Part shown: positions 1 to 64,000 of the stretch, piece after piece
Layout of the letters: the number at the start of each line of letters is the position of its first letter
Numbering within the stretch: the first letter of the stretch is position 1
Source: a virus
Length of the DNA: 64,000 nt
IMG/VR virus record: IMGVR_UViG_3300036987_000083
Span: 96,001-160,000 of that record
Reading direction: 5' to 3' (one strand)
The notes under the pieces: model-generated
Told to the model about the DNA's origin: nothing
What the model saw: the letters and a program-made list of their open reading frames with translations, nothing else
The model's database searches: none
Program-made: the position numbers and the translations under genes

Positions 1-98
1 GGCCTCCGGGGGAGCGCTAAGCTGGCGCTGGTGCCTCCTGGCTGCCTATTCTTGCTGCCGGTCTTGACAATGACAGCATTGTACAGTAAGGGGGGTGC

Positions 99-320
99 AT
101 GCATCGGACGATGAAGAACAAGAGGTTGACGCTATGGGCGCACTTGGTGTCTGCGCACGCAACGGCCATTACGTTCGATATCTCCCTTTCCGAACTTGAA
201 GGGATGCACAATCAAGAGCATGACGGCCCCGGCACCATTCGAAATCACGACAGGGGCTCTAGGGAGTACAGCTTGCAGAAGCTCGGAGCCGTGCTCTCTG
301 AGCCGGACGAAGAGGAGTGA
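99..320 (+). CDS. hypothetical protein (N-terminus MHRTMKN shared with the ORF at 1130)
   Basis: ORF track; downstream of TTGACA at 64-69; stop overlaps the RBS region of the next gene. Confidence 0.5.
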   Translation: MHRTMKNKRLTLWAHLVSAHATAITFDISLSELEGMHNQEHDGPGTIRNHDRGSREYSLQKLGAVLSEPDEEE

Positions 321-322
321 CC

Positions 323-706
323 ATGGCCAACGTAACCGTCTCCGGCGAGGAAATCCTCAAGTCGCTCACGAGTCACTTGTGCCACTTGGAGGCCTGTCGA
401 GAGTTCATCGACGAGTTTCAGCGACAGGGCTACGAGCCCCGTGTGTTGGAGTGGACTAAACAAAACAGTTCTTTGAATAGCTATGAAAGGCTCGTAGCTC
501 AATTCAAGTGCTACGAGACGACTAAAATCGGCGGCCCGGGGGTTAAAACCACGGTCCAAGTGGTCCTTGAGAACATTGAGCAACTGAGAACCGCAAAAAA
601 GTTGATCGCCTACCTCCAATTGGAGGTTGGGTTCTATGGTCGTGTGCTTCCCGATGCGATGGTATCTCAGCTACACCGCCTCAACGGTTTCGACGACTCC
701 GAGTAA
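323..706 (+). CDS. hypothetical protein
   Basis: GAGGAG RBS at 312-317 before ATG 323; operon-like packing. Confidence 0.6.
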   Translation: MANVTVSGEEILKSLTSHLCHLEACREFIDEFQRQGYEPRVLEWTKQNSSLNSYERLVAQFKCYETTKIGGPGVKTTVQVVLENIEQLRTAKKLIAYLQLEVGFYGRVLPDAMVSQLHRLNGFDDSE

Positions 707-710
707 ACCC

Positions 711-1091
711 ATGCTGCTCCTTCGCCACAATCTTCCCGAACATCCGTATAGGCAGGGAGAGATGCTGCGTCGACCTCCAGGCACTGAGAGTATGTCTGGA
801 CACATCGATGACGGCTCCGAAACCGGAGCGTGCGGTAACGGTGGCTGTGGCTTTCGTACAGTGTATCTTCCGTGGATCGACTGTCCTGAGTGCCTAGTGC
901 TCCTTGATTGGGGCTTGGACATTGGCCTCTTTGCGGGGGGCACAAACGGTATATTTCAGGTGCAGTCTCCAGAAGAAATCGCTGCCGAAAAGGCTGCGGA
1001 GACCCGCGCGCGTGAGCGCCTGTACGCATCGATGGATGCTGAATTTTCGGAAGACGATTCTAACCCGTTCGATGACGATTACGGCCCCTGA
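711..1091 (+). CDS. hypothetical protein with Cys-rich (possible Zn-binding) motif
   Basis: CGNGGC...CPEC; acidic C-terminus; start chosen at ATG 711 within track ORF 627..1091. Confidence 0.55.
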   Translation: MLLLRHNLPEHPYRQGEMLRRPPGTESMSGHIDDGSETGACGNGGCGFRTVYLPWIDCPECLVLLDWGLDIGLFAGGTNGIFQVQSPEEIAAEKAAETRARERLYASMDAEFSEDDSNPFDDDYGP

Positions 1092-1129
1092 GTCTTGACA
1101 ATGGCAATGCGGTCGTGTGAGGAGGGCAT

Positions 1130-2524
1130 ATGCATCGGACGATGAAGAACACTTTTGAGGGCAAAACCTTTTACGAGTCTGCATTCGAGCCGACGAGGGG
1201 TGTGCTTGTTCGCGAGGTTGAGGACCGACCACATGGTCGCCTTAGCTACGGCGCGGGGTTGTCTGAGTGGCTCTCAGAAGAGCTGCCTTGGCCGGAGCGG
1301 CATGCTTTCCAAGAGCGCTGGCGGGCTAAGTTTGGCCATCGAAGCCTTCCTTTTTCACCCTCTCCAGAAACTGTGGATATTTCTATCACGGATTGGTGCG
1401 CATTTGGCTGCTCGTACTGCTACCAGGACAGCACCGCAAAGCAGGCGCACGCACCCAAGGACCTCGTAGACAAAGTCATCCACAGCTTTGATTACAAGCC
1501 CTACCAGGTGGCAATCGGTGGTGGGGAGCCTACGGCTCATCCGGATTTCCCTGAGATTCTTCTGAATGCGCGGCAAGCTGGCGTAGTGCCTAACTACACT
1601 ACGGCAGGCAACGTCATTCGGCCTGAAGTCATTGAGGCCACCAATGAGGCTTGCGGTGGGGTCGCGATGACCTATCACTCGTGGAAGGGGTTGCATTGGT
1701 TTGAGGAGCACTACGTGAAGCTTCGTAAGCTGCTCAAGGTGCAGCTCAATGTCCACCTCATTGCGGACAAGGATGTCGCCACCAACTTGGAGGCGCTAAC
1801 TGCCCTTCAGAGGGCAGTGGGCAGGCTAAATGTCGTGATGCTCGCCTATTACCCTGATGTCGGCCGAGGCACGTTGCACAACATCATGCCTAAGGCTGTC
1901 TACGCGGGTAGTCTGCCTCTTGCTATTACCTCTGCCGTTGCAAGCGGCATGACCCTGGCGTTTTCAGAAGGCCTTCTGCCTTACTTCTTGTCTCGTCCTG
2001 AACTTGGAGTAGAGACGCGTTTTGCCTCCAAGGCGGAGGGGCTTTTCTCTGCATATGTTGATCCCCGAGGGCGACTTAGTTCTAGTAGCTTCGACCCTCC
2101 TCCCAAGCCCGTAAATCTCGACGCTACCGAGAAATTCGTGCCCGAGTACGAAGAAGACACTCCCGAGGCGCGACAGACTAGCGCGGAGCAGGAGCTGGCA
2201 CTGTACCCAACGGTTTGGGAAGGTCGTCTGCAGGACCAGTGGGATCGCAAACGTGGGTGGGATTCTCAACCCCGAGGCGCTACGTGTTATAGCTGCAGGC
2301 TCAGTGGTTCCTGCGCTACTCCCAGTGTACACCACTATTTTGCTTGCGCGTTTGCAACACACAACGGGAAGCAAGCACCCTTGAGTGCCGAAGCACAGCA
2401 GCGACTAAACGAGCAAAAGCTCTATGAGGAGATAGCCGAGCAGGAAAAACAGCTTGGTCGGCAGTTAACCCCGGAGGAGTACGTTCCTTACACTGAGCGT
2501 TTCAAGGCGATTCGAGGGCTCTGA
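1130..2524 (+). CDS. radical SAM protein with Cys-rich (SPASM/twitch-like) C-terminal region
   Basis: CxxxCxxC motif (WCAFGCSYC), GGEP motif (GGGEPT), C-terminal CYSCRLSGSC. Confidence 0.85.
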   Translation: MHRTMKNTFEGKTFYESAFEPTRGVLVREVEDRPHGRLSYGAGLSEWLSEELPWPERHAFQERWRAKFGHRSLPFSPSPETVDISITDWCAFGCSYCYQDSTAKQAHAPKDLVDKVIHSFDYKPYQVAIGGGEPTAHPDFPEILLNARQAGVVPNYTTAGNVIRPEVIEATNEACGGVAMTYHSWKGLHWFEEHYVKLRKLLKVQLNVHLIADKDVATNLEALTALQRAVGRLNVVMLAYYPDVGRGTLHNIMPKAVYAGSLPLAITSAVASGMTLAFSEGLLPYFLSRPELGVETRFASKAEGLFSAYVDPRGRLSSSSFDPPPKPVNLDATEKFVPEYEEDTPEARQTSAEQELALYPTVWEGRLQDQWDRKRGWDSQPRGATCYSCRLSGSCATPSVHHYFACAFATHNGKQAPLSAEAQQRLNEQKLYEEIAEQEKQLGRQLTPEEYVPYTERFKAIRGL

Positions 2525-2620
2525 TTCGATAGTTGCCGCCCCGAGGCAGCACCCTCAAGGGGACACCAAGTAGCTAGTGCAACAGAGCTTAAAATACAGT
2601 AACTCAGGAGGCTGTTAACC

Positions 2621-3010
2621 GTGCGTCGCTTAATCATTAACGTGGGTTTCATTACGAATAGCTCCTCGGCCGTACACTGGTTTCCTAAGGAGCTTCTTGA
2701 TGTTCCAGAGGTGCGGGCGTTCATGGCCGCTTACGGGTTGTCTGGCGGTACTACGGGAAGTGACCTTTGGGACCGAAGCAGGTGCGACAGCGTGGCGCTC
2801 ACTGAGGCACAGAAGCACGAGGTGCGTACACAGCTAAGTAGCGCCGAGTACAGTGGGGGTATTGGCGAGTCCATTGACCCGAAGGATGCCAGCACGTTTG
2901 TTGTTATTTATGGAGATGAATACGAGTCTGTCACCTCTGAACTGGCCGCGCTTCTCTCTCGAATTTGCGCTGAGAGGGGCCTCTCCCAAGAGCGGAGTGA
3001 GTTCAACTAG
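2621..3010 (+). CDS. hypothetical protein with N-terminal F-x-TNSSS motif
   Basis: GFITNSSS; CAGGAGG RBS at 2606-2612. Confidence 0.7.
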   Translation: MRRLIINVGFITNSSSAVHWFPKELLDVPEVRAFMAAYGLSGGTTGSDLWDRSRCDSVALTEAQKHEVRTQLSSAEYSGGIGESIDPKDASTFVVIYGDEYESVTSELAALLSRICAERGLSQERSEFN

Positions 3011-3128
3011 TCGTGCAAACTAACTCGCCCGGGATGCTCCCTCTCAAGGGCCACGTGAAGGCTGTATTGCGGTCGGCATCACTGACTCTGGCAAGCTGCT
3101 ACCCCTTCTCCGAAGGGTACTTCACGGA

Positions 3129-3476
3129 ATGTCGCACTCCTGCAGGAAGCCTATGACCTACGACCCCAAGAAGCCAAATCGTACCCCAACAGGACGAATC
3201 TATTCGGAGCCTCGTTTTCGAGAGTTCCCGATGCGTACTGAGTTCGGTAGGAAGTCTCGGGAAATACTGGACCCCAAAAAAGACTATTGCTTCATTGAAG
3301 CCGACTACTCCGCTGTGGAATTTCGAGTTTACAGCCTTCTGTCCGCCGAAGAGCGCAAATCCCTTTGGTGTTGCGATGTTTATCCCCGAAGAGAATTCAG
3401 TATTCGCGGCATCCCTGGCGAATATGCCCAAGTTGTGGGTCCGGTAATCAACAGCAAAGAAGAGCCACTTAAATGA
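3129..3476 (+). CDS. small protein containing an isolated family-A DNA polymerase motif A-like segment
   Basis: YCFIEADYSAVEFRV resembles PolA motif A (DYSQIELR); no other polymerase motifs present. Confidence 0.5.
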   Translation: MSHSCRKPMTYDPKKPNRTPTGRIYSEPRFREFPMRTEFGRKSREILDPKKDYCFIEADYSAVEFRVYSLLSAEERKSLWCCDVYPRREFSIRGIPGEYAQVVGPVINSKEEPLK

Positions 3477-3757
3477 AACTTGCAGATTTGAAAGTCGACG
3501 ACAACCAGTATGGGTCTATCGACCTGTCCAAGCTCCTCGGTAAGAAGATTCTTCGTGTTGAGGGGCACATCTCCCGGGAGTTTGGAAGGGATGCCATGGT
3601 TTTCCAGTTACATGCCCTTGTGTTGGAGGACGGGGTCAAGCTGTTTGTGGAAGGGGAGCATGACACTGCCTACCTTCCCAGCCTGCGAACCGTTCCTGGC
3701 TTGGAAAACGAGACGCTCTGTGCGCTGTACGAAGAGGGGTTGGTGCAGGGCGCCTAG
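3473..3757 (+). CDS. hypothetical protein
   Basis: ATG overlaps the upstream stop; ORF track. Confidence 0.6.
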   Translation: MKLADLKVDDNQYGSIDLSKLLGKKILRVEGHISREFGRDAMVFQLHALVLEDGVKLFVEGEHDTAYLPSLRTVPGLENETLCALYEEGLVQGA

Positions 3758-4094
3758 GCCTGCCAGAGTCCCATAACTAGTGGGTACCCTGGGCGAGGTT
3801 TTGGATTTCCAGCTCCGGTTACTGGTGAATTAGTACGTGGAAGAACCTCCCCAACGTGCTGGAAGAACTATCGTAGCGAAGGGTCCGCGTTCACAACCTG
3901 CAAAAACGCTCTCAGAATTTTGAGGCGACACCGCCCGGAAGCCTGTTCGACTCCATAAAATGGAAGAAGTGTTTAGGCAGCAACTACGTGTAGTTGCTGC
4001 CTGTTTTTGTTTCCATCCCCGAAAATGGAAGCCCTTACTTGCTCCTTCCATTTCTTAAGTGCTAGATTGCCCTGACATTTCTGTCGGGGACTCT

Positions 4095-8486
<4,392 letters not shown>

Positions 8487-8489
8487 ACG

Positions 8490-8981
8490 ATGCCTCTATC
8501 ATTTAAGACTATCTACCGACTTTCTGACGTGAACCAAAACTACATTAGACACTCCCAGATTGCGATGGCCCCTCGGAAGGTGAAGATTTCGGGGCCTGAT
8601 GGCGCACGAGAGGAATACCAGTTTCTCGTTCCCAATGACGTCAACTTGGGTCACACCATCGCTGGCAACGTAGAAAAAGATGAAGAAGATGCCATCGAGA
8701 TTGAGGACACCGAGCGCCGAGGTGAGGATGGAAAGCCTGTACTCTGGAGGTTCGAGCCCCTCACTCTAAAGTTGTGGAACGAGATGGGCGAAGCCGGAGA
8801 AATTGAGGGGTGGGAAGAGCTTGGGTCTGCAATTAAAGACGATGCAGAACTAAAGCACTTCTATAGGTACGAGTGGCTACTTCCCCGACTGGAGTGGTGG
8901 AGCGAGACACTGGATACAAAGGAAGTTGCTCCTGCGTCTGAGGGGTCTGCCGAGTCGGGGGATGTTGGTTCCGCAGAGTAA
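8490..8981 (+). CDS. acidic hypothetical protein (possible partner of the upstream multidomain protein)
   Basis: Starts 3 nt after the upstream stop; E/D-rich. Confidence 0.7.
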   Translation: MPLSFKTIYRLSDVNQNYIRHSQIAMAPRKVKISGPDGAREEYQFLVPNDVNLGHTIAGNVEKDEEDAIEIEDTERRGEDGKPVLWRFEPLTLKLWNEMGEAGEIEGWEELGSAIKDDAELKHFYRYEWLLPRLEWWSETLDTKEVAPASEGSAESGDVGSAE

Positions 8982-9023
8982 CCCCTAGAAGCTGGCGATT
9001 AGTGCTAATCTGGTAGGTAGACC

Positions 9024-9773
9024 ATGAATAACTCAGAAAATAACAAGGGCCCCGCTCGTCCGGTAAGTCGTGAGCCTCGGTTTACTAAGATTCGCGCGCT
9101 TAACTGCTTCGAAGAAGTGCACCAGCGCATTTTGGACGGGCAAGGCTCTACGGCTATAGCCAAGTACATCCAGGAGGAGGAGGGAGAGTACTTAGAGGCG
9201 ACCAGAGAGTCCGTGGTATCCGCACTCAACTACTACCGGTCGTCTTTGCCCCCCGGGGAATTAGTAGCCAAACAGCTACCGGGTGAGTTCAAAAATGCGG
9301 TAAAAAAACTCAATAAGGCAGTAGATGAGGTAAAGGAGCTGGAGTGGTTGACTCGGTTCCAAAAGCGGCGTTTGAGGCTGGATGGCGCAGTAGAGACGAA
9401 CATCAAGAAGCTCCTGCCAACGATGACTCAGGAGGTACGTGCACACGTGGAAGTACTTCGAACGCTGGCTAGCGTGAAAATGGATTTGGGGCTGAACAAA
9501 CGGCACTTGGGCTCTCTTGAGGTGGACGCTACCTTGGTTGCGGATGTAGTTGGGCGCTACGGCAGTTCCAATGTTGCCAAGGTGCTTCAAAGCGCAGAGT
9601 CTCGTCAAAAGGTGATGGGTGTTGCCGAGCGGTTCTTGGCGCTCGCGCAGCGAGAGATGAATGACAAAGACGCGGCGGAAGCCCCTGCTGACGTAGTAGT
9701 AGATGCGGTGCCTCCCGCACCCCTCGCGCCTACAGACGCTACAGCGCTAGATTTGGATCCTAAGGATGATTGA
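9024..9773 (+). CDS. putative terminase small subunit
   Basis: Overlaps the start of the large terminase; helical, with an HTH-like N-terminal region; assigned by position. Confidence 0.55.
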   Translation: MNNSENNKGPARPVSREPRFTKIRALNCFEEVHQRILDGQGSTAIAKYIQEEEGEYLEATRESVVSALNYYRSSLPPGELVAKQLPGEFKNAVKKLNKAVDEVKELEWLTRFQKRRLRLDGAVETNIKKLLPTMTQEVRAHVEVLRTLASVKMDLGLNKRHLGSLEVDATLVADVVGRYGSSNVAKVLQSAESRQKVMGVAERFLALAQREMNDKDAAEAPADVVVDAVPPAPLAPTDATALDLDPKDD

Positions 9774-12700
9774 AATCACAGGGGGAAGAGCCAAGTCCCA
9801 ACGTACAAGGGAAGAGTTGGAGGCAATGCTTAAGCGAGAGATGTCCTCGCTTACTCCGGATGAAAAAGAGGCGTTGGAAATTATCATTCAGGAGCTGTCT
9901 AAGCCTCAGCAGGGCCCCACGCTTCTCGATACTCTTACGAAAGTGGAGTACAAGCGTACTCCCGTGAGTATGGAGCAGTTCGTCAAGGATCCCTACTACC
10001 TTGGCAACACCTGCGAAAACATCTACCCGGTACTGATGAAAGACTTGGAGGACTTGTTCTCCGGTGGGTACCATGAGGCTGTTTGGACTGGCTGCATTGA
10101 CCTTGACTCCCTTGTCCAAGGAGCCAACGGCTCGCTTCGCACGATTCGGGATTGGATTGGTACTACGGGAGAAGTTATTGGGTTCTCGCCCGAAGGGTCC
10201 AAGGCCGCGAAGACGGGTATCGCCAAGCACTCCGGCATTCAGCCGACGATGCGTCTTACACTGGCGAACGGCATGGCGCAAAGGCTCACACCCAACCATC
10301 AGGTGATGGCTTGGCGAGACGGGTATGCTTGGGTCCGCACCGAAGACCTAGAGCCGGGCGACTTCCTTGTTGTCCCTCGCCAACTCAATACGACGCCAGA
10401 CTCGAACCTTTCTGTGAACGAGGCGAAGCTGCTGGCGTATTGGACCACCGACGGGTCCTCTTCCGAGCAACGTTCTCGATTTACCGATGGAAACTCGGCA
10501 ACCACGGAGGAGGTGGTTGCCCTGCTGGAGAGCCTCGGCTACGCCGGAACTCGAACGCAAATTTCGCCCAAGTGTTGGGAGGTCTATGTCAACGAGCACA
10601 AACGCTCTGGGTTCCTAGAGTGGCTGCGCACCCATGAGGGCCACTATAAGACCAAGGAGGTACTCGTTCCGGATTCTGTTTGCCGGGCGAAGCTTCCTGT
10701 CGTCGCAGCCTTTCTTAACCGAGTCTGGGCTGCCGAGGGTTGCGTTTACATCCACGAAGAGGTTTCCCCTCCTCGTTTTACGCTCGGCATGACTTCTGAG
10801 CGTTACATTCGCCAAGTACAACTGCTACTGCTGCGCTTCGGAGTGATGAGCCGAGTCGTGTTCACCCCTCAGTACGATAAGCGCTCCGGTAAGACCACCG
10901 AAACCTGGCTGCTTACTGTTTCGGGAGTAGGGCCGCTCAAAAAGTTTCTTCAGGTGACTGGGCCAATTTTGGGCAAGGAATCCAAATGCGCGCAAGTGGC
11001 TGCTTATTGTGAGTCGCGCTCCGAGAACACGAACGTGGACGTGCTCCCGATTGAACGCAAATGGCTCAGTCGACAGATGACCCTCGGGGGCATCCAACGC
11101 CCCGCAGGTTCGACTTGGTGGTGTTTAGCCCAAGGCACCGGCAAGCACCTGTCTCGCCAGATGTTCGATAAGTGGCTTGCCGAATACGGCAACACTGCGC
11201 TCGGCGCTCAGCTACGGAGACAGTTTCCAGCAGAGTTCGCGTTCGAGCGTATCGTTACTCTAGAGGACGCGGGCGAGACTGAGGTTGGAGACATCTGTGA
11301 CGTTGAGGGCATTACCAGTTTCGTCTCAAATGGCATTTACGCTCACAATAGTATCGGATACGGCAAGACGCACGTCGCTACTATTGGGGTGTGCCGTGTT
11401 CTTTACGAGCTGTCCTGCATGACGAATCCTCACAAGAGCTACGGCCTTGCGAACGGATCCAACCTTTCAATCGTCTGCATGTCAGTTAACGAAACCTTGG
11501 CGGTGAAGGTCGTCTTCGAAGCAATCGCGTCCAAGATTAAGGACTCGCCCTACTTTGAGGAGCACTTTCCATTCGAGGATACAAAGAAGGAAATGCGCTT
11601 CCCGGGTGGAATCTGGATTGCTGCCCGTGCGTCTACGGATACCTCCGCTCTTGGACTTAACGCCATCGGAGCCCTGATGGACGAGCAGAACTTCCTTGCG
11701 CGAACCGCAAAGGAAGCTCAGATGGGCATCGTCGACAGAGCCGAGACTATCTACAACACCATCCAGCGCCGTATGAAGTCCCGCTTCGAACGTCATGGCA
11801 AGTTGCCAGGTATGCTCTTCATTGTTTCTTCGAAGAAGACAATGGATGACTTCACCGCTAGGCGAATCCGAGATTCTAAAGATGACCCAACTGTCTTTGT
11901 TCGGGATTACGCCCTTTGGGACACAAAGCCAGAAGACCAGTATTCCAAGGAGCGCTTCTGGGTTCTTTGCGGCAACGACACTGTACCTTCGAAAGTACTC
12001 ACCGACGCAGAGTACGCTAAGTTCAAAGACAATGTACCGGAAAACGCCACGTTAATTGCGGCCCCTGAAGACTTTCGTAAAGATTTCGAACGAGATCTTG
12101 AGGGGTGCTTGACTGGGGACACTAAAATACCGCTGCTAGACGGTTCGGAAATTCCTATCGCAGAACTAGTAGGCCGAGAAGAGTTCTGGACGTACTCTTA
12201 CGGTCCTGATGGCCGATTTTACCCGGGGCGAGGCCACTCGGCTCGACTCACGCGTAGCGACGCACCCATCGTAGAAGTGCTCCTTGATAACGGTGAGCGC
12301 ATCCGCTGTACGCCCAATCACCGGTTTATGCTGCGAGACGGAACTTATGCAGAAGCCCGAGAGCTACATCCGGGTACGTCACTGATGCCGTGCTATCGTA
12401 GGCGTGATCGCCACGGCTACGAGCTGCTAAAGTCAAATGTTGGCGGCAAATGGGTGCACACACATCGGCTGGTGGCCTTGGAGTCTCAAGGCGTACCACT
12501 GAAGACATCGACCGTGGTGCATCACCGAAACTTCAGGGAGGGGGACAATACTCCTTCTAATCTTCAGGAGATGACAGTGGAGGACCACACCGCTTTGCAT
12601 GCGGCACGTGTTCACCTTACCATACACAGCCCCGAGGCTAGAACCAAGGCCGCTGCGACTCGAAGCAGGCTCGCGGCAATTCCTGGACCGTTTCGGGATA

Positions 12701-14259
12701 ACTTGCTAACGCAACTTCGTAAAGCTCGTGCTTTGTACGCGGGCTCTGCTGCAAATAAGGCGCAGGGGCAGAAGTCCGGACTTACCTACGGATTTGGTCG
12801 GGCAGTTCGTACCGACGCACAGAAGCGCGTCCAGTCCCTTAATGGCACCAAGAACATTACGAAGCTGAACTTTGAGGACAACCCTTCGAAGCGCTCGCAC
12901 AACCGTCAGGCCTCCCGCACTCGACTAAAGCAGATGAGTGTAGCGGACCGGAAGAACGCGACCATGCGCGGGTTACACGCTCGTTGGCACAAAGGCCCAT
13001 ATGAGGTTTGCTCTATTTGTTCAGGCGTGCAGACTCCAGCCTACCGGCTGCAAAAACAACTTGGCAGCACCAGTGTAGCTGGTAGCTACGGTTGTCATAT
13101 TCGCTGGAAACACGAAGGAGAGTTTGAGGTTTGTCATAGGTGTCGTTCCGACTACAACCACAAAGTCGTGTCTGTCACGCCTGCGGGTCACGCCGATGTC
13201 TATGACATCACTGTGGACACTCAACACAACTTCGCACTCACTGGAGGGGTGGTTGTTCACAATAGCATTCGAGACCTAGCTGGAGTGGCGACCGTCGCGA
13301 TTAATCCCTTTATCCAGCGTCGTGAGAAGCTACAGGAGTGCGTGGACCACACGAGGACCCATCCTTTTTCTGCACTTGTGTATGATCCCTCCAAGCCTGG
13401 TAACTTTATTTGGTCCAAGATGGTTAAGGAGTCCTCGGAGCGAGGGTTCACGGGGAGCCCGCATGAGTCCTCTCTCATGCTTCGTCCCATCCTTAACCCT
13501 AGAACCCCGAGACACATTCACATTGACCCCTCACTCCGAGGAGACGCCACGGGATTTGTCATGGCGCATATCGGGGGCTGGACCGACGTAGTGCGGCGTT
13601 CAGATGACAAGAAAGAGTACCTGGAGCGGGCTCCAATCTACATCGTGGATTTGATGCTGCGGATTGTACCGCCGACCGGCGGTGAAATCGTACTAGGAGA
13701 GCTACGGCACCTGGTTTATGACCTTTCCGCGCACGGTTACATGATTACGGGTGTCACTTTAGACAGTTGGCAGAGTGCAGATACCATCCAGCAGCTTAAT
13801 CAACGAGGCTTTCAATCAAAAGTGCTGTCTGTAGACGTAACTACCGACCCCTATGAGAATTTGAAGACAGCCCTGTACGAGAATCGAGTGTCCTACTACG
13901 AGTACACTCCTGTGATTGAAGAACTACAGCAGCTAGAGCGAAAGTTCGACGGTCGCAGGACCAAGATTGACCACCCTCCCAAGGGCAAAAAAGATGTTGC
14001 TGATGCTTTGGCTGCGGCATTGTTCGCGCTATCTACCACCGGAGTTGCACAACCGCTTCCATTCATGAAGAGCGTGTCCTACACTGGCGACGCTTGGATG
14101 GAGGAGCAGCAGCAGTCGGCTCTTGCGGGTCACAAAGCTTCGGTTGCAAACACTGATCTTCCCGCTTTCTTTAGGGGAGATGGAAGTGATAAAGGCAACG
14201 GAGGGGGTTGGGGGAGTGGTGGTGGCGGTTGGGGGAGTGGTGACGGTGGCTGGGGCTAA
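9766..14259 (+). CDS. terL: terminase large subunit (T4 gp17-like) with two inteins
   Basis: Spliced Walker A TG|SIGYGKT; Walker B ALMDEQN; nuclease motifs HIDPSL, TLDSWQS, KDVADALAA. Confidence 0.92.
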   Translation: MIEITGGRAKSQRTREELEAMLKREMSSLTPDEKEALEIIIQELSKPQQGPTLLDTLTKVEYKRTPVSMEQFVKDPYYLGNTCENIYPVLMKDLEDLFSGGYHEAVWTGCIDLDSLVQGANGSLRTIRDWIGTTGEVIGFSPEGSKAAKTGIAKHSGIQPTMRLTLANGMAQRLTPNHQVMAWRDGYAWVRTEDLEPGDFLVVPRQLNTTPDSNLSVNEAKLLAYWTTDGSSSEQRSRFTDGNSATTEEVVALLESLGYAGTRTQISPKCWEVYVNEHKRSGFLEWLRTHEGHYKTKEVLVPDSVCRAKLPVVAAFLNRVWAAEGCVYIHEEVSPPRFTLGMTSERYIRQVQLLLLRFGVMSRVVFTPQYDKRSGKTTETWLLTVSGVGPLKKFLQVTGPILGKESKCAQVAAYCESRSENTNVDVLPIERKWLSRQMTLGGIQRPAGSTWWCLAQGTGKHLSRQMFDKWLAEYGNTALGAQLRRQFPAEFAFERIVTLEDAGETEVGDICDVEGITSFVSNGIYAHNSIGYGKTHVATIGVCRVLYELSCMTNPHKSYGLANGSNLSIVCMSVNETLAVKVVFEAIASKIKDSPYFEEHFPFEDTKKEMRFPGGIWIAARASTDTSALGLNAIGALMDEQNFLARTAKEAQMGIVDRAETIYNTIQRRMKSRFERHGKLPGMLFIVSSKKTMDDFTARRIRDSKDDPTVFVRDYALWDTKPEDQYSKERFWVLCGNDTVPSKVLTDAEYAKFKDNVPENATLIAAPEDFRKDFERDLEGCLTGDTKIPLLDGSEIPIAELVGREEFWTYSYGPDGRFYPGRGHSARLTRSDAPIVEVLLDNGERIRCTPNHRFMLRDGTYAEARELHPGTSLMPCYRRRDRHGYELLKSNVGGKWVHTHRLVALESQGVPLKTSTVVHHRNFREGDNTPSNLQEMTVEDHTALHAARVHLTIHSPEARTKAAATRSRLAAIPGPFRDNLLTQLRKARALYAGSAANKAQGQKSGLTYGFGRAVRTDAQKRVQSLNGTKNITKLNFEDNPSKRSHNRQASRTRLKQMSVADRKNATMRGLHARWHKGPYEVCSICSGVQTPAYRLQKQLGSTSVAGSYGCHIRWKHEGEFEVCHRCRSDYNHKVVSVTPAGHADVYDITVDTQHNFALTGGVVVHNSIRDLAGVATVAINPFIQRREKLQECVDHTRTHPFSALVYDPSKPGNFIWSKMVKESSERGFTGSPHESSLMLRPILNPRTPRHIHIDPSLRGDATGFVMAHIGGWTDVVRRSDDKKEYLERAPIYIVDLMLRIVPPTGGEIVLGELRHLVYDLSAHGYMITGVTLDSWQSADTIQQLNQRGFQSKVLSVDVTTDPYENLKTALYENRVSYYEYTPVIEELQQLERKFDGRRTKIDHPPKGKKDVADALAAALFALSTTGVAQPLPFMKSVSYTGDAWMEEQQQSALAGHKASVANTDLPAFFRGDGSDKGNGGGWGSGGGGWGSGDGGWG
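10093..11349 (+). mobile_element. intein 1 (419 aa) with LAGLIDADG homing endonuclease, inserted in Walker A
   Basis: C1 (CIDLDS) to AHN|S; blocks LLAYWTTDGS and FLNRVWAAEG. Confidence 0.9.
12106..13263 (+). mobile_element. intein 2 (386 aa) with HNH endonuclease
   Basis: CLTGDT to VHN|S; THRLVA...VVHHRNFREGDNTPSNL...H. Confidence 0.9.
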
Positions 14260-14299
14260 AATTGGCGGAACGACCATGTGGTCGGCAATGTAAGGGCCT

Positions 14300-14629
14300 A
14301 TGAATTTCGAACTGCTAAAGAAATACTTTCAGGTAGAGGCCACTGTCGCTTCAACGGCCTCCACCTTGCTTATTCCTTCAGTGCTGTCGAAAGAGATGGC
14401 GGCGGGATTGGTGGATGAGCTATCAGTGGAGCCTGTCCTTAAAAACATCGCCATAGCCCTCGCCAAGGTGGTAGGGGACCACTTGACTGTCTCGGCACTG
14501 CGTCCGGCGGATTTTCAAGACCTACGGGAGCTGCCGGACTCCTTGATTGAGCGTATCATCGAGGAACTAGCCAAGAAGCCTGAGACGTTTTTTCAAGCAT
14601 TTCGAGACGCCCTGAAGAATCAGGGCTAA
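14300..14629 (+). CDS. hypothetical protein
   Basis: ORF between terminase and portal. Confidence 0.65.
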   Translation: MNFELLKKYFQVEATVASTASTLLIPSVLSKEMAAGLVDELSVEPVLKNIAIALAKVVGDHLTVSALRPADFQDLRELPDSLIERIIEELAKKPETFFQAFRDALKNQG

Positions 14630-14663
14630 GACTACTGCTGATTACTGGACACTAGAGGCTACC

Positions 14664-16586
14664 TTGGGATTCGTAGCAAATACAGCAAGCCGAATCAGGC
14701 AGTTCTTCCGCCAAGATAAGGAGCAATTGCCGCTCCGCATGGCGAAAGGAACCACTCCGTCGGCCCCGGCATCTGCCGGGTACGACATGCTCCAAGCTTA
14801 CGGACAAGACGTGCTCTCAGATTACTTGAGACTAGAGCATGATTTGTTGTCACGATACGTAGACTACGAGGAGATGGACGACTACCCAGAAATCAGCACG
14901 GCGCTCGACATATTTTCTGATGATTCTAGCCAACCCGAGACACAGATAAACCGAACTGTTTGGGTCGAGTCTCCTGACGAGAGCGTCCAACGTGTCTTGG
15001 ACGACTTGCTCCACAAAAATCTTCGTATTGATGAGGAAATCTGGGAGATCGCGCGTACGCTGGTTAAGTACGGGAATGACTGCGAAGAGATTTTGGTAAC
15101 AGAAAATGGGGTGGAAGGACTTAACTTTCTACCGCCCCCCACCGTGCGGCGCATTGAGGGCCCTCGGGGGGAGTTGTTTGGGTTCATCCAGGACTTCAAG
15201 GGCAAATTTGGGTACGGGCCTCAGGAATTTCAGCAAATACTCACTCAGCGCATGTCCACCCCCTTGGGCCGTGCTGGTGTTCCTGATAAAAATGCCACCT
15301 CTGCCAATGATGGCCGCGTAGCCGCCCTAGAGGACTGGGAGGTCGTTCACTTCCGGCTACGTGGAAAGCACCGTAGGTCTCTCTACGGGTACTCTGTTCT
15401 TGAGTCTGCAAGATGGATTTGGAAGCGCCTCATGATGTTAGAAGATGCGGCGCTAATCTACCGCCTTCAGCGTGCTCCAGAACGTTACGCGTTTTACGTA
15501 GACGTAGGGGATTTGCCCCCTGCGGAGGCTTTGGCTTTTGTAAATCGGGTTCGCCAGGGCCACAAGAAGACCAAGTACTTCAACCCTGTCTCAGGGAAAC
15601 TCGACTTAAAGTTTAACCCAATCGCACAGGACGAGGATTTTTTCGTCCCGAGTCGGAAGGGCCAGGATGGCACCCGCATTGATGTGCTGGGTGCGCCCTC
15701 GTGGCAGCACATGGATGACGTGGAGTACTTTCGTAGCAAGCTGTTTGCGGCTTTGAAAGTACCCAAGGCGTACATGGGCCAAGAGGAGGGGGTTGCGCGC
15801 GCTGTCTTGTCCTCGGAGGACGTGCGATTCGCGCGTACGGTCCTCAGGGTACAGCGCGAGATACGAAACGGACTCGCTAAAGTTTGTCGCATCCACTTGG
15901 CAGCACTGAACATTGATCCCTACCAAGTGGATTACGAAATTCGTATGACGGTGCCCTCCTCTATTTTCGAGCTGGCCCAGCTTGAGGTACGTAATGCTCG
16001 CGCAGACCTTGCTGGGCGCATGGGGCAGTTTGTGTCGTTGCATTGGACACTGGAAAACGTGTTCGGGTTTAACGACCACGACATCGAACTGATTATTGAG
16101 CAGCAGCAGGATGACGCGATTCGAATCGCCTTGAATCAGGCCAAGGCCGAAATGGCAGTTCAAAAGTTCCAACAGGAGAGCATGCCTGCCCCACCTGCGG
16201 GTGCGCCTGGCGCCGCTCAAGCACCCCAAGCCCCTCCGGAGAGTCCCCCGGGGCCGGAGCAGCCGCCTATCGACGGGGTTCAACCTGCGGAGGACCAGAC
16301 GCCTCAGGTCCCGGAGCCCGAGCCCGAGCCCGTAGCTCCAGCAACCAATGCCCAGAAGCTTACAGCGTTCCGAGCCAAGAAGTACCCGCTTAACCAGAGC
16401 CGAAGAAACTTTCAGCGCGGCGTCATCACGGAAGAAGAATTGTTTGCTGGGGCCCATCGGGAGAACGAAAAGAAAGCCATGGGTAAGCTGGAACAGTTGC
16501 TCAAAAACGATAAGGTGCTGGCAAACCGCCTCCTCGAAATTCGAGCATTATTAGACGATGTCCGCTCAATCCGAGGCGGCAAGTGA
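14664..16586 (+). CDS. gp20: portal protein (T4 gp20-like)
   Basis: EDAALIYRLQRAPERYAFYVDVGDLP...EDFFVPSRKGQDGTRIDVL...DDVEYFRSKLFAALKVP. Confidence 0.92.
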   Translation: MGFVANTASRIRQFFRQDKEQLPLRMAKGTTPSAPASAGYDMLQAYGQDVLSDYLRLEHDLLSRYVDYEEMDDYPEISTALDIFSDDSSQPETQINRTVWVESPDESVQRVLDDLLHKNLRIDEEIWEIARTLVKYGNDCEEILVTENGVEGLNFLPPPTVRRIEGPRGELFGFIQDFKGKFGYGPQEFQQILTQRMSTPLGRAGVPDKNATSANDGRVAALEDWEVVHFRLRGKHRRSLYGYSVLESARWIWKRLMMLEDAALIYRLQRAPERYAFYVDVGDLPPAEALAFVNRVRQGHKKTKYFNPVSGKLDLKFNPIAQDEDFFVPSRKGQDGTRIDVLGAPSWQHMDDVEYFRSKLFAALKVPKAYMGQEEGVARAVLSSEDVRFARTVLRVQREIRNGLAKVCRIHLAALNIDPYQVDYEIRMTVPSSIFELAQLEVRNARADLAGRMGQFVSLHWTLENVFGFNDHDIELIIEQQQDDAIRIALNQAKAEMAVQKFQQESMPAPPAGAPGAAQAPQAPPESPPGPEQPPIDGVQPAEDQTPQVPEPEPEPVAPATNAQKLTAFRAKKYPLNQSRRNFQRGVITEEELFAGAHRENEKKAMGKLEQLLKNDKVLANRLLEIRALLDDVRSIRGGK

Positions 16587-17601
16587 CGTGATTTTCAGTC
16601 AATACCTTGACAGCCTAGCTGACACACCTGTAGATTTCACTCCGCCCGTAACAAGGAGTAATACCCCCGTGCCTACTCACTTTGTCCCAACGGAAGAAAT
16701 TCAGAAACTGACTGTTGGCAGCTACGAGCACCTCGCGTCCAAGTTGGATGAGGCTCTTTCCCGGGACGCTGCAAAGATTTTTGGGGATTCAATCCCGAAC
16801 AAGATTGAACGCATTGGAACCTTCGCGGAGCATGTGCTTGTTGCCGCTGATGACGGGCGCTTCCTGAAGGTGCGGTACGAGCGCGCAACTGGTGGTACCA
16901 TTAAGTTGGTGGGCTCGGAACCTCTCGAAGTTCAACTATACAACGAGTCCAATTTGGGTAGCTACCTTGAGAAAGAGGCGAGGACCATCGTGGAGTCCTT
17001 GCTGGCTCATGACGTCCCCCAGGCGGAGTTAAAGCTCCGGGCGTTAGTGCCTTTCGTAGAAGAGGCGGCGCCACTTACGGACGAGCAGGTGGTCGCGTCA
17101 GCCGTCGAGAGTATGCGGGCCGAGAGGCCGTGGAAACGGTTGTATCGCGAGCGGGCTGAGCAGGTTAAAGACTTCCTCGGGGAACAGCTCAAGGGGATTG
17201 AAGCACGAAAACTCCCACCCAAGTTTGCTAAGCTGAGCGACGGGCAAGTCCCGGAGGCCCAGCATGAGGGCTACAAGGAGCTGGTTCACGACGACTTGGT
17301 CTATATGGCAGAGGCGCTCAAGGGCTGGTTCCAATCCTTGGAATCGATTGAGCGTCTTAAGGCTGTAGACACCGCGAACGAGGAAGAACGTGCTGTGAAG
17401 ACAACTTTCTTGGCGTTTGCAGAGGACTTGCGCCAAGATATTCAAAACGTACGAGACTCCGTATTGGAGTCCCTTAATCTCGTCGGTTCTGTGGCACAGC
17501 TCGGAGTACTGTACGATGCTTTGGTCGAAGAAGCCTTCCATTATGAAGTTGCAAGCTGCTTTGCCTCGACGATGATTACGGAACTTCACGGTTCTAAGTA
17601 A
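16558..17601 (+). CDS. hypothetical head-module protein (GTG 16588 is a likely alternative start)
   Basis: Long ORF between portal and prohead core genes. Confidence 0.7.
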   Translation: MSAQSEAASDVIFSQYLDSLADTPVDFTPPVTRSNTPVPTHFVPTEEIQKLTVGSYEHLASKLDEALSRDAAKIFGDSIPNKIERIGTFAEHVLVAADDGRFLKVRYERATGGTIKLVGSEPLEVQLYNESNLGSYLEKEARTIVESLLAHDVPQAELKLRALVPFVEEAAPLTDEQVVASAVESMRAERPWKRLYRERAEQVKDFLGEQLKGIEARKLPPKFAKLSDGQVPEAQHEGYKELVHDDLVYMAEALKGWFQSLESIERLKAVDTANEEERAVKTTFLAFAEDLRQDIQNVRDSVLESLNLVGSVAQLGVLYDALVEEAFHYEVASCFASTMITELHGSK

Positions 17602-17620
17602 CCTTTCTGGAGATACACAC

Positions 17621-18577
17621 ATGAGCACGAAGTTCCAAGTAGGGTCTATTGAAGAAGACTTTAAGCGCATCGGTATAATTCCGACCGTGGTTGCGGAGTC
17701 TTCCCCTGTGGAGTCTCCCCCTACGGAAGAGCTTGTAACCGAGCCCACGGATGCGCCGGTCGCACCGACCGCCACGGAAGGCTTAAAGCTTTTGCGTAAG
17801 AAGCGCCCATCCGCGAAGTTACGTCTTAAGCGCCGCAAGCAGAAAATGCTGCGTAGACGTAACAAAAGCAAGCTGAAGCTAAAGGCCCTCAAGTTTCGTA
17901 GAAGCGCGAAGGGCAAGCGTTTTGCGCAGAAGTACAAGCGTGTGTTGAAGCGGTTTCACGGTAGCGCGCCCAAGGGCAGGAGGATTTCCTTGAAGATGGG
18001 TCTAGACAGGGTTGCCGGAATGCTTGAGGACGTGCAGGAAATTGTCTCCGCTTTGGACACTGCCGCACACCAGGAAACCGTCAAGTCCTTCGCAAACCTT
18101 GCTATTATTTCCAGCAAGCTTGCGGAGAACTACGCATGCGCGTGTCGCAACCTTGAAGTAGTAGACGAGAACGAAAACGAGATTGACCTTTGTGGGGGCG
18201 CAGAGCACTTCGAAGCGCTTGCAGACAGCGCGGCCAACTTGGCAGAAGCGCTTCAGGCCTCCATACAGGAGGGTACAGAATTCGAGGGTACCACTGAAGA
18301 GGTTGCGGATACGTTCTCAGTAATGCTGAAGGATGTGCTTGAAGGCCTGGAGTTATTTGCTGACCTCTCCGAAGAGGATGTTACGGGAAATCCCGAGGGA
18401 GTAGCTGAGGCCCTTAGCGCCAGTTCCTCGTCCGATAGCGAAGAAGACTGCGAAGATTGCGAAGATTGCGAAGACTGCGATACCGATTCCGACGATTCCG
18501 ACGATTCCGACGATTCCGACGATTCCGACGAGAAGAGCGATAAGGACGGTAAGACGAAGGTCCGCCCTACCAAGTAG
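17621..18577 (+). CDS. putative prohead core protein (K/R-rich segment plus acidic tail, T4 gp68/gp67-like)
   Basis: RRKQKMLRRRNKSKLKLKALKFRRS; DCE/DDS repeats; directly upstream of the protease. Confidence 0.6.
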   Translation: MSTKFQVGSIEEDFKRIGIIPTVVAESSPVESPPTEELVTEPTDAPVAPTATEGLKLLRKKRPSAKLRLKRRKQKMLRRRNKSKLKLKALKFRRSAKGKRFAQKYKRVLKRFHGSAPKGRRISLKMGLDRVAGMLEDVQEIVSALDTAAHQETVKSFANLAIISSKLAENYACACRNLEVVDENENEIDLCGGAEHFEALADSAANLAEALQASIQEGTEFEGTTEEVADTFSVMLKDVLEGLELFADLSEEDVTGNPEGVAEALSASSSSDSEEDCEDCEDCEDCDTDSDDSDDSDDSDDSDEKSDKDGKTKVRPTK

Positions 18578-18758
18578 CGCCAGCACAACAGCAGGAAGCT
18601 TGGCGCTTTCGTCGTAACGCTTATAGCAGCGGACGTAAAGAGACAATTGGGTTGGAAGTCAATCCATTCAAACCAAAACGGAAAGTTCGAAATACCTCGA
18701 AATCAGTGCTTGCAAATACTGACATGAAAGGTACATTTCGTTGGAAAAGGTACTGAGA

Positions 18759-20357
18759 ATGACCCAGCCTCTACAGACCCCCTCTGTAATCCCGTCGGTA
18801 ACCTCGGCTGCTCCGTTACTGGAGCATGCTGGGCGCCTTCTAACCGAAACACGCACTGTTAAGCTCAGTCTTGTTGAAGACACAGAGAAGACGGGAAAGG
18901 TCTTCGTCCGTGGCGAGTTCGGACGCGCAGACCTCGCGACAGAGAATAAGCGTGTGTACCCAAAGAAACTTTGGGAGCGCGAGTTTACCCGCTTGGAGCA
19001 GAGTCTTAACGCCCGACAGATGTTTGGGGAACTAGATCACCCGACAGACGGCCGTACGTCGTTGAATCGCGTCTCCCACATCATCACTAATTTAACCTTG
19101 GACGATAACAACATCGTCGTAGGAGAAGCCGAGATTCTGGATACCGAGCGTGGCAAGAATTTGATGGCCATGCTTAAGGCGGGATGCAGTGTAGGCGTTA
19201 GCTCCAGGGGTTATGGGTCTACCAAGCCAAATGATAAGGGCGAAGAAGTTGTCCAAGAGGACTATCGCTTGGTAACCTACGACTTTGTAGCAGAGCCTGC
19301 AGATTCCAATGCACTACCTAAGGTATTTTTTGAGGAGAATCAGCACATGGCCGGACCAGAGCTTGATGCAAAATTGAGCGAGGAGAAAGCTAAGCTCAAG
19401 GAGGAGTTTGCCAAGGAGCTGGTACTGGCACTCGGAAAAGTTAAGGTTGAGGCTCGGGAGCAAGCCAAGGCGGAGCTACTGGCAGACCCCGACATCGCTG
19501 GGGCCAAGAGCGCATTAGACCAGATTCTCTCCTTGGTAAAGCCGTTCGTCACGGTAGAGTCTGCCGAAGCTCTTGTTAAAGCCAAGGACGCGGAAATTGC
19601 AAAACTGCAGAGTGTCATTGCAGAGCGCGATGCCCAGATTGCGGAACTAGAGCAGGATGGGGCCAAGTTGGCTGAAACTGCTCGGGAAGTCGGCTACAAG
19701 TTCTTCCTGGAGCAGCAAGTGTCGAATGACGCAGATGCTGCCCTCATTAGGAAGCTTGTGGGGGACGTAAAGGGCTACGGCAAGGCCGAAGACATTAAGA
19801 CTAAGATTGAGGCTATTCGAGCCGAGCTAGATAGTAAGCGCCAAGAGCAGGCTGCGCTTGCCGCAGAAATCCGCGCTCAAGTGGAAAAGGCTGCCGCCGT
19901 CGAACAACAGGCGACCCAGCGGGCCAAGGTCGAGGCACAGCGTGCGCAGGTTGAGGCGAAGAAAGCCCAGGCAGAAACTGAACTGCTCAAGGAAGCCCTT
20001 GAGAAGGCAGTTGAAGGCCAAAAGGATATGGCGCTTCGACTCTATGTGGAAAAGCGACTTGCAAATCATCCAAAGGCCGGTAAAGTTCGGTCATTGATTG
20101 AATCTTCACACCCCACGTCGAAAGCTGACGTGGATGGAATCCTCAACTCCTATAGCCACGAACCGGCACGGGACACTGACACGCTTGAGCAGGTCAGGGC
20201 TCGGGTCCGGAAAGTAACTAGAGGGGGTACGGGATCTACAGCGCTCGACGAGGAGGCCCCAGCGGCTAGCGTTGTAGGGAAGCAAGGAGTAGACTTCGCA
20301 GGATTAGGCGTTTCAATTGGTGATTTACAGCGTCTTTCCGGCATCGACCGGAAGTAA
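18759..20357 (+). CDS. gp21: prohead protease (gp21-like) fused to a coiled-coil scaffold region
   Basis: GELDHP, GVSSRGYGS, YDFVAEPA motifs; long coiled coil follows. Confidence 0.9.
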   Translation: MTQPLQTPSVIPSVTSAAPLLEHAGRLLTETRTVKLSLVEDTEKTGKVFVRGEFGRADLATENKRVYPKKLWEREFTRLEQSLNARQMFGELDHPTDGRTSLNRVSHIITNLTLDDNNIVVGEAEILDTERGKNLMAMLKAGCSVGVSSRGYGSTKPNDKGEEVVQEDYRLVTYDFVAEPADSNALPKVFFEENQHMAGPELDAKLSEEKAKLKEEFAKELVLALGKVKVEAREQAKAELLADPDIAGAKSALDQILSLVKPFVTVESAEALVKAKDAEIAKLQSVIAERDAQIAELEQDGAKLAETAREVGYKFFLEQQVSNDADAALIRKLVGDVKGYGKAEDIKTKIEAIRAELDSKRQEQAALAAEIRAQVEKAAAVEQQATQRAKVEAQRAQVEAKKAQAETELLKEALEKAVEGQKDMALRLYVEKRLANHPKAGKVRSLIESSHPTSKADVDGILNSYSHEPARDTDTLEQVRARVRKVTRGGTGSTALDEEAPAASVVGKQGVDFAGLGVSIGDLQRLSGIDRK

Positions 20358-20384
20358 TACAACAACACCCCCTAGGAGCACAAA

Positions 20385-21887
20385 ATGAGTGTCGAAGCAC
20401 GTAAGATGGTAAATGAAGACTCGCGCGGCACGATTGAGGACAAGACCCTCGTCGGCGCGCTAGTGAGGAAGTGGGAGCCGATGCTGGAAGGCATCGCAAA
20501 TCGTACCACCCAAGACAAGTATACCGTCGGTGTGACGGCAATGCTGATGGAGAATCAGTCTCAGTATCTCCAGAACCTGAATGAAGAGACCAAGACGGTG
20601 AACGTGGGTAGCTTTACCAAGTTCATCTTCCCAGTCCTTCGTCGGGTGTTCCCGAACCTCATCGCAAACGAGATTGTTTCCGTTCAGCCGATGACTGCAC
20701 CTGTTGGCGCTGTGTTCTTCCTCGATTATGTGTACGGGACGAACAAGGGCGGCACGAACGCAGGTAACGTGTTCCCTCGTGATTTCGACAGGGACTACTC
20801 GGGCGAGTTTATCAACGGCGAGCAACTTGCCACTGGTGACGGCGCGGCATTCAGCGGTGGTGGTGCGTTCCTGAACGTAACGACGGGCTTTAACCCGGTT
20901 CGCCCCCTGGACACGAGCCGTGGTTTCTCGCTCATTGTCCGCGAGGTTAACAAGACCACGGGCGCTACTGTGCAGCAGGCTGTAGATAACGGCACAGGCG
21001 GGTTCACGGGTGCAGCATCAGGTACGGTTAACTACTCTTCGGGTGCCATTGACGGCTTCAAGTTCAACGCAATCCCGGCGGTAGGCAACCCGATCAAGGC
21101 GTTCTACTTCTACGACGGCGAAATGTCGAACAAGGTGCCACAGATCCAGCTCGACGTGAAGAAGGCTGCCGTTGAGGCCACGCCGCGCCGCCTGAAGGCT
21201 CTCTGGTCGTCGGAAGCCGCTGAAGACCTCCGTGCGTTCCACGGCCTCGACGCAGAGACTGAGATTGTCTCTGCCGTGGCTCAGGAAATCGCGCTGGAGA
21301 TTGACCGCGAAATCATCCAGTCGCTGTTCGCAGCGTCCACTGGTACCACGGCCACCTTCGACCGTATCCCCCCGGCCGGTATCGCCGAGATGGACCACCT
21401 TCGCTCGATGATTACCCAAATCTCGACTGTTTCAAATCTGATTCACAAGAAGACGCTTCGTGCGCCAGCGAACTTCATTGTGACCAGTCCCGAGGTCTCG
21501 GCACTGTTCGCGCAGCTCACCACGCATGGTGACTTCCGCGCGTCGTTCCAGAGCAGCGGCGAGATGTACGGCGGCAGCATGGATATGCCCCGCCAGAACG
21601 CGGGCGTTCCCCAGGGCCAGTTCGGTATCTACAAGGTCGGCACCCTGATGAATAAGTGGCAGGTTTACGAGGATCCCTTCTTCTCGCGTGACCAGATGCT
21701 CATTGGTCTCAAGGGCAGCAGCTACCTCGATGCCGGTTACGTGTGGGCTCCGTACATCCCGCTTCAGGTTACCCCGACGTTCCTGGATCCTGCGGACTTC
21801 TCGTTCCGCAAGGGTCTCCGTACCCGTTACGCAACGAAGCTGCTGCGTTCGGAGTACTACGGCCAGGTGCGGGTCACAAATCTTTGA
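20385..21887 (+). CDS. gp23: major capsid protein (T4 gp23-like)
   Basis: LVRKWEPML...ENQ, VSVQPMTAPVG, RRLKALWS.E.AEDL.A.HGLDAE.E, YVWAPYIPL, RYA. Confidence 0.95.
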   Translation: MSVEARKMVNEDSRGTIEDKTLVGALVRKWEPMLEGIANRTTQDKYTVGVTAMLMENQSQYLQNLNEETKTVNVGSFTKFIFPVLRRVFPNLIANEIVSVQPMTAPVGAVFFLDYVYGTNKGGTNAGNVFPRDFDRDYSGEFINGEQLATGDGAAFSGGGAFLNVTTGFNPVRPLDTSRGFSLIVREVNKTTGATVQQAVDNGTGGFTGAASGTVNYSSGAIDGFKFNAIPAVGNPIKAFYFYDGEMSNKVPQIQLDVKKAAVEATPRRLKALWSSEAAEDLRAFHGLDAETEIVSAVAQEIALEIDREIIQSLFAASTGTTATFDRIPPAGIAEMDHLRSMITQISTVSNLIHKKTLRAPANFIVTSPEVSALFAQLTTHGDFRASFQSSGEMYGGSMDMPRQNAGVPQGQFGIYKVGTLMNKWQVYEDPFFSRDQMLIGLKGSSYLDAGYVWAPYIPLQVTPTFLDPADFSFRKGLRTRYATKLLRSEYYGQVRVTNL

Positions 21888-21921
21888 CCGGACCCTAGTA
21901 CTCAGCAACTAGCTATGGTAC

Positions 21922-21965
21922 GACTCGGCCCGTCAACCATTTCGGTTGGCGGGCCGAGGTCTTTT
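21922..21965 (+). terminator. intrinsic terminator after the major capsid gene
   Basis: CTCGGCCCGTCAACC/GGTTGGCGGGCCGAG stem followed by TTTT. Confidence 0.8.
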
Positions 21966-22906
21966 ATGGGCACTCAACACGCGAAGAAGCGCAAGTACAC
22001 GACTCCCGAAGAGCAGGTGGCTTTGGTGGCCGAATACCAAGATGGGGCGACCCAAACTGCGCTTGCCGAGAAGTACGGGATTACTCAAAACGCGGTCAGC
22101 AAGCTGCTGCAGCGCCTGGGCGTGAAGGCTCGCACTCAGACCGAGGCACAACCACCGACATTCGATGTGGCGGAGGCAGCGCGGCTTTGGGCGGAAGAGA
22201 AGCGCACTACCTACGAGATTGCGACACTGCTCGGGGTGTCTCAGTCGGTAGTGGGGTCACACCTGCTGCGTGCGGGCATCTCCAAGAGCAAGGGACGGGG
22301 CCAGCGCTATCGCCATTTTGACCGAGAGTTCTTCACGAAGGTCACGCACGAGTCTGCGTATTTTGCGGGGTTCGTTGCGGCCGACGGATGTGTCCATGGG
22401 GAGAACGACACCGTGTCCTTCGGGCTGCACCCGAACGACCGTGTCGTGCTGGAGAACTTGAGGGCGGCGGCAAAGCTGGAGCAGCCGATTACCGAGCGGA
22501 ACAACAACTTCGGCAAGCCCTATGTCTGGATGAGTGTGACTTCCCAGAGTGGGTTGAGTCCCTGGAGCGTATCTATAAAATTACGCCCAAGAAGTCCTTG
22601 ACGCTCCAGCCGCCAACCGAGCTGGGCTGGGAGTACGTGTGGTCCTATGTTCGGGGCTACTTTGATGGTGACGGCCATGCGACGAAAGATGGGAAGGGCG
22701 TGCAGATTACTTGCGGGTCATTGCCCTTTATTACTTGGGTTATTCTGGACCTGTTTCGTTCGCACCACAAGATATACGAGCACCCCAAGTACGAGCGCGC
22801 TGACGGTACATCGGCACCCACGTATGGCTGCTACGTATCGGAGAAAACCCGTCTGAAGTACCGAGAGAAGAAAGTCGCAGCCGCGCAGAAGGAACCGCTG
22901 GGCTAG
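21966..22906 (+). pseudogene. frameshifted LAGLIDADG homing endonuclease with N-terminal HTH repeats
   Basis: YFAGFVAADG in one frame and YVRGYFDGDG in the -1 frame; frames join near the CCC at 22543-22545. Confidence 0.75.
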
Positions 22907-23028
22907 CGTGTTGCCCCTGAGAAGTTCAGTCAGCGGAATTAGGACTACACAGCCGGGCTAAAAGTACAGTAGAGTCTGGCTGATAGAATTTGAATGTGCT
23001 AAAAGCATATAGTCCTACCAGGAGCCCC

Positions 23029-23688
23029 ATGCGCGCACTGCTTCGTGAGTTACAGGCCTCAATGCACCCAGAGAATTCTGAGACCCAGGAGGGGGTTTGG
23101 GGTGGGATTAAGAAAGCGGCGGGCAAGGTGGCCAGTGTGGCAGACACTGCCGTTAGCGCAGTTCCGGTGGTTGGAACTGCCTATGACGCAGGAGTCGGAC
23201 TGTATAAGGCGGGTAGAACGCTTCAACACGGAACAACAGCGCTGAGGAAATGGGCAACTGGCGACAAGCAAGGAGCCGCAGCCTCAGCTCAAAAGGCCAA
23301 GGAGGCTGGCGTAGATACCTTGGGCCGCGCCGCAGGCGTTGGTGCTTCCGTGCTGGCTCCGGGCGTGGGAGGTGCCGCCGCTAGTCTGGCTACAAAGGTA
23401 GCTGCAAAGCCCCTCGTTAAGGCTGCTGTAAGCGGCGCCGTGAAGCCTGTTCTGAAGAGCGCGGCAAGAGCTGGAACTGCTGTTGCGCAGAATGCGATTA
23501 AAAAGAAGCCCAAAATCTCGCCCGCAGTGCCGCCCACGCCCCCTCTTGTGCCCGCCAAGCAGAGCGAGTCTGTGCTGTTCCAATCAGTCCGGGCGCTGGT
23601 GGAATTTAGAAGCTTGGTAGGTCTACCTATTACGCAGGAGCACCGAGCGCAACTAGAGGCAGAAGAGTCACTTGACGCAGGAAGTTAA
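23029..23688 (+). CDS. Ala/Gly/Lys-rich hypothetical (possible virion internal) protein
   Basis: AGGAG RBS at 23020-23024; ORF track. Confidence 0.65.
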   Translation: MRALLRELQASMHPENSETQEGVWGGIKKAAGKVASVADTAVSAVPVVGTAYDAGVGLYKAGRTLQHGTTALRKWATGDKQGAAASAQKAKEAGVDTLGRAAGVGASVLAPGVGGAAASLATKVAAKPLVKAAVSGAVKPVLKSAARAGTAVAQNAIKKKPKISPAVPPTPPLVPAKQSESVLFQSVRALVEFRSLVGLPITQEHRAQLEAEESLDAGS

Positions 23689-23722
23689 CTAGCGACCATA
23701 TGGTCGCGCTGAGAGGACGAGG

Positions 23723-24283
23723 ATGAGCAAAGCATCGGACATTTTGAGGGAGTTGGAGGACATTGGTGCGGTGGGCGACAAAGTACAGGAAGTGGTGGTT
23801 CGCCGTTTAGTCCCCGTCCCGACCCTCCCTGTTGCTGAAGAAAGCATGCCTTCGGCTGCGGTCGCTTCGCTGTCACCGAGCGGGTTGCTTGCCGGATTTG
23901 GCGATCAGCTCTCCTCCTTGGAGCAGGCACTGCAAGGCATGCTGAATTGGTGTGCAGGCGCTCGTGAGCTGGCGCAGGAGTATGAGCAGGTAGAGACCGG
24001 CGTGGAGGAGTGCGCGGAACCAGAAGAATCAGAAGAATCAGAAGAATCAGCAGAGTCGGCAACCGAGACTGACTCCGAGGAAGGCGAGGAGGAGGAGGAG
24101 GAGGAGGAGGAGGCAGACGCTTCGGTTGAAGTAGAAGCTGCAGAGGCGGGGGCTACGATAGCAACTCCCGCGAAGCCTAAGTACACCAAGGAGGAGCTTA
24201 AGCGGCTCTTTTTGGATCCAACGTTCGAATCTAAAGAAGTTCAGGCAACGCCACCTTCTGTGGCAGAGGTTTCCCATGAGTAA
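23723..24283 (+). CDS. acidic hypothetical protein
   Basis: GAGG RBS; poly-Glu tract. Confidence 0.65.
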   Translation: MSKASDILRELEDIGAVGDKVQEVVVRRLVPVPTLPVAEESMPSAAVASLSPSGLLAGFGDQLSSLEQALQGMLNWCAGARELAQEYEQVETGVEECAEPEESEESEESAESATETDSEEGEEEEEEEEEADASVEVEAAEAGATIATPAKPKYTKEELKRLFLDPTFESKEVQATPPSVAEVSHE

Positions 24284-24761
24284 CTACAAGCTGAAGCCGG
24301 GGCTGACGTCCGTATTTCTTCCTGGTGCTGGAAAAGTGACCACAAAAACAGTGCTAACAGGGGAGCAGTACCAACGATTTGTTCCCCAGTTCCTAGTGGA
24401 GGCGCCTGAGACCAGCCCCGTAACGGGGGGAGCTGTTTCACCCCCTCCTGTTGCGGTCCCCACGCTTACGCCCGCTGTCGCACCAGTTCCCGTCGCAGAG
24501 GCGACCCCCGAGCGCACGCCAGAGCTTGTTGTTGTTACCGCGCCGGAAGCTGATGCGGCTCCTGAACCGGTGTCAGAGCCTGTGGTTGCGCCTTCTCCAA
24601 TTACGGAGACTCTCCCCGAGCCAGTAGTGCCAGAAGTACTTCAAGAAGTAGTCCCTGCCCCTGCGGCTGTTCTAGATTCGCCAGAGGTCTCGGCAACCGC
24701 TATTGTAGGGGGGACTCCTTCAGCACCAGTTCGTCCCGCAGAGAGGAAAAAGAGGAGGTAA
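24276..24761 (+). CDS. Pro/Val/Glu-rich hypothetical protein
   Basis: Overlapping start/stop packing. Confidence 0.6.
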   Translation: MSNYKLKPGLTSVFLPGAGKVTTKTVLTGEQYQRFVPQFLVEAPETSPVTGGAVSPPPVAVPTLTPAVAPVPVAEATPERTPELVVVTAPEADAAPEPVSEPVVAPSPITETLPEPVVPEVLQEVVPAPAAVLDSPEVSATAIVGGTPSAPVRPAERKKRR

Positions 24762-24764
24762 CCA

Positions 24765-25493
24765 GTGACGGTCAATACCTTGATGGACGAGGCGGCGCTC
24801 CTCAATTGGATGCTGCGTCGTTTGGGTGCCCCTCTACTCAAGGTGGAGTTGACGCAGTGTCACTTTGAGGACAACATTTCAGATGCCAAGCACTGGTTCT
24901 CCTCGAAAAAAGGGGTGAAGAAGCAGATGATTATGCGAACCGTGCCCGGCCAAGTGGAGTACCCCTTGGCCGATGATGTGGACACGGTCCTTGACGTGGC
25001 ATTCTCTGTCCCACCCATGGACATCTCCACGGTCTTCTACCCTTTCGCCATGCAGGGAGAGTCCATCCCTTACAACGCGTTTATGGCGCCAGGCTCTGGT
25101 GGACTGTATTCCTCGTACACGCAAACCCTGATGTACGTTGAAAGCGCTAAAAGAGTTTTGGGTGCCGAGCCCGACTGGCGACAGGAAGGTCGAAAGCTCT
25201 ATTTGTTCCCTGTGCCTAAAAACGACAACGGCGTCTGGGTAGATTACAAGGCCAACGTTTTCACCATTGAGCAGCTTAATGAGCGCGACCACGATTTGGT
25301 GAAGCGGTATGCCTTGGCAAAGGCCAAGGCAGACCTAGCGGAAATTCGCGGTAAGTACGATTCTTACCCAGGGGCCCAAGGCAGCACCACGCTGAACTCT
25401 GCCATTTTGAGGGAATCCGCACTCGCAGAAATAGAAAAGCTCGAAGAGGAGATCATCCTGAGCGGGTATCCACTTGGATTCACCACGGGATGA
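24765..25493 (+). CDS. gp13: neck protein (T4 gp13-like)
   Basis: LNWMLRRLGAPLLKVELT; YALAKAK...RGKY. Confidence 0.8.
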   Translation: MTVNTLMDEAALLNWMLRRLGAPLLKVELTQCHFEDNISDAKHWFSSKKGVKKQMIMRTVPGQVEYPLADDVDTVLDVAFSVPPMDISTVFYPFAMQGESIPYNAFMAPGSGGLYSSYTQTLMYVESAKRVLGAEPDWRQEGRKLYLFPVPKNDNGVWVDYKANVFTIEQLNERDHDLVKRYALAKAKADLAEIRGKYDSYPGAQGSTTLNSAILRESALAEIEKLEEEIILSGYPLGFTTG

Positions 25494-25496
25494 CCC

Positions 25497-26087
25497 ATGG
25501 CAGACAATTGCAAGAACCCTAAACCGTACGCCTTTGCAGGGAATGGCTGCATTGTGTCCCCCATGAAGGATGGGGAGGATTTTAGAATTAGCGACTCCGA
25601 GAGGGGACTTCTCGAAGGGTACGCAAACGAGCAAACCAAAATTGGCGGGGTGCCGGTAGACTACTGGTGCATTAACGCTGTGGATACGGTGAGGGATCCT
25701 TTATACGCGGAGCCGATAGAGCGCATGTTTATTGGCCCCTTCCGTCTCTTTGCTGTATTCCAAGCGCCACAGCATACCGTTAGTTCCACGGAAGAGGGGC
25801 TCTTGGACGAGTTTACCTCCACTTGTTCCATCCCACGGAAGGCGTTTGAAGACGCTGGGGCGCCTCTTCCGGGGCCTGGGGACGTGCTAAACGTGTGGAA
25901 CCTCCCTATTTACACGGCCATATCCACCGTGGAGGCGCTGCCACTGCCGGGATCCGGCTACTACTTTGACATCTTGCAGGCCAACCCCGATGGCTACATT
26001 GCAGACAGCCCTACTTTTGTCAGGTGGGTTCTACCCCTCAAGCGCCGTACCACCTTTACGCCGGAACGCCGGTTAGTACGTCCGTAA
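25497..26087 (+). CDS. putative head closure / neck protein (gp14-like)
   Basis: Follows gp13; RDPLYAE motif; beta-rich. Confidence 0.55.
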   Translation: MADNCKNPKPYAFAGNGCIVSPMKDGEDFRISDSERGLLEGYANEQTKIGGVPVDYWCINAVDTVRDPLYAEPIERMFIGPFRLFAVFQAPQHTVSSTEEGLLDEFTSTCSIPRKAFEDAGAPLPGPGDVLNVWNLPIYTAISTVEALPLPGSGYYFDILQANPDGYIADSPTFVRWVLPLKRRTTFTPERRLVRP

Positions 26088-26096
26088 GGGGGTCAC

Positions 26097-26558
26097 ATGG
26101 GAGTAGATCCGACTAAGGTGGCACTGGCGATGGCTGGGGGCTTGAGTGCCGTGTGCGCTTCCTGTCAAAAGTACTGGGAGGCCCGGGACCGTGGCATTCC
26201 AGGCGATGCCTGCACTTCCAAGATGAAGTGCGGCTCCCCCATGGCCGGAGACGCTTTTACGGATTATGACGGGCCGCTCAAGGGTGCGCTTCATCAGTGG
26301 TGTTTTGTCTGCGCAAAGCGCTCTGATTTCGGCATTAAAGTTACGGGGCGACTAGTCACCATAGGTGTTTGCAGGGGACACGTACGCTACATAGAAGACT
26401 TACGCGTAGTAGGGGGGCCGGTGCTGCGCATAGAGGTGCAGGATGCTAACAACGCCGCTCCTGGCGTAATTCCAACGAAGCGCTCATTAGCAGAGGCTAT
26501 TAACGAGGTTGAGCGCTACTACGCCAAAAAAGAAGGGAGAGACCCCGATGCCGCGTAA
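26097..26558 (+). CDS. Cys-rich hypothetical protein
   Basis: CASC, CTSKMKC, CFVC motifs. Confidence 0.65.
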   Translation: MGVDPTKVALAMAGGLSAVCASCQKYWEARDRGIPGDACTSKMKCGSPMAGDAFTDYDGPLKGALHQWCFVCAKRSDFGIKVTGRLVTIGVCRGHVRYIEDLRVVGGPVLRIEVQDANNAAPGVIPTKRSLAEAINEVERYYAKKEGRDPDAA

Positions 26559-27402
26559 TCGAGGGTTATCTCTGCGAATTACACCCGATAAAGAGAACAA
26601 AGATGTTTTGCGGATGCTGGAGTTGAACTGGAAAAAGCGCTTCGAGAACTTGAAGGCCCAGATAGTTTACCGCGCAGCTTCTAGCTTTTTGGATACTATC
26701 CGCAAGAAAGTACCTTCGACTACAGACACAAAGCAGTACCTCGATGCTTTAGAGCTTGTTCGCATCAAGGGGCTGCCTGATGCGGCAGTCGGCTACGCTA
26801 TCCGGTCCAAGCCCAAAAAGGCACGCGGCAGCAAGCTCGGCACGGACAGCACCATCATCTACGTGCAGGCTCGCAGGAGTCCAAAAAGACTGAACCCCGA
26901 AGTGGCTACACTCGTACGGCACAGCCCTTGGACTTTAGAGTCTTTGCCATTCATGCCCAAAAAGAGTGATGCCTTACTTGTCTACCGGAAGGTAAGTGCA
27001 CGCACAGTGGAAAAAGTGACGAAGGCCCGTAAAAAAGACAGCCGAAAGTGGGTGCGAGAACTTAGTCGCAAAAACATTAAGCCCAAGAACTCCAAACGAA
27101 AGTGGAATTCCGGAAACTCAGGTCTCAAGTCCATCTCAGATATTGCATACACTGCGTTGAACATGGAGTTCGGTACTGGCGGGGTCAGCGCGCAGCCGCA
27201 CTGGCGCATCGCTGCTTCAGTATTGAAACGCAAAGAGATTGGAAATATGATTAAAGGTCAAGACTTTGCCAGGTCTGTAACAAAGCCTGAATCCAAAACG
27301 TGGGTGACTTGGCCAAAGAAGACGCAGAAAAGCATTTCGGCTACAGTAGCTAAAACTTTTGTACCGTTTCAGAAAAAGCTTGGAATCAAGTTTAACTCCT
27401 AA
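26548..27402 (+). CDS. basic hypothetical protein in the neck module
   Basis: GGGAGA RBS; K/R-rich; overlaps the upstream stop. Confidence 0.65.
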   Translation: MPRNRGLSLRITPDKENKDVLRMLELNWKKRFENLKAQIVYRAASSFLDTIRKKVPSTTDTKQYLDALELVRIKGLPDAAVGYAIRSKPKKARGSKLGTDSTIIYVQARRSPKRLNPEVATLVRHSPWTLESLPFMPKKSDALLVYRKVSARTVEKVTKARKKDSRKWVRELSRKNIKPKNSKRKWNSGNSGLKSISDIAYTALNMEFGTGGVSAQPHWRIAASVLKRKEIGNMIKGQDFARSVTKPESKTWVTWPKKTQKSISATVAKTFVPFQKKLGIKFNS

Positions 27403-27421
27403 ACCCACCAAAGGTACCTGA

Positions 27422-27832
27422 ATGAACGCACAGATTAACGGAGTACTAGAGCAGATTCGCGAGAAGCTGCTGGAGTCTGCTTGGGGTGGTGCGGTGGTGA
27501 CACCAGTTCCTCCTGGGGTGACTCCGGATCTACCTATGGCAAATACCGCGAAGGCGGCAGATATCCCGGATTCAGAGACAGATGACGCGCTCGACATGTA
27601 CCTCTCCGGCATGGTGGATAGCCTGCTGAATCAGTACGACGCTACCGACGAGGAGGCGGCCGACATTGTTTTTGCGGCAATCGACCGGGCCGTTCAGGAT
27701 GGCAAGATTCCGGAAATGCCGAGCGACAATGCGGATCCGCAGGAGATTCCGTTGTGGGTAGGCAAGGCCACCATCGCCAACCTCTCTCGCTACGTAAACG
27801 AGTTTGCGCGTGAAAATTCGGAAGAAGCGTAA
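27422..27832 (+). CDS. acidic hypothetical protein
   Basis: ORF track; packing. Confidence 0.65.
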   Translation: MNAQINGVLEQIREKLLESAWGGAVVTPVPPGVTPDLPMANTAKAADIPDSETDDALDMYLSGMVDSLLNQYDATDEEAADIVFAAIDRAVQDGKIPEMPSDNADPQEIPLWVGKATIANLSRYVNEFARENSEEA

Positions 27833-27848
27833 CTAAGAGGCGGACCAA

Positions 27849-28568
27849 ATGGCTGATAACGTCGGTACTGCTGCCCTTCGCGCACGAGTGGAAGGTAGCG
27901 CGCAGACAGGCATCGTGACCGTCAGGGACTTCGACCAAGGTGTCGTCGAAACGCTGGGTGCAGTTATAATCCACGACGCCTACTTCATTACCGAATTAGC
28001 AGGCCTAGACCCACCTCCAGGGGAGCCTGGTGTGCGAGTGGTTTTCTCCCACCCGGAGGAGGTGCTGCAAACTCACCGCATGCCCGTAATTGAGGTGCGA
28101 CGAGACGATATTAGTCCTGCGGTTCAACGCTGGCACCCGGGGATGGAAACTTACCGCGCGCCTGCGGCTGGGGCTCTTAGCACTACGTCCCCTTTTTCGG
28201 GGGATGCCCGCAGGGGTTGGACCCGCACGGAGGTTGCGCAGCAAGCTGCACCGTTTGACATCCTGTACACTATCAACATTCAGGCGAGGCAGCGCCAACA
28301 CATGGCGGCTGCAAACAAGATTCTGGCCTACGTGTTGGGCATCTACCAGCCGTATTCCTCCGTACTGATTTACGACAGCATAGGTGACCGTAGGTCCTAC
28401 GAGGCTTTTCTTGAGGCCGTCGCACCACTTGATAACGTACCGGGGGTAGGGGATCGGACAATAGGGTTTGCTTTGTCTCTTCGGGTGGAGGCGGAATTAG
28501 ATATCAATCCACCCACGAAACACGGTACAGTTTCAAGTGCAGCCCGCATTTCGCTGTTTCGGAGATAA
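27849..28568 (+). CDS. putative tail terminator / completion protein (gp15-like)
   Basis: Upstream of sheath; PFDILYTINI...QILA.V...QP pattern. Confidence 0.55.
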   Translation: MADNVGTAALRARVEGSAQTGIVTVRDFDQGVVETLGAVIIHDAYFITELAGLDPPPGEPGVRVVFSHPEEVLQTHRMPVIEVRRDDISPAVQRWHPGMETYRAPAAGALSTTSPFSGDARRGWTRTEVAQQAAPFDILYTINIQARQRQHMAAANKILAYVLGIYQPYSSVLIYDSIGDRRSYEAFLEAVAPLDNVPGVGDRTIGFALSLRVEAELDINPPTKHGTVSSAARISLFRR

Positions 28569-28575
28569 GAACGCC

Positions 28576-28980
28576 ATGGGTGACTACTACAACACGACAC
28601 GTACCTCACTCAGTGTACTTTTGGGCCGGGGAGGTTCTGTGGTTATTGGACCGAAGACTTGGTGCTACGTTTCCCCCGAGGACGAGGGTACCACAAGCCT
28701 GACGGCGTCCCTGCGTAAGGGGCACCTCGTTCGGGCTACAGCACCGAGAACGACCGCTTCGGTCCCGTCCGTGGTGCCGGTTGGTCCGCCTGTGCCTGCG
28801 GTTGCGGAGGTCCTCCCCTTGGAGGTGGTGGTGACGGCAACCCCGGTTCCAGAAAGTGCGCCTCCGACGGTCTCGACACTGGAGCCTGAGCTTGGGTCCG
28901 AGCCTGAGCCCGAGAGGCCAATTCCGACAGTAGTAGGGTATAAGCAGTCGGGTCGAAATAAGCACAGGAACTCCATCTAG
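28576..28980 (+). CDS. hypothetical protein with Pro-rich C-terminus
   Basis: ORF track; start at ATG 28576. Confidence 0.6.
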   Translation: MGDYYNTTRTSLSVLLGRGGSVVIGPKTWCYVSPEDEGTTSLTASLRKGHLVRATAPRTTASVPSVVPVGPPVPAVAEVLPLEVVVTATPVPESAPPTVSTLEPELGSEPEPERPIPTVVGYKQSGRNKHRNSI

Positions 28981-29093
28981 GAGTCTGCTACCGTGCGTGT
29001 CCGAAAGATTGAAACGCTCCAAAAAAAGTGTATGGAGCCGCAAAGTATTCTAAAACACGAACCAGCGCTCACGCGCATTACTAGGAGCTGAAA

Positions 29094-31958
29094 ATGGCAG
29101 AGATCTTGAGCGCTGGCGTCTACATCGAGGAAGTAGCGTCGAGCCAGAATGTCATTCCGGGGGTGTCTACGTCGAACCTTGGGGTCATTGGTTTTACCCC
29201 TAAGGGTCCTACGGACGTCGCCACGTTGGTAACAAGCTTCACCCAGTTTACGCGGATTTTCGGGGCAGATAACAAGCACTCGTTGGCCGTAAAGAGCATC
29301 CAGGCGTTTTACGCCAACGGCGGTCGTCGTGCATTCTTCGTGCGTGTCGTGCCCAGTGACTCTGTCAAGGCGGACGGTCGCATTCAGAGTACGACTTACA
29401 ACACCGTCCTCGAAACGGGCGACGGTGTTGCAACGGTTTACTCCAAGACCGCGAGTAACTCGGTCCTCAAGGACAACGGGGGTGCTACTCCGATTGTCCC
29501 AGGCTCGTTTACGGCCAAGTTCCGTGGTGTTGGTGCCGCGTTGAGCGACGATCCTGCACGGGCACGTGATGGCACTACCGCGCTGGTTGGTGACGGTGTT
29601 GTTACTGAATTTGAAGGACGCATTGACCCCTATAAACACCAGGTCGTGGGCACTGGCGCCTCTGGGGTGTACTTCCGTGCACTCCTTCCGGGCGCGTCTT
29701 CTGTTCGAATTGCTTATGTGTCCGGTGGATCCTTGGGCATCGTGGTTTCCGGTAACGACATCACGATTACCTACGAGGCAGGCGTCACTACTGCGACTGC
29801 CCTTGCGGCTGCCGTAAACGTACACGCCCAAGCGTCTCTGCTGGTGAATGCCACGGCGCTCGCTGGTGGTGCGGGCGTAGTGGTGGCTGTGCAGGCGCTC
29901 ACACTCCTCGCTGGAATTCCGGCAATCGATACCGAGCTAGATGTCGTAACTTCGGGTACGGGCGGTGTAGACGTTGTTATCACTTGGGGTTCTGCTGGCG
30001 GGAAATCCCTCACGTTCCCAGCAGCATCCGCTGGGCCCGTAGTAACTGGCACATCTGCTGACGGCACAGGTTCTTTCGACCGCCGCACGGGTATTTTTTC
30101 CGTTACCAGCACTGTTGCAGTCTCTGCGGATCCTGTAATGGTGACGGGTACTGCCGCGTCGGACACGTACACAATTGCCAGCGGCACTACCGTAGATACT
30201 CAGGGTCGGATGTTGCTAACGGGGGCAGCACTCTCGGGCACCGGCATTACGACTAACCATGTGAACGTGGCTGACGGTAGCTATTCTGTCGAACTCTCTG
30301 GTGGAACGCTTTTCCACCGGAACGGGAAGATGGTTGCTAGCTACAAAATTAACGCTTGGAATATCCTCCCAATTTCTAATGGTGTCTGGGGTAATGACCT
30401 CCGAGTGGATATCTCCGGGAATCAGAACTACTTCACCGCCTCTACCGGCCAGTATTCCAAGTTCAACGTCAATGTTTTGACGCGGGACAACACCACGCAG
30501 CTCTACTCGGTGGCGGAGACCTACGAAGAGTTGGTTTTCGATGACCCTACCTCTGCGGTCTATTTCCCGGACGTACTGAATGAGCTGTCGGATCTCATCG
30601 CGGTCGTAGAGCCTGGCGCAGATGAGGCGCCTGGAGAGCTGGGTGCTGTGAGCCACTCCTACGTTATTGGAGGCGGAGATGGCTCAACGGCAGGCAAGGC
30701 TTTTTCGCTGGTGCTTCCGAACACCACGGTCGCTCGGCGCAGTGTCGTAATCACGTATACCTCAGACACTGACGACTTGGTTAAGACCATTACCGACGAC
30801 GGCAGTGGCTCGATGGTTGGTGACGTGGATGGCGCAGGCACCAACACAATCTCATACACCAGTGGCGCAGTCTCCTTCTCCACCGTGCATCCGGTGAAGG
30901 CGGGTACCCTGGTTGCCGCAACCTATGCGACTGCCGCCGCAGAGACTACGCACACCGAGAAACTCGGTGACGACGCTAAGGACTACAGCTACACCTTGAC
31001 GGTGGGCGGGCTACAGTCCTTTTACACGGCGGGTAGCGATGGGACGTTCACGGGGTCCACCTACACCAGGAGCCAGTTTACGGACCCGGCGCTCATTCCG
31101 GACAATAAGGGCTTGTACGCCCTGAACCGGGTTGATGAGTTGATGCAGGTAATCGTCCCGGACTTCACAAGCGCTGGGGATATCGCAGTAATCGGAGACC
31201 TGCTGGATTATGCAGCGGATCGGGCTAGCTCTCCCTCCGGTGGTGACCGCTTCATCATCCTCACTACCCCCAAGGGCTCCAGCCCCCAAGAGGCCGTGGA
31301 TTGGTTCCGATACACGCTAGGCCGGTACAGCAAGTATGCGGCACTCTACTGGCCTTGGGTTACCGTGGCGGATTCGCTGTCTAACGGGCGAAACCTCACC
31401 ATCCCGCCCTTGGGCCACGTCGCGGGTGTGTACGCGCGAACGGATGCTACCAAGAACGTAGGGAAGTCCCCCGGTGGAACTGTAGACGGCGCGCTGCGAG
31501 GGCTGACGGGTTTGGAGTATGTTTCTACGCTAGGCGAACGCGACTTCGTGTACCCGCACAAGATTAACCCCCTCATTGACTCCGCGCAGACGGGGCTGGC
31601 AATCTGGGGCGTACGTACCATCGCGATTGAAAGCGAGTGGCGTTACATTAACGCTCGTCGTTTATTCATGTTCGTGGAGAAGTCCGTCTTCAATGCTACG
31701 CACTGGATTGTATTCGAGAACAACGGTCCAATGCTTTGGGCGAAAGTTAAAGCTCAGTTGACCGGTTTCCTTACTAACTTGTTCAACGAGGGCTACTTCG
31801 CCGGGAACTCGCCTTCGCAGGCCTTTTTCGTCATCTGCGACGAGACTAATAATCCACAGTCCAGCATTGACGCAGGACAGGTCATTATTGACGTGGGTCT
31901 CGCGCCTAACAAACCTGCGGAATTCGTGCGCTTCAGGTTTTCACAAGTTTCTCTCTAA
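29094..31958 (+). CDS. gp18: tail sheath protein (gp18-like)
   Basis: LSAGVYIEEV, YAALYWPW, PPLGHVAGVYARTD, INPL, WGVRT, WRYINARRLF, VFENN, PNKPAEFV. Confidence 0.95.
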   Translation: MAEILSAGVYIEEVASSQNVIPGVSTSNLGVIGFTPKGPTDVATLVTSFTQFTRIFGADNKHSLAVKSIQAFYANGGRRAFFVRVVPSDSVKADGRIQSTTYNTVLETGDGVATVYSKTASNSVLKDNGGATPIVPGSFTAKFRGVGAALSDDPARARDGTTALVGDGVVTEFEGRIDPYKHQVVGTGASGVYFRALLPGASSVRIAYVSGGSLGIVVSGNDITITYEAGVTTATALAAAVNVHAQASLLVNATALAGGAGVVVAVQALTLLAGIPAIDTELDVVTSGTGGVDVVITWGSAGGKSLTFPAASAGPVVTGTSADGTGSFDRRTGIFSVTSTVAVSADPVMVTGTAASDTYTIASGTTVDTQGRMLLTGAALSGTGITTNHVNVADGSYSVELSGGTLFHRNGKMVASYKINAWNILPISNGVWGNDLRVDISGNQNYFTASTGQYSKFNVNVLTRDNTTQLYSVAETYEELVFDDPTSAVYFPDVLNELSDLIAVVEPGADEAPGELGAVSHSYVIGGGDGSTAGKAFSLVLPNTTVARRSVVITYTSDTDDLVKTITDDGSGSMVGDVDGAGTNTISYTSGAVSFSTVHPVKAGTLVAATYATAAAETTHTEKLGDDAKDYSYTLTVGGLQSFYTAGSDGTFTGSTYTRSQFTDPALIPDNKGLYALNRVDELMQVIVPDFTSAGDIAVIGDLLDYAADRASSPSGGDRFIILTTPKGSSPQEAVDWFRYTLGRYSKYAALYWPWVTVADSLSNGRNLTIPPLGHVAGVYARTDATKNVGKSPGGTVDGALRGLTGLEYVSTLGERDFVYPHKINPLIDSAQTGLAIWGVRTIAIESEWRYINARRLFMFVEKSVFNATHWIVFENNGPMLWAKVKAQLTGFLTNLFNEGYFAGNSPSQAFFVICDETNNPQSSIDAGQVIIDVGLAPNKPAEFVRFRFSQVSL

Positions 31959-32031
31959 ATTTTAGAGACCTTTCGATTGAAGTAGACTTGTAGTACACTT
32001 CGTTTTCCAACAGATTTAAGGAGCAAATCCC

Positions 32032-32652
32032 ATGGCTGACGTAACGATTACCAACCTGACTGCCGCCCCTCTACACATCGGGGATCTCTACGCCACTATT
32101 CCCGCGAATACGTCCATCACGATTCAGCGCTACGCTTCGGACTTGTCGCGCATGAAGGCGCTTCAGGCTGCAGTTACTGCGGGAGAGGCGGCAGTCTCAG
32201 TCTCCCTGAGCGCGGCTGAGCTTGCTTCAGGCCTTGCTGTAGCCGAGGGCTCGGTGCAGGCAGCCGACGTGCAGGCTGTCGCTGCTAGCGACCTGGCTTC
32301 GGCCTCGTTCGAAATCCGCAAGAGCTTCACTGCGGCTGCGGCCGGTGCGCAAGACGATGTCACCATTTACGCGGCCGGGGCGTTGCCCTACAAGATGCGT
32401 ATTCTCGATGCTTACGTACTGGTTTCGACTGTGGGTACGGGCGCTGCAACGCTGACAGTTCGGGATGAAGCGGCGGGTGCAGGTACTGCTGCTGCGGTTT
32501 TCAGCAGCGCAGCCACTGGTCGCATTTCTCCGTCGTCAGCCTTTACGGCCACCACGTTGCTGACTCCTGGCGCGGCTAAGGGTCTCTTCGTTCGCCGCGC
32601 AGACCGTGATGCGGCTGGTGAAGTCGTCATCATTGCCCGTCGCGAGAGCTAA
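32032..32652 (+). CDS. Ala-rich hypothetical structural protein
   Basis: AAGGAG RBS; lies between sheath and tube. Confidence 0.7.
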   Translation: MADVTITNLTAAPLHIGDLYATIPANTSITIQRYASDLSRMKALQAAVTAGEAAVSVSLSAAELASGLAVAEGSVQAADVQAVAASDLASASFEIRKSFTAAAAGAQDDVTIYAAGALPYKMRILDAYVLVSTVGTGAATLTVRDEAAGAGTAAAVFSSAATGRISPSSAFTATTLLTPGAAKGLFVRRADRDAAGEVVIIARRES

Positions 32653-32699
32653 GCCGTCCTCGCGGTTAATACCTCAACCTAACCCTTTAGGGGACGCAC

Positions 32700-33290
32700 A
32701 TGGCACGACCACAAGCGACAGACTTCCTGCACAACATGCGGTTCCATGTGACGGCACTCACGGAAGGCACGGGGGGCACTGACCCCCTTCAGCAAGGCAA
32801 CACTCGCAGTGTTGGCACCAACACAGGCTTACCTCCGCCCCAAGCGGGGTTTATGTCCTGCTCCACGCCTGACGTGTCGGTGGGGACGGCGATGTACAAA
32901 GAGGGGACCATGCTCTACGAGCGCAAGTACCCCGGGGAGACCTCCATGGGCGGAGACCTGAGTCTTGAGCGAGGTGTCGCTCGGGGCGATTCCGCCTTTT
33001 GGACTTGGATTCGTACGGTTATTGAAGGTACTGGCGAATACCGCGCAGACCTGAAGATTAACCACTACCACCGGTCCCAGGCGCTCTCTGGGGCTCTTCC
33101 TGCCGACCAAAACAAGCTCCACCTGGACGTGGCTAGTCCAGCACGAATCTACCATGTCTACGAGTGCTTCCCCACTTCGCACAATGTTACTGGAGGCCAG
33201 TTGGCTGCTACTGACGGCGAAATCAGTGTCATGTCGCTCACTATTGCCTACGAGCACTTCTTCGTGGAAGATAAGCCTGCGACTCCGTAA
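32700..33290 (+). CDS. gp19: tail tube protein (gp19-like)
   Basis: DFLHNMRFHV, AGFMSCSTPD, YKEG...RKYPG, LSLERG, FPTS. Confidence 0.88.
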   Translation: MARPQATDFLHNMRFHVTALTEGTGGTDPLQQGNTRSVGTNTGLPPPQAGFMSCSTPDVSVGTAMYKEGTMLYERKYPGETSMGGDLSLERGVARGDSAFWTWIRTVIEGTGEYRADLKINHYHRSQALSGALPADQNKLHLDVASPARIYHVYECFPTSHNVTGGQLAATDGEISVMSLTIAYEHFFVEDKPATP

Positions 33291-33314
33291 CCCACGGGAC
33301 TGCTTGGCTACTGG

Positions 33315-33350
33315 AGGCGGCTGCCGGTCCCCCGACAGCCGCCTTTCTTT
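33315..33350 (+). terminator. intrinsic terminator ending the tail operon
   Basis: AGGCGGCTG/CAGCCGCCT stem followed by TTCTTT. Confidence 0.7.
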
Positions 33351-33428
33351 GTTCGAGCTGGGATTCTGTCGGGCAAGCGACCACATGGGCGCAACCCACC
33401 GGGGTTGCTGCTGAAACGGTTTTCGCTT

Positions 33429-33465
33429 GATGGTGCTTGACAAGCAAAGCACCATCGTGTACTGT
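33429..33465 (+). promoter_or_regulatory. sigma70-type promoter P1 of the RNA island, overlapped by an inverted repeat
   Basis: TTGACA 33437-33442, 17 bp, TACTGT 33460-33465; GATGGTGCTT...AAGCACCATC palindrome. Confidence 0.7.
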
Positions 33466-33529
33466 GCTCGTTACAGTCAAGCAGCGGGGCAGCAGGACTC
33501 CCGCCGAAAAATAGTTTGTCAGGAAGCGC

Positions 33530-33558
33530 TTGACAGGCCGTAAGAGTCTCTGTAGCGT
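33530..33558 (+). promoter_or_regulatory. sigma70-type promoter P2
   Basis: TTGACA 33530-33535, 17 bp, TAGCGT 33553-33558. Confidence 0.55.
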
Positions 33559-33806
33559 TGCACAACTGGTCGAAGTTCTCCCTTGGGGTTCCGCCGTGTC
33601 ACTCTCAACCCATCAGCACCTAACGATGAAACAAGGATGGCTTCAGGCCACAACCTTGTCCTATCGCGGTGGGTGGTCGTTTGAGAGTTTCAAGGCGCAG
33701 GCACAGGGTCGCGGTACCAATTGCCCCAAGTCCAGCGCCGTGGTTGCCATCGACCCGTCGCCACCAGACCCCTTCTAGCGAGCGCCCAAAGCGCATACGT
33801 CGGAAG

Positions 33807-33838
33807 GGGTCGGAATCGGAAAGATTCCGACCCTTTTT
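33807..33838 (+). terminator. terminator / attenuator hairpin upstream of the first tRNA
   Basis: GGGTCGGAATC/GATTCCGACCC 11-bp stem followed by TTTTT. Confidence 0.75.
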
Positions 33839-33892
33839 CGTTTCAGCTTGAAAGGAAGTTAGCGGTAGGAAGAGCACTAGTAGCGAGAGTGT

Positions 33893-33963
33893 ACGGCGGT
33901 CGTCCAATGGTAGGACATCAGTCTCCAAAACTGAGTATGGGGGTTCGAATCCCTCCCGCCGTG
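33893..33963 (+). tRNA. trnW: tRNA-Trp(CCA)
   Basis: Cloverleaf; TCAGT-CTCCAAA-ACTGA. Confidence 0.9.
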
Positions 33964-33980
33964 CAGACAAAATAGAATAC

Positions 33981-34052
33981 GCGGGTGTAGTTCATCGGTA
34001 GAACGTCACGTTGCCAACGTGAAAGTAGAGGGTTCAACTCCCTCCACCCGCT
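33981..34052 (+). tRNA. trnG: tRNA-Gly(GCC)
   Basis: TCACG-TTGCCAA-CGTGA. Confidence 0.9.
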
Positions 34053-34135
34053 TGAAGTCGCAGTACACATAGCCATGGGGATGTTGAGGGTAAGGTCACT
34101 TGTACAGTACGATCTGCTGATGTACTTTCAGAAAC

Positions 34136-34534
34136 ATGAGGAAATGCAGTCGGTGTGAGAAGACACGGAGAGCGAATTCTTTTGGCAGGCATCACTGGTG
34201 CCTGCCCTGTTGCAGAGAAGTCCAGGCAGAGCGGGTCAAGAGGAATCCAGAAGCGGAACGTCAGAGAGTGAAAGAGGCTCAGAAAAAAGCCAAAGAAAGA
34301 AACCGAAACTTTGTCGATAAGGTCAAAGACAAGCCGTGCGTAGATTGTCTAAAAAAATTCAGTTCTTGGATCATGCAGTTCGACCACCGAGGCGAAAGTA
34401 AGAAAGAAGCAGATGTATCGGTTCTTGTTCACAAAGGTTCATCTCTCAAGAGAGTTAAGCGAGAAGTTCTAAAATGCGATGTTGTTTGCGCGAACTGTCA
34501 CGCAGACAGAACACACAGAAGACGACTTGAGTGA
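34136..34534 (+). CDS. HNH endonuclease (stop codon lies inside tRNA-Tyr)
   Basis: CVDC...MQFDH...KCDVVCANCH; own promoter TTGTAC-17-TACTTT at 34100-34128. Confidence 0.85.
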   Translation: MRKCSRCEKTRRANSFGRHHWCLPCCREVQAERVKRNPEAERQRVKEAQKKAKERNRNFVDKVKDKPCVDCLKKFSSWIMQFDHRGESKKEADVSVLVHKGSSLKRVKREVLKCDVVCANCHADRTHRRRLE

Positions 34535-34614
34535 GACGTGGCCATTGGCGGCCCACCAGACTGTAAATCTGGCCTCCTTCGGGATACCGGTGGGTTCGAT
34601 TCCCACCTCACTCA
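34529..34614 (+). tRNA. trnY: tRNA-Tyr(GTA)
   Basis: CCAGA-CTGTAAA-TCTGG; long variable arm. Confidence 0.85.
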
Positions 34615-34720
34615 CAGAGTTTCAGCAGGACGGACCATCTGGGTCTCTCCGGGTACCTGATAACAGAATAGCAGTGGTGTAGGGGTGGGGCTCTGGTTGT
34701 TGAAGAGTCCTGCCCCGAAT

Positions 34721-34793
34721 GCCCCCTTAGCTCATCTGGTAGAGCACCGCTTTCGTAAAGCGGGGGTGACCCGTTCAAGTCGGGTAGGGGGCT
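34721..34793 (+). tRNA. trnT: tRNA-Thr(CGT)
   Basis: CCGCT-TTCGTAA-AGCGG. Confidence 0.9.
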
Positions 34794-34842
34794 CTTTAAG
34801 TTGTCAGTAACATAAGCTTCAAGTCGTAAGCAGAGAAGCAAC

Positions 34843-34915
34843 GGGTATGTAGCTCAATTGGTAGAGCAACCGCCTCTTAAGCGGTAGGTTGGGGGTTCAA
34901 TTCCCCCCGTACCCA
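34843..34915 (+). tRNA. trnK: tRNA-Lys(CTT)
   Basis: ACCGC-CTCTTAA-GCGGT. Confidence 0.9.
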
Positions 34916-34994
34916 CTTAGTAGTCCAACCCGTAGAGCAACATATGGAGGCAGGCATGAGTACAAGCAAACGTAGCTGTGACACGCAATGTTCT

Positions 34995-35066
34995 GCGTTC
35001 ATAGCTCAGCGGTAGAGCACCCGCCTTTTAAGCGGAGGGTCCTGGGTTCGATCCCCAGTGGACGCA
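34995..35066 (+). tRNA. trnK: tRNA-Lys(TTT)
   Basis: CCCGC-CTTTTAA-GCGGA. Confidence 0.9.
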
Positions 35067-35077
35067 CAATCCAGTTT

Positions 35078-35156
35078 CAACGAGGCGCTGCTTCGGGTTA
35101 CTTCTCTTGAAAAGAATTCCGGGAAACCGGGAACCTGGGGTGCAACATCTTCGTTG
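35078..35156 (+). ncRNA. candidate structured ncRNA A
   Basis: Terminal helix CAACGAGG/CTTCGTTG; GGGTT/AACCT stem; GAAA tetraloop hairpin; paralogous to 35176-35260. Confidence 0.55.
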
Positions 35157-35175
35157 GTTCTTTTAGTAATGTTTT

Positions 35176-35260
35176 GCGGCGAGGCGTAATCTGGGGTTCC
35201 TTCTTTAATGGAAAAGAGTCGCTGGGAAACCGGCAAACCTTGGGTAAGTATCCTCGCTGT
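35176..35260 (+). ncRNA. candidate structured ncRNA B (paralog of A)
   Basis: GCGGCGAGG/CCTCGCTGT terminal helix; compensatory changes relative to A. Confidence 0.55.
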
Positions 35261-35263
35261 TTT

Positions 35264-35335
35264 GCGGCCATAGTTCAGTGGTAGAACGCTAGCCTTCCAA
35301 GCTGGATGTCGAGGGTTCGAATCCCTCTGGCCGCT
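35264..35335 (+). tRNA. trnG: tRNA-Gly(TCC)
   Basis: CTAGC-CTTCCAA-GCTGG. Confidence 0.9.
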
Positions 35336-35364
35336 CTGCAGTAAACGACCACATGGTCGCGTCT

Positions 35365-35450
35365 GGAAAGTAAATCAGACATGGGTCTGAGCCTGGGTGC
35401 TAACCAGTGCGCACCTTCCGGGGTGTGGGGATCGAGACCTCTGCTTTCCG
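35365..35450 (+). tRNA. trnS: tRNA-Ser(GCT), atypical T-loop ATCGAGA
   Basis: CTGG-GTGCTAA-CCAG; long variable arm; GGAAAGT/GCTTTCC acceptor. Confidence 0.8.
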
Positions 35451-35456
35451 CTTAAC

Positions 35457-35531
35457 GGTCACGTAGCTCAGTTGGATTAGAGCACTCGCCTACGAAGCGA
35501 GCGGTCGGGGGTTCAAGTCCCTCCGTGATCA
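35457..35531 (+). tRNA. trnR: tRNA-Arg(ACG)
   Basis: CTCGC-CTACGAA-GCGAG. Confidence 0.9.
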
Positions 35532-35545
35532 CTGAAGCGCTGTTC

Positions 35546-35617
35546 GCGGGCATAGCTCAGAGGCAGAGCGCCAAGTTCCCATCTTGGATGCCGAGGGTTC
35601 AATTCCCTCTGCCCGCT
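35546..35617 (+). tRNA. trnG: tRNA-Gly(CCC)
   Basis: CCAAG-TTCCCAT-CTTGG. Confidence 0.9.
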
Positions 35618-35643
35618 CTGTAAAGGCAAAGGCAGCTCAATGC

Positions 35644-35672
35644 CTGAGAAACTGAGAAACTGAGAAACTGAG
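35644..35672 (+). repeat. short tandem repeat (CTGAGAAA) x3.5
   Basis: Read directly. Confidence 0.85.
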
Positions 35673-35810
35673 AGACGAGGCGTAAGTGAGAGCTACTCCA
35701 TGGATCTGTGGGTCGGGGGTTCGAATCTCCCTACAAGGATGTACTTGCATAGCTCAGCCTGGTAGAGCAACAGAATAAAAGATGCTTTCACTCAAGTACC
35801 ATCCTCGTCT
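35673..35810 (+). ncRNA. YrlA-like Y RNA (permuted tRNA-like domain on a long terminal stem)
   Basis: Order: stem, T-arm (GGGGG TTCGAAT CTCCC), closed acceptor hairpin, D-arm (GCTC AGCCTGGTA GAGC), stem; AGACGAGG/CCTCGTCT and GTGAGAGC/GCTTTCAC helices. Confidence 0.7.
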
Positions 35811-35817
35811 GTTGTAT

Positions 35818-35889
35818 TGGAGAGTGGCGCAATGGTAGCGCAGCGGTTTCTGAAGCCGTTGGTTGAAGGTTCAAGTCCTTCCTCTCCAG
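35818..35889 (+). tRNA. trnQ: tRNA-Gln(CTG)
   Basis: GCGGT-TTCTGAA-GCCGT. Confidence 0.88.
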
Positions 35890-35890
35890 C

Positions 35891-36160
35891 ATGAAAACAA
35901 AGCGAAGCAAGAAGAGTTCGGTTGGTGTCATGAAGCCTAGAGGTTTGAAAAGCCCGAAGGTCTCCTTCGAAGCCTCCTTGGAGATTCTACTCAGTCGTCC
36001 CGAGAAGTATGTTGCACAGAAGCACGAATACCTGCGAAGAGCCTGCAGGCGCATCATGAACATTGACATCGACGGCCAGAAGTACCTGATGGTGTGCGCC
36101 CTGCATCCGGGCCACAAGGCTGCGTGGCACGAGGATGTTGACGGGGGAGTGTACTGGTGA
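35891..36160 (+). CDS. hypothetical protein
   Basis: ORF directly after tRNA; stop overlaps the next start. Confidence 0.55.
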   Translation: MKTKRSKKSSVGVMKPRGLKSPKVSFEASLEILLSRPEKYVAQKHEYLRRACRRIMNIDIDGQKYLMVCALHPGHKAAWHEDVDGGVYW

Positions 36161-36501
36161 TTTTTACGTTCGGTAGCAATTTAGCGGGACGTCACGGCAA
36201 GGGCGCTGCGCTCTTTGCTTGGAAAAACCACGGCGCGGTGTATGGCCAGGGAGTAGGTCCGCAAGGTAACGCGTACGCTATTCCTACCAAGGATGCATCT
36301 ATCAGGACGCTTCCTCTTGTAAAAATCAAACCCTACGTAGAAGACTTCATCACTTACGCGAGAGCGAATCCGACGCTCAAGTTTCAAGTTACAAGAATCG
36401 GGTGTGGCTTGGCGGGTTACAAAGATTCGGATATCGCCCCGATGTTCAAGGGTGTGCCTCCGAATTGCGAAATGCCGACGGAATGGGTCGGACTGTACTA
36501 G
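36157..36501 (+). CDS. macrodomain-like phage protein (FGSNLAGRHGxGAA family)
   Basis: IFTFGSNLAGRHGKGAA...AYAIPTKD...FQVTRIGCGLAGY. Confidence 0.75.
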   Translation: MIFTFGSNLAGRHGKGAALFAWKNHGAVYGQGVGPQGNAYAIPTKDASIRTLPLVKIKPYVEDFITYARANPTLKFQVTRIGCGLAGYKDSDIAPMFKGVPPNCEMPTEWVGLY

Positions 36502-36531
36502 GCTTTGATTCTGTGTCATAGTTCAAAACCC

Positions 36532-36879
36532 ATGGCCTACAAGAAGAAGCAAGAGCAACGAGATAGTTGGAATCGTTGGTATGCTCGTAATCAAACGAAA
36601 GTAAGAAAGGCCGTTCGTAAGCGAAAACTAGAGACGAAGCAGTGGCTTGATGCCTATAAGGCTACTCTCCGATGTGAGCACTGTGATGAAAATCACCCAT
36701 CCTGTCTTCAGTTTCACCATCTCGACCCCACCAAGAAGGATTTGGAAGTCTCTCTCGGCCCCCAGTGGGGATGGAACATCAAACGTATTCTAAGAGAAAT
36801 CGCAAAGTGCGCGATCCTTTGTGCCAATTGTCATATTAAGGAGCATTTCAAACTGAAGGGGTGTGGCCGAATGGCTTAG
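36532..36879 (+). CDS. HNH endonuclease (last codons and stop lie inside tRNA-Gln)
   Basis: CEHC...LQFHHLDP...KCAILCANCH. Confidence 0.85.
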   Translation: MAYKKKQEQRDSWNRWYARNQTKVRKAVRKRKLETKQWLDAYKATLRCEHCDENHPSCLQFHHLDPTKKDLEVSLGPQWGWNIKRILREIAKCAILCANCHIKEHFKLKGCGRMA

Positions 36880-36928
36880 GCGACGGGCTTTGAATCCGTT
36901 CATCAAGGTTCGATTCCTTGCGCCCCTG
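36857..36928 (+). tRNA. trnQ: tRNA-Gln(TTG)
   Basis: ACGGG-CTTTGAA-TCCGT. Confidence 0.85.
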
Positions 36929-36955
36929 TTCAAGGTTCGAGTCCTTGCACCCCAG
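36929..36955 (+). pseudogene. 3' remnant (T-arm + acceptor strand) of a second tRNA-Gln
   Basis: CAAGG TTCGAGT CCTTG CACCCCAG, a variant of the preceding tRNA 3' end. Confidence 0.7.
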
Positions 36956-36959
36956 TATT

Positions 36960-37032
36960 GCCCGCTTAGCTCAGATGGCAGAGCAACGCATTTGTAATGC
37001 GAAGGTCGTGGGTTCAATTCCCTCAGCGGGCT
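36960..37032 (+). tRNA. trnT: tRNA-Thr(TGT)
   Basis: ACGCA-TTTGTAA-TGCGA. Confidence 0.9.
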
Positions 37033-37049
37033 CTGAAACGAGCCACAAC

Positions 37050-37121
37050 GGGCCTATAGCTCAACGGTAGAGCTGGCGGCTCATAACCGCTTGGTTCCAG
37101 GTTCAAATCCTGGTGGGCCCA
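37050..37121 (+). tRNA. trnI: tRNA(CAT), probably Ile2 (lysidine type)
   Basis: GGCGG-CTCATAA-CCGCT; GGGCCTA acceptor typical of Ile2. Confidence 0.75.
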
Positions 37122-37138
37122 CAAATTTCAAGTCGTAT

Positions 37139-37212
37139 TCTCTGGTAGCTCAGTTGGTAGCAGCGGGTGACTGTTAATCACTAGGTCGCAGGTTCGAGTC
37201 CTGCCCAGAGAG
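37139..37212 (+). tRNA. trnN: tRNA-Asn(GTT)
   Basis: GGTGA-CTGTTAA-TCACT. Confidence 0.9.
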
Positions 37213-37338
37213 CTTTACGTCATGGCATGTTCACGACGCTTTGACAAGGAATGACGGAATTACAATTTCGCTTTTCAGCAAGGTAGGTCCAGTTTTTACT
37301 GCTCACGACAGTGTCAATGGGCTGGGCAGGTGAAGAAT

Positions 37339-37412
37339 GCACTCTGAGCTGATCTGGTGATAGCAATGGGCCGTTAACCCATCCGTGCTCGGTTCGATTC
37401 CGAGAGAGTGCG
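37339..37412 (+). tRNA. second tRNA(GTT), atypical (C33, G1:C72)
   Basis: GCACTCT/AGAGTGC acceptor; ATGGG-CCGTTAA-CCCAT. Confidence 0.7.
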
Positions 37413-37500
37413 CAAGCAGCAACAGCAGGGTTCGACTCCCTGAGAATCCTCTGCTACAGTTAAGCGGTAGACAGTGTGAGTTGTTTGGGCGTCGGCCCCC

Positions 37501-37929
37501 TTGCGGGAAAAAGCTTGGCTCTCGTCATGCGATGCTAGTACAGTAAATTCCGCAGGAATTGCTTTGGGAGTGGCCTTGTCTACCAAAAGAAAGAACCCGG
37601 AATCGGCTTCTCCGCGTGCTAACAGGGCTAGCAGGCTTGAGGCTCGGGTGCTACAACTCGAACTCGACATGCACAGCATGCGGACAAAAATGGACGACCT
37701 CGGCGACGACTTGCTCGCGCTTCGTACTACGGTCAAGCAAGTAGACGAGCGTACCCTTCGAGGGGAAGCCGTGATGTTGTCCATGCAGTTGTCCCAACGT
37801 CGAGTGGAGCGGGTGCTAGACGCCGTAGCCGAGAAGCTACAAGTGTCAACAGCTACAGTTGACCGACGCGAAGTAGAACCCCCTGATCCACCTGACGAGG
37901 ACGCGGATCTTGATGCGAGGCACAAATGA
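37501..37929 (+). CDS. coiled-coil hypothetical protein (true start uncertain)
   Basis: Heptad pattern LEARVLQLELDM; stop overlaps the next start. Confidence 0.55.
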   Translation: MREKAWLSSCDASTVNSAGIALGVALSTKRKNPESASPRANRASRLEARVLQLELDMHSMRTKMDDLGDDLLALRTTVKQVDERTLRGEAVMLSMQLSQRRVERVLDAVAEKLQVSTATVDRREVEPPDPPDEDADLDARHK

Positions 37930-38534
37930 GTGACATCCTTCTTCCGGCTCTTGTGCTGGCTGCCCCTGCGGCGCCTGCAACTACCGTAGCCTCTGTGGCC
38001 CCGGTAGCCCCTGCAGCCCCTGTGACTACTGCGGACCCTTTGACGCCGCTTTACGCGCTAGTAGGCAGCTTGGTGCTCCTGCAGCTCATCAAGTCCGGAT
38101 TCGCATTCGTGAGGTGGCTGGGGGCGAGAACTGTCGCGAACGAGGACAAGGATAAAGCGGAAGTCCGGCGGCAGATTGAGGAGCAAAAGTTGGAGATGCG
38201 CAAGCAGAAAGAAGAACACGAAGCTCGGTTTGAAGAAATCGACAGGACCGTTTCAGCTATTGACCGCGCGATGGGCACGGTTCAGCTAGAGATGAAGCAA
38301 GTGCTCTCAACGGTAGAGTCAACCCGAGGGATGGTTGTTGAAATCAAGGGCTCGATGGACAACCGGTTCGAAAAGCAATCAGATTTCTACCGAGGCCAGA
38401 TTAAAGAGCTGTTGGTCGGTGTGGACAAGCGCCTGGAGGACTTGGAATATGCGCTACGGCAAGATATGTCCAGGGCCATCCACGACTCGGCGATGATGAG
38501 CAAGACCGCCAGCGCGAAGCGCCAAAAGTCATAA
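37926..38534 (+). CDS. single-TM coiled-coil membrane protein (possibly holin-like)
   Basis: LYALVGSLVLLQLIKSGFAFVRWLG followed by coiled coil. Confidence 0.6.
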   Translation: MSDILLPALVLAAPAAPATTVASVAPVAPAAPVTTADPLTPLYALVGSLVLLQLIKSGFAFVRWLGARTVANEDKDKAEVRRQIEEQKLEMRKQKEEHEARFEEIDRTVSAIDRAMGTVQLEMKQVLSTVESTRGMVVEIKGSMDNRFEKQSDFYRGQIKELLVGVDKRLEDLEYALRQDMSRAIHDSAMMSKTASAKRQKS

Positions 38535-38885
38535 CCAAGCCAAAGCCATCCGGATGTCTGCGATGCTTGGCGGCTTAGCAATGACCATCTGAATCACCCG
38601 ACTTCTGAGTGCGTCTTTAATCGTGTACTCTTGGGGTGCTGCGGTGATGAGGACGCGGCGCACTTCGGGCCGATTTTGTTGCCAGACCGTCAACACGTCG
38701 ATGCCGTCAAGCTTGGGCATCATCAAGTCCGTCAGGACTGCGACGATGTCGGCATCCTGTTGGTACTTGGTTGCCGCCGCCATGGAGTCCAGCTCCAAAA
38801 TAGACTCAAATCCGCAGAAGTCTACGACTTCGCTGATTAGGCGGGCGACCGAAGCGTCATCATCGATGCAAAGCACTCGTTTCAT
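38529..38885 (-). CDS. stand-alone CheY-like response regulator receiver domain
   Basis: VLCIDDD, LTDLMMPKLDG (phospho-acceptor Asp), LIT, AKP. Confidence 0.9.
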   Translation of the reverse strand: MKRVLCIDDDASVARLISEVVDFCGFESILELDSMAAATKYQQDADIVAVLTDLMMPKLDGIDVLTVWQQNRPEVRRVLITAAPQEYTIKDALRSRVIQMVIAKPPSIADIRMALAWL

Positions 38886-38911
38886 ACCCGTAGTTTGCCT
38901 CAAGAAGCTCT

Positions 38912-38983
38912 GACGAGATAGCCAAGCGGAAAGGCAAGGGGCTGCAAACCCCTCATGCGTGGGTTCAATCCCCACTCTCGTCT
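38912..38983 (+). tRNA. trnC: tRNA-Cys(GCA)
   Basis: AGGGG-CTGCAAA-CCCCT. Confidence 0.9.
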
Positions 38984-39038
38984 TCACTCTTTCAGGAGGT
39001 CGTTATGCGAATAGATACCTAACAAGGAGCTATTCACC

Positions 39039-39233
39039 ATGAGCAGGACCAACAAGACGCGTGGATACGGCCGCAAGGGCAAGCACCTCCAGTGGGCGAA
39101 GCAGGAGGGTAACCAACGCGTCAGACACCAGGTGCATGAACGTCTGAAAGACATTCCCTTCACCGACGCCTTCGACGAGAAGGCGCTGCCCGAGAAGAAC
39201 ATCGAGATTTTCGATCGATGGTACTACGATTGA
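39039..39233 (+). CDS. small basic hypothetical protein
   Basis: AAGGAG upstream; ORF track. Confidence 0.5.
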   Translation: MSRTNKTRGYGRKGKHLQWAKQEGNQRVRHQVHERLKDIPFTDAFDEKALPEKNIEIFDRWYYD

Positions 39234-39263
39234 AGTACCTGCTGGAGGCGACTCCAGCAGCAA

Positions 39264-39336
39264 GGCCCCGTCAGTCTAAAGGCTAGGACGCCGCCCTCTC
39301 ACGGCGGAAATGCGAGTTCGATTCTCGCCGGGGTCA
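39264..39336 (+). tRNA. trnE: tRNA-Glu(CTC)
   Basis: CCGCC-CTCTCAC-GGCGG. Confidence 0.9.
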
Positions 39337-39489
39337 CATGAAACCGTATTCACAGGCTTACGACGCGACCAAGATGAGGAAAGAGTGTTGGCGTGGGGCT
39401 CCGTATGCGTCTAGGAATCGCTCATACAAAAAGGCGATGCGCAGGAAAGCAAAAATTCAGATTCAAAAAGAAGTCGTAGCGTAACACCC

Positions 39490-39561
39490 GGCCCTATCGT
39501 CTAGCGGCAAGGACACTGGCTTTTCAATCCGGGAACGAGAGTTCAATTCTCTCTAGGGTCA
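39490..39561 (+). tRNA. trnE: tRNA-Glu(TTC)
   Basis: CTGGC-TTTTCAA-TCCGG. Confidence 0.85.
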
Positions 39562-39563
39562 CT

Positions 39564-39689
39564 CTGGGTATAGCTTAAGAGCATGGGTCTTTTCCTCCCG
39601 TAACTTCGAAGCTACGTTGGAAAAGCGAAGTGGCTTGGTAGAGCACGCCCCTTAAGGCGAGGATCCTGGTGCGAGTCCGGGTGCCTGGA
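39564..39689 (+). ncRNA. tRNA-like RNA with a ~55-nt hairpin inserted in the D-loop
   Basis: D-stem halves GCTT/GAGC flank a CTTTTCC/GGAAAAG hairpin; CGCC-CCTTAA-GGCG arm; T-loop TGCGAGT. Confidence 0.55.
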
Positions 39690-39709
39690 CTTGTAGGTGT
39701 AGTTGGGAA

Positions 39710-39762
39710 CGGGAAGTAGCGCAGTCTGGTAGCGCATAGCATCTTGGATATGCTAGAGGTCG
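39710..39762 (+). pseudogene. 5' portion of a tRNA-Pro(TGG) lacking T-arm and 3' acceptor
   Basis: CGGGAAG TA GCGC AGTCTGGTA GCGC A TAGCAT-CTTGGAT-ATGCTA GAGGTCG, then the HNH start. Confidence 0.75.
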
Positions 39763-39765
39763 ACG

Positions 39766-40134
39766 ATGTCCTCGACCATGCAGCAGTATCGCGACCGCAT
39801 TTCTAGGCTGACTGTGCTTTTAGGGAGTAAATGTGTAGGCTGTGGGGCTACACAAGATCTTCAGTTTGATCACATAGACCCCACCACTAAGTTGTTTACG
39901 GTTACAAAGGGCTGGGCCTTCTCATGGGAGAAGGTACTGACGGAGGCTAGGAAGTGTCAGCTCCTTTGCAAAAAGTGTCATGAAGCTAAGTCGCTAGCGG
40001 CCGGAGATATCCCGCCTAGAGCACTACACGGCACAGAGGGACGATATCGACACCACAAGTGCCGGTGTGCTCTATGCAAAGAAGCACATCGAGATAGGAT
40101 GCGAGAGTATAGATTGTGTAAAAACGGGGTATAG
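39766..40134 (+). CDS. HNH endonuclease (stop codon lies inside tRNA-Pro)
   Basis: CVGC...LQFDHIDP...KCQLLCKKCH; HGT..RY..KCRC..C tail. Confidence 0.85.
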   Translation: MSSTMQQYRDRISRLTVLLGSKCVGCGATQDLQFDHIDPTTKLFTVTKGWAFSWEKVLTEARKCQLLCKKCHEAKSLAAGDIPPRALHGTEGRYRHHKCRCALCKEAHRDRMREYRLCKNGV

Positions 40135-40198
40135 CGAAGCTTGGTATCGCGTCTGCTTTGGGAGCAGAAGATCGCTGGTTCAAATCCAGCTACCCCGA
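40125..40198 (+). tRNA. trnP: tRNA-Pro(TGG)
   Basis: TCTGC-TTTGGGA-GCAGA. Confidence 0.9.
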
Positions 40199-40274
40199 CA
40201 AAGTTGCCTGAAGTAACTAACACAAGACTCTGGTCTGTTTCGGTCAGAGGTTGGCCTTCTGTGCAACTCAATAA

Positions 40275-40348
40275 CGAGCTGTAGCACAGCCTGGTAGTGC
40301 GTACCCTTGGGGTGGGTAAGGTCGCTGGTTCGAATCCAGTCAGCTCGA
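40275..40348 (+). tRNA. trnP: tRNA-Pro(GGG)
   Basis: TACCC-TTGGGGT-GGGTA. Confidence 0.9.
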
Positions 40349-40375
40349 CATCGAATGAATGAATGAATGAAGCAC

Positions 40376-40449
40376 CGAGGAGTAGCTCAGCCTGGTAGAG
40401 CACTTGGTTCGGGACCAAGGGGTCGCAGGTTCGATTCCTGTCTCCTCGA
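40376..40449 (+). tRNA. trnP: tRNA-Pro(CGG)
   Basis: CTTGG-TTCGGGA-CCAAG. Confidence 0.9.
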
Positions 40450-40462
40450 CTTGGAGGAAAGC

Positions 40463-40702
40463 ATGAAAACAAACCATCAACGTCAGTTCAAAGCAGTCGG
40501 GGGTTTCGCGTTGCGAGTTCGATACGACTCGCAAACCAAGAAGCTGCCGATTGGGCTTGGAAGTGTAGGGGCTTCTTACGGTGGCGACGCTGTGAATGGG
40601 CATCGAGGCGAAGCGAAGGTGAAGCGGGGTGCGAAGAAGTACCTCCGAAACCAAGTGAGAAAGACCGCCTTCGTACACATTCGGGACTCTAGCGAAGCTT
40701 GA
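40463..40702 (+). CDS. small basic hypothetical protein
   Basis: GGAGG RBS before ATG 40463. Confidence 0.55.
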   Translation: MKTNHQRQFKAVGGFALRVRYDSQTKKLPIGLGSVGASYGGDAVNGHRGEAKVKRGAKKYLRNQVRKTAFVHIRDSSEA

Positions 40703-40771
40703 TAGTGGCGCACTACCTGAAGAAATGGATGTCAGGTTGGTGGAGAAAATGACGTAGATTCAGCAGCACAC

Positions 40772-40843
40772 GCGCCTGTAGCTCAGTGGTAGAGCAATCG
40801 CTTGATAAGCGATAGGCCGATGGTTCGAGCCCATCTAGGCGCA
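40772..40843 (+). tRNA. trnI: tRNA-Ile(GAT)
   Basis: ATCGC-TTGATAA-GCGAT. Confidence 0.9.
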
Positions 40844-40847
40844 CTGT

Positions 40848-40997
40848 TTCACCCGGCCGAGTAATTCTTACACGCAATCGTCATATGTTGGTTCGAATCC
40901 AACCCTCCCCACCTCACGGGGAGGTAGCCAAACTGGTTAGGCAACGGCCTATTAAGCCGTCTCGCAAGAGACTCTATGGATTTCTCACTCGGGTGAA
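40848..40997 (+). ncRNA. circularly permuted tRNA-like RNA (T-arm, closed acceptor, D-arm, anticodon-like arm ATT)
   Basis: GTTGG TTCGAAT CCAAC; CCTCCCC-ACCTCAC-GGGGAGG; GCC AAACTGGTTA GGC; ACGGC-CTATTAA-GCCGT; outer TTCACCCG/CGGGTGAA. Confidence 0.7.
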
Positions 40998-41008
40998 GCA
41001 AACTGTAT

Positions 41009-41080
41009 GGCGGTCGTAGCTCAGTGGTAGAGCGTTTGGCTGTGACCCAGAAGGCGCGGGTTCGATTCCCGCCGACCGCC
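41009..41080 (+). tRNA. trnH: tRNA-His(GTG) with G-1/C73
   Basis: TTTGG-CTGTGAC-CCAGA. Confidence 0.9.
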
Positions 41081-41140
41081 CAGTAAGTAACTGGTGGTGT
41101 TGCAAACGTAGGGGGCTGGTATCCCTGCGTAGTTTTTCTT

Positions 41141-41214
41141 GGGGTATTAGAGGAGAGGCCGTCCTCGTTAGCCTGTCACGCTGAAGATCACGGGTTCGAA
41201 TCCCGTATACCCCG
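41141..41214 (+). tRNA. trnD: tRNA-Asp(GTC)
   Basis: TTAGC-CTGTCAC-GCTGA. Confidence 0.9.
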
Positions 41215-41226
41215 CTGTAACGCAAC

Positions 41227-41299
41227 GCGGATCTAGCAATGATGGTTCATGCACTCGCCTGAAGAGCGAAGTATCTCGGTTCGATTCCGAGGGTCCGCA
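41227..41299 (+). tRNA. trnF: tRNA-Phe(GAA)
   Basis: CTCGC-CTGAAGA-GCGAA. Confidence 0.88.
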
Positions 41300-41300
41300 C

Positions 41301-41717
41301 ATGATTAAACGCGAAGATTGCAAAGAACGAGTCCTGTACCGCATTCACTCTAGGAACTTGGAGTTCGGCGTATTTGATTCCAAGGATGGTGGCTTCATCG
41401 GCTTGCGTGAGAAGTTCGGGGAGACGTTTATTTTCAAGGAGTATCACTACGACAACGGCGCTCCCTACGGGACGGTTCGACCCGAAGAAGCGTTGCCTGA
41501 GCGACTGCCAGATGCGATTCTGTTGGCGGCAAGTCGTCCAGGTTCTGTTTGTGGTTGTTGTGATCAGTTTGTCGATTTCGACGAAAAGCTTCCACCTAAG
41601 GAGCGCTGGTTTCACTTGGTGGAGTCAAGCTGCAAAGAGGTAAGGCCGCACTCAAGAGGTAACCCGGATTTCGGAAAGTGGTTACACGAGATGGAAGATA
41701 AGTACCGCAGTAAGTAG
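41301..41717 (+). CDS. hypothetical phage protein
   Basis: ORF fills the gap between tRNA-Phe and tRNA-Ala. Confidence 0.65.
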   Translation: MIKREDCKERVLYRIHSRNLEFGVFDSKDGGFIGLREKFGETFIFKEYHYDNGAPYGTVRPEEALPERLPDAILLAASRPGSVCGCCDQFVDFDEKLPPKERWFHLVESSCKEVRPHSRGNPDFGKWLHEMEDKYRSK

Positions 41718-41722
41718 CAACT

Positions 41723-41795
41723 GGGGCTGTAGCTCACTTGGGAGAGCGCTTCCATGGCATGGAAGAGGTAGTCGGTTCGATCCCGTCCAGCTCCA
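41723..41795 (+). tRNA. trnA: tRNA-Ala(GGC)
   Basis: CTTCC-ATGGCAT-GGAAG; G3:U70. Confidence 0.9.
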
Positions 41796-41866
41796 CAAAG
41801 CCGAACCAGAGACGGAGTTCTCGTCTCTGAGAGGCGCCTTTTATGCGCCTCGTGTTCGGCTGTAAT

Positions 41867-41938
41867 GCGCGATTAGCTCAGAGGTAGAGTATCGGCGTGA
41901 CAAGCCGGGGGTCGGGGGTTCAATTCCCTCATCGCGCA
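41867..41938 (+). tRNA. trnV: tRNA-Val(GAC)
   Basis: TCGGC-GTGACAA-GCCGG. Confidence 0.88.
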
Positions 41939-48709: not shown

Positions 48710-49069
48710 ATGGGTTATCTCGATCCCGAAGCGCAGCGTAAGTACCAGCGGGAATGGAGAGCGCTACGGCGGGCTGAGTGGTTTAACGGAAAGAAATGCG
48801 TTGAGTGCGGTTCGACCCAAAATCTAGAGTTGGACCACATTGACCCTTCTAAAAAGGTGACCCACAACGTGTGGTCGTGGTCGAAAAAGCGTCGCGATGC
48901 CGAGCTGGGGAAGTGTCAAGCACTCTGCGATGTCTGCCATCAGAAAAAGACCATCGAGACCCGCGAAGTGCGAACGGATCACGGGCGAGGTCAGATGTAC
49001 CAAAACTACGGGTGTCGCTGCGTGAAGTGCCGGGCGTGGAAGAGTGCTTCAGATAAACTGTATCGCTAG
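48710..49069 (+). CDS. HNH endonuclease (paralog of 39766..40134)
   Basis: CVEC...LELDHIDP...KCQALCDVCH; HG...Y..GCRC..C. Confidence 0.85.
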   Translation: MGYLDPEAQRKYQREWRALRRAEWFNGKKCVECGSTQNLELDHIDPSKKVTHNVWSWSKKRRDAELGKCQALCDVCHQKKTIETREVRTDHGRGQMYQNYGCRCVKCRAWKSASDKLYR

Positions 49070-49153
49070 GTCTTTCCGCTCCGATGTCAGGGTTTCGAAG
49101 ATAGTAACGACCACATGGTCGGACGCAGCACGCAGCACTTCTAAGGACGCCGT

Positions 49154-49774
49154 ATGAAACCGTACCCTTCGATTCCCCGGGCGACCGGTCGAAGCTTTCA
49201 CGAAATTCCCAACGCGTACATCTTCGACAAGCTCGATGGTCGTAACATCCGAGTAGAGTGGTCGAGGAGGAACGGCTGGGGCAAGTGGGGTACACGGCAC
49301 CGTCTGTTCGATGCCACGGATGCTGAGTTTGCTCCGGCAATTCCGCTCTTTGAGCAGGTCTACGCGGAGCCCATGACAAAGATTGCCAGAGACAACCGCT
49401 GGGAGAGCGTGACGGCATTTCTAGAGTTGTGGCAACCGAACAGTCTCGGGGGTGTTTGGGTTCCAGGAGAGCCGTACACGCTTACGCTGTTCGACGTGGC
49501 ACCCTTCAAGCAGTGCCAGATGGCCCCGAAAGAGTTCATAGCGACCTTCAAGGGTGTCCCTACAGCGGCATTCTTGGGGCAGGCCAATTGGACCCGAGGC
49601 TACGTAGAGCGAGTGCGCTCAGGTCAAGTTGAAGGGGTAACTTTTGAGGGTGTCGTGGCGAAGGCAGGCGAGAAGCACAAGCTGGTGCTGTCGAAAGCGA
49701 AGCAGCAACGGTGGGTAGACGCGCTGAAGGCCAGGTATGGCGAGCAGGAAGGCAAGAGGCTTGCCGAGTCGTAG
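49154..49774 (+). CDS. ATP-dependent RNA ligase (compact, Rnl2-like adenylation domain)
   Basis: Motif I DKLDGRN, ELW, FDV, FEGVVAK, KAK; located in the tRNA array. Confidence 0.75.
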   Translation: MKPYPSIPRATGRSFHEIPNAYIFDKLDGRNIRVEWSRRNGWGKWGTRHRLFDATDAEFAPAIPLFEQVYAEPMTKIARDNRWESVTAFLELWQPNSLGGVWVPGEPYTLTLFDVAPFKQCQMAPKEFIATFKGVPTAAFLGQANWTRGYVERVRSGQVEGVTFEGVVAKAGEKHKLVLSKAKQQRWVDALKARYGEQEGKRLAES

Positions 49775-49781
49775 GAATTTT

Positions 49782-49866
49782 GGAGAGTTAACTAGCTAGG
49801 AGCTAGACCCGGTTGGAAACCGGTGGGTACCTGCAAAGGTATGAGATTCGAGTTCTCAGCTTTCCG
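49782..49866 (+). tRNA. trnS: tRNA-Ser(GGA)
   Basis: CCGG-TTGGAAA-CCGG; long variable arm. Confidence 0.85.
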
Positions 49867-49941
49867 CTCGTGAGGCGCATGAACTGGGTTACTTCCTGCT
49901 AAGAAAAATACCTAGTTCGACTTTATCCTCACGTTTTATTT

Positions 49942-50016
49942 GGCCCCGTAGCTCAGTTGGACCAGAGCGCTCCCCTTCTAAGGGAGAAGTCGCAGGTTCG
50001 AGTCCTGCCGGGGTCG
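49942..50016 (+). tRNA. trnR: tRNA-Arg(TCT)
   Basis: CTCCC-CTTCTAA-GGGAG. Confidence 0.9.
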
Positions 50017-50047
50017 TAGCCCAACACCACTGCTATTCCTCAGGCAC

Positions 50048-50076
50048 TTGACAATCGCAACACTACCGACTAGTAT
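50048..50076 (+). promoter_or_regulatory. sigma70-type promoter
   Basis: TTGACA-17-TAGTAT. Confidence 0.8.
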
Positions 50077-50181
50077 GCCTCTCAGTTCTCGGGAGGTGTG
50101 CCACGTTGCTTAGCTACTCCACGGCCTTGGAAGTACGGACCTCTTGTCAGGGCTTTGGGCACCTCTTCGTCGGCGGACGCT

Positions 50182-51444
50182 ATGGGTATTGATCCACACG
50201 AAAGCTTGCGTCAGCGCGTTGCCGCTCGGAAGAGCAAGGAAGAGATCCGCGCCAAGGCGTTGGAAGAGCTGCAGGCGAAGGAGGCCAAGCTCTGTAAGGC
50301 GCTGCGCGAGACCACCATGGATAGGCCGATCAAGGCTGAGTTCCACGAGCTGGTGAAGATTTGCCCGAAGATGGGGCAGCACCTCAGCCACGGTCCTGCT
50401 CTGTATGTCGGTGGGGTTGTCGAACGGTCCCCCTACGTCGAAGCCGTTTCGGAACTCCTGAAACTGGAACCGATTCGGGAATTGAAAGAGTGGAAGCCCC
50501 AGGGAAAGAGCGCGGAAGCGCTCTTTCGTTCTTTGGGGAGCCATCTTCTCGCGAAATACCCGCTTCCCCCTTTCCTGTGGAATGGCTTCATGGGTCCGCA
50601 GCGGGTGTGGTTCATCCCCATGGTTAGGCATCTCGCGCTCGGAGGCTCGCTCGCGCAGTACATCAAGACGAGCAATTTCCCCGTTAAGCTGACTCGCAAG
50701 CTGTGCCACGACTTTCTCAAAACACCCGCCAATACTGGAGTCATCCCTGCACTTCGGGGTGCGCAGATTCGCGGTCTCGGAGGGAGTAATCGGCTGTTGA
50801 CTGCGGTGTTGTCTACGCCGTTGGGCTCAACCCTTTGTGTGGATCAGGCCATGGAGGATTTCTACCAAGCAATGTTCCTCTGGTTTGTGAATCAGCCCAT
50901 GCTCGACCCGCAGCAGGTCGCCCCGATGGTGGATTACATCCGCCACTGCCGTGACACGGATACTGGCTACACGCTCAAAGGCCGCACCGCGCTCTCCTTG
51001 ATGCGTGGAATGGAAGAGTGGCACACGGAAACCGCTCGAAGGAGCGAAATTGGTCACAAAGGCGCTTCGCACTTTAAGCCTTCGGGATTTTCTGGCGCGG
51101 AGTATGACTTCTCGCGTGACAGCCCTACTGGGAAAATCATCGAGATTTGGCGCATTGCTGAAATCCTCACGGCCAAGGCACTGGCCGATGAAGGCAAACG
51201 GCAGGGCCACTGTGTTTTCTCCTATTCCCGTCGGATTGAGACTGGCTCTTGTTCCATCTGGACCCTCAGCAAAGAAGATAACAAGTCTCTCGCAGAACAT
51301 GGCGGGGTTTGGAACATGCTGACTTTGGAAGTCCGTAATGACATTCGGCAGGTAGTACAGGCCAGAGGCCGGTTCAACCGTTGCGCTACCACCCACGAGA
51401 AGAACATCCTGTCTCGCTGGATGGCTATGGGCGCCTACGTATGA
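50182..51444 (+). CDS. PcfJ-domain protein
   Basis: LADEGKRQGHCVFSY...G.CSIWTL...LTLEV....VVQARGRFN. Confidence 0.8.
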   Translation: MGIDPHESLRQRVAARKSKEEIRAKALEELQAKEAKLCKALRETTMDRPIKAEFHELVKICPKMGQHLSHGPALYVGGVVERSPYVEAVSELLKLEPIRELKEWKPQGKSAEALFRSLGSHLLAKYPLPPFLWNGFMGPQRVWFIPMVRHLALGGSLAQYIKTSNFPVKLTRKLCHDFLKTPANTGVIPALRGAQIRGLGGSNRLLTAVLSTPLGSTLCVDQAMEDFYQAMFLWFVNQPMLDPQQVAPMVDYIRHCRDTDTGYTLKGRTALSLMRGMEEWHTETARRSEIGHKGASHFKPSGFSGAEYDFSRDSPTGKIIEIWRIAEILTAKALADEGKRQGHCVFSYSRRIETGSCSIWTLSKEDNKSLAEHGGVWNMLTLEVRNDIRQVVQARGRFNRCATTHEKNILSRWMAMGAYV

Positions 51445-51569
51445 AGGTCTTCATTCTCTTCGATGAAGAGTTCCCGGCATCCCCGATTGTCTGTATCTAC
51501 TCGACGCTAGAGAAAGCCCAGAAGGCTGCAGCGGTGGCCAAGAGACTTTGGACGAGGAGGGTGAAGTGA
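51441..51569 (+). CDS. small hypothetical protein
   Basis: ATG overlaps the upstream stop. Confidence 0.4.
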   Translation: MKVFILFDEEFPASPIVCIYSTLEKAQKAAAVAKRLWTRRVK

Positions 51570-51621
51570 CCGAGCCTACGTATCGTGCTATTCCGCCTAA
51601 AAACATGAAAGAAGAACCAGA

Positions 51622-52230
51622 GTGAGCGTCAAAATCTATAATGCGCGACGGCTGAAACGCGGAGAAAAGCTTTGGCCTTTTGCGGTCTCCGTGCAGGAGC
51701 GCGCAGTAAAAAACATCAAAAAAGAGTTGACCTCTTGGTATCTTCGAATGTTGCGGGATGCAGAGGACCCTGGGCAGCGTAAGCACTTCCTCAAGTTACT
51801 TGAACTACCCTCCAACTACACTCGGCCACTCGATGCTTTTGCTTTTTCAAATTGGATTAACCGGGAAGTCCGGGCGCAGGCTGGACGAGGTATTTCGTCC
51901 GCCTTTGACATGGATGTTAGCGTCGTCTTTCACGAGTATAGGGGTCGCATCTACTTCCGCCATTTCGCGACCGGCATGATGGGGCACACCCTCAATTTCT
52001 TGCACCGTGACCCCCGTTCAGAAGACTTCCACTACCAGGATCAGGTCGACAAGAGTTCGGATTGCTCTAACGCTGCGTGGAAGCGTCGAGCGAAGATTTG
52101 GGGCTCCTTAATGGATCCCTGGGGGCGCTTAACCACAGGGCTTGTGCTGGAGATACTGTGTAGTTCGACGTTCTTCACTTTGGATTATGAAGTCCGGGAA
52201 GCTCTACCCCAGAAGAGGCGCACTCCGTGA
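51622..52230 (+). CDS. hypothetical protein
   Basis: ORF track; stop overlaps the next start. Confidence 0.65.
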   Translation: MSVKIYNARRLKRGEKLWPFAVSVQERAVKNIKKELTSWYLRMLRDAEDPGQRKHFLKLLELPSNYTRPLDAFAFSNWINREVRAQAGRGISSAFDMDVSVVFHEYRGRIYFRHFATGMMGHTLNFLHRDPRSEDFHYQDQVDKSSDCSNAAWKRRAKIWGSLMDPWGRLTTGLVLEILCSSTFFTLDYEVREALPQKRRTP

Positions 52231-53393
52231 AAATTTTGGTGACGGCAGGTACTGTCTACGGCCCCCTTGACGCGAATAAGTTGGTCGGGAACCGTATTAG
52301 GGGCATTTGGGCGACAAGATTTGCTTGCTGGCTCTTTGCGCGCGGCCACTCGATTCACCTCTTGCTCCCTGACACGTTCGATAAGGACCGTCTGCAGAAG
52401 GAGCTGCGCGAGATGCCCTTTCCTTCGACGCCTCAGCTTGTGGCGAACTTCAAGTCACCACCCACCTTCGACATTCATTACCACGACGGGTACAACACTT
52501 ACGCGGCCCTGTGTTACGAGCTGGCTCCGTCGGTGGACGCGGCTATTTTGGCGGCTGCCGTCGTGAACTGGATTCCTGAGACGCCCTTCAAGGGGAAGAT
52601 GCCGACCGAAGGCTTTGAGGAGGGGGCTATTCTGAACATCCCTTTCATCCTCGCCCCACGCGTCATTGACAGGATGAAGAAGCTTAACCCCGGACTGACG
52701 CTTATTGGCTGCAAGATGACTGCAGACGCAGACAAGCTCACGACGATTCGAGCGGCCTATCAAACTCTGCTTAAGGCTCGCTGCAATGTTGTAGTGGGCA
52801 ACGACCTCTCCCGGCTTAAGCTCAAGCTGTTAGTGTATCCAGACGGAAATGCAGAGGGCATGGAGGACTTCTCGCGCTTTTATCACGAGCTTGAGGCAGT
52901 ACTGCTGGATAAACATTACCGTACTGAGGTGACTGAGGTCTCGGCTGCGGATGTTGCTGCCACCCGAGACGCCTGCCAACGTTTCGATGCGCTCGTTGAA
53001 AAGTATCGCACACGTTTCGTAAAGCGCATCGATGGGGGCGACCGTGTCTTCGGGGCAGTCGCAGTACGCATTGATGCGGATCACTTGCTTGTCAGCCCCC
53101 GGGAGAAGGGCGCTATGTTCTCTTCTCGGGAGGCGGTTGTGGTGACCCATGCCGACGCGCAGAAACGTCAGGTTTTCACGATGCAAGGGCAAAAGGCCAC
53201 CCTTAATGCTCCGTTGCTTTTGCGCGTCATGCGCCAGTATCGCGCTTCCGCTGTTGTGCACTTGCACGAGCAGAACGCCTTGTGGCCAGAGTTGCCCTAT
53301 GCGCCTCCTGGTACGCAGCGCGACAATGATCGGACGTTTGAGACCCCAGCCTTCAACATTGCGGGTCACGGCTGCATCTTTACGGAAGCCTAA
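52227..53393 (+). CDS. CoaB (DFP C-terminal)-like domain fused to a class II aldolase/adducin-like domain
   Basis: KILVTAG...LD....GN...G, ILAAAV, LIGCK, VVGNDL; C-terminal LLVSP...AVVHLH. Confidence 0.7.
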   Translation: MKILVTAGTVYGPLDANKLVGNRIRGIWATRFACWLFARGHSIHLLLPDTFDKDRLQKELREMPFPSTPQLVANFKSPPTFDIHYHDGYNTYAALCYELAPSVDAAILAAAVVNWIPETPFKGKMPTEGFEEGAILNIPFILAPRVIDRMKKLNPGLTLIGCKMTADADKLTTIRAAYQTLLKARCNVVVGNDLSRLKLKLLVYPDGNAEGMEDFSRFYHELEAVLLDKHYRTEVTEVSAADVAATRDACQRFDALVEKYRTRFVKRIDGGDRVFGAVAVRIDADHLLVSPREKGAMFSSREAVVVTHADAQKRQVFTMQGQKATLNAPLLLRVMRQYRASAVVHLHEQNALWPELPYAPPGTQRDNDRTFETPAFNIAGHGCIFTEA

Positions 53394-54497
53394 ATGTGGC
53401 ATTGGCCCCTGGGGGAAATTTGCTCGCCCCTCCCGGCACTCGGGGAGCCCGGGGCGTTTGGGACCAAACGCTTGCATGACACCCATACGGGCGTAGACCT
53501 CTACTGTGACCTCGGCACGGAGGTGTTTGCGGTCGAGGGAGGTAAGGTTGTCTCTGTCGAACGGTTTACTGGGGATGCTGCTGGCAGTCCTTGGTGGCTA
53601 GAGACTTGGGCTGTGCTGGTGGAGGGTGCCTCGGGTGTGGTGGTTTATGGGGAGCTTGAAAAACCTTCTGTCGCTGAAGGCGACCACGTGGTCGCTGGCG
53701 CGCGAGTCGGTAAGGTGGCCCGCGTACTCATTAAGGATAAGGGTCGTCCGATGAGCATGCTGCATTTGGAGTTATACGCCGCAGGTACTACAAGAACGAA
53801 GTGGTGGAGATACGAACGACCCGCAGACTTGGTTGATCCCACCCCTTATTTGCTGGAGGCAGAAATGGGAACAGAGCGGCGTAGCTGTACCACCAGTAAC
53901 TACGACAGTCTGTACGCTCGTTGGCTGGAGAAGCCTGGAGCGCTGCTGGACTGGGGCGGGTATAACCCTGCCAAGCATAACCTGTTGGATCTTTGTGGAG
54001 GTACTGGAGCAGTTTCGCTCGCAGCCCGCACGCGTGGGGGTACTGCAACACTTTTGGACTTACGTCCTCGTTGCCCGGATGAAGAGGTGATTCCCATCCA
54101 AGGTCGTGCTGAGAACCTAAACCTGCTCGCTAGTGGGCGTACTTGGAACTTCGTGGTGTGTAGACAATCTCTTGGGTATTTGAACCTGCCAAGGGTCGCG
54201 CAAACGCTCTACGGGGCCACTACGCCCGGGGCACTTTTCGTCTGCAACAACTTCCAAAAACCTAAGTGGTCACTTCGACCCTACCTGTACCGGGGCAAGT
54301 GGTACGTGGAGGCGTCAGGGTACTTGGGCAAGAAGGTGTTCCACCTGCAGGCTACGGGAGATGACTACGACATTACTACCTTCCGCTGGCACACCCCCGA
54401 AGAGGTCCAGGAAGCGTTCTCTACCGCAGGCTGGATGCTGGTACGACAGGAGCTGGGGGAAAAGTCCGCAAAATTCTGCTTCCAGCGGAAACCCTAG
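53394..54497 (+). CDS. M23-family peptidase domain fused in frame to a SAM-dependent methyltransferase
   Basis: HTGVDL, LHLE; LLDLCGGTG; internal GGAGG-N5-ATG at 53855-53867. Confidence 0.7.
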   Translation: MWHWPLGEICSPLPALGEPGAFGTKRLHDTHTGVDLYCDLGTEVFAVEGGKVVSVERFTGDAAGSPWWLETWAVLVEGASGVVVYGELEKPSVAEGDHVVAGARVGKVARVLIKDKGRPMSMLHLELYAAGTTRTKWWRYERPADLVDPTPYLLEAEMGTERRSCTTSNYDSLYARWLEKPGALLDWGGYNPAKHNLLDLCGGTGAVSLAARTRGGTATLLDLRPRCPDEEVIPIQGRAENLNLLASGRTWNFVVCRQSLGYLNLPRVAQTLYGATTPGALFVCNNFQKPKWSLRPYLYRGKWYVEASGYLGKKVFHLQATGDDYDITTFRWHTPEEVQEAFSTAGWMLVRQELGEKSAKFCFQRKP

Positions 54498-54501
54498 CGA
54501 C

Positions 54502-54530
54502 TTGACACCCGGGCTGTCGTAGTATAGTAT
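54502..54530 (+). promoter_or_regulatory. sigma70-type promoter
   Basis: TTGACA-17-TAGTAT. Confidence 0.8.
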
Positions 54531-54558
54531 GAGCTTCGTAGCCTGGAAGCTCTTGTAA

Positions 54559-54633
54559 GGCCTCTTAGCTCAATAGGCAGAGCGTGAACAGTAATGACGT
54601 TCAAGGTAATCGGTTCGAATCCGATAGAGGTCG
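54559..54633 (+). tRNA. isolated tRNA-like gene with a 9-nt anticodon loop (central AAT)
   Basis: Canonical acceptor, D and T arms; TGAAC-AGTAATGAC-GTTCA. Confidence 0.7.
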
Positions 54634-54647
54634 TCAGAGGTGACATC

Positions 54648-55292
54648 ATGGGAGCAAAGTCGGGAGGGAAGGAACTGCCGCGCGCAGAGCGGGGTCGAGC
54701 GGCCAACTACGGAGTGGCTCTTCCGCCCAGCGAGATGCTGCGGCTTATGCGCCATGGCGGCGCTGCTCCCACTGTAGAGGAGGTAGAAGCCCAAGGCCAG
54801 CGGGAGCTGATTGCGGCTAACGGTGCCTCGCTTCCCATCAAGGGGAGTGACAACCCTGTATTTGTCCGAATGGGCTTTGTTTTTGGCCTTCCGTTGGACA
54901 AGTTCTTCCGGGAAGCTAAAATGCCGATGGGGTGGAAGATACAGCCCAGTAATGAGCACGTGATGCGCAGCGATATCTTGGACTCCAAGGGTCGACGACG
55001 CGTGAGGGTCCACTACAGGGCGCTGCTTACCGCTCGAATGGCTCGCATGGAGCCTACGGTCCGGTATACTGCCGAAATAGAGTACCAAGGCGAGTTCGGT
55101 AGGCCGGGGGAGTCCAACCGGGGGTTTGTTTTTGATCACTCAACCCGAACCGAGGTGTTCTCTACTAAGACCCTGCGGCGAGAAGGGCTCGACCGTAAGT
55201 TTCTGCGCATCGAGGACTTGCGAGCGGAGACGAGCGCATGGCTCGCTACGCACTTTCCAGAGCACCAGAATCCAGAAGCTTACTGGGATTAG
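54648..55292 (+). CDS. hypothetical protein
   Basis: GAGGTG RBS before ATG 54648. Confidence 0.65.
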   Translation: MGAKSGGKELPRAERGRAANYGVALPPSEMLRLMRHGGAAPTVEEVEAQGQRELIAANGASLPIKGSDNPVFVRMGFVFGLPLDKFFREAKMPMGWKIQPSNEHVMRSDILDSKGRRRVRVHYRALLTARMARMEPTVRYTAEIEYQGEFGRPGESNRGFVFDHSTRTEVFSTKTLRREGLDRKFLRIEDLRAETSAWLATHFPEHQNPEAYWD

Positions 55293-55350
55293 CTCCAGCT
55301 AGCTCGGACGGGGCTGGCAGTTTCGCCATCCGTGGGGTACACTTCGTGGA

Positions 55351-55995
55351 ATGGCACGGTTAGCATTTACAGACTACCTCCAATCCTTCCCATTTTGGAT
55401 GATGGATGTCGGGATAGTTGGCGGGTTGCCAGTTTTTAATCCTGTGCTGGGGTTTGCGTCCATAACCTCACCAGAGATAACCATCGAGCAGTACCCAATT
55501 CGGCAGGCAAACTGGTATTTTGACAGAAATGTCGTGCACCGGGCCAGCATAAGCCCGTATACGGTACGTCGTGGGGTAACTTTCTACGATTCGGATTTCT
55601 GGAAATGGTCCATGGCTGCGCTCTCTGGGGGTACGGCCTACACGACGTTCGGCTCTTCCTATCGTCGAAGCTTCGTACTCATCCATTTCTTTGCGAGAAA
55701 TCCACTTGAGGGCCTGGGAGTCCCGAAGGGTCCTTTGGTCGGGGCAAAGCTTAACTTTGGTCCATTTGAATTCGCGCTTCGTGTTCCAGCGAGGGCCTAC
55801 TTGCTGAAGGGCTGCATCCCCGCCAGGTGGAAGAGCGGCAACGACTTCGACGCTATGGACGGTTCGGTGTCTATTGCCGAACTGGACTTTACCTGCGAAG
55901 GTGTGGAGGAAGTCAGCTTGGGAGGGGCGGCTTCGGCAGCCGTCGGGCTATTAACGGGTGCTGCGCAACCTGTAATATCTTCCGCAATAGGGTAG
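55351..55995 (+). CDS. second gp19-family (tail tube / baseplate initiator-like) protein
   Basis: GFASITSPEI...Y.., TVRRGVT..DSDFW.W, W.SGNDFDA...VSIAELDFTCE. Confidence 0.75.
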   Translation: MARLAFTDYLQSFPFWMMDVGIVGGLPVFNPVLGFASITSPEITIEQYPIRQANWYFDRNVVHRASISPYTVRRGVTFYDSDFWKWSMAALSGGTAYTTFGSSYRRSFVLIHFFARNPLEGLGVPKGPLVGAKLNFGPFEFALRVPARAYLLKGCIPARWKSGNDFDAMDGSVSIAELDFTCEGVEEVSLGGAASAAVGLLTGAAQPVISSAIG

Positions 55996-56006
55996 GAGTA
56001 GGGAGA

Positions 56007-56246
56007 ATGCGAAAAAAACAACGTGAATGGGAAACCCTAGATGTCGCATCCTTGTTAGGAATTGAGCTTCCTGAGGAGGCCGGACAAGCGGGTGTTACGA
56101 CTACCGCTAATGTAGGGGCCTATCCTGTGCCTATCGGCCCGGTTCTTCGGCGACAGATGCTCACCAGGGGCGTTAATGGGGGGCAACTGCAAGACATCCC
56201 CTCTGCATACCGCGAGCTACTGGGGCTCAAAAAAAAGAAAAGGTAA
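56007..56246 (+). CDS. small hypothetical protein
   Basis: GGGAG RBS. Confidence 0.55.
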   Translation: MRKKQREWETLDVASLLGIELPEEAGQAGVTTTANVGAYPVPIGPVLRRQMLTRGVNGGQLQDIPSAYRELLGLKKKKR

Positions 56247-56290
56247 CAAGGGTATTGACCGGTACTTAAGCTCTGATGTATGCAGTAGGC

Positions 56291-56863
56291 ATGACAGACT
56301 TGAACGGGGAAATAGAGACGCTTCCTCAGGGCACTCTGGAAGACAAACGCTCGTGGGAGCAAAGAGTTCGAGAAGCCGCCAAGGACCGTTGCTCCAATTG
56401 TGGCGGGAATGACCGTACTCGGGTTGGCATGATTGTGCCTTCGGGGGCCGGGGGACAGACTGTGACCTCCAATGGGGTGTTGCTTTGTCGCCCCTGTGAG
56501 CTGGCCTCGGAGTCACTAGGCACCGGAAAACGCCGTGAGCAAAGTCGGCGTCTTCTTAACTTCTGGGTCAGCCGGTCGTTTTACGACAGGATTCAGCACA
56601 GCATCGAGGGCCAGAATGGCTTTCACAGCGTAAGTGCCTTGGTGCGGTACTTGATGTCGAAATACATCGTAGACGAAGCACGATTTGACGACTTGGAGCG
56701 GCATCAGGACTCGGGTGCCGACGTCAAAATAAACGTTTGGGTGGATGTGGATGCCTACACCACTTTCAGGCAGCTCGTGGATGCCCGAGGCCTGACTGTT
56801 ACTGACGCAGTGAAGAGTCTAATTCTCGTCTATCAAGAGACTATGGCGGAGCTTACCTCATAG
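56291..56863 (+). CDS. degenerate HNH/Zn-finger fused to ribbon-helix-helix-like domains (putative regulator)
   Basis: CSNC...GMIVP..GG....N..LLCRPCE; LLNFWVSRSFYDRI and KINVWVDVDAYTTF. Confidence 0.6.
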   Translation: MTDLNGEIETLPQGTLEDKRSWEQRVREAAKDRCSNCGGNDRTRVGMIVPSGAGGQTVTSNGVLLCRPCELASESLGTGKRREQSRRLLNFWVSRSFYDRIQHSIEGQNGFHSVSALVRYLMSKYIVDEARFDDLERHQDSGADVKINVWVDVDAYTTFRQLVDARGLTVTDAVKSLILVYQETMAELTS

Positions 56864-56891
56864 TCTTGAAGCTTTTCCAAAGGAGTGCACA

Positions 56892-57671
56892 ATGACGGTT
56901 GAAATGGCGAGCATCGGTGCGTTAGAGACCCCGAAGTCTACGCTGGGTGTTTTCGAGTTACCATGCGGGTATGTGGATGCGACTGGAGCGCTTCACACGG
57001 AAGTTGCCCTGCGCGAGCTGACGGGTGCCGAAGAGGACTTGCTGGCAAGCAAGCAGCTCAATGCCTTTAAGAAGTACAATGAGCTTTTGGTTCGTTGTAC
57101 TCAACGCATTGGCACTATTACTGACCGAGGACAGATCGCTGCTGCTGTTAAGGGTCTACCTGTCGGAGACCGCTTGTTTCTGCTTTTTGCTATTCGTCGT
57201 GTTTCCATTGGGGACGAGTATCTTTTCGAGGAGACGTGCCCAAACACCGCGTGTAAGCATAAAGGCAATTTCTCCGTAGCGCTATCTGAGCTGAAGGTGA
57301 AGAAGATGCCAGAGCCGCATAAGCGCATTTATGACGCGGTGTTGCCCTCCGGGGCCACAGCGCGTTTTCGCGTCAGCACTGGCTTAGATGAAGAGAAAGC
57401 TATGGCTTCTGAAGCAAAAACAGAAGAGTCCCAGCTCTCTAAGGGCATTCTCATGCGCTTGGAGTTGCTAAACGGTGCGCCACCTGAGTTGCAGGCTGTG
57501 AGGGAGATGCGGTGGCGGGATCGCGTCGCGCTACGGGCGCAGTGGGATGCGGTAGAGGGTGGAGTTGACACCGAAACTGACATGAGTTGTCCGAACTGCG
57601 GCCATGAGTACAAGAAAGACATCGAAGTGACTCCAAGTTTTTTCTTCCCTTCGGCGACATCGAAAATCTAG
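56892..57671 (+). CDS. tail / baseplate assembly chaperone (gp26-like); -1 frameshift product extends to 57817
   Basis: LRELTG.EED.L, GDR.FLL..IR..S.G, CP..C, CPNCG; slippery TTTTTTC at 57638-57644. Confidence 0.8.
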   Translation: MTVEMASIGALETPKSTLGVFELPCGYVDATGALHTEVALRELTGAEEDLLASKQLNAFKKYNELLVRCTQRIGTITDRGQIAAAVKGLPVGDRLFLLFAIRRVSIGDEYLFEETCPNTACKHKGNFSVALSELKVKKMPEPHKRIYDAVLPSGATARFRVSTGLDEEKAMASEAKTEESQLSKGILMRLELLNGAPPELQAVREMRWRDRVALRAQWDAVEGGVDTETDMSCPNCGHEYKKDIEVTPSFFFPSATSKI

Positions 57672-57943
57672 AGAGCGATCTCTTTTACCTTATGGAGGCC
57701 TGGCATTTAGACTGGGCCGCTGTTATGGCGATGCCGTCGTCAGTCAGATACCGAATCATGCTTAAGAAAATAGAGCTGGAGAAAAAGAAGCAAGATTACG
57801 CTAATCGTCCAAGGTAGCGACCACGTGGTCGTCCACTTTAGTTGACGCAATTGCGGGAGCAGTTGTAGGCTCTAGGGGCAGTACGCAGAACCTGTCCACC
57901 AAACGGTCTAAGTCCGATAAAACGCTAACCCCAGGAGTACACC

Positions 57944-58291
57944 ATGCTGATGACTGTAACTAACATCACCGACACCGCAGGCGGCATTCTCTTTCCCGGA
58001 GTCACCATCAATACGCCCGATACGGGTCTTGCCGGTGTTTCGGCCGACGCTGTCGGCGGTAACAAGCTGTATCCCCTTCCCTACCCCTTCTCGCACGTTG
58101 GCCCCATCGCGGCAGGCGCCTCGAAGGTAATGCCTATTCACGTGAAGGACTTCGAGCACAAGAGCGTTCCTTGGCTCCCGCTGTCACCCTCGACGGAGTG
58201 GCAGATGCTTGTACAGCAGGGCATTGTAAGTGTTGCGTTCTCTGAGCAGACTCTCGGTCTGAACGTCGCAGAGTCGCTTATCCCTGCGTAA
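57944..58291 (+). CDS. hypothetical (possibly structural) protein
   Basis: AGGAG RBS. Confidence 0.65.
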   Translation: MLMTVTNITDTAGGILFPGVTINTPDTGLAGVSADAVGGNKLYPLPYPFSHVGPIAAGASKVMPIHVKDFEHKSVPWLPLSPSTEWQMLVQQGIVSVAFSEQTLGLNVAESLIPA

Positions 58292-58320
58292 TTTGATGTG
58301 AGCGAGCGCATTTAGTAGCT

Positions 58321-58361
58321 ACAGCGGGACCTGGGCCGCTTTCAGGTCCCGCTGTTTCTTT
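58321..58361 (+). terminator. intrinsic terminator
   Basis: ACAGCGGGACCTG/CAGGTCCCGCTGT followed by TTCTTT. Confidence 0.8.
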
Positions 58362-58418
58362 ACAGCAACAAAGCCAGCTTGATGGCTGTGAAATCGAGAC
58401 AGACAGACAGGAGTTCCT

Positions 58419-58787
58419 TTGGCCCGATTCGTTCTTCAACCGTGTCACCTGCGGGAAGGTAAACTGGCCCCGAACAAGGGCATGCACCCGGTCGTGTTTA
58501 GTTGGCCGGAGTTGTTAGCGGCTGTGGCTCCGTCTGGGGATTACCGAGCCAAGATGGCGTTGCGGTCCCTACGGCCTGGGGCTTACGTCGGCACGGTGAG
58601 GGACCGGCAGAACCCCAAGCTTCTTCGGAATTTTGTGGTCTTAAATCAGGATATGACCTCGCAGTTCGCTTGGCTTCTTCGAGGCAACCACGAATTTGGT
58701 GAACGTTTGGTCGACGCGTATCGCGTGGATGAGGTAAAGTGGGAAGCCGTAGTGCAGGAATTTGATACCCTAGCGCCTTCGCTCTAG
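58419..58787 (+). CDS. hypothetical protein
   Basis: AGGAG RBS before TTG 58419. Confidence 0.6.
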   Translation: MARFVLQPCHLREGKLAPNKGMHPVVFSWPELLAAVAPSGDYRAKMALRSLRPGAYVGTVRDRQNPKLLRNFVVLNQDMTSQFAWLLRGNHEFGERLVDAYRVDEVKWEAVVQEFDTLAPSL

Positions 58788-58806
58788 GAGTAACTTGGAG
58801 CATTGA

Positions 58807-59424
58807 ATGTCCGACATGAACTCTCTGAATGGTTCCTCCGTGCGTGATGCGACCGGTCGCACCGGGCGCGTTGTTTCAGTTACAGAGGCTGCGGTTAACG
58901 TGGCTTGGATGCAGAAGGGACTTGTCGCAGAGGAGGCTGTGCTGGAGAGGGCCACGCTCGCGGGTGATCTCCAAGTGCTCACCCTAAAAGAGGGTTGGCA
59001 GCCCCTTGCGGTTTTAGCGGGCGTAACCATCCCCAAGGAGTCCTCGCAACTTGCACAACTCGCGGAGGAGTTGCAGAGCCTGTTTGCGACCAGTAAGCCG
59101 AAGCTCAAGCTCCCACTTGGTGAGGCTTCGGAGAAAAAGTTAAAGAAGAAGGCAACACTGTTTGGGAAGAAGCGTCACTCGCCCTTCAAGCGCTTCGGGC
59201 GTCTCGGTCCCGGTCCCGGTACCGGTCACGGCACCCGAGAAGTGGGCAAGAAGACCCGATGGGATTGTACTAAGACGAGCGCGTACAATCAGACCTGCAC
59301 CTTGCTCAAGCGTGACGCCAAAAAGAGGCTACGTAGGACGAAGAAGACGAAGAAGATTAGAATCAACCCTTCCTACAAGAGCGGGTATAACAAGGCCTAC
59401 AAGGCTTGGCGTAAGAAGGGTTAA
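58807..59424 (+). CDS. hypothetical protein with very basic C-terminus
   Basis: GGAG RBS; K/R-rich tail. Confidence 0.65.
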   Translation: MSDMNSLNGSSVRDATGRTGRVVSVTEAAVNVAWMQKGLVAEEAVLERATLAGDLQVLTLKEGWQPLAVLAGVTIPKESSQLAQLAEELQSLFATSKPKLKLPLGEASEKKLKKKATLFGKKRHSPFKRFGRLGPGPGTGHGTREVGKKTRWDCTKTSAYNQTCTLLKRDAKKRLRRTKKTKKIRINPSYKSGYNKAYKAWRKKG

Positions 59425-59473
59425 AGACGGTAGTGGCGTGCTTGCTGCGTATTACTGGTTTTAAGGGTGATTC

Positions 59474-60247
59474 ATGCCACTGCTGTCCTCTCTTACTTCT
59501 GCGTTGGGTGTTAGCACGCTGAACGAGCGGACTAGCCCTATTGCTATTCAAGAGCTGGACGAGAACGACGATTATGTAAAAAATGGGATGCTGCGATTTC
59601 AGTACTTCCCTGAGTCTATTTCTGACTCTAAGAGCGTAAACTGGTCTCCGAAAGAAATTCCAGGCGGCTCACTTCCACTCTATCAGTGGGTCAGCTCAGG
59701 GGAGCGAGCCTTGGCTTTCCAAGCGGTTTTCACTACCGATGTGGACTTTAGCTTGGAAGGTGCGACGACGCAGGCCAGCGTAGCCGTCACTGCTGCGCGG
59801 TCTGGAGCCACCACCGTCGATCACGAGCAGTCCAGAAATGTAGACATCAGAACAGCGGTGATGTGGCTTAGGCGCTTTATGATGCCTCGGTACGCAGGAA
59901 AAGTAGAAACTGGGGGAGCGCTTACCCGCGCCCCGAGAAAGCTGCAGCTATTCATGCCTGGAACCGGCATTGGGTGGGCAGGTGGCGCGGGAAACACTAT
60001 CCACAGCCAGCAACATTACATCACTGCAATCATGACTGCGTGTGAAGTGACTTGGGTTCAGTACTTCCCTTCAGGATTCCCTAGGATTGCTACAGTACAG
60101 CTTGGTTTCGCCCAAGTTGCTCAATTCAGGCACGTAGTAGAGTTTCCTGCGCCAGACGACTTGTTTGACCGTAAAATAATGGAGGGTAGTCCTTCGGACC
60201 TAACCTCGTTCCCATACAAACTGCGGGCGGTAGGGAATTACAAGTGA
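59474..60247 (+). CDS. tube-like baseplate protein (contractile-tail tube-initiator family)
   Basis: FQYFPESISDSKSVNW....IPGGS.PLYQW..SG.R.L.F. Confidence 0.7.
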   Translation: MPLLSSLTSALGVSTLNERTSPIAIQELDENDDYVKNGMLRFQYFPESISDSKSVNWSPKEIPGGSLPLYQWVSSGERALAFQAVFTTDVDFSLEGATTQASVAVTAARSGATTVDHEQSRNVDIRTAVMWLRRFMMPRYAGKVETGGALTRAPRKLQLFMPGTGIGWAGGAGNTIHSQQHYITAIMTACEVTWVQYFPSGFPRIATVQLGFAQVAQFRHVVEFPAPDDLFDRKIMEGSPSDLTSFPYKLRAVGNYK

Positions 60248-60747
60248 CTAAGACTCTTTCATCCCTATTGCGTTTGGGCCACCTCTCGGAGAAGAACCAC
60301 TTAGGGTTCAACTGGCGCAGCTCGGTTGTGCCGTCTGTTAGGGCGCCCGAGCTAGGAGAAAGAACTGCAGTCTTCAAGGCGCTTCGGTCCATTCTGGGAG
60401 AGACAGGGGGGTGGGAGGGCTACCGGGTGTCCCTTGATGTGTCAAAAACGCCCAGTCCCGCTTTTGGTTTTCGTACCAAATCTGCGGAGGAGGTCTGGGT
60501 CTACGCAAGGAAGATAGCGGAGGCCCACCCAAAGGAGGCCTCATCCACCATCATCTCTAAGGCCATAGAACAGTCTGGGATACCCGTCAGCGAGCTGACC
60601 CCGGAGGACATGAAGCTGCTGGAGATGGCAGTTAATTGGTACCTGGCAGGCAAGATAACTGGTACAGAGTCCCCTAAGACACCGCCGTATGGCGGAAACA
60701 ACACGTCAGGTACGCAGGACAATTTCCCGGATTCGGGGTCACTATGA
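60244..60747 (+). CDS. hypothetical protein
   Basis: Overlapping start/stop packing. Confidence 0.6.
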   Translation: MTKTLSSLLRLGHLSEKNHLGFNWRSSVVPSVRAPELGERTAVFKALRSILGETGGWEGYRVSLDVSKTPSPAFGFRTKSAEEVWVYARKIAEAHPKEASSTIISKAIEQSGIPVSELTPEDMKLLEMAVNWYLAGKITGTESPKTPPYGGNNTSGTQDNFPDSGSL

Positions 60748-60944
60748 AGCCTTTACCGAAAAATAAGCGGCTCCTTCTCCAAAAAAAGAAGCTTCTCCTG
60801 CAGAAAACGATGCGGGGAGAACTTGAGAAACTTCGTGAGATGGTTTCAAACCTTCTAGGCCAAGAGACGGCAATGGCGCCTCCCCAAGGGTCAAAGGCGT
60901 CACTGCTGGGCGGGAGGCGTCGGGCATGGCGGCGAAAGCTGTAG
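60744..60944 (+). CDS. small basic hypothetical protein
   Basis: Overlapping start/stop packing. Confidence 0.45.
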   Translation: MKPLPKNKRLLLQKKKLLLQKTMRGELEKLREMVSNLLGQETAMAPPQGSKASLLGGRRRAWRRKL

Positions 60945-61150
60945 TTATTCCGGAGACGCCTGCCGAACCTGAGGCAGGTTCGGACATCTTCTTGATTGCG
61001 ATGCCGTTGGCAACCTACCGGGCGTTGTCGGACACGGCGGCAATTAGAAACATGACATTTGCCCAAGCTATGCAGCAGGCACTGAATCAGTGGATTGAAG
61101 CTGTTCCGACTTTGCCGAGTTCAGTACCAACGGCTCCAATCCAAAAGTGA
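60926..61150 (+). CDS. small RHH-like protein
   Basis: IAMPLATYRALSDTA..RNMTFAQAMQQAL..W. Confidence 0.5.
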   Translation: MAAKAVVIPETPAEPEAGSDIFLIAMPLATYRALSDTAAIRNMTFAQAMQQALNQWIEAVPTLPSSVPTAPIQK

Positions 61151-61337
61151 GGCAGTGGGCCGTACCCCGCTGCGGGACGTTTGACACCTTTAGCTGCTCC
61201 TCTGGCGGTGCTACTGTCGAGGAACAGCTCTGGTCGACATGCTGGCATTTCGTGACTGTTTGGAAGTAGATGGCGCATTACGCAGACTCGGTGCATTATG
61301 CTGGGTAGAAGCACGGTACTTTTGAGAGGAAACTGAC

Positions 61338-61766
61338 ATGCCCTTCCCTGCGTCTTGGCCTCCGCGAGTAGCTTCCGGCGTTAGGTCCCTTCGGTTTTAC
61401 GTTACAGACACCGCCACTGCAGACTTTGCGGACAAGGCCTATATGTTTGCGGAGCAAGCTTCTGCAAACGTTTACACAGCTTTGCCTACGATAGCTCCGG
61501 GCAGCAAAACCACGGTGAACGTGCCTGGAGTCGCTGGTACGGGCTTGGCGACTCCGACGACCGCAGGGGTTTCAGGACCCTTGGCTCAAATCTGGTCTGG
61601 TAACATTCGTATTACGGTGACTGGGGTCAACCTCGAAATAAGCTTTGATGGGACTAACATTCACGGGCTCGTTAAGGCCGGGGATAGCGTCATCTACCGT
61701 CAACGACACGAGTCTGGGATTGCAGTACGGGGCAATGGCGCGGTCTATACTATCGAAGCCTGGTGA
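61338..61766 (+). CDS. hypothetical (possibly structural) protein
   Basis: GAGG RBS; beta-rich. Confidence 0.65.
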   Translation: MPFPASWPPRVASGVRSLRFYVTDTATADFADKAYMFAEQASANVYTALPTIAPGSKTTVNVPGVAGTGLATPTTAGVSGPLAQIWSGNIRITVTGVNLEISFDGTNIHGLVKAGDSVIYRQRHESGIAVRGNGAVYTIEAW

Positions 61767-61770
61767 CTAC

Positions 61771-62085
61771 ATGAAGAACTGGTGGACACACACAAAGGCT
61801 TGGCTACTGCTTGCGGTTGCTGTTGGCGTCTCCGTGTTGCTCTTGGTGCTGCGTGCCTTGATGCTGAAAAAGGGCGAATCCGTAACTCCGGGTTTCGGGG
61901 GGCTTCCTCCTGCGCCTGTAGCATTACAGACGGCAGCAGAGGCGGCATACGATGCCTCGGTAGAGGTGAAAGCTACTACGAAAGCAACAACGGCGGCTGC
62001 GAAACTTCAGCTTGAAGAGATTTCAAAAATGGAAGATCGCAAGGCGCGGAGGGCGGCGCTAGCCCTTTTCGTGAAGAACTCCTAG
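61771..62085 (+). CDS. membrane-anchored small protein
   Basis: N-terminal hydrophobic helix WLLLAVAVGVSVLLLVLRAL; helical C-terminus. Confidence 0.6.
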   Translation: MKNWWTHTKAWLLLAVAVGVSVLLLVLRALMLKKGESVTPGFGGLPPAPVALQTAAEAAYDASVEVKATTKATTAAAKLQLEEISKMEDRKARRAALALFVKNS

Positions 62086-62093
62086 AGGTTTGC

Positions 62094-62306
62094 ATGAATT
62101 TACGAGAGCTAATTAAAGAGGCCCGCAAGTACCTTCCCCCCGAGGAGGAGGAGGGTCCGGACCTTTGGAATCCTTCAGAGGGCTCTAAGCCCAAGCCCGC
62201 AATCAGGGCTCCAGTTACCGCTCCTTGTGGGCCGGGTACCGTCAGGCAACGTAAGCCAGACGGGACTACGATTTGTGTGTCACTTCGTGGTGTTAAAAAG
62301 TCCTAG
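62094..62306 (+). CDS. small hypothetical protein
   Basis: GAGG RBS. Confidence 0.55.
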   Translation: MNLRELIKEARKYLPPEEEEGPDLWNPSEGSKPKPAIRAPVTAPCGPGTVRQRKPDGTTICVSLRGVKKS

Positions 62307-62317
62307 GGGTCCGCACC

Positions 62318-64000
62318 GTGGAATCGCGTCATCGCAAAGTGCTGAGGTCGCTCCGCAAGGTGGTGGAGGCATCGGATCGTCCAGAACTTCGAGCAGAGCC
62401 ACCAGATGCTGCGAGTTACCGAGCGGGCAATGCTCCGAACACCTCTCGACGGTGTCCAGAGGGCTTCGCTTTTGACGGAAAGCACTGCGTACCCGTTAGG
62501 AAGAAGAAAAACTCTGCTCCTACTAAGCCGGGTAGCTCCAAGAGCAGCGCGTTGCCGAGAGATCCTCCTGAGTCCCGTCGCCAAGACGACCCCGATGACT
62601 TCCCGAATACCCGGGAGCACGAAAAGTCCGCCCAGCAAAAAGATATTCCGCTCGTTCCGGATCCAAAGAGCGAAGTCATGCAGCGGTTGCACAACGCAGT
62701 AACGCTTTCGAATGGGTTGCGCTCCTTTGAGTATGCGGAAGCGGAGTACAAGGAATACGCACACAGCGGCTTCATCCAGTCAAAGTTTCCAGACGCCTTT
62801 AAGGACAAGCAGGACTTCATCGCGGAGTTTTTGAACGGAGATCATGTTGCAGTAAGTGACTGGGCATCGATAAAGAACACATCCGCCTCCGAACAGCCAG
62901 AAGGCGATTACCCCAGCCTGTTCAAAAAGTTTTGGGAGTTCCAAGGGACTAAGTGGGCAGAGAAGGGCGTTGATGACAAGACTAATGAAGAGCGCTTCAA
63001 AACCTATTTGGATGGGCTCATTGAGAAAGCCGATGCAGAGGACGAAGAAACTACCCCTCCGGTGATTGTGGGAGTGCACCGGGACCCGACGCTCGGTACG
63101 GAAACTTCCTGGTTGTTGGCGGGGAACTCCCGTGCGCTGCTTTACGCTTTCATCGGTAAAGCGGCGCCTACTCGGATGGTTCCGCTAAAAGGTCGGATGC
63201 TGCCAGATCCTACCGAGGAAGAGCTTCAAACTGTTTTGTGGCCTGCGGAGTCCTCTTCGGAGGACGATGATGAGCTAGAGCAGAATGTTCGCGCTGCCGT
63301 GCAACAGGTAATCGCCGGGCGCGGAGGACAGCCCCCGGGCGGAAGCCCCCCTCCCCCGGAGGCCGCCGTGCCTCCAGCTCCGGCCGCCGCACCTCCGGCG
63401 GCTGCCCCGCCAGAGGCCGCAGCTCCTCCGCAAGAGGCGGTACTACGGGTGCTGAAGACAATCTTCGAGTCAGAGTACAAACACCCCTCTGGGCACACGA
63501 AAAGGTTGTTCTCCAAAGCGTTTAAGACTCTCGGGTACCCTGTAGGCACTGTGCGCAACTGGGCTCGCGGGAAGGTAATAAAGACCCGGGATGGCTGGGA
63601 AGAGGTACCGGCAGGGACTAAAGCCCCCAAAATTGCCACGCCCTTGGTGCCTGCCGCACAGCATGACCAGCCCCGCCCTAAGCTTGCGCTTAAGAGGGCT
63701 GCAGCAGCGCCCCCTGTTGCGAACCTCCCTGCGAGAGATTCTGACGAAGCTCACTGGATTGAGGCTATTCCGGACTTCCCTGCAGAAACGACGCAGAAGC
63801 ACTATGGTCCGAACCGCGCGCCAAAGGCTTACCGACAAAAGCTGCACAACAGCATCATCTCCAAGTACTTCGACAAAGTGCCTGCACCTAGCGCGGAGAC
63901 GCTAAGGACCAAGAAGCCTGTAGCCATCATGCTGATGGGGGGTCCTGCTTCCGGAAAAAGCACGATTGGTGGGGCCTACCCGGACACTCAATTCATCCAC
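62318..64000 (+). CDS. partial large protein (runs off the window): ParB-like segment plus zeta-toxin-like P-loop kinase
   Basis: 561 open codons from GTG 62318 (absent from the ORF track); PPVIVG...LLAGNSR; KPVAIMLMGGPASGKST. Confidence 0.7.
   Translation, partial: MESRHRKVLRSLRKVVEASDRPELRAEPPDAASYRAGNAPNTSRRCPEGFAFDGKHCVPVRKKKNSAPTKPGSSKSSALPRDPPESRRQDDPDDFPNTREHEKSAQQKDIPLVPDPKSEVMQRLHNAVTLSNGLRSFEYAEAEYKEYAHSGFIQSKFPDAFKDKQDFIAEFLNGDHVAVSDWASIKNTSASEQPEGDYPSLFKKFWEFQGTKWAEKGVDDKTNEERFKTYLDGLIEKADAEDEETTPPVIVGVHRDPTLGTETSWLLAGNSRALLYAFIGKAAPTRMVPLKGRMLPDPTEEELQTVLWPAESSSEDDDELEQNVRAAVQQVIAGRGGQPPGGSPPPPEAAVPPAPAAAPPAAAPPEAAAPPQEAVLRVLKTIFESEYKHPSGHTKRLFSKAFKTLGYPVGTVRNWARGKVIKTRDGWEEVPAGTKAPKIATPLVPAAQHDQPRPKLALKRAAAAPPVANLPARDSDEAHWIEAIPDFPAETTQKHYGPNRAPKAYRQKLHNSIISKYFDKVPAPSAETLRTKKPVAIMLMGGPASGKSTIGGAYPDTQFIH

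Follow-up and report, generated by a model that had tools for sequence, protein, structure and literature searches.

Dispersed palindromes at gene borders of an uncultured T4-like myophage as predicted docking sites of a paired DNA-binding protein

The phage genome and the sites in the window

The window analyzed here, a stretch of 64,000 nt, comprises bases 96001-160000 of the 179,489-bp genome of an uncultured T4-like myophage, the record of which is approximately 88% complete. The phage appears to be lytic, its genome is rich in translation and RNA repair genes and in homing endonucleases, and small genes are arrayed along its early arm in the order stop codon, palindrome, terminator and promoter. 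No DNA match was found in the INPHARED phage collection, and tblastn with the capsid protein returned distant matches only. The pattern CGACCAYRTGGTCG has exactly eight matches in the window and none in 100 dinucleotide-preserving shuffles of it. All eight had been located in a previous sequence-only reading, which correctly described six of them as intergenic and two as coding, noted that the center is always Y-R, and warned that its scan by eye might have missed copies; the degenerate copy at 33378 had indeed escaped it. The sites and one adjoining promoter are listed below.

1226..1239, no strand, palindrome with center CA, inside the radical-SAM ORF 1130-2524, translated in frame to R-P-H-G-R, 96 nt past the start codon
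14271..14284, no strand, palindrome with center TG, 11 nt past the stop codon of the large terminase gene, which bears an intein, next ATG 15 nt on
23693..23706, no strand, palindrome with center TA, with the head-gene block on one side and the gene of a small acidic protein on the other, the ATG of the latter 16 nt downstream
33378..33391, no strand, one-mismatch copy CGACCACATGGGCG, past a terminator, with a TTGACA promoter 45 nt downstream
35346..35359, no strand, palindrome with center CA, 10 nt past tRNA-Gly(tcc), syntenic in the L001 contig
43089..43102, no strand, palindrome with center CG, tRNA-Ala(tgc) beginning 16 nt downstream
49108..49121, no strand, palindrome with center CA, intergenic, ATG of ORF 49154-49774 located 32 nt downstream
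53681..53694, no strand, palindrome with center CG, within ORF 53394-54497
57818..57831, no strand, palindrome with center CG, immediately 3' of a TAG stop, syntenic with G011:5866 and G008:28303
57842..57871, + strand, sigma-70-like promoter TTGACG-N18-TAGGCT, starting 10 nt downstream of the 57818 copy

A further one-mismatch match at 17082 (coding, center GG) is probably due to chance. Concerning synonymous-site conservation, no relatives were found of the genes carrying the two coding copies (1226 and 53681).

Copy number and sequence of the palindrome

A scan of the whole genome and of its relatives had been proposed in the sequence-only reading. In the genome it yielded 31 exact copies (12 fixed bases) of (G)CGACCA-YR-TGGTCG(C), with 0.03 expected, and 14 one-mismatch copies, with 0.7 expected, which bears out the earlier claim of a selected, genome-wide site with dimer-type symmetry. 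Of the 31 exact copies, 30 keep the YR center, and the unit is in fact 16 bp long, with G at -1 in 22 and C at +1 in 24 of the 31. Thirteen of the 14 variants (17082 being the exception) alter one same half-site position, each time in a single half, and 11 of the 14 carry the identical change CGACCA -> CGTCCA; the compensated double form of this variant does not occur anywhere in the genome. Read in sense orientation, the center is CA in 13 cases and TG in 7, without orientation bias.

Placement relative to genes, terminators and promoters

Non-coding DNA represents 21% of the genome and holds 35 of the 45 sites (P = 5e-16). A stop triplet adjoins the sense-upstream side in 24 of the 45 and the other side in 5 (3.3 at random), while a sense -35 box (TTGACA) is found up to 30 nt downstream of 12 of the 45, at a distance of 3-24 nt, against 2.3 expected. 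The palindromes had previously been described as not tied to TTGACA promoters, a statement that holds within the window but not genome-wide. Approximately nine sites are located 0-4 nt ahead of an intrinsic terminator stem and are therefore transcribed, and approximately seven are found between one terminator and the -35 box or promoter that comes next. These terminators are separate hairpins with a T-run, located either 0-4 nt past the palindromes or 26-67 nt ahead of them; the palindrome itself is followed by no T-run, the U-tract that marks an intrinsic terminator or the stem-loop of the promoter-early stem-loop (PeSL) cassettes. The distance to a promoter is not constant, being 3-24 nt at some sites and about 50 nt at others, with no promoter at the rest, and sites are found on either side of terminators as well as within late operons and coding sequence, so that there is no classical operator geometry. 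The -35 and -10 boxes are not overlapped by sites.

The palindromes had initially been compared to parS/matS-type sites, that is, to elements of genome organization, partition, condensation or packaging unrelated to transcription. The sites of matS/MatP, NBS/Noc, SBS/SlmA and parS/ParB are palindromes of 12-16 bp in tens of dispersed copies, read by dimers, and matS, NBS and SBS are similar to the present word in size, symmetry and copy number. Such a role would agree with the lack of a fixed promoter geometry, with the presence of sites in late operons and coding sequence, and with their spacing, which, when checked for regularity as had been advised, proved more regular than that of sites placed at random between genes (CV 0.83 vs. 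1.35). However, placement is here tied to gene-unit borders, the association with stop codons and promoters being significant, and the density per kb differs threefold between the early arm (0.39/kb) and the late arm (0.13/kb), tracking the number of gene units and not DNA length. The arms differ from the parS and NBS consensus, and only the central CACGTG is common to parS. No match to ParB_N (PF02195) was detected at E <= 0.1 in the six frames of the genome, and the ORF at 62318, put forward earlier as a ParB-like binder, encodes a protein of 768 aa that carries a Zeta-toxin-like kinase domain (Zeta_toxin only) and gives no ParB hit. We thus consider an organizing role quite unlikely.

The palindrome as DNA or RNA

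Since the palindrome directly follows stop codons and closely precedes Shine-Dalgarno sequences, a role as RNA in translation termination or initiation can be proposed, and a hairpin in transcripts could likewise stabilize 3' ends or label a site of processing. The transcribed word would fold into a GC-rich 6-bp stem with a tetraloop (-10.6 kcal/mol). The 24 sites adjoined by a sense-side stop triplet, the nine or so transcribed ahead of a terminator stem, the start codon 13-20 nt after many sites in relatives and the abundance of translation and RNA repair genes all agree with such a hairpin. Nevertheless, it seems unlikely. The 45 copies display no compensatory stem variation, and the recurrent variant CGACCA -> CGTCCA places an A.A or T.T mismatch in mid-stem, halving hairpin stability from -10.6 to -5.2 kcal/mol, with the compensated form absent. 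The loop flanks remain complementary in every class, as symmetry is kept at the A..T pair (G..C in class B) next to the 2-nt center, a pair that is unable to form in a hairpin. The center is also free of orientation bias, and about seven sites lie past a terminator and ahead of the next -35 box. Taken together, the unpairable symmetry, the uncompensated stem-breaking variants and the sites between terminator and promoter favor, over RNA, a palindrome that would act as double-stranded DNA read by a symmetric dimer.

Relatives and lineage-specific words

The same word is present in eight further related IMG/VR contigs, whose capsid proteins are 68-92% identical. It is common to phages with few genes in common, and all examined contigs with at least two copies belong to this one phage clade. 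Several sites are syntenic among relatives although their flanks diverge, with syntenic copies in L001, G005, G007, G008 and G011, and sites in core late operons are also conserved across deep divergence. Survival of the word at syntenic junctions with divergent flanks is a sign of purifying selection. Specifically, the copy at 14271 is syntenic in G005 and that at 23693 in L001, G005 and G007, the latter junction bearing other palindromes in other lineages, and the position matching the degenerate site at 33378 is occupied by a perfect copy in a close relative. At the capsid-gene junction, where the order is capsid gene, terminator, palindrome, Shine-Dalgarno sequence and ATG, the word is CGACCA-YR-TGGTCG, GACCACGTGGTC or GGACCG-YR-CGGTCC depending on the lineage. 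A fourth clade uses CCGCCCGTACGGGCGG, in 13, 8, 7 and 2 copies.

Comparison of relatives also bears on a possible exchange point, in which the palindrome after the stop codon would be a recombination or endonuclease site bounding swappable gene cassettes, in a PeSL- or integron attC-like manner. The small genes of the early arm, in their order of stop, palindrome, terminator and promoter, are suggestive of such cassettes, and at the 23693 copy G000 and G005 share a conserved downstream gene but have different genes upstream. The phage is also rich in homing endonucleases, PeSL elements drive shuffling in T4-type phages (PMC4122927), and indels have arisen by recombination between the repeats of Cluster O mycobacteriophages (PMC4351075). 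Against this stand the sites conserved in core late operons over deep divergence and the sole indel found between near relatives, which is the remnant of a homing endonuclease behind the capsid gene and has no flanking palindromes. Moreover, for homologous exchange a word of 14-16 bp is very short. The Pfam hits listed for approximately 280 ORFs include no tyrosine or serine recombinase (Phage_integrase or Resolvase), as would be expected beside attC-type sites, and no Y1_Tnp transposase, as in REP/RAYT systems. The imperfect palindromes of REP elements have a 5' GTAG, whereas here GTAR precedes only 8 copies. Cassette exchange is therefore very unlikely.

An operator of a co-opted host transcription factor, with different palindromes reflecting different hosts, appears highly improbable. 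The layout does resemble that of 14-bp boxes such as the Gram-positive SOS box CGAAC-N4-GTTCG, and both the sharing of the word by phages with few common genes and the failure to find a phage-encoded binder would agree with it. Nonetheless, the contigs examined with at least two copies all come from one phage clade, and the matches listed from a motif scan of 185,579 bacterial species genomes are all single ones, scattered over unrelated GC-rich taxa, which is the level of chance. A LexA-type reading was likewise dismissed, as no LexA DNA-binding domain was found in the phage and the sites leave the promoter boxes free.

Comparison with known systems and proposed role

By likeness, the closest published analogue is the 17-bp dyad repeat TGTTCGG-NNN-CCGAACA of Cluster O mycobacteriophages (PMC4351075). 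That repeat has more than 30 invariant copies per genome and a few one-position variants (PMC4351075), a variable center without orientation bias, and a location mostly in short intergenic gaps or near gene 5' ends with some coding copies; its positions are conserved among relatives and promoters are near only a minority of copies. Here too there are tens of copies with invariant inverted arms and a variable center, mainly between genes or near gene ends and at the same places in relatives. The systems differ in the phage (a Mycobacterium siphovirus there, an uncultured T4-like myovirus here) and in the center (3 bp vs. 2 bp, YR), and only here are a significant association with stop codons, terminators and -35 boxes and altered versions of the word in related lineages observed.

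Cluster A stoperators are similar in that dozens of short, nearly identical sites occupy the small gaps between genes in both arms. They are asymmetric 13-bp sites of temperate phages, oriented with transcription and bound by a monomeric repressor of the L5 gp71 type (PMC9283540); the bound protein halts elongating RNA polymerase at any promoter geometry, and the specificities of site and repressor co-evolve between lineages (PMC9283540). In contrast, the present site is symmetric, with CA and TG sense centers in 13 and 7 copies, the phage appears lytic, and no repressor was found in the record, which is about 88% complete. PeSL cassettes (PMC4122927, PMC2839356) share with our phage the T4-type early arm, with small genes split by repeated junctions of terminator and sigma-70 promoter and with lineage-specific junction words. 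Their stem-loop is, however, the terminator itself and variable in sequence, whereas here an invariant word without a U-tract is added beside a separate terminator and is also found in core late operons and coding sequence.

The approximately 45 palindromes are most likely, as predicted from sequence, docking sites of a paired DNA-binding protein. From their placement, conservation and lineage-specific classes we infer a binder and an effect on transcription, and on balance we lean toward a recognition site for a dimeric, sequence-specific protein that marks the borders of expression units. The putative symmetric dimer would bind the palindrome on double-stranded DNA with high specificity, and would probably be encoded by the phage and co-evolve with its site. 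It would most likely act on transcription without need for an exact geometry, blocking read-through from one unit into the next and, where a -35 box adjoins the site, occupying the upstream edge of an early promoter. The palindrome would then be the same kind of element as the Cluster O repeat, with an action resembling that of stoperators. Some observations weigh against a transcription-border protein: promoter distance is variable, unlike in a classical operator; the even spacing also fits an organizing role; and the authors describing the Cluster O repeat judged a transcriptional role unlikely for it (PMC4351075).

A bolder and doubtful extension is that this lytic T4-like clade possesses a network, spread over the whole genome, in which a single protein acts with a single palindrome at gene-unit borders and whose specificity switches by lineage (CGACCA/TGGTCG, GGACCG/CGGTCC, CCGCCC/GGGCGG) like the immunity groups of temperate phages. 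If so, the network could serve self-recognition or competition among co-infecting relatives, besides control of read-through. Dispersed invariant palindromes at gene borders recur in unrelated phages, such as the Cluster O mycobacteriophages. The present clade offers a natural experiment, with three related palindromes at one junction and a fourth, unrelated word.

Search for the binding protein

With several palindrome classes in one clade, phylogenetic profiling could single out a co-varying binder, given complete genomes, and its identification would make the function of the repeat directly testable and could yield orthogonal protein-operator pairs. A Pfam search of approximately 280 ORFs returned only weak HTH hits and no cognate repressor or other binder, a result that counts against a transcription-border protein; as the record is about 88% complete, the gene may sit in the missing portion. 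Two other candidates suggested earlier from the window fared no better than the one at 62318. ORF 56276, read as a dead-HNH/RHH protein, has no Pfam hit and is neighbored by tail and baseplate genes, and the supposed wHTH pair lies in a 1475-aa ORF at 4059 without a DNA-binding hit in Pfam or in a PDB sequence search. Class-A relatives have the latter ORF and G001 lacks it, a correlation that is not specific. The HTH protein of 228 aa encoded after the capsid gene is a LAGLIDADG homing endonuclease with two motifs, in truncated form, and hence not a symmetric binder. The product of the first gene past the junction palindrome is small, acidic and coiled-coil-like, and not a DNA binder. No DNA-binding family was found among the genes behind palindrome-plus-promoter pairs. 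A weak lead is a 162-aa tandem-HTH protein (genome 17309-17794), a candidate binder whose gene lies behind a variant site and a promoter and which has two homologues on short contigs.

Genome and dispersed palindrome

The virus record is a single sequence of 179,489 bp with a G+C content of 57.6% and a completeness estimated at 88% by CheckV. It encodes the T4-type portal, prohead protease, gp23 capsid protein, sheath and gp19 tube protein, and 42 tRNA genes are found in the window alone. Transcription is leftward for the genes at 1-85 kb and rightward past 85 kb. A search of the INPHARED phage collection found no close relative. The large terminase ORF (window 9766-14259, 1497 aa) contains intein splicing, LAGLIDADG and HNH domains, and a TnpB-like (Cas12f1-like TNB) ORF is also encoded in the genome. 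Within the tRNA region, window 38532-38987 encodes on the opposite (minus) strand a 152-aa protein with a stand-alone response-regulator receiver domain. The RNA-repair and translation genes, a large set found in the left arm and at 160-179 kb of the genome, comprise RtcB, RNA ligase, 2'-5' ligase, HAD_SAK_2, cREC_REC, an RF-1 domain protein, a PrmA-like methyltransferase and Cpn10.

The palindrome CGACCAYRTGGTCG matches exactly eight times in the window (1226, 14271, 23693, 35346, 43089, 49108, 53681 and 57818), confirming the copies listed by the sequence-only reading, while none of 100 dinucleotide-preserving shuffles of the window contained a match. Allowing up to two mismatches added one further real copy, at 33378, the remaining extra matches being probably due to chance. 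Genome-wide, 31 exact and 14 one-mismatch copies were detected, against 0.03 and 0.7 expected under a first-order Markov model. The palindrome is real, selected and conserved. Its centre is YR in 30 of the 31 exact copies, which could reflect either a need for a flexible step or transitions from an ancestral CG. Once sites are oriented along transcription the unit is 16 bp, with G at -1 (22/31) and C at +1 (24/31); an A at -2 (22/31) is found on the upstream side only.

Placement and promoters

Non-coding DNA, 21% of the genome by our own crude gene calls, harbors 35 of the 45 sites (P = 5e-16). Stop triplets (TAAG, TGAG, TAG or TAA) adjoin the upstream side of 24 sites, only about eight of these triplets being the stop of an ORF accepted by the gene caller, and the other side of five, with 3.3 for random intergenic points. 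The recurring layouts are as follows.

Layouts of palindrome sites
Stop, palindrome, intrinsic terminator 0-4 nt on: chiefly the cassette array at 64-85 kb of the genome
Terminator, palindrome, TTGACA promoter
Palindrome, 16-19 nt, GAAAACTCC box, promoter
Late operons, with stop, palindrome, SD and ATG in this order: window 14271 and 23693
Palindrome adjoining tRNA genes: window 35346 and 43089
Within coding sequence: two or three copies

The palindromes are more evenly spaced than random intergenic placement would give (spacing CV 0.83 vs 1.35). They number 0.39/kb in the early arm, as against 0.13/kb in the late arm; this density tracks the count of gene units better than the length of the DNA.

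Of the roughly 100 near-identical sigma-70-like promoters in the genome, just some 15 are close to a palindrome. Even so, a sense -35 box lies within 30 nt downstream of 12 of the 45 sites, where 2.3 were expected and a count of 12 was never reached in 1000 simulations; the earlier statement that the palindrome is not tied to promoters is therefore valid for the window only. The promoter form throughout the genome is cTTGACAacggcag-N-gTATAAg (for example window 1095-1132 and 50048-50100, and all along the left arm). In many of these promoters the -10 box is followed by an ATG at only 6-8 nt, suggesting that the mRNAs are leaderless. Another dispersed word, GAAAACTCC(C)-N10-TTCCAC, has 43 copies in both orientations, located at 27-85 kb of the genome with one at window 17207; it often occurs together with the palindrome in one intergenic gap, the two being a nearly constant 16-19 nt apart.

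A site on DNA or on RNA

The 16-mer can fold as RNA (-10.6 kcal/mol). The palindromic symmetry holds at every position in all classes of the word, including the pair that borders the 2-nt centre (A..T in the CGACCA class, G..C in the GGACCG class), for which no pairing is possible in a hairpin. Among the one-mismatch copies, 13 of 14 change one identical half-site position (CGACCA to CGTCCA in 11), the last, at 17082, being a probable chance match. The change halves hairpin stability and is always confined to one half, the compensated form CGTCCA..TGGACG occurring 0 times, and no wobble pairs are found among the variants. Moreover, centres in sense orientation are both CA (13) and TG (7), and about seven sites lie between an upstream terminator and the next -35 box downstream. 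Because of this symmetry at unpairable positions, the uncompensated one-half variants, the lack of wobble, the two sense centres and the terminator-to-promoter sites, the sequences argue for a double-stranded DNA site that would be read by a symmetric dimer, rather than for RNA. Most likely, the palindrome is a docking site for a putative dimeric protein at the borders of gene units, and we infer that it acts on transcription.

Among published cases, the one nearest to this palindrome is the 17-bp dyad repeat of Cluster O mycobacteriophages, which has 34 invariant copies and three that vary at one position. Its centre is variable and its positions are conserved; few of its copies are near promoters and its function was left open by the authors (PMC4351075). 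The mode of action of stoperators would suit the geometry-independent placement of the palindrome, but stoperators are asymmetric and monomer-bound (PMC9283540). PeSL cassettes cover T4-type terminator-promoter junctions, but not the extra invariant word (PMC4122927, PMC2839356). The palindrome adds a new version to a known sort of phage repeat.

Palindromes of related phages

A capsid-protein search of IMG/VR led to 12 related loci, and a motif scan to eight contigs with at least two palindrome copies.

Palindrome copies in related contigs
G005: 3
L001 contig: 3
G006: 10
G007: 7
G008: 3
G009: 5
G010: 3
G011: 9

Each of the eight has genes in common with this T4-like clade, and the capsid proteins of those having the gene are 68-92% identical. 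Syntenic sites are kept despite diverging flanks, and their centre drifts but stays YR.

Syntenic sites
Window 14271: G005:13786
Window 23693: L001:8105, G005:25937, G007:62059
Window 33378 and 35346: two copies in the L001 contig
Window 57818: G011:5866, G008:28303

The same word is absent from other branches of the clade. Another palindrome, CCGCCCGTACGGGCGG, has 13 copies in G001, eight in G002, seven in G003 and two in G015; it is often lengthened to 20-24 bp and follows stop codons, one copy lying directly past the terminase gene. Beside its palindrome, G001 also bears further repeated words of its own (e.g., GAAATTCCGAGAC and GATCCGAGCATC, 12-20 copies; L018-L026), which parallel the multi-word spacers of the genome studied here (G000). 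The junction between the capsid gene and the gene for a small acidic protein (order: stop of the capsid gene, terminator, palindrome, SD, ATG) holds different words.

Words at the capsid/small acidic protein junction
G000, G005, L001, G007: CGACCA-YR-TGGTCG
G004, G016: GGACCG-YR-CGGTCC
G017: core GACCG-CG-CGGTC as in G004 and G016, outer bases differ
G018: GACCACGTGGTC

In the capsid-protein tree the CGACCA class is spread over three deep lineages, and the GGACCG class forms one tight group that includes G018. One function with a changing word points to a reader that would co-evolve with its site.

Search for a binding protein

None of the three binders proposed from sequence was borne out. 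The supposed ParB-like protein at 62318 belongs to a 768-aa ORF of the tail/baseplate region (window 62318-64000 and beyond, genome 158318-160624) and has instead a C-terminal Zeta-toxin-like P-loop kinase domain (E-value = 1e-28), the RHH candidate had no Pfam match and the 1475-aa ORF no DNA-binding match. Among the Pfam families listed for about 280 ORFs there was no ParB, LexA, integrase, resolvase or Y1 transposase, and six-frame searches for ParB_N and LexA_DNA_bind gave no match. An HTH protein of 228 aa encoded just past the capsid gene (window 21915-22598) was rejected, being a truncated form of a two-motif LAGLIDADG endonuclease; it retains two or three HTH units and the first LAGLIDADG motif only, and looks like a decayed homing endonuclease whose full-length relatives occupy the equivalent position in G001, G006 and G011. 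When 185,579 species genomes were scanned for the palindrome, the matches listed were scattered single ones only. The sole lead, a weak one, is a 162-aa tandem-HTH protein whose operon is preceded by a variant site and a promoter.

What the first reader, a model, noticed from the sequence alone, without database searches (positions are those of the whole stretch)
35078..35260. Tandem pair of unknown RNAs sharing the terminal helix of the Y-like RNA
Seen: RNAs A (35078-35156) and B (35176-35260) share CGAGGCG...GGGTT...CTTCT...GAAAAGA...GGGAAACCGG...AACCT.GGG...ATC(T/C)TCG. They show compensatory changes in the terminal stem and the GAAA hairpin. The same CGAGGCG / ATCCTCG bulged-helix motif bounds the Y-like RNA (35676-35682 / 35801-35807). 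Inference: a family of three RNAs with one common protein-docking helix and interchangeable effector domains.
Basis: partly seen in the sequence, partly recalled or inferred. Interest (0 to 1): 0.7.

Follow-up and report, generated by a model that had tools for sequence, protein, structure and literature searches.

The report
Phage small Y RNAs in tRNA array
The two "unknown" RNAs are small Y RNAs, the partner RNAs of the ring protein Ro60/Rsr, but here they sit inside a phage tRNA gene array and no Ro60 gene is found in the phage record, whereas almost all their relatives lie right beside one.

Summary
RNAs A (35078-35156) and B (35177-35259) are real, related, structured RNAs. The CGAGGCG/ATCCTCG helix also closes the YrlA-like RNA C (35673-35810). 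A fourth copy, D, lies at 49868-49934.

They belong to a known kind. A covariance model built only from A, B and their two orthologs in a related phage placed 48 of 55 hits within 800 nt upstream of phage Rsr (Ro60) genes, on the same strand (p about 2e-52). A reciprocal model built from 33 Rsr-linked RNAs finds only B, D and A in the window (E about 1e-7). In an unbiased motif scan, 51 of 53 validated viral contigs and 10 of 11 bacterial loci carry an adjacent Rsr gene.

The shared "handle" is a terminal helix, then GGCG(U/A)AG, a second helix and GGUUACUUC. The GGCG(U/A)AG part matches the published Rsr motif GNCGAA(N)G. Helices P1 and P2 covary strongly.

Two things are unusual. All four Y RNAs sit inside a 42-tRNA array. 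No Rsr gene is detectable in the 179-kb record (88% complete), which does encode RtcB. This scan has already reported Y RNA arrays beside phage Ro60 on other DNA.

The parts
35078..35156 (+). Small Y RNA A (79 nt), three-way junction type
   Evidence: R1 88.1 bits. The independent model R2 gives 41.2 bits, E 4e-7. Fold. Ortholog at L046:16037-16114.
35078..35085 (+). A, helix P1 5' strand (CAACGAGG), pairs with 35149-35156 (CTTCGTTG)
   Evidence: P1 covaries across 33 relatives: all 8 pairs have double-sided changes.
35084..35087 (+). A, GGCG core of the handle, the position of the published Rsr motif GNCGAA(N)G
   Evidence: Motif from PMC4201824. A keeps only GGCG and lacks the (U/A)AG.
35089..35099 (+). 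A, helix P2 5' strand, pairs with 35132-35142
35098..35116 (+). A, conserved TTACTTC motif and pyrimidine/purine hairpin (CTTCT-CTTGAAA-AGAA)
   Evidence: GGUUACUUC is the most conserved block of the family. The same 18-nt head sequence, beginning at ACTTC, occurs in the Rsr-linked RNA L182:1723-1802.
35119..35130 (+). A, hairpin P3 CCGG-GAAA-CCGG
   Evidence: Hairpins capped by GAAA or GCAA recur at this place in three Rsr-linked relatives (L157, L182, L153:2494), and three or four more carry a hairpin with a different loop.
35177..35259 (+). Small Y RNA B (83 nt), three-way junction type. P1 35177-35184/35252-35259; P2 35189-35198/35236-35245; hairpin 35200-35218; P3 35221-35234 (GCTGG-GAAA-CCGGC)
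   Evidence: R1 87.4 bits. R2 43.8 bits, E 1e-7. Fold. Ortholog at L046:16124-16210. Its head resembles that of the Rsr-linked RNA L153:2400-2484.
35673..35810 (+). YrlA-like Y RNA C with a permuted tRNA-like head, same CGAGGCG/ATCCTCG helix
   Evidence: Rfam RF02553 gives 39.4 bits, E 6e-7, below the gathering score of 69. R2 gives only 10.8 bits, E 1, with filters off. 78.7% identical over 84-88 nt to the Tabio YrlA-like RNA that lies next to an Rsr gene.
49868..49934 (+). Small Y RNA D (67 nt), simple long hairpin with a pyrimidine-rich loop
   Evidence: R2 41.4 bits, E 4e-7. R1 23.7 bits. Sequence.
34995..35067 (+). tRNA-Lys(ttt), ends 10 nt before A
35264..35336 (+). tRNA-Gly(tcc), starts 4 nt after B
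   Evidence: The same order, Lys(ttt) - A' - B' - Gly(tcc), is kept in L046.

Best explanation
A and B, together with D and the tRNA-like C, are phage-encoded Y RNAs, the non-coding partner RNAs of the ring protein Rsr (bacterial Ro60).

Each has a constant handle: a terminal helix P1 whose inner end carries GGCG(U/A)AG-type sequence, a second helix P2, and the GGUUACUUC / A-rich internal motif. Each also has a variable head. In A and B the head is a short pyrimidine-purine hairpin plus a GAAA-capped hairpin. In D it is nothing more than a loop. In C it is a permuted tRNA mimic.

Shown here: family membership, the covarying structure, and the near-obligate linkage of the family to Rsr genes elsewhere.

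Inferred:
(1) The RNAs are transcribed with the tRNA array and released by tRNA-processing enzymes, with RNase P at the downstream tRNA and 3' processing of the upstream tRNA.
(2) The handle docks on an Rsr ring. That Rsr is the host's, or a phage Rsr lying in the unsequenced 12%.
(3) The different heads gate Rsr or tether it to different partners such as PNPase. This would redirect the host's structured-RNA decay and repair machinery during infection, alongside the phage's own RtcB ligase and 42 tRNAs.

The confidence of 0.8 is for membership of the Rsr-linked Y RNA family together with Rsr docking. Membership alone I put at about 0.9, and the specific roles of the heads at about 0.5.
For: - Model R1, built from A, B and their two L046 orthologs only, was run over 80 phage Rsr loci. 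It put 48 of 55 hits in the 800 nt upstream of Rsr on the Rsr strand, which is 5.7% of the space searched; binomial p 2e-52, 35 loci.
- The 33 best Rsr-side hits covary. 86.9% of cells are paired against 59% in shuffles. 166 cells have double-sided changes against 46. The covariation score is 0.576 against 0.145, and slid controls reach at most 0.10.
- Model R2, built from those 33 RNAs with no window sequence, finds in the whole window only B (43.8 bits), D (41.4) and A (41.2).
- An unbiased motif scan of viral contigs gave 53 R2-validated or Rsr-bearing contigs, 51 with Rsr adjacent.
- In bacterial genomes there were 11 R2-positive loci, 10 with Rsr directly downstream.
- The handle sequence is GG(C/U)G(A/U)AG, and GGCGAAG in several relatives. 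This fits GNCGAAN0-1G, the proposed Rsr recognition motif (PMC4201824).
- Phage Tabio has five such RNAs upstream of its TROVE gene.
- No promoter or terminator lies around A and B, and spacing to the flanking tRNAs is 10 nt on the 5' side and 4 nt on the 3' side.
- The position is conserved in a phage with 79% sheath identity, with compensatory changes.
- The record encodes RtcB. RtcB is genetically linked to rsr and Y RNAs in many bacteria (bioRxiv 10.1101/312249).
Against: - No Rsr gene is in the 179-kb record by three methods: Pfam TROVE, the Tabio Rsr protein, and a profile of 72 phage Rsr proteins (best E 0.59; positive control 4e-208). No DUF2828 Ro60-like gene either. The docking partner is therefore not in hand.
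- A and its ortholog keep only GGCG of the motif.
- The usual bulged U is replaced by an A-U pair. About 13 of 33 relatives are also paired at that position.
- No expression, processing or binding data exist.
- The role of the strongly conserved GGUUACUUC block is unknown.
- Rfam's YrlA model aligns its Rsr stem to P2 rather than P1 in the phage RNAs, so which helix Rsr touches is not settled.
Confidence: 0.8

Rival explanations
1. Orphan Y RNAs that work without any Rsr. The phage kept the RNAs but not the protein, and they act directly on another factor. For example they could bind host PNPase or other RNases as decoys, or serve the phage RtcB and tRNA repair pathway.
For: No Rsr or DUF2828 gene in 88% of the genome. 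The RNAs are not even near a large ORF. One other orphan-looking contig exists (G005, 84% complete). For Thermus phage phiLo, Yrl RNAs are reported to bind PNPase on their own in EMSA (PMC12135203). RtcB is present.
Against: The handle, including GGCG, is kept intact in all four copies and in L046, as expected if the Rsr contact is still selected. 51 of 53 viral contigs and 10 of 11 bacterial loci pair the family with Rsr. A host Rsr or the missing 12% of the genome explains the absence more simply.
Confidence: 0.15
2. Decaying relics. The RNAs are remnants of a lost Rsr/Y RNA cassette that drifted into the tRNA array and are no longer functional.
For: No partner gene. More distant relatives of the phage have neither Rsr nor Y RNAs, so the cassette is a recent and possibly transient acquisition.
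Against: Both helices are intact in all four copies. The A/A' and B/B' orthologs differ by compensatory changes that keep pairing. R2 scores of 41-44 bits sit in the range of Rsr-linked members. Position and order in the array are conserved.
Confidence: 0.04
3. Generic structured spacers or processing signals of the tRNA array, or chance similarity, unrelated to Y RNAs.
For: They lie in tRNA-tRNA spacers and have no Rfam match.
Against: The reciprocal covariance-model results and the Rsr linkage are incompatible with chance. Most spacers of this array have no such element, and R2 finds only three hits in 64 kb.
Confidence: 0.01

Closest known systems
YrlB / Yrn2-type small bacterial Y RNAs (S. 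Typhimurium YrlB, M. smegmatis YrlB, D. radiodurans Yrn2; Chen et al. 2014, PMC4201824)
   Same: Small Rsr-associated RNAs without a full tRNA-like domain, encoded in tandem with a YrlA-type RNA. [quoted passage not shown]
   Different: Chen et al. could find no YrlB homologs outside Salmonella by sequence. The present RNAs belong to a family recognisable by covariance model across many phages and Acidobacteriota, with a conserved GGUUACUUC block. A and B add a three-way junction with a GAAA-capped hairpin. Here no rsr gene lies beside them.
YrlA (Rfam RF02553)
   Same: RNA C in the same array is YrlA-like and shares the terminal helix. In relatives such as Tabio, R2 aligns the same handle around YrlA-type heads.
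   Different: A, B and D have no T arm, D arm or acceptor mimic, and give no RF02553 or tRNA hit at E up to 10. Even C and the Tabio YrlA-like RNAs score below Rfam's gathering threshold (39-52 against 69 bits).
Yrl1/Yrl2 of Thermus phage phiLo with phage Ro60 (NAR 2025, PMC12135203)
   Same: Phage-encoded Y RNA-like RNAs with a 5'-3' stem and a CGAA-type motif. They are proposed to help the phage take over host PNPase.
   Different: Those lie directly upstream of the phage Ro60 gene. Ours lie in a tRNA array, with no Ro60 gene in the record.
Metazoan Y RNAs
   Same: Modular design: a conserved Ro60-binding helix formed by the two ends, a variable pyrimidine-rich loop region, and several paralogs per genome.
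   Different: No detectable sequence homology. They are transcribed by polymerase III as single genes and have a bulged-C helix.

Membership tests
Bacterial/phage Y RNA (Rsr/Ro60 partner RNA) | Encoded next to an rsr (TROVE) gene, same strand | tested here: not met
   For this locus, no TROVE, Rsr or DUF2828 gene is anywhere in the 179-kb record. For the family the feature is met: 48 of 55 R1 hits lie within 800 nt upstream of Rsr, 51 of 53 viral contigs qualify, and 10 of 11 bacterial loci qualify.
Bacterial/phage Y RNA (Rsr/Ro60 partner RNA) | Long stem formed by pairing of the 5' and 3' ends | tested here: met
   P1 is 8 bp and P2 10-11 bp in A and B. Both helices covary in 33 relatives.
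Bacterial/phage Y RNA (Rsr/Ro60 partner RNA) | GNCGAAN0-1G-type motif on the 5' strand (proposed Rsr contact, PMC4201824) | tested here: inconclusive
   The family consensus is GG(C/U)G(A/U)AG, with exact GGCGAAG in several Rsr-linked members. B has GGCGTAAT, C has GGCGTAAG, D has GGCGCATGAA, and A has only GGCG (GGCGCTGC). Rfam's model aligns its stem elsewhere.
Bacterial/phage Y RNA (Rsr/Ro60 partner RNA) | Size about 80-130 nt, discrete stable RNA | not testable with these tools
   Predicted sizes are 79, 83, 67 and 138 nt. There are no expression data.
Bacterial/phage Y RNA (Rsr/Ro60 partner RNA) | Physical binding to Rsr/Ro60 | not testable with these tools
   Needs pull-down or EMSA.
Bacterial/phage Y RNA (Rsr/Ro60 partner RNA) | Detected by a structure-and-sequence model trained on Rsr-linked RNAs | tested here: met
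   R2, built from 33 Rsr-adjacent RNAs, gives A 41.2, B 43.8 and D 41.4 bits, E about 1e-7. These are the only hits in the window.
YrlA (RF02553) | tRNA-like effector domain (T arm, D arm, closed acceptor) | tested here: not met
   No RF02553 or tRNA match for A or B at E up to 10. Their heads are two short hairpins. C meets this feature but scores below the gathering threshold.

The most novel reading that the evidence does not exclude
The phage truly lacks an Rsr gene and uses a set of four processed Y RNAs, delivered from its tRNA operon, to capture or reprogram the host cell's own Rsr/PNPase RNA-surveillance particle. This would work alongside its RtcB ligase and full tRNA set. It would be the first case of Y RNAs uncoupled from rsr and used as viral effectors against a host ribonucleoprotein. 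In addition, the conserved handle (P1 - GGCG(U/A)AG - P2 - GGUUACUUC) defines a widespread small Y RNA family that is absent from Rfam and that I did not find described.
Probability: 0.3. Interest if true: 0.6.

Novelty: new variant of a known kind. Interest (0 to 1): 0.42.

Why it matters
Bacterial Y RNAs other than YrlA have been hard to find because the few known examples (YrlB, Yrn2) showed no cross-species homology. The handle seen here gives a searchable model that picks up small Y RNAs in many phages and soil bacteria, often in arrays of 5-8 copies. That model could be used to annotate them.

This locus also separates Y RNAs from their protein gene and places them among tRNAs beside a phage that carries RtcB. 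That makes one idea testable: that phages deploy Y RNAs to act on the host Ro60/PNPase machinery or on tRNA repair during the conflict over tRNA cleavage.

For the scan itself, the result turns "unknown RNAs" into annotated ones.

Tried and rejected
- Exact-motif scans modelled on this phage's own variant (GAGGCG..GGGTTNCTTC..AAAA; GAGGCG..GGTTNCTTC..ATCYTC) returned mostly coding-sequence chance matches. Only the ortholog contig (L046 = L093) was a clear relative.
- A possible extra type in L082, L085, L103 and L110 (GTGAGGCG..GGTTTCTTC-hairpin-GAATAAT..AGATCCTCAC) folds well. It scores only 13.7 bits with R1 and is not found by R2, so I do not count it as a member.
- A hand-written helix descriptor was too strict and missed A and B, so I dropped it in favour of covariance models.
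- blastn against GenBank phages found no close relative of the array, only tRNA matches and the Tabio/Sopo YrlA-like match.
- Five larger, more distant relatives of the phage (sheath 43-62% identical) have neither Rsr nor these RNAs, so they give no help on the partner.
- The match to the terminal-helix pattern at 60914-60991 is not recognised by R1 or R2 and overlaps a minus-strand ORF. I rejected it as chance.
- The "terminator" called at 35081-35095 is just part of A's 5' end.
- Two Wolin-lab reviews (PMC10870794, PMC6047535) were not held, so my statement that this small-RNA family is undescribed rests on a limited literature check.

Full report
**What is there**

The window is bases 96001-160000 of a 179,489-base IMG/VR virus record, estimated 88% complete. 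It has tail sheath and tube genes followed by an array of 42 tRNA genes, all on the + strand.

RNA A fills most of the spacer after tRNA-Lys(ttt), which ends at 35067. RNA B ends 4 nt before tRNA-Gly(tcc), which starts at 35264.

Each of A and B folds into the same shape:
- an 8-bp terminal helix P1
- a 10-11-bp helix P2
- a short pyrimidine-purine hairpin
- a GAAA-capped hairpin P3

Both folds have z about -2.9 against shuffles. Rfam 15 has no match for A or B at E up to 10. C matches YrlA (RF02553) at 39.4 bits, E 6e-7, below the gathering score.

I confirmed D at 49868-49934, just upstream of tRNA-Arg(tct), which starts 6 nt after it.

**Orthologs**

The closest relative found has a tail sheath 79% identical (L046). 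It carries orthologs of both RNAs at the same place in the same tRNA order: Thr, Lys, Lys, A', B', Gly. The four sequences support one consensus structure of 23 pairs. Six pairs have double-sided compensatory changes.

**What they are**

The tRNA-like part of C is 78.7% identical to an unannotated stretch of Xanthomonas phage Tabio. Reading that stretch showed five tandem RNAs. All begin with the same GGTGGTG(A/T)A motif and all carry TTACTTC-type motifs. Two have YrlA-type heads, scoring 52 and 37 bits with RF02553. They lie directly upstream of an ORF with a TROVE domain, which is an Rsr/Ro60 ortholog annotated only as hypothetical.

I used that protein to fetch 80 phage Rsr loci with 3-kb flanks.

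A covariance model made only from A, B, A' and B' (R1) gave 55 hits at E up to 10 in those loci:
- 48 hits, in 35 loci, lie on the Rsr strand within 800 nt upstream of the gene. That zone is 5.7% of the space searched, giving binomial p about 2e-52.
- Two more hits lie just after the gene.

The alignments show the common design:
- P1, often with a bulged U
- GG(C/U)G(A/U)AG
- P2
- GGUUACUUC(U)
- a variable head
- an A-rich return strand
- a (G/U)UU-CC closing strand

On the 33 best hits, P1 and P2 covary strongly:
- 86.9% of cells are paired, against 59% in shuffles.
- 166 cells have double-sided changes, against 46.
- The covariation score is 0.576, against 0.145.
- Slid controls reach at most 0.10.

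**Reciprocal and unbiased tests**

A second model, built from those 33 Rsr-side RNAs (R2), contains no sequence from this phage. Its training set was selected with R1, so it is not fully independent.

In the 64-kb window R2 finds only B (43.8 bits), D (41.4) and A (41.2), at E about 1e-7. With filters off, C aligns over its whole span but weakly, at 10.8 bits.

I then scanned all viral contigs for the handle string GGCGTAG-N5-9-GGTTACTTC, without reference to Rsr. The scan returned more than 111 stretches. Of the 79 examined:
- 48 have an Rsr homolog in the fetched piece, almost always immediately downstream of the RNA or immediately upstream of it.
- 31 have none. Of these, only 5 are recognised by R2, so the rest are chance matches.
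- Of those 5, 3 have an Rsr within 0.5 kb in the full contig.

That gives 51 of 53.

The same string in 185,579 prokaryote genomes is mostly noise. They are mainly Acidobacteriota and carry arrays of up to 8 copies. Ten of the 11 have Rsr directly downstream, and the eleventh is cut off by the end of the locus.

The family is therefore an Rsr-linked Y RNA family. The motif GG(C/U)G(A/U)AG, which is GGCGAAG in several members, fits GNCGAAN0-1G, the motif proposed by Chen et al. as the Rsr recognition element of YrlA and YrlB (PMC4201824). [quoted passage not shown] That is what D looks like.

**Heads**

The three-way-junction head of A and B is a minority form. Six or seven of the 33 Rsr-linked RNAs have a hairpin at the P3 position, and three of those (L157, L182, L153:2494) are capped by GAAA or GCAA.

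- A's head sequence ACTTCTCTTGAAAAGAA recurs exactly in the Rsr-linked RNA L182:1723-1802, whose P1 and P2 sequences differ.
- B's head (CTTCTTTAATGG.AAAGA plus a hairpin) resembles L153:2400-2484.

So A and B look like two old subtypes rather than a fresh tandem duplication.

**What is unusual here**

Wherever the family was found with Rsr, the two were within about 1 kb of each other. In this phage the four RNAs are in tRNA spacers, and the neighbouring ORFs are small and match no Pfam family.

No Rsr is detectable in the record by any of these searches:
- Pfam TROVE
- the Tabio Rsr protein
- a profile of 72 phage Rsr proteins run over all six-frame ORFs, best E 0.59, with a positive control of 4e-208
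- DUF2828, a Ro60-like family flagged by earlier notes of this scan

The record does encode an RtcB RNA ligase at G000:C1:173632-174720. In many bacteria this gene shares an operon with rsr and the Y RNAs (bioRxiv 10.1101/312249).

More distant relatives of the phage have neither Rsr nor these RNAs. One contig (G006) shows a possible intermediate arrangement: Rsr, then two to three Y RNAs, then a 27-tRNA array.

Because 12% of the genome is missing, absence of Rsr from the phage is likely but not proven. Non-adjacency is certain.

**Mechanism**

Shown:
- the structure
- family membership
- linkage of the family to Rsr
- the lack of promoter-like or convincing terminator-like sites around A and B

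Inferred from the literature on Y RNAs:
- The handle binds the Rsr ring.
- The heads gate the ring or tether it to partners such as PNPase.
- In a phage this could redirect host RNA decay and repair.

Co-transcription with the tRNAs, and release by RNase P and 3' tRNA processing, is inferred from the 4-10 nt spacing. It is also consistent with the report that M. smegmatis YrlA and YrlB are cut from one precursor.

Which helix Rsr touches is not settled, because Rfam's YrlA model aligns its 5' stem to P2 rather than P1 in phage RNAs. I favour P1/GGCG because of the motif match and the matching helix and loop order.

**Verdict**

The RNAs are new, unannotated members of a known kind, in a variant context: inside a tRNA array with no adjacent Rsr. 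This scan has already reported large Y RNA arrays beside phage Ro60 genes on other DNA. The locus is of moderate interest.

Noticed in passing
window 35363-35452 (+): A cloverleaf not called by ARAGORN or Rfam. It has an 8-bp acceptor stem, a 6-bp D stem, anticodon loop GUGCUAA (GCU), a long variable arm and a 4-bp T stem. An earlier report of this scan identifies the phage's serine tRNAs as 8/4-type tRNA-Ser.
   Followed up: partly
window 35644-35675 (+): Four tandem copies of the 8-nt unit CTGAGAAA (the last is CTGAGAGA) fill the spacer between tRNA-Gly(ccc) and the YrlA-like RNA C and run into its terminal helix.
   Followed up: no
L113:290-900 (Xanthomonas phage Tabio LR743528, record about 38000-38610): Five tandem Y RNA-like genes (two YrlA-type, one simple hairpin, two with a lone T arm) share the start GUGGUG(A/U)A. 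They lie directly upstream of a TROVE-domain ORF annotated only as hypothetical. None of the RNAs is annotated in the record.
   Followed up: partly
G000:C1:173632-174720 (outside the window): The phage encodes a full-length RtcB RNA ligase (Pfam E 2e-107), the enzyme that is operon-linked to rsr and Y RNAs in many bacteria.
   Followed up: no
L406:1153-2900, L409:5418-6994, L383, L388, L326, L376 (bacterial genomes; the four whose titles were shown are Acidobacteriota, those of L406 and L409 were not listed): Arrays of 4-8 tandem Y RNAs of this family, mixing small and YrlA-sized members, lie directly upstream of rsr.
   Followed up: partly
G006 (IMGVR_UViG_3300028800_000144) 17454-24400; L207: The order is Rsr gene, then two to three Y RNAs, then immediately a 27-tRNA array. 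This is a possible intermediate between the usual Rsr-linked layout and the tRNA-array layout seen in the window.
   Followed up: partly
L082:1611-1681, L085:9503-9573, L103:4683-4753, L110:4446-4516: A conserved ~65-nt hairpin RNA has the same GTGAGGCG...AGATCCTCAC closing helix and a GGTTTCTTC / GAATAAT loop, in contigs without a TROVE gene. It folds well, and the inner hairpin varies between copies. It is not recognised by R2, so its relation to Y RNAs is unproven.
   Followed up: partly
L011, L029, L032 (viral contigs of 82-172 kb): A tRNA-like element ends in a T arm plus GCGCCACCA. Its 5' part (GAGGCG..GGGTTACTTCGGAAAAC) resembles the Y RNA handle and loop motif.
   Followed up: no
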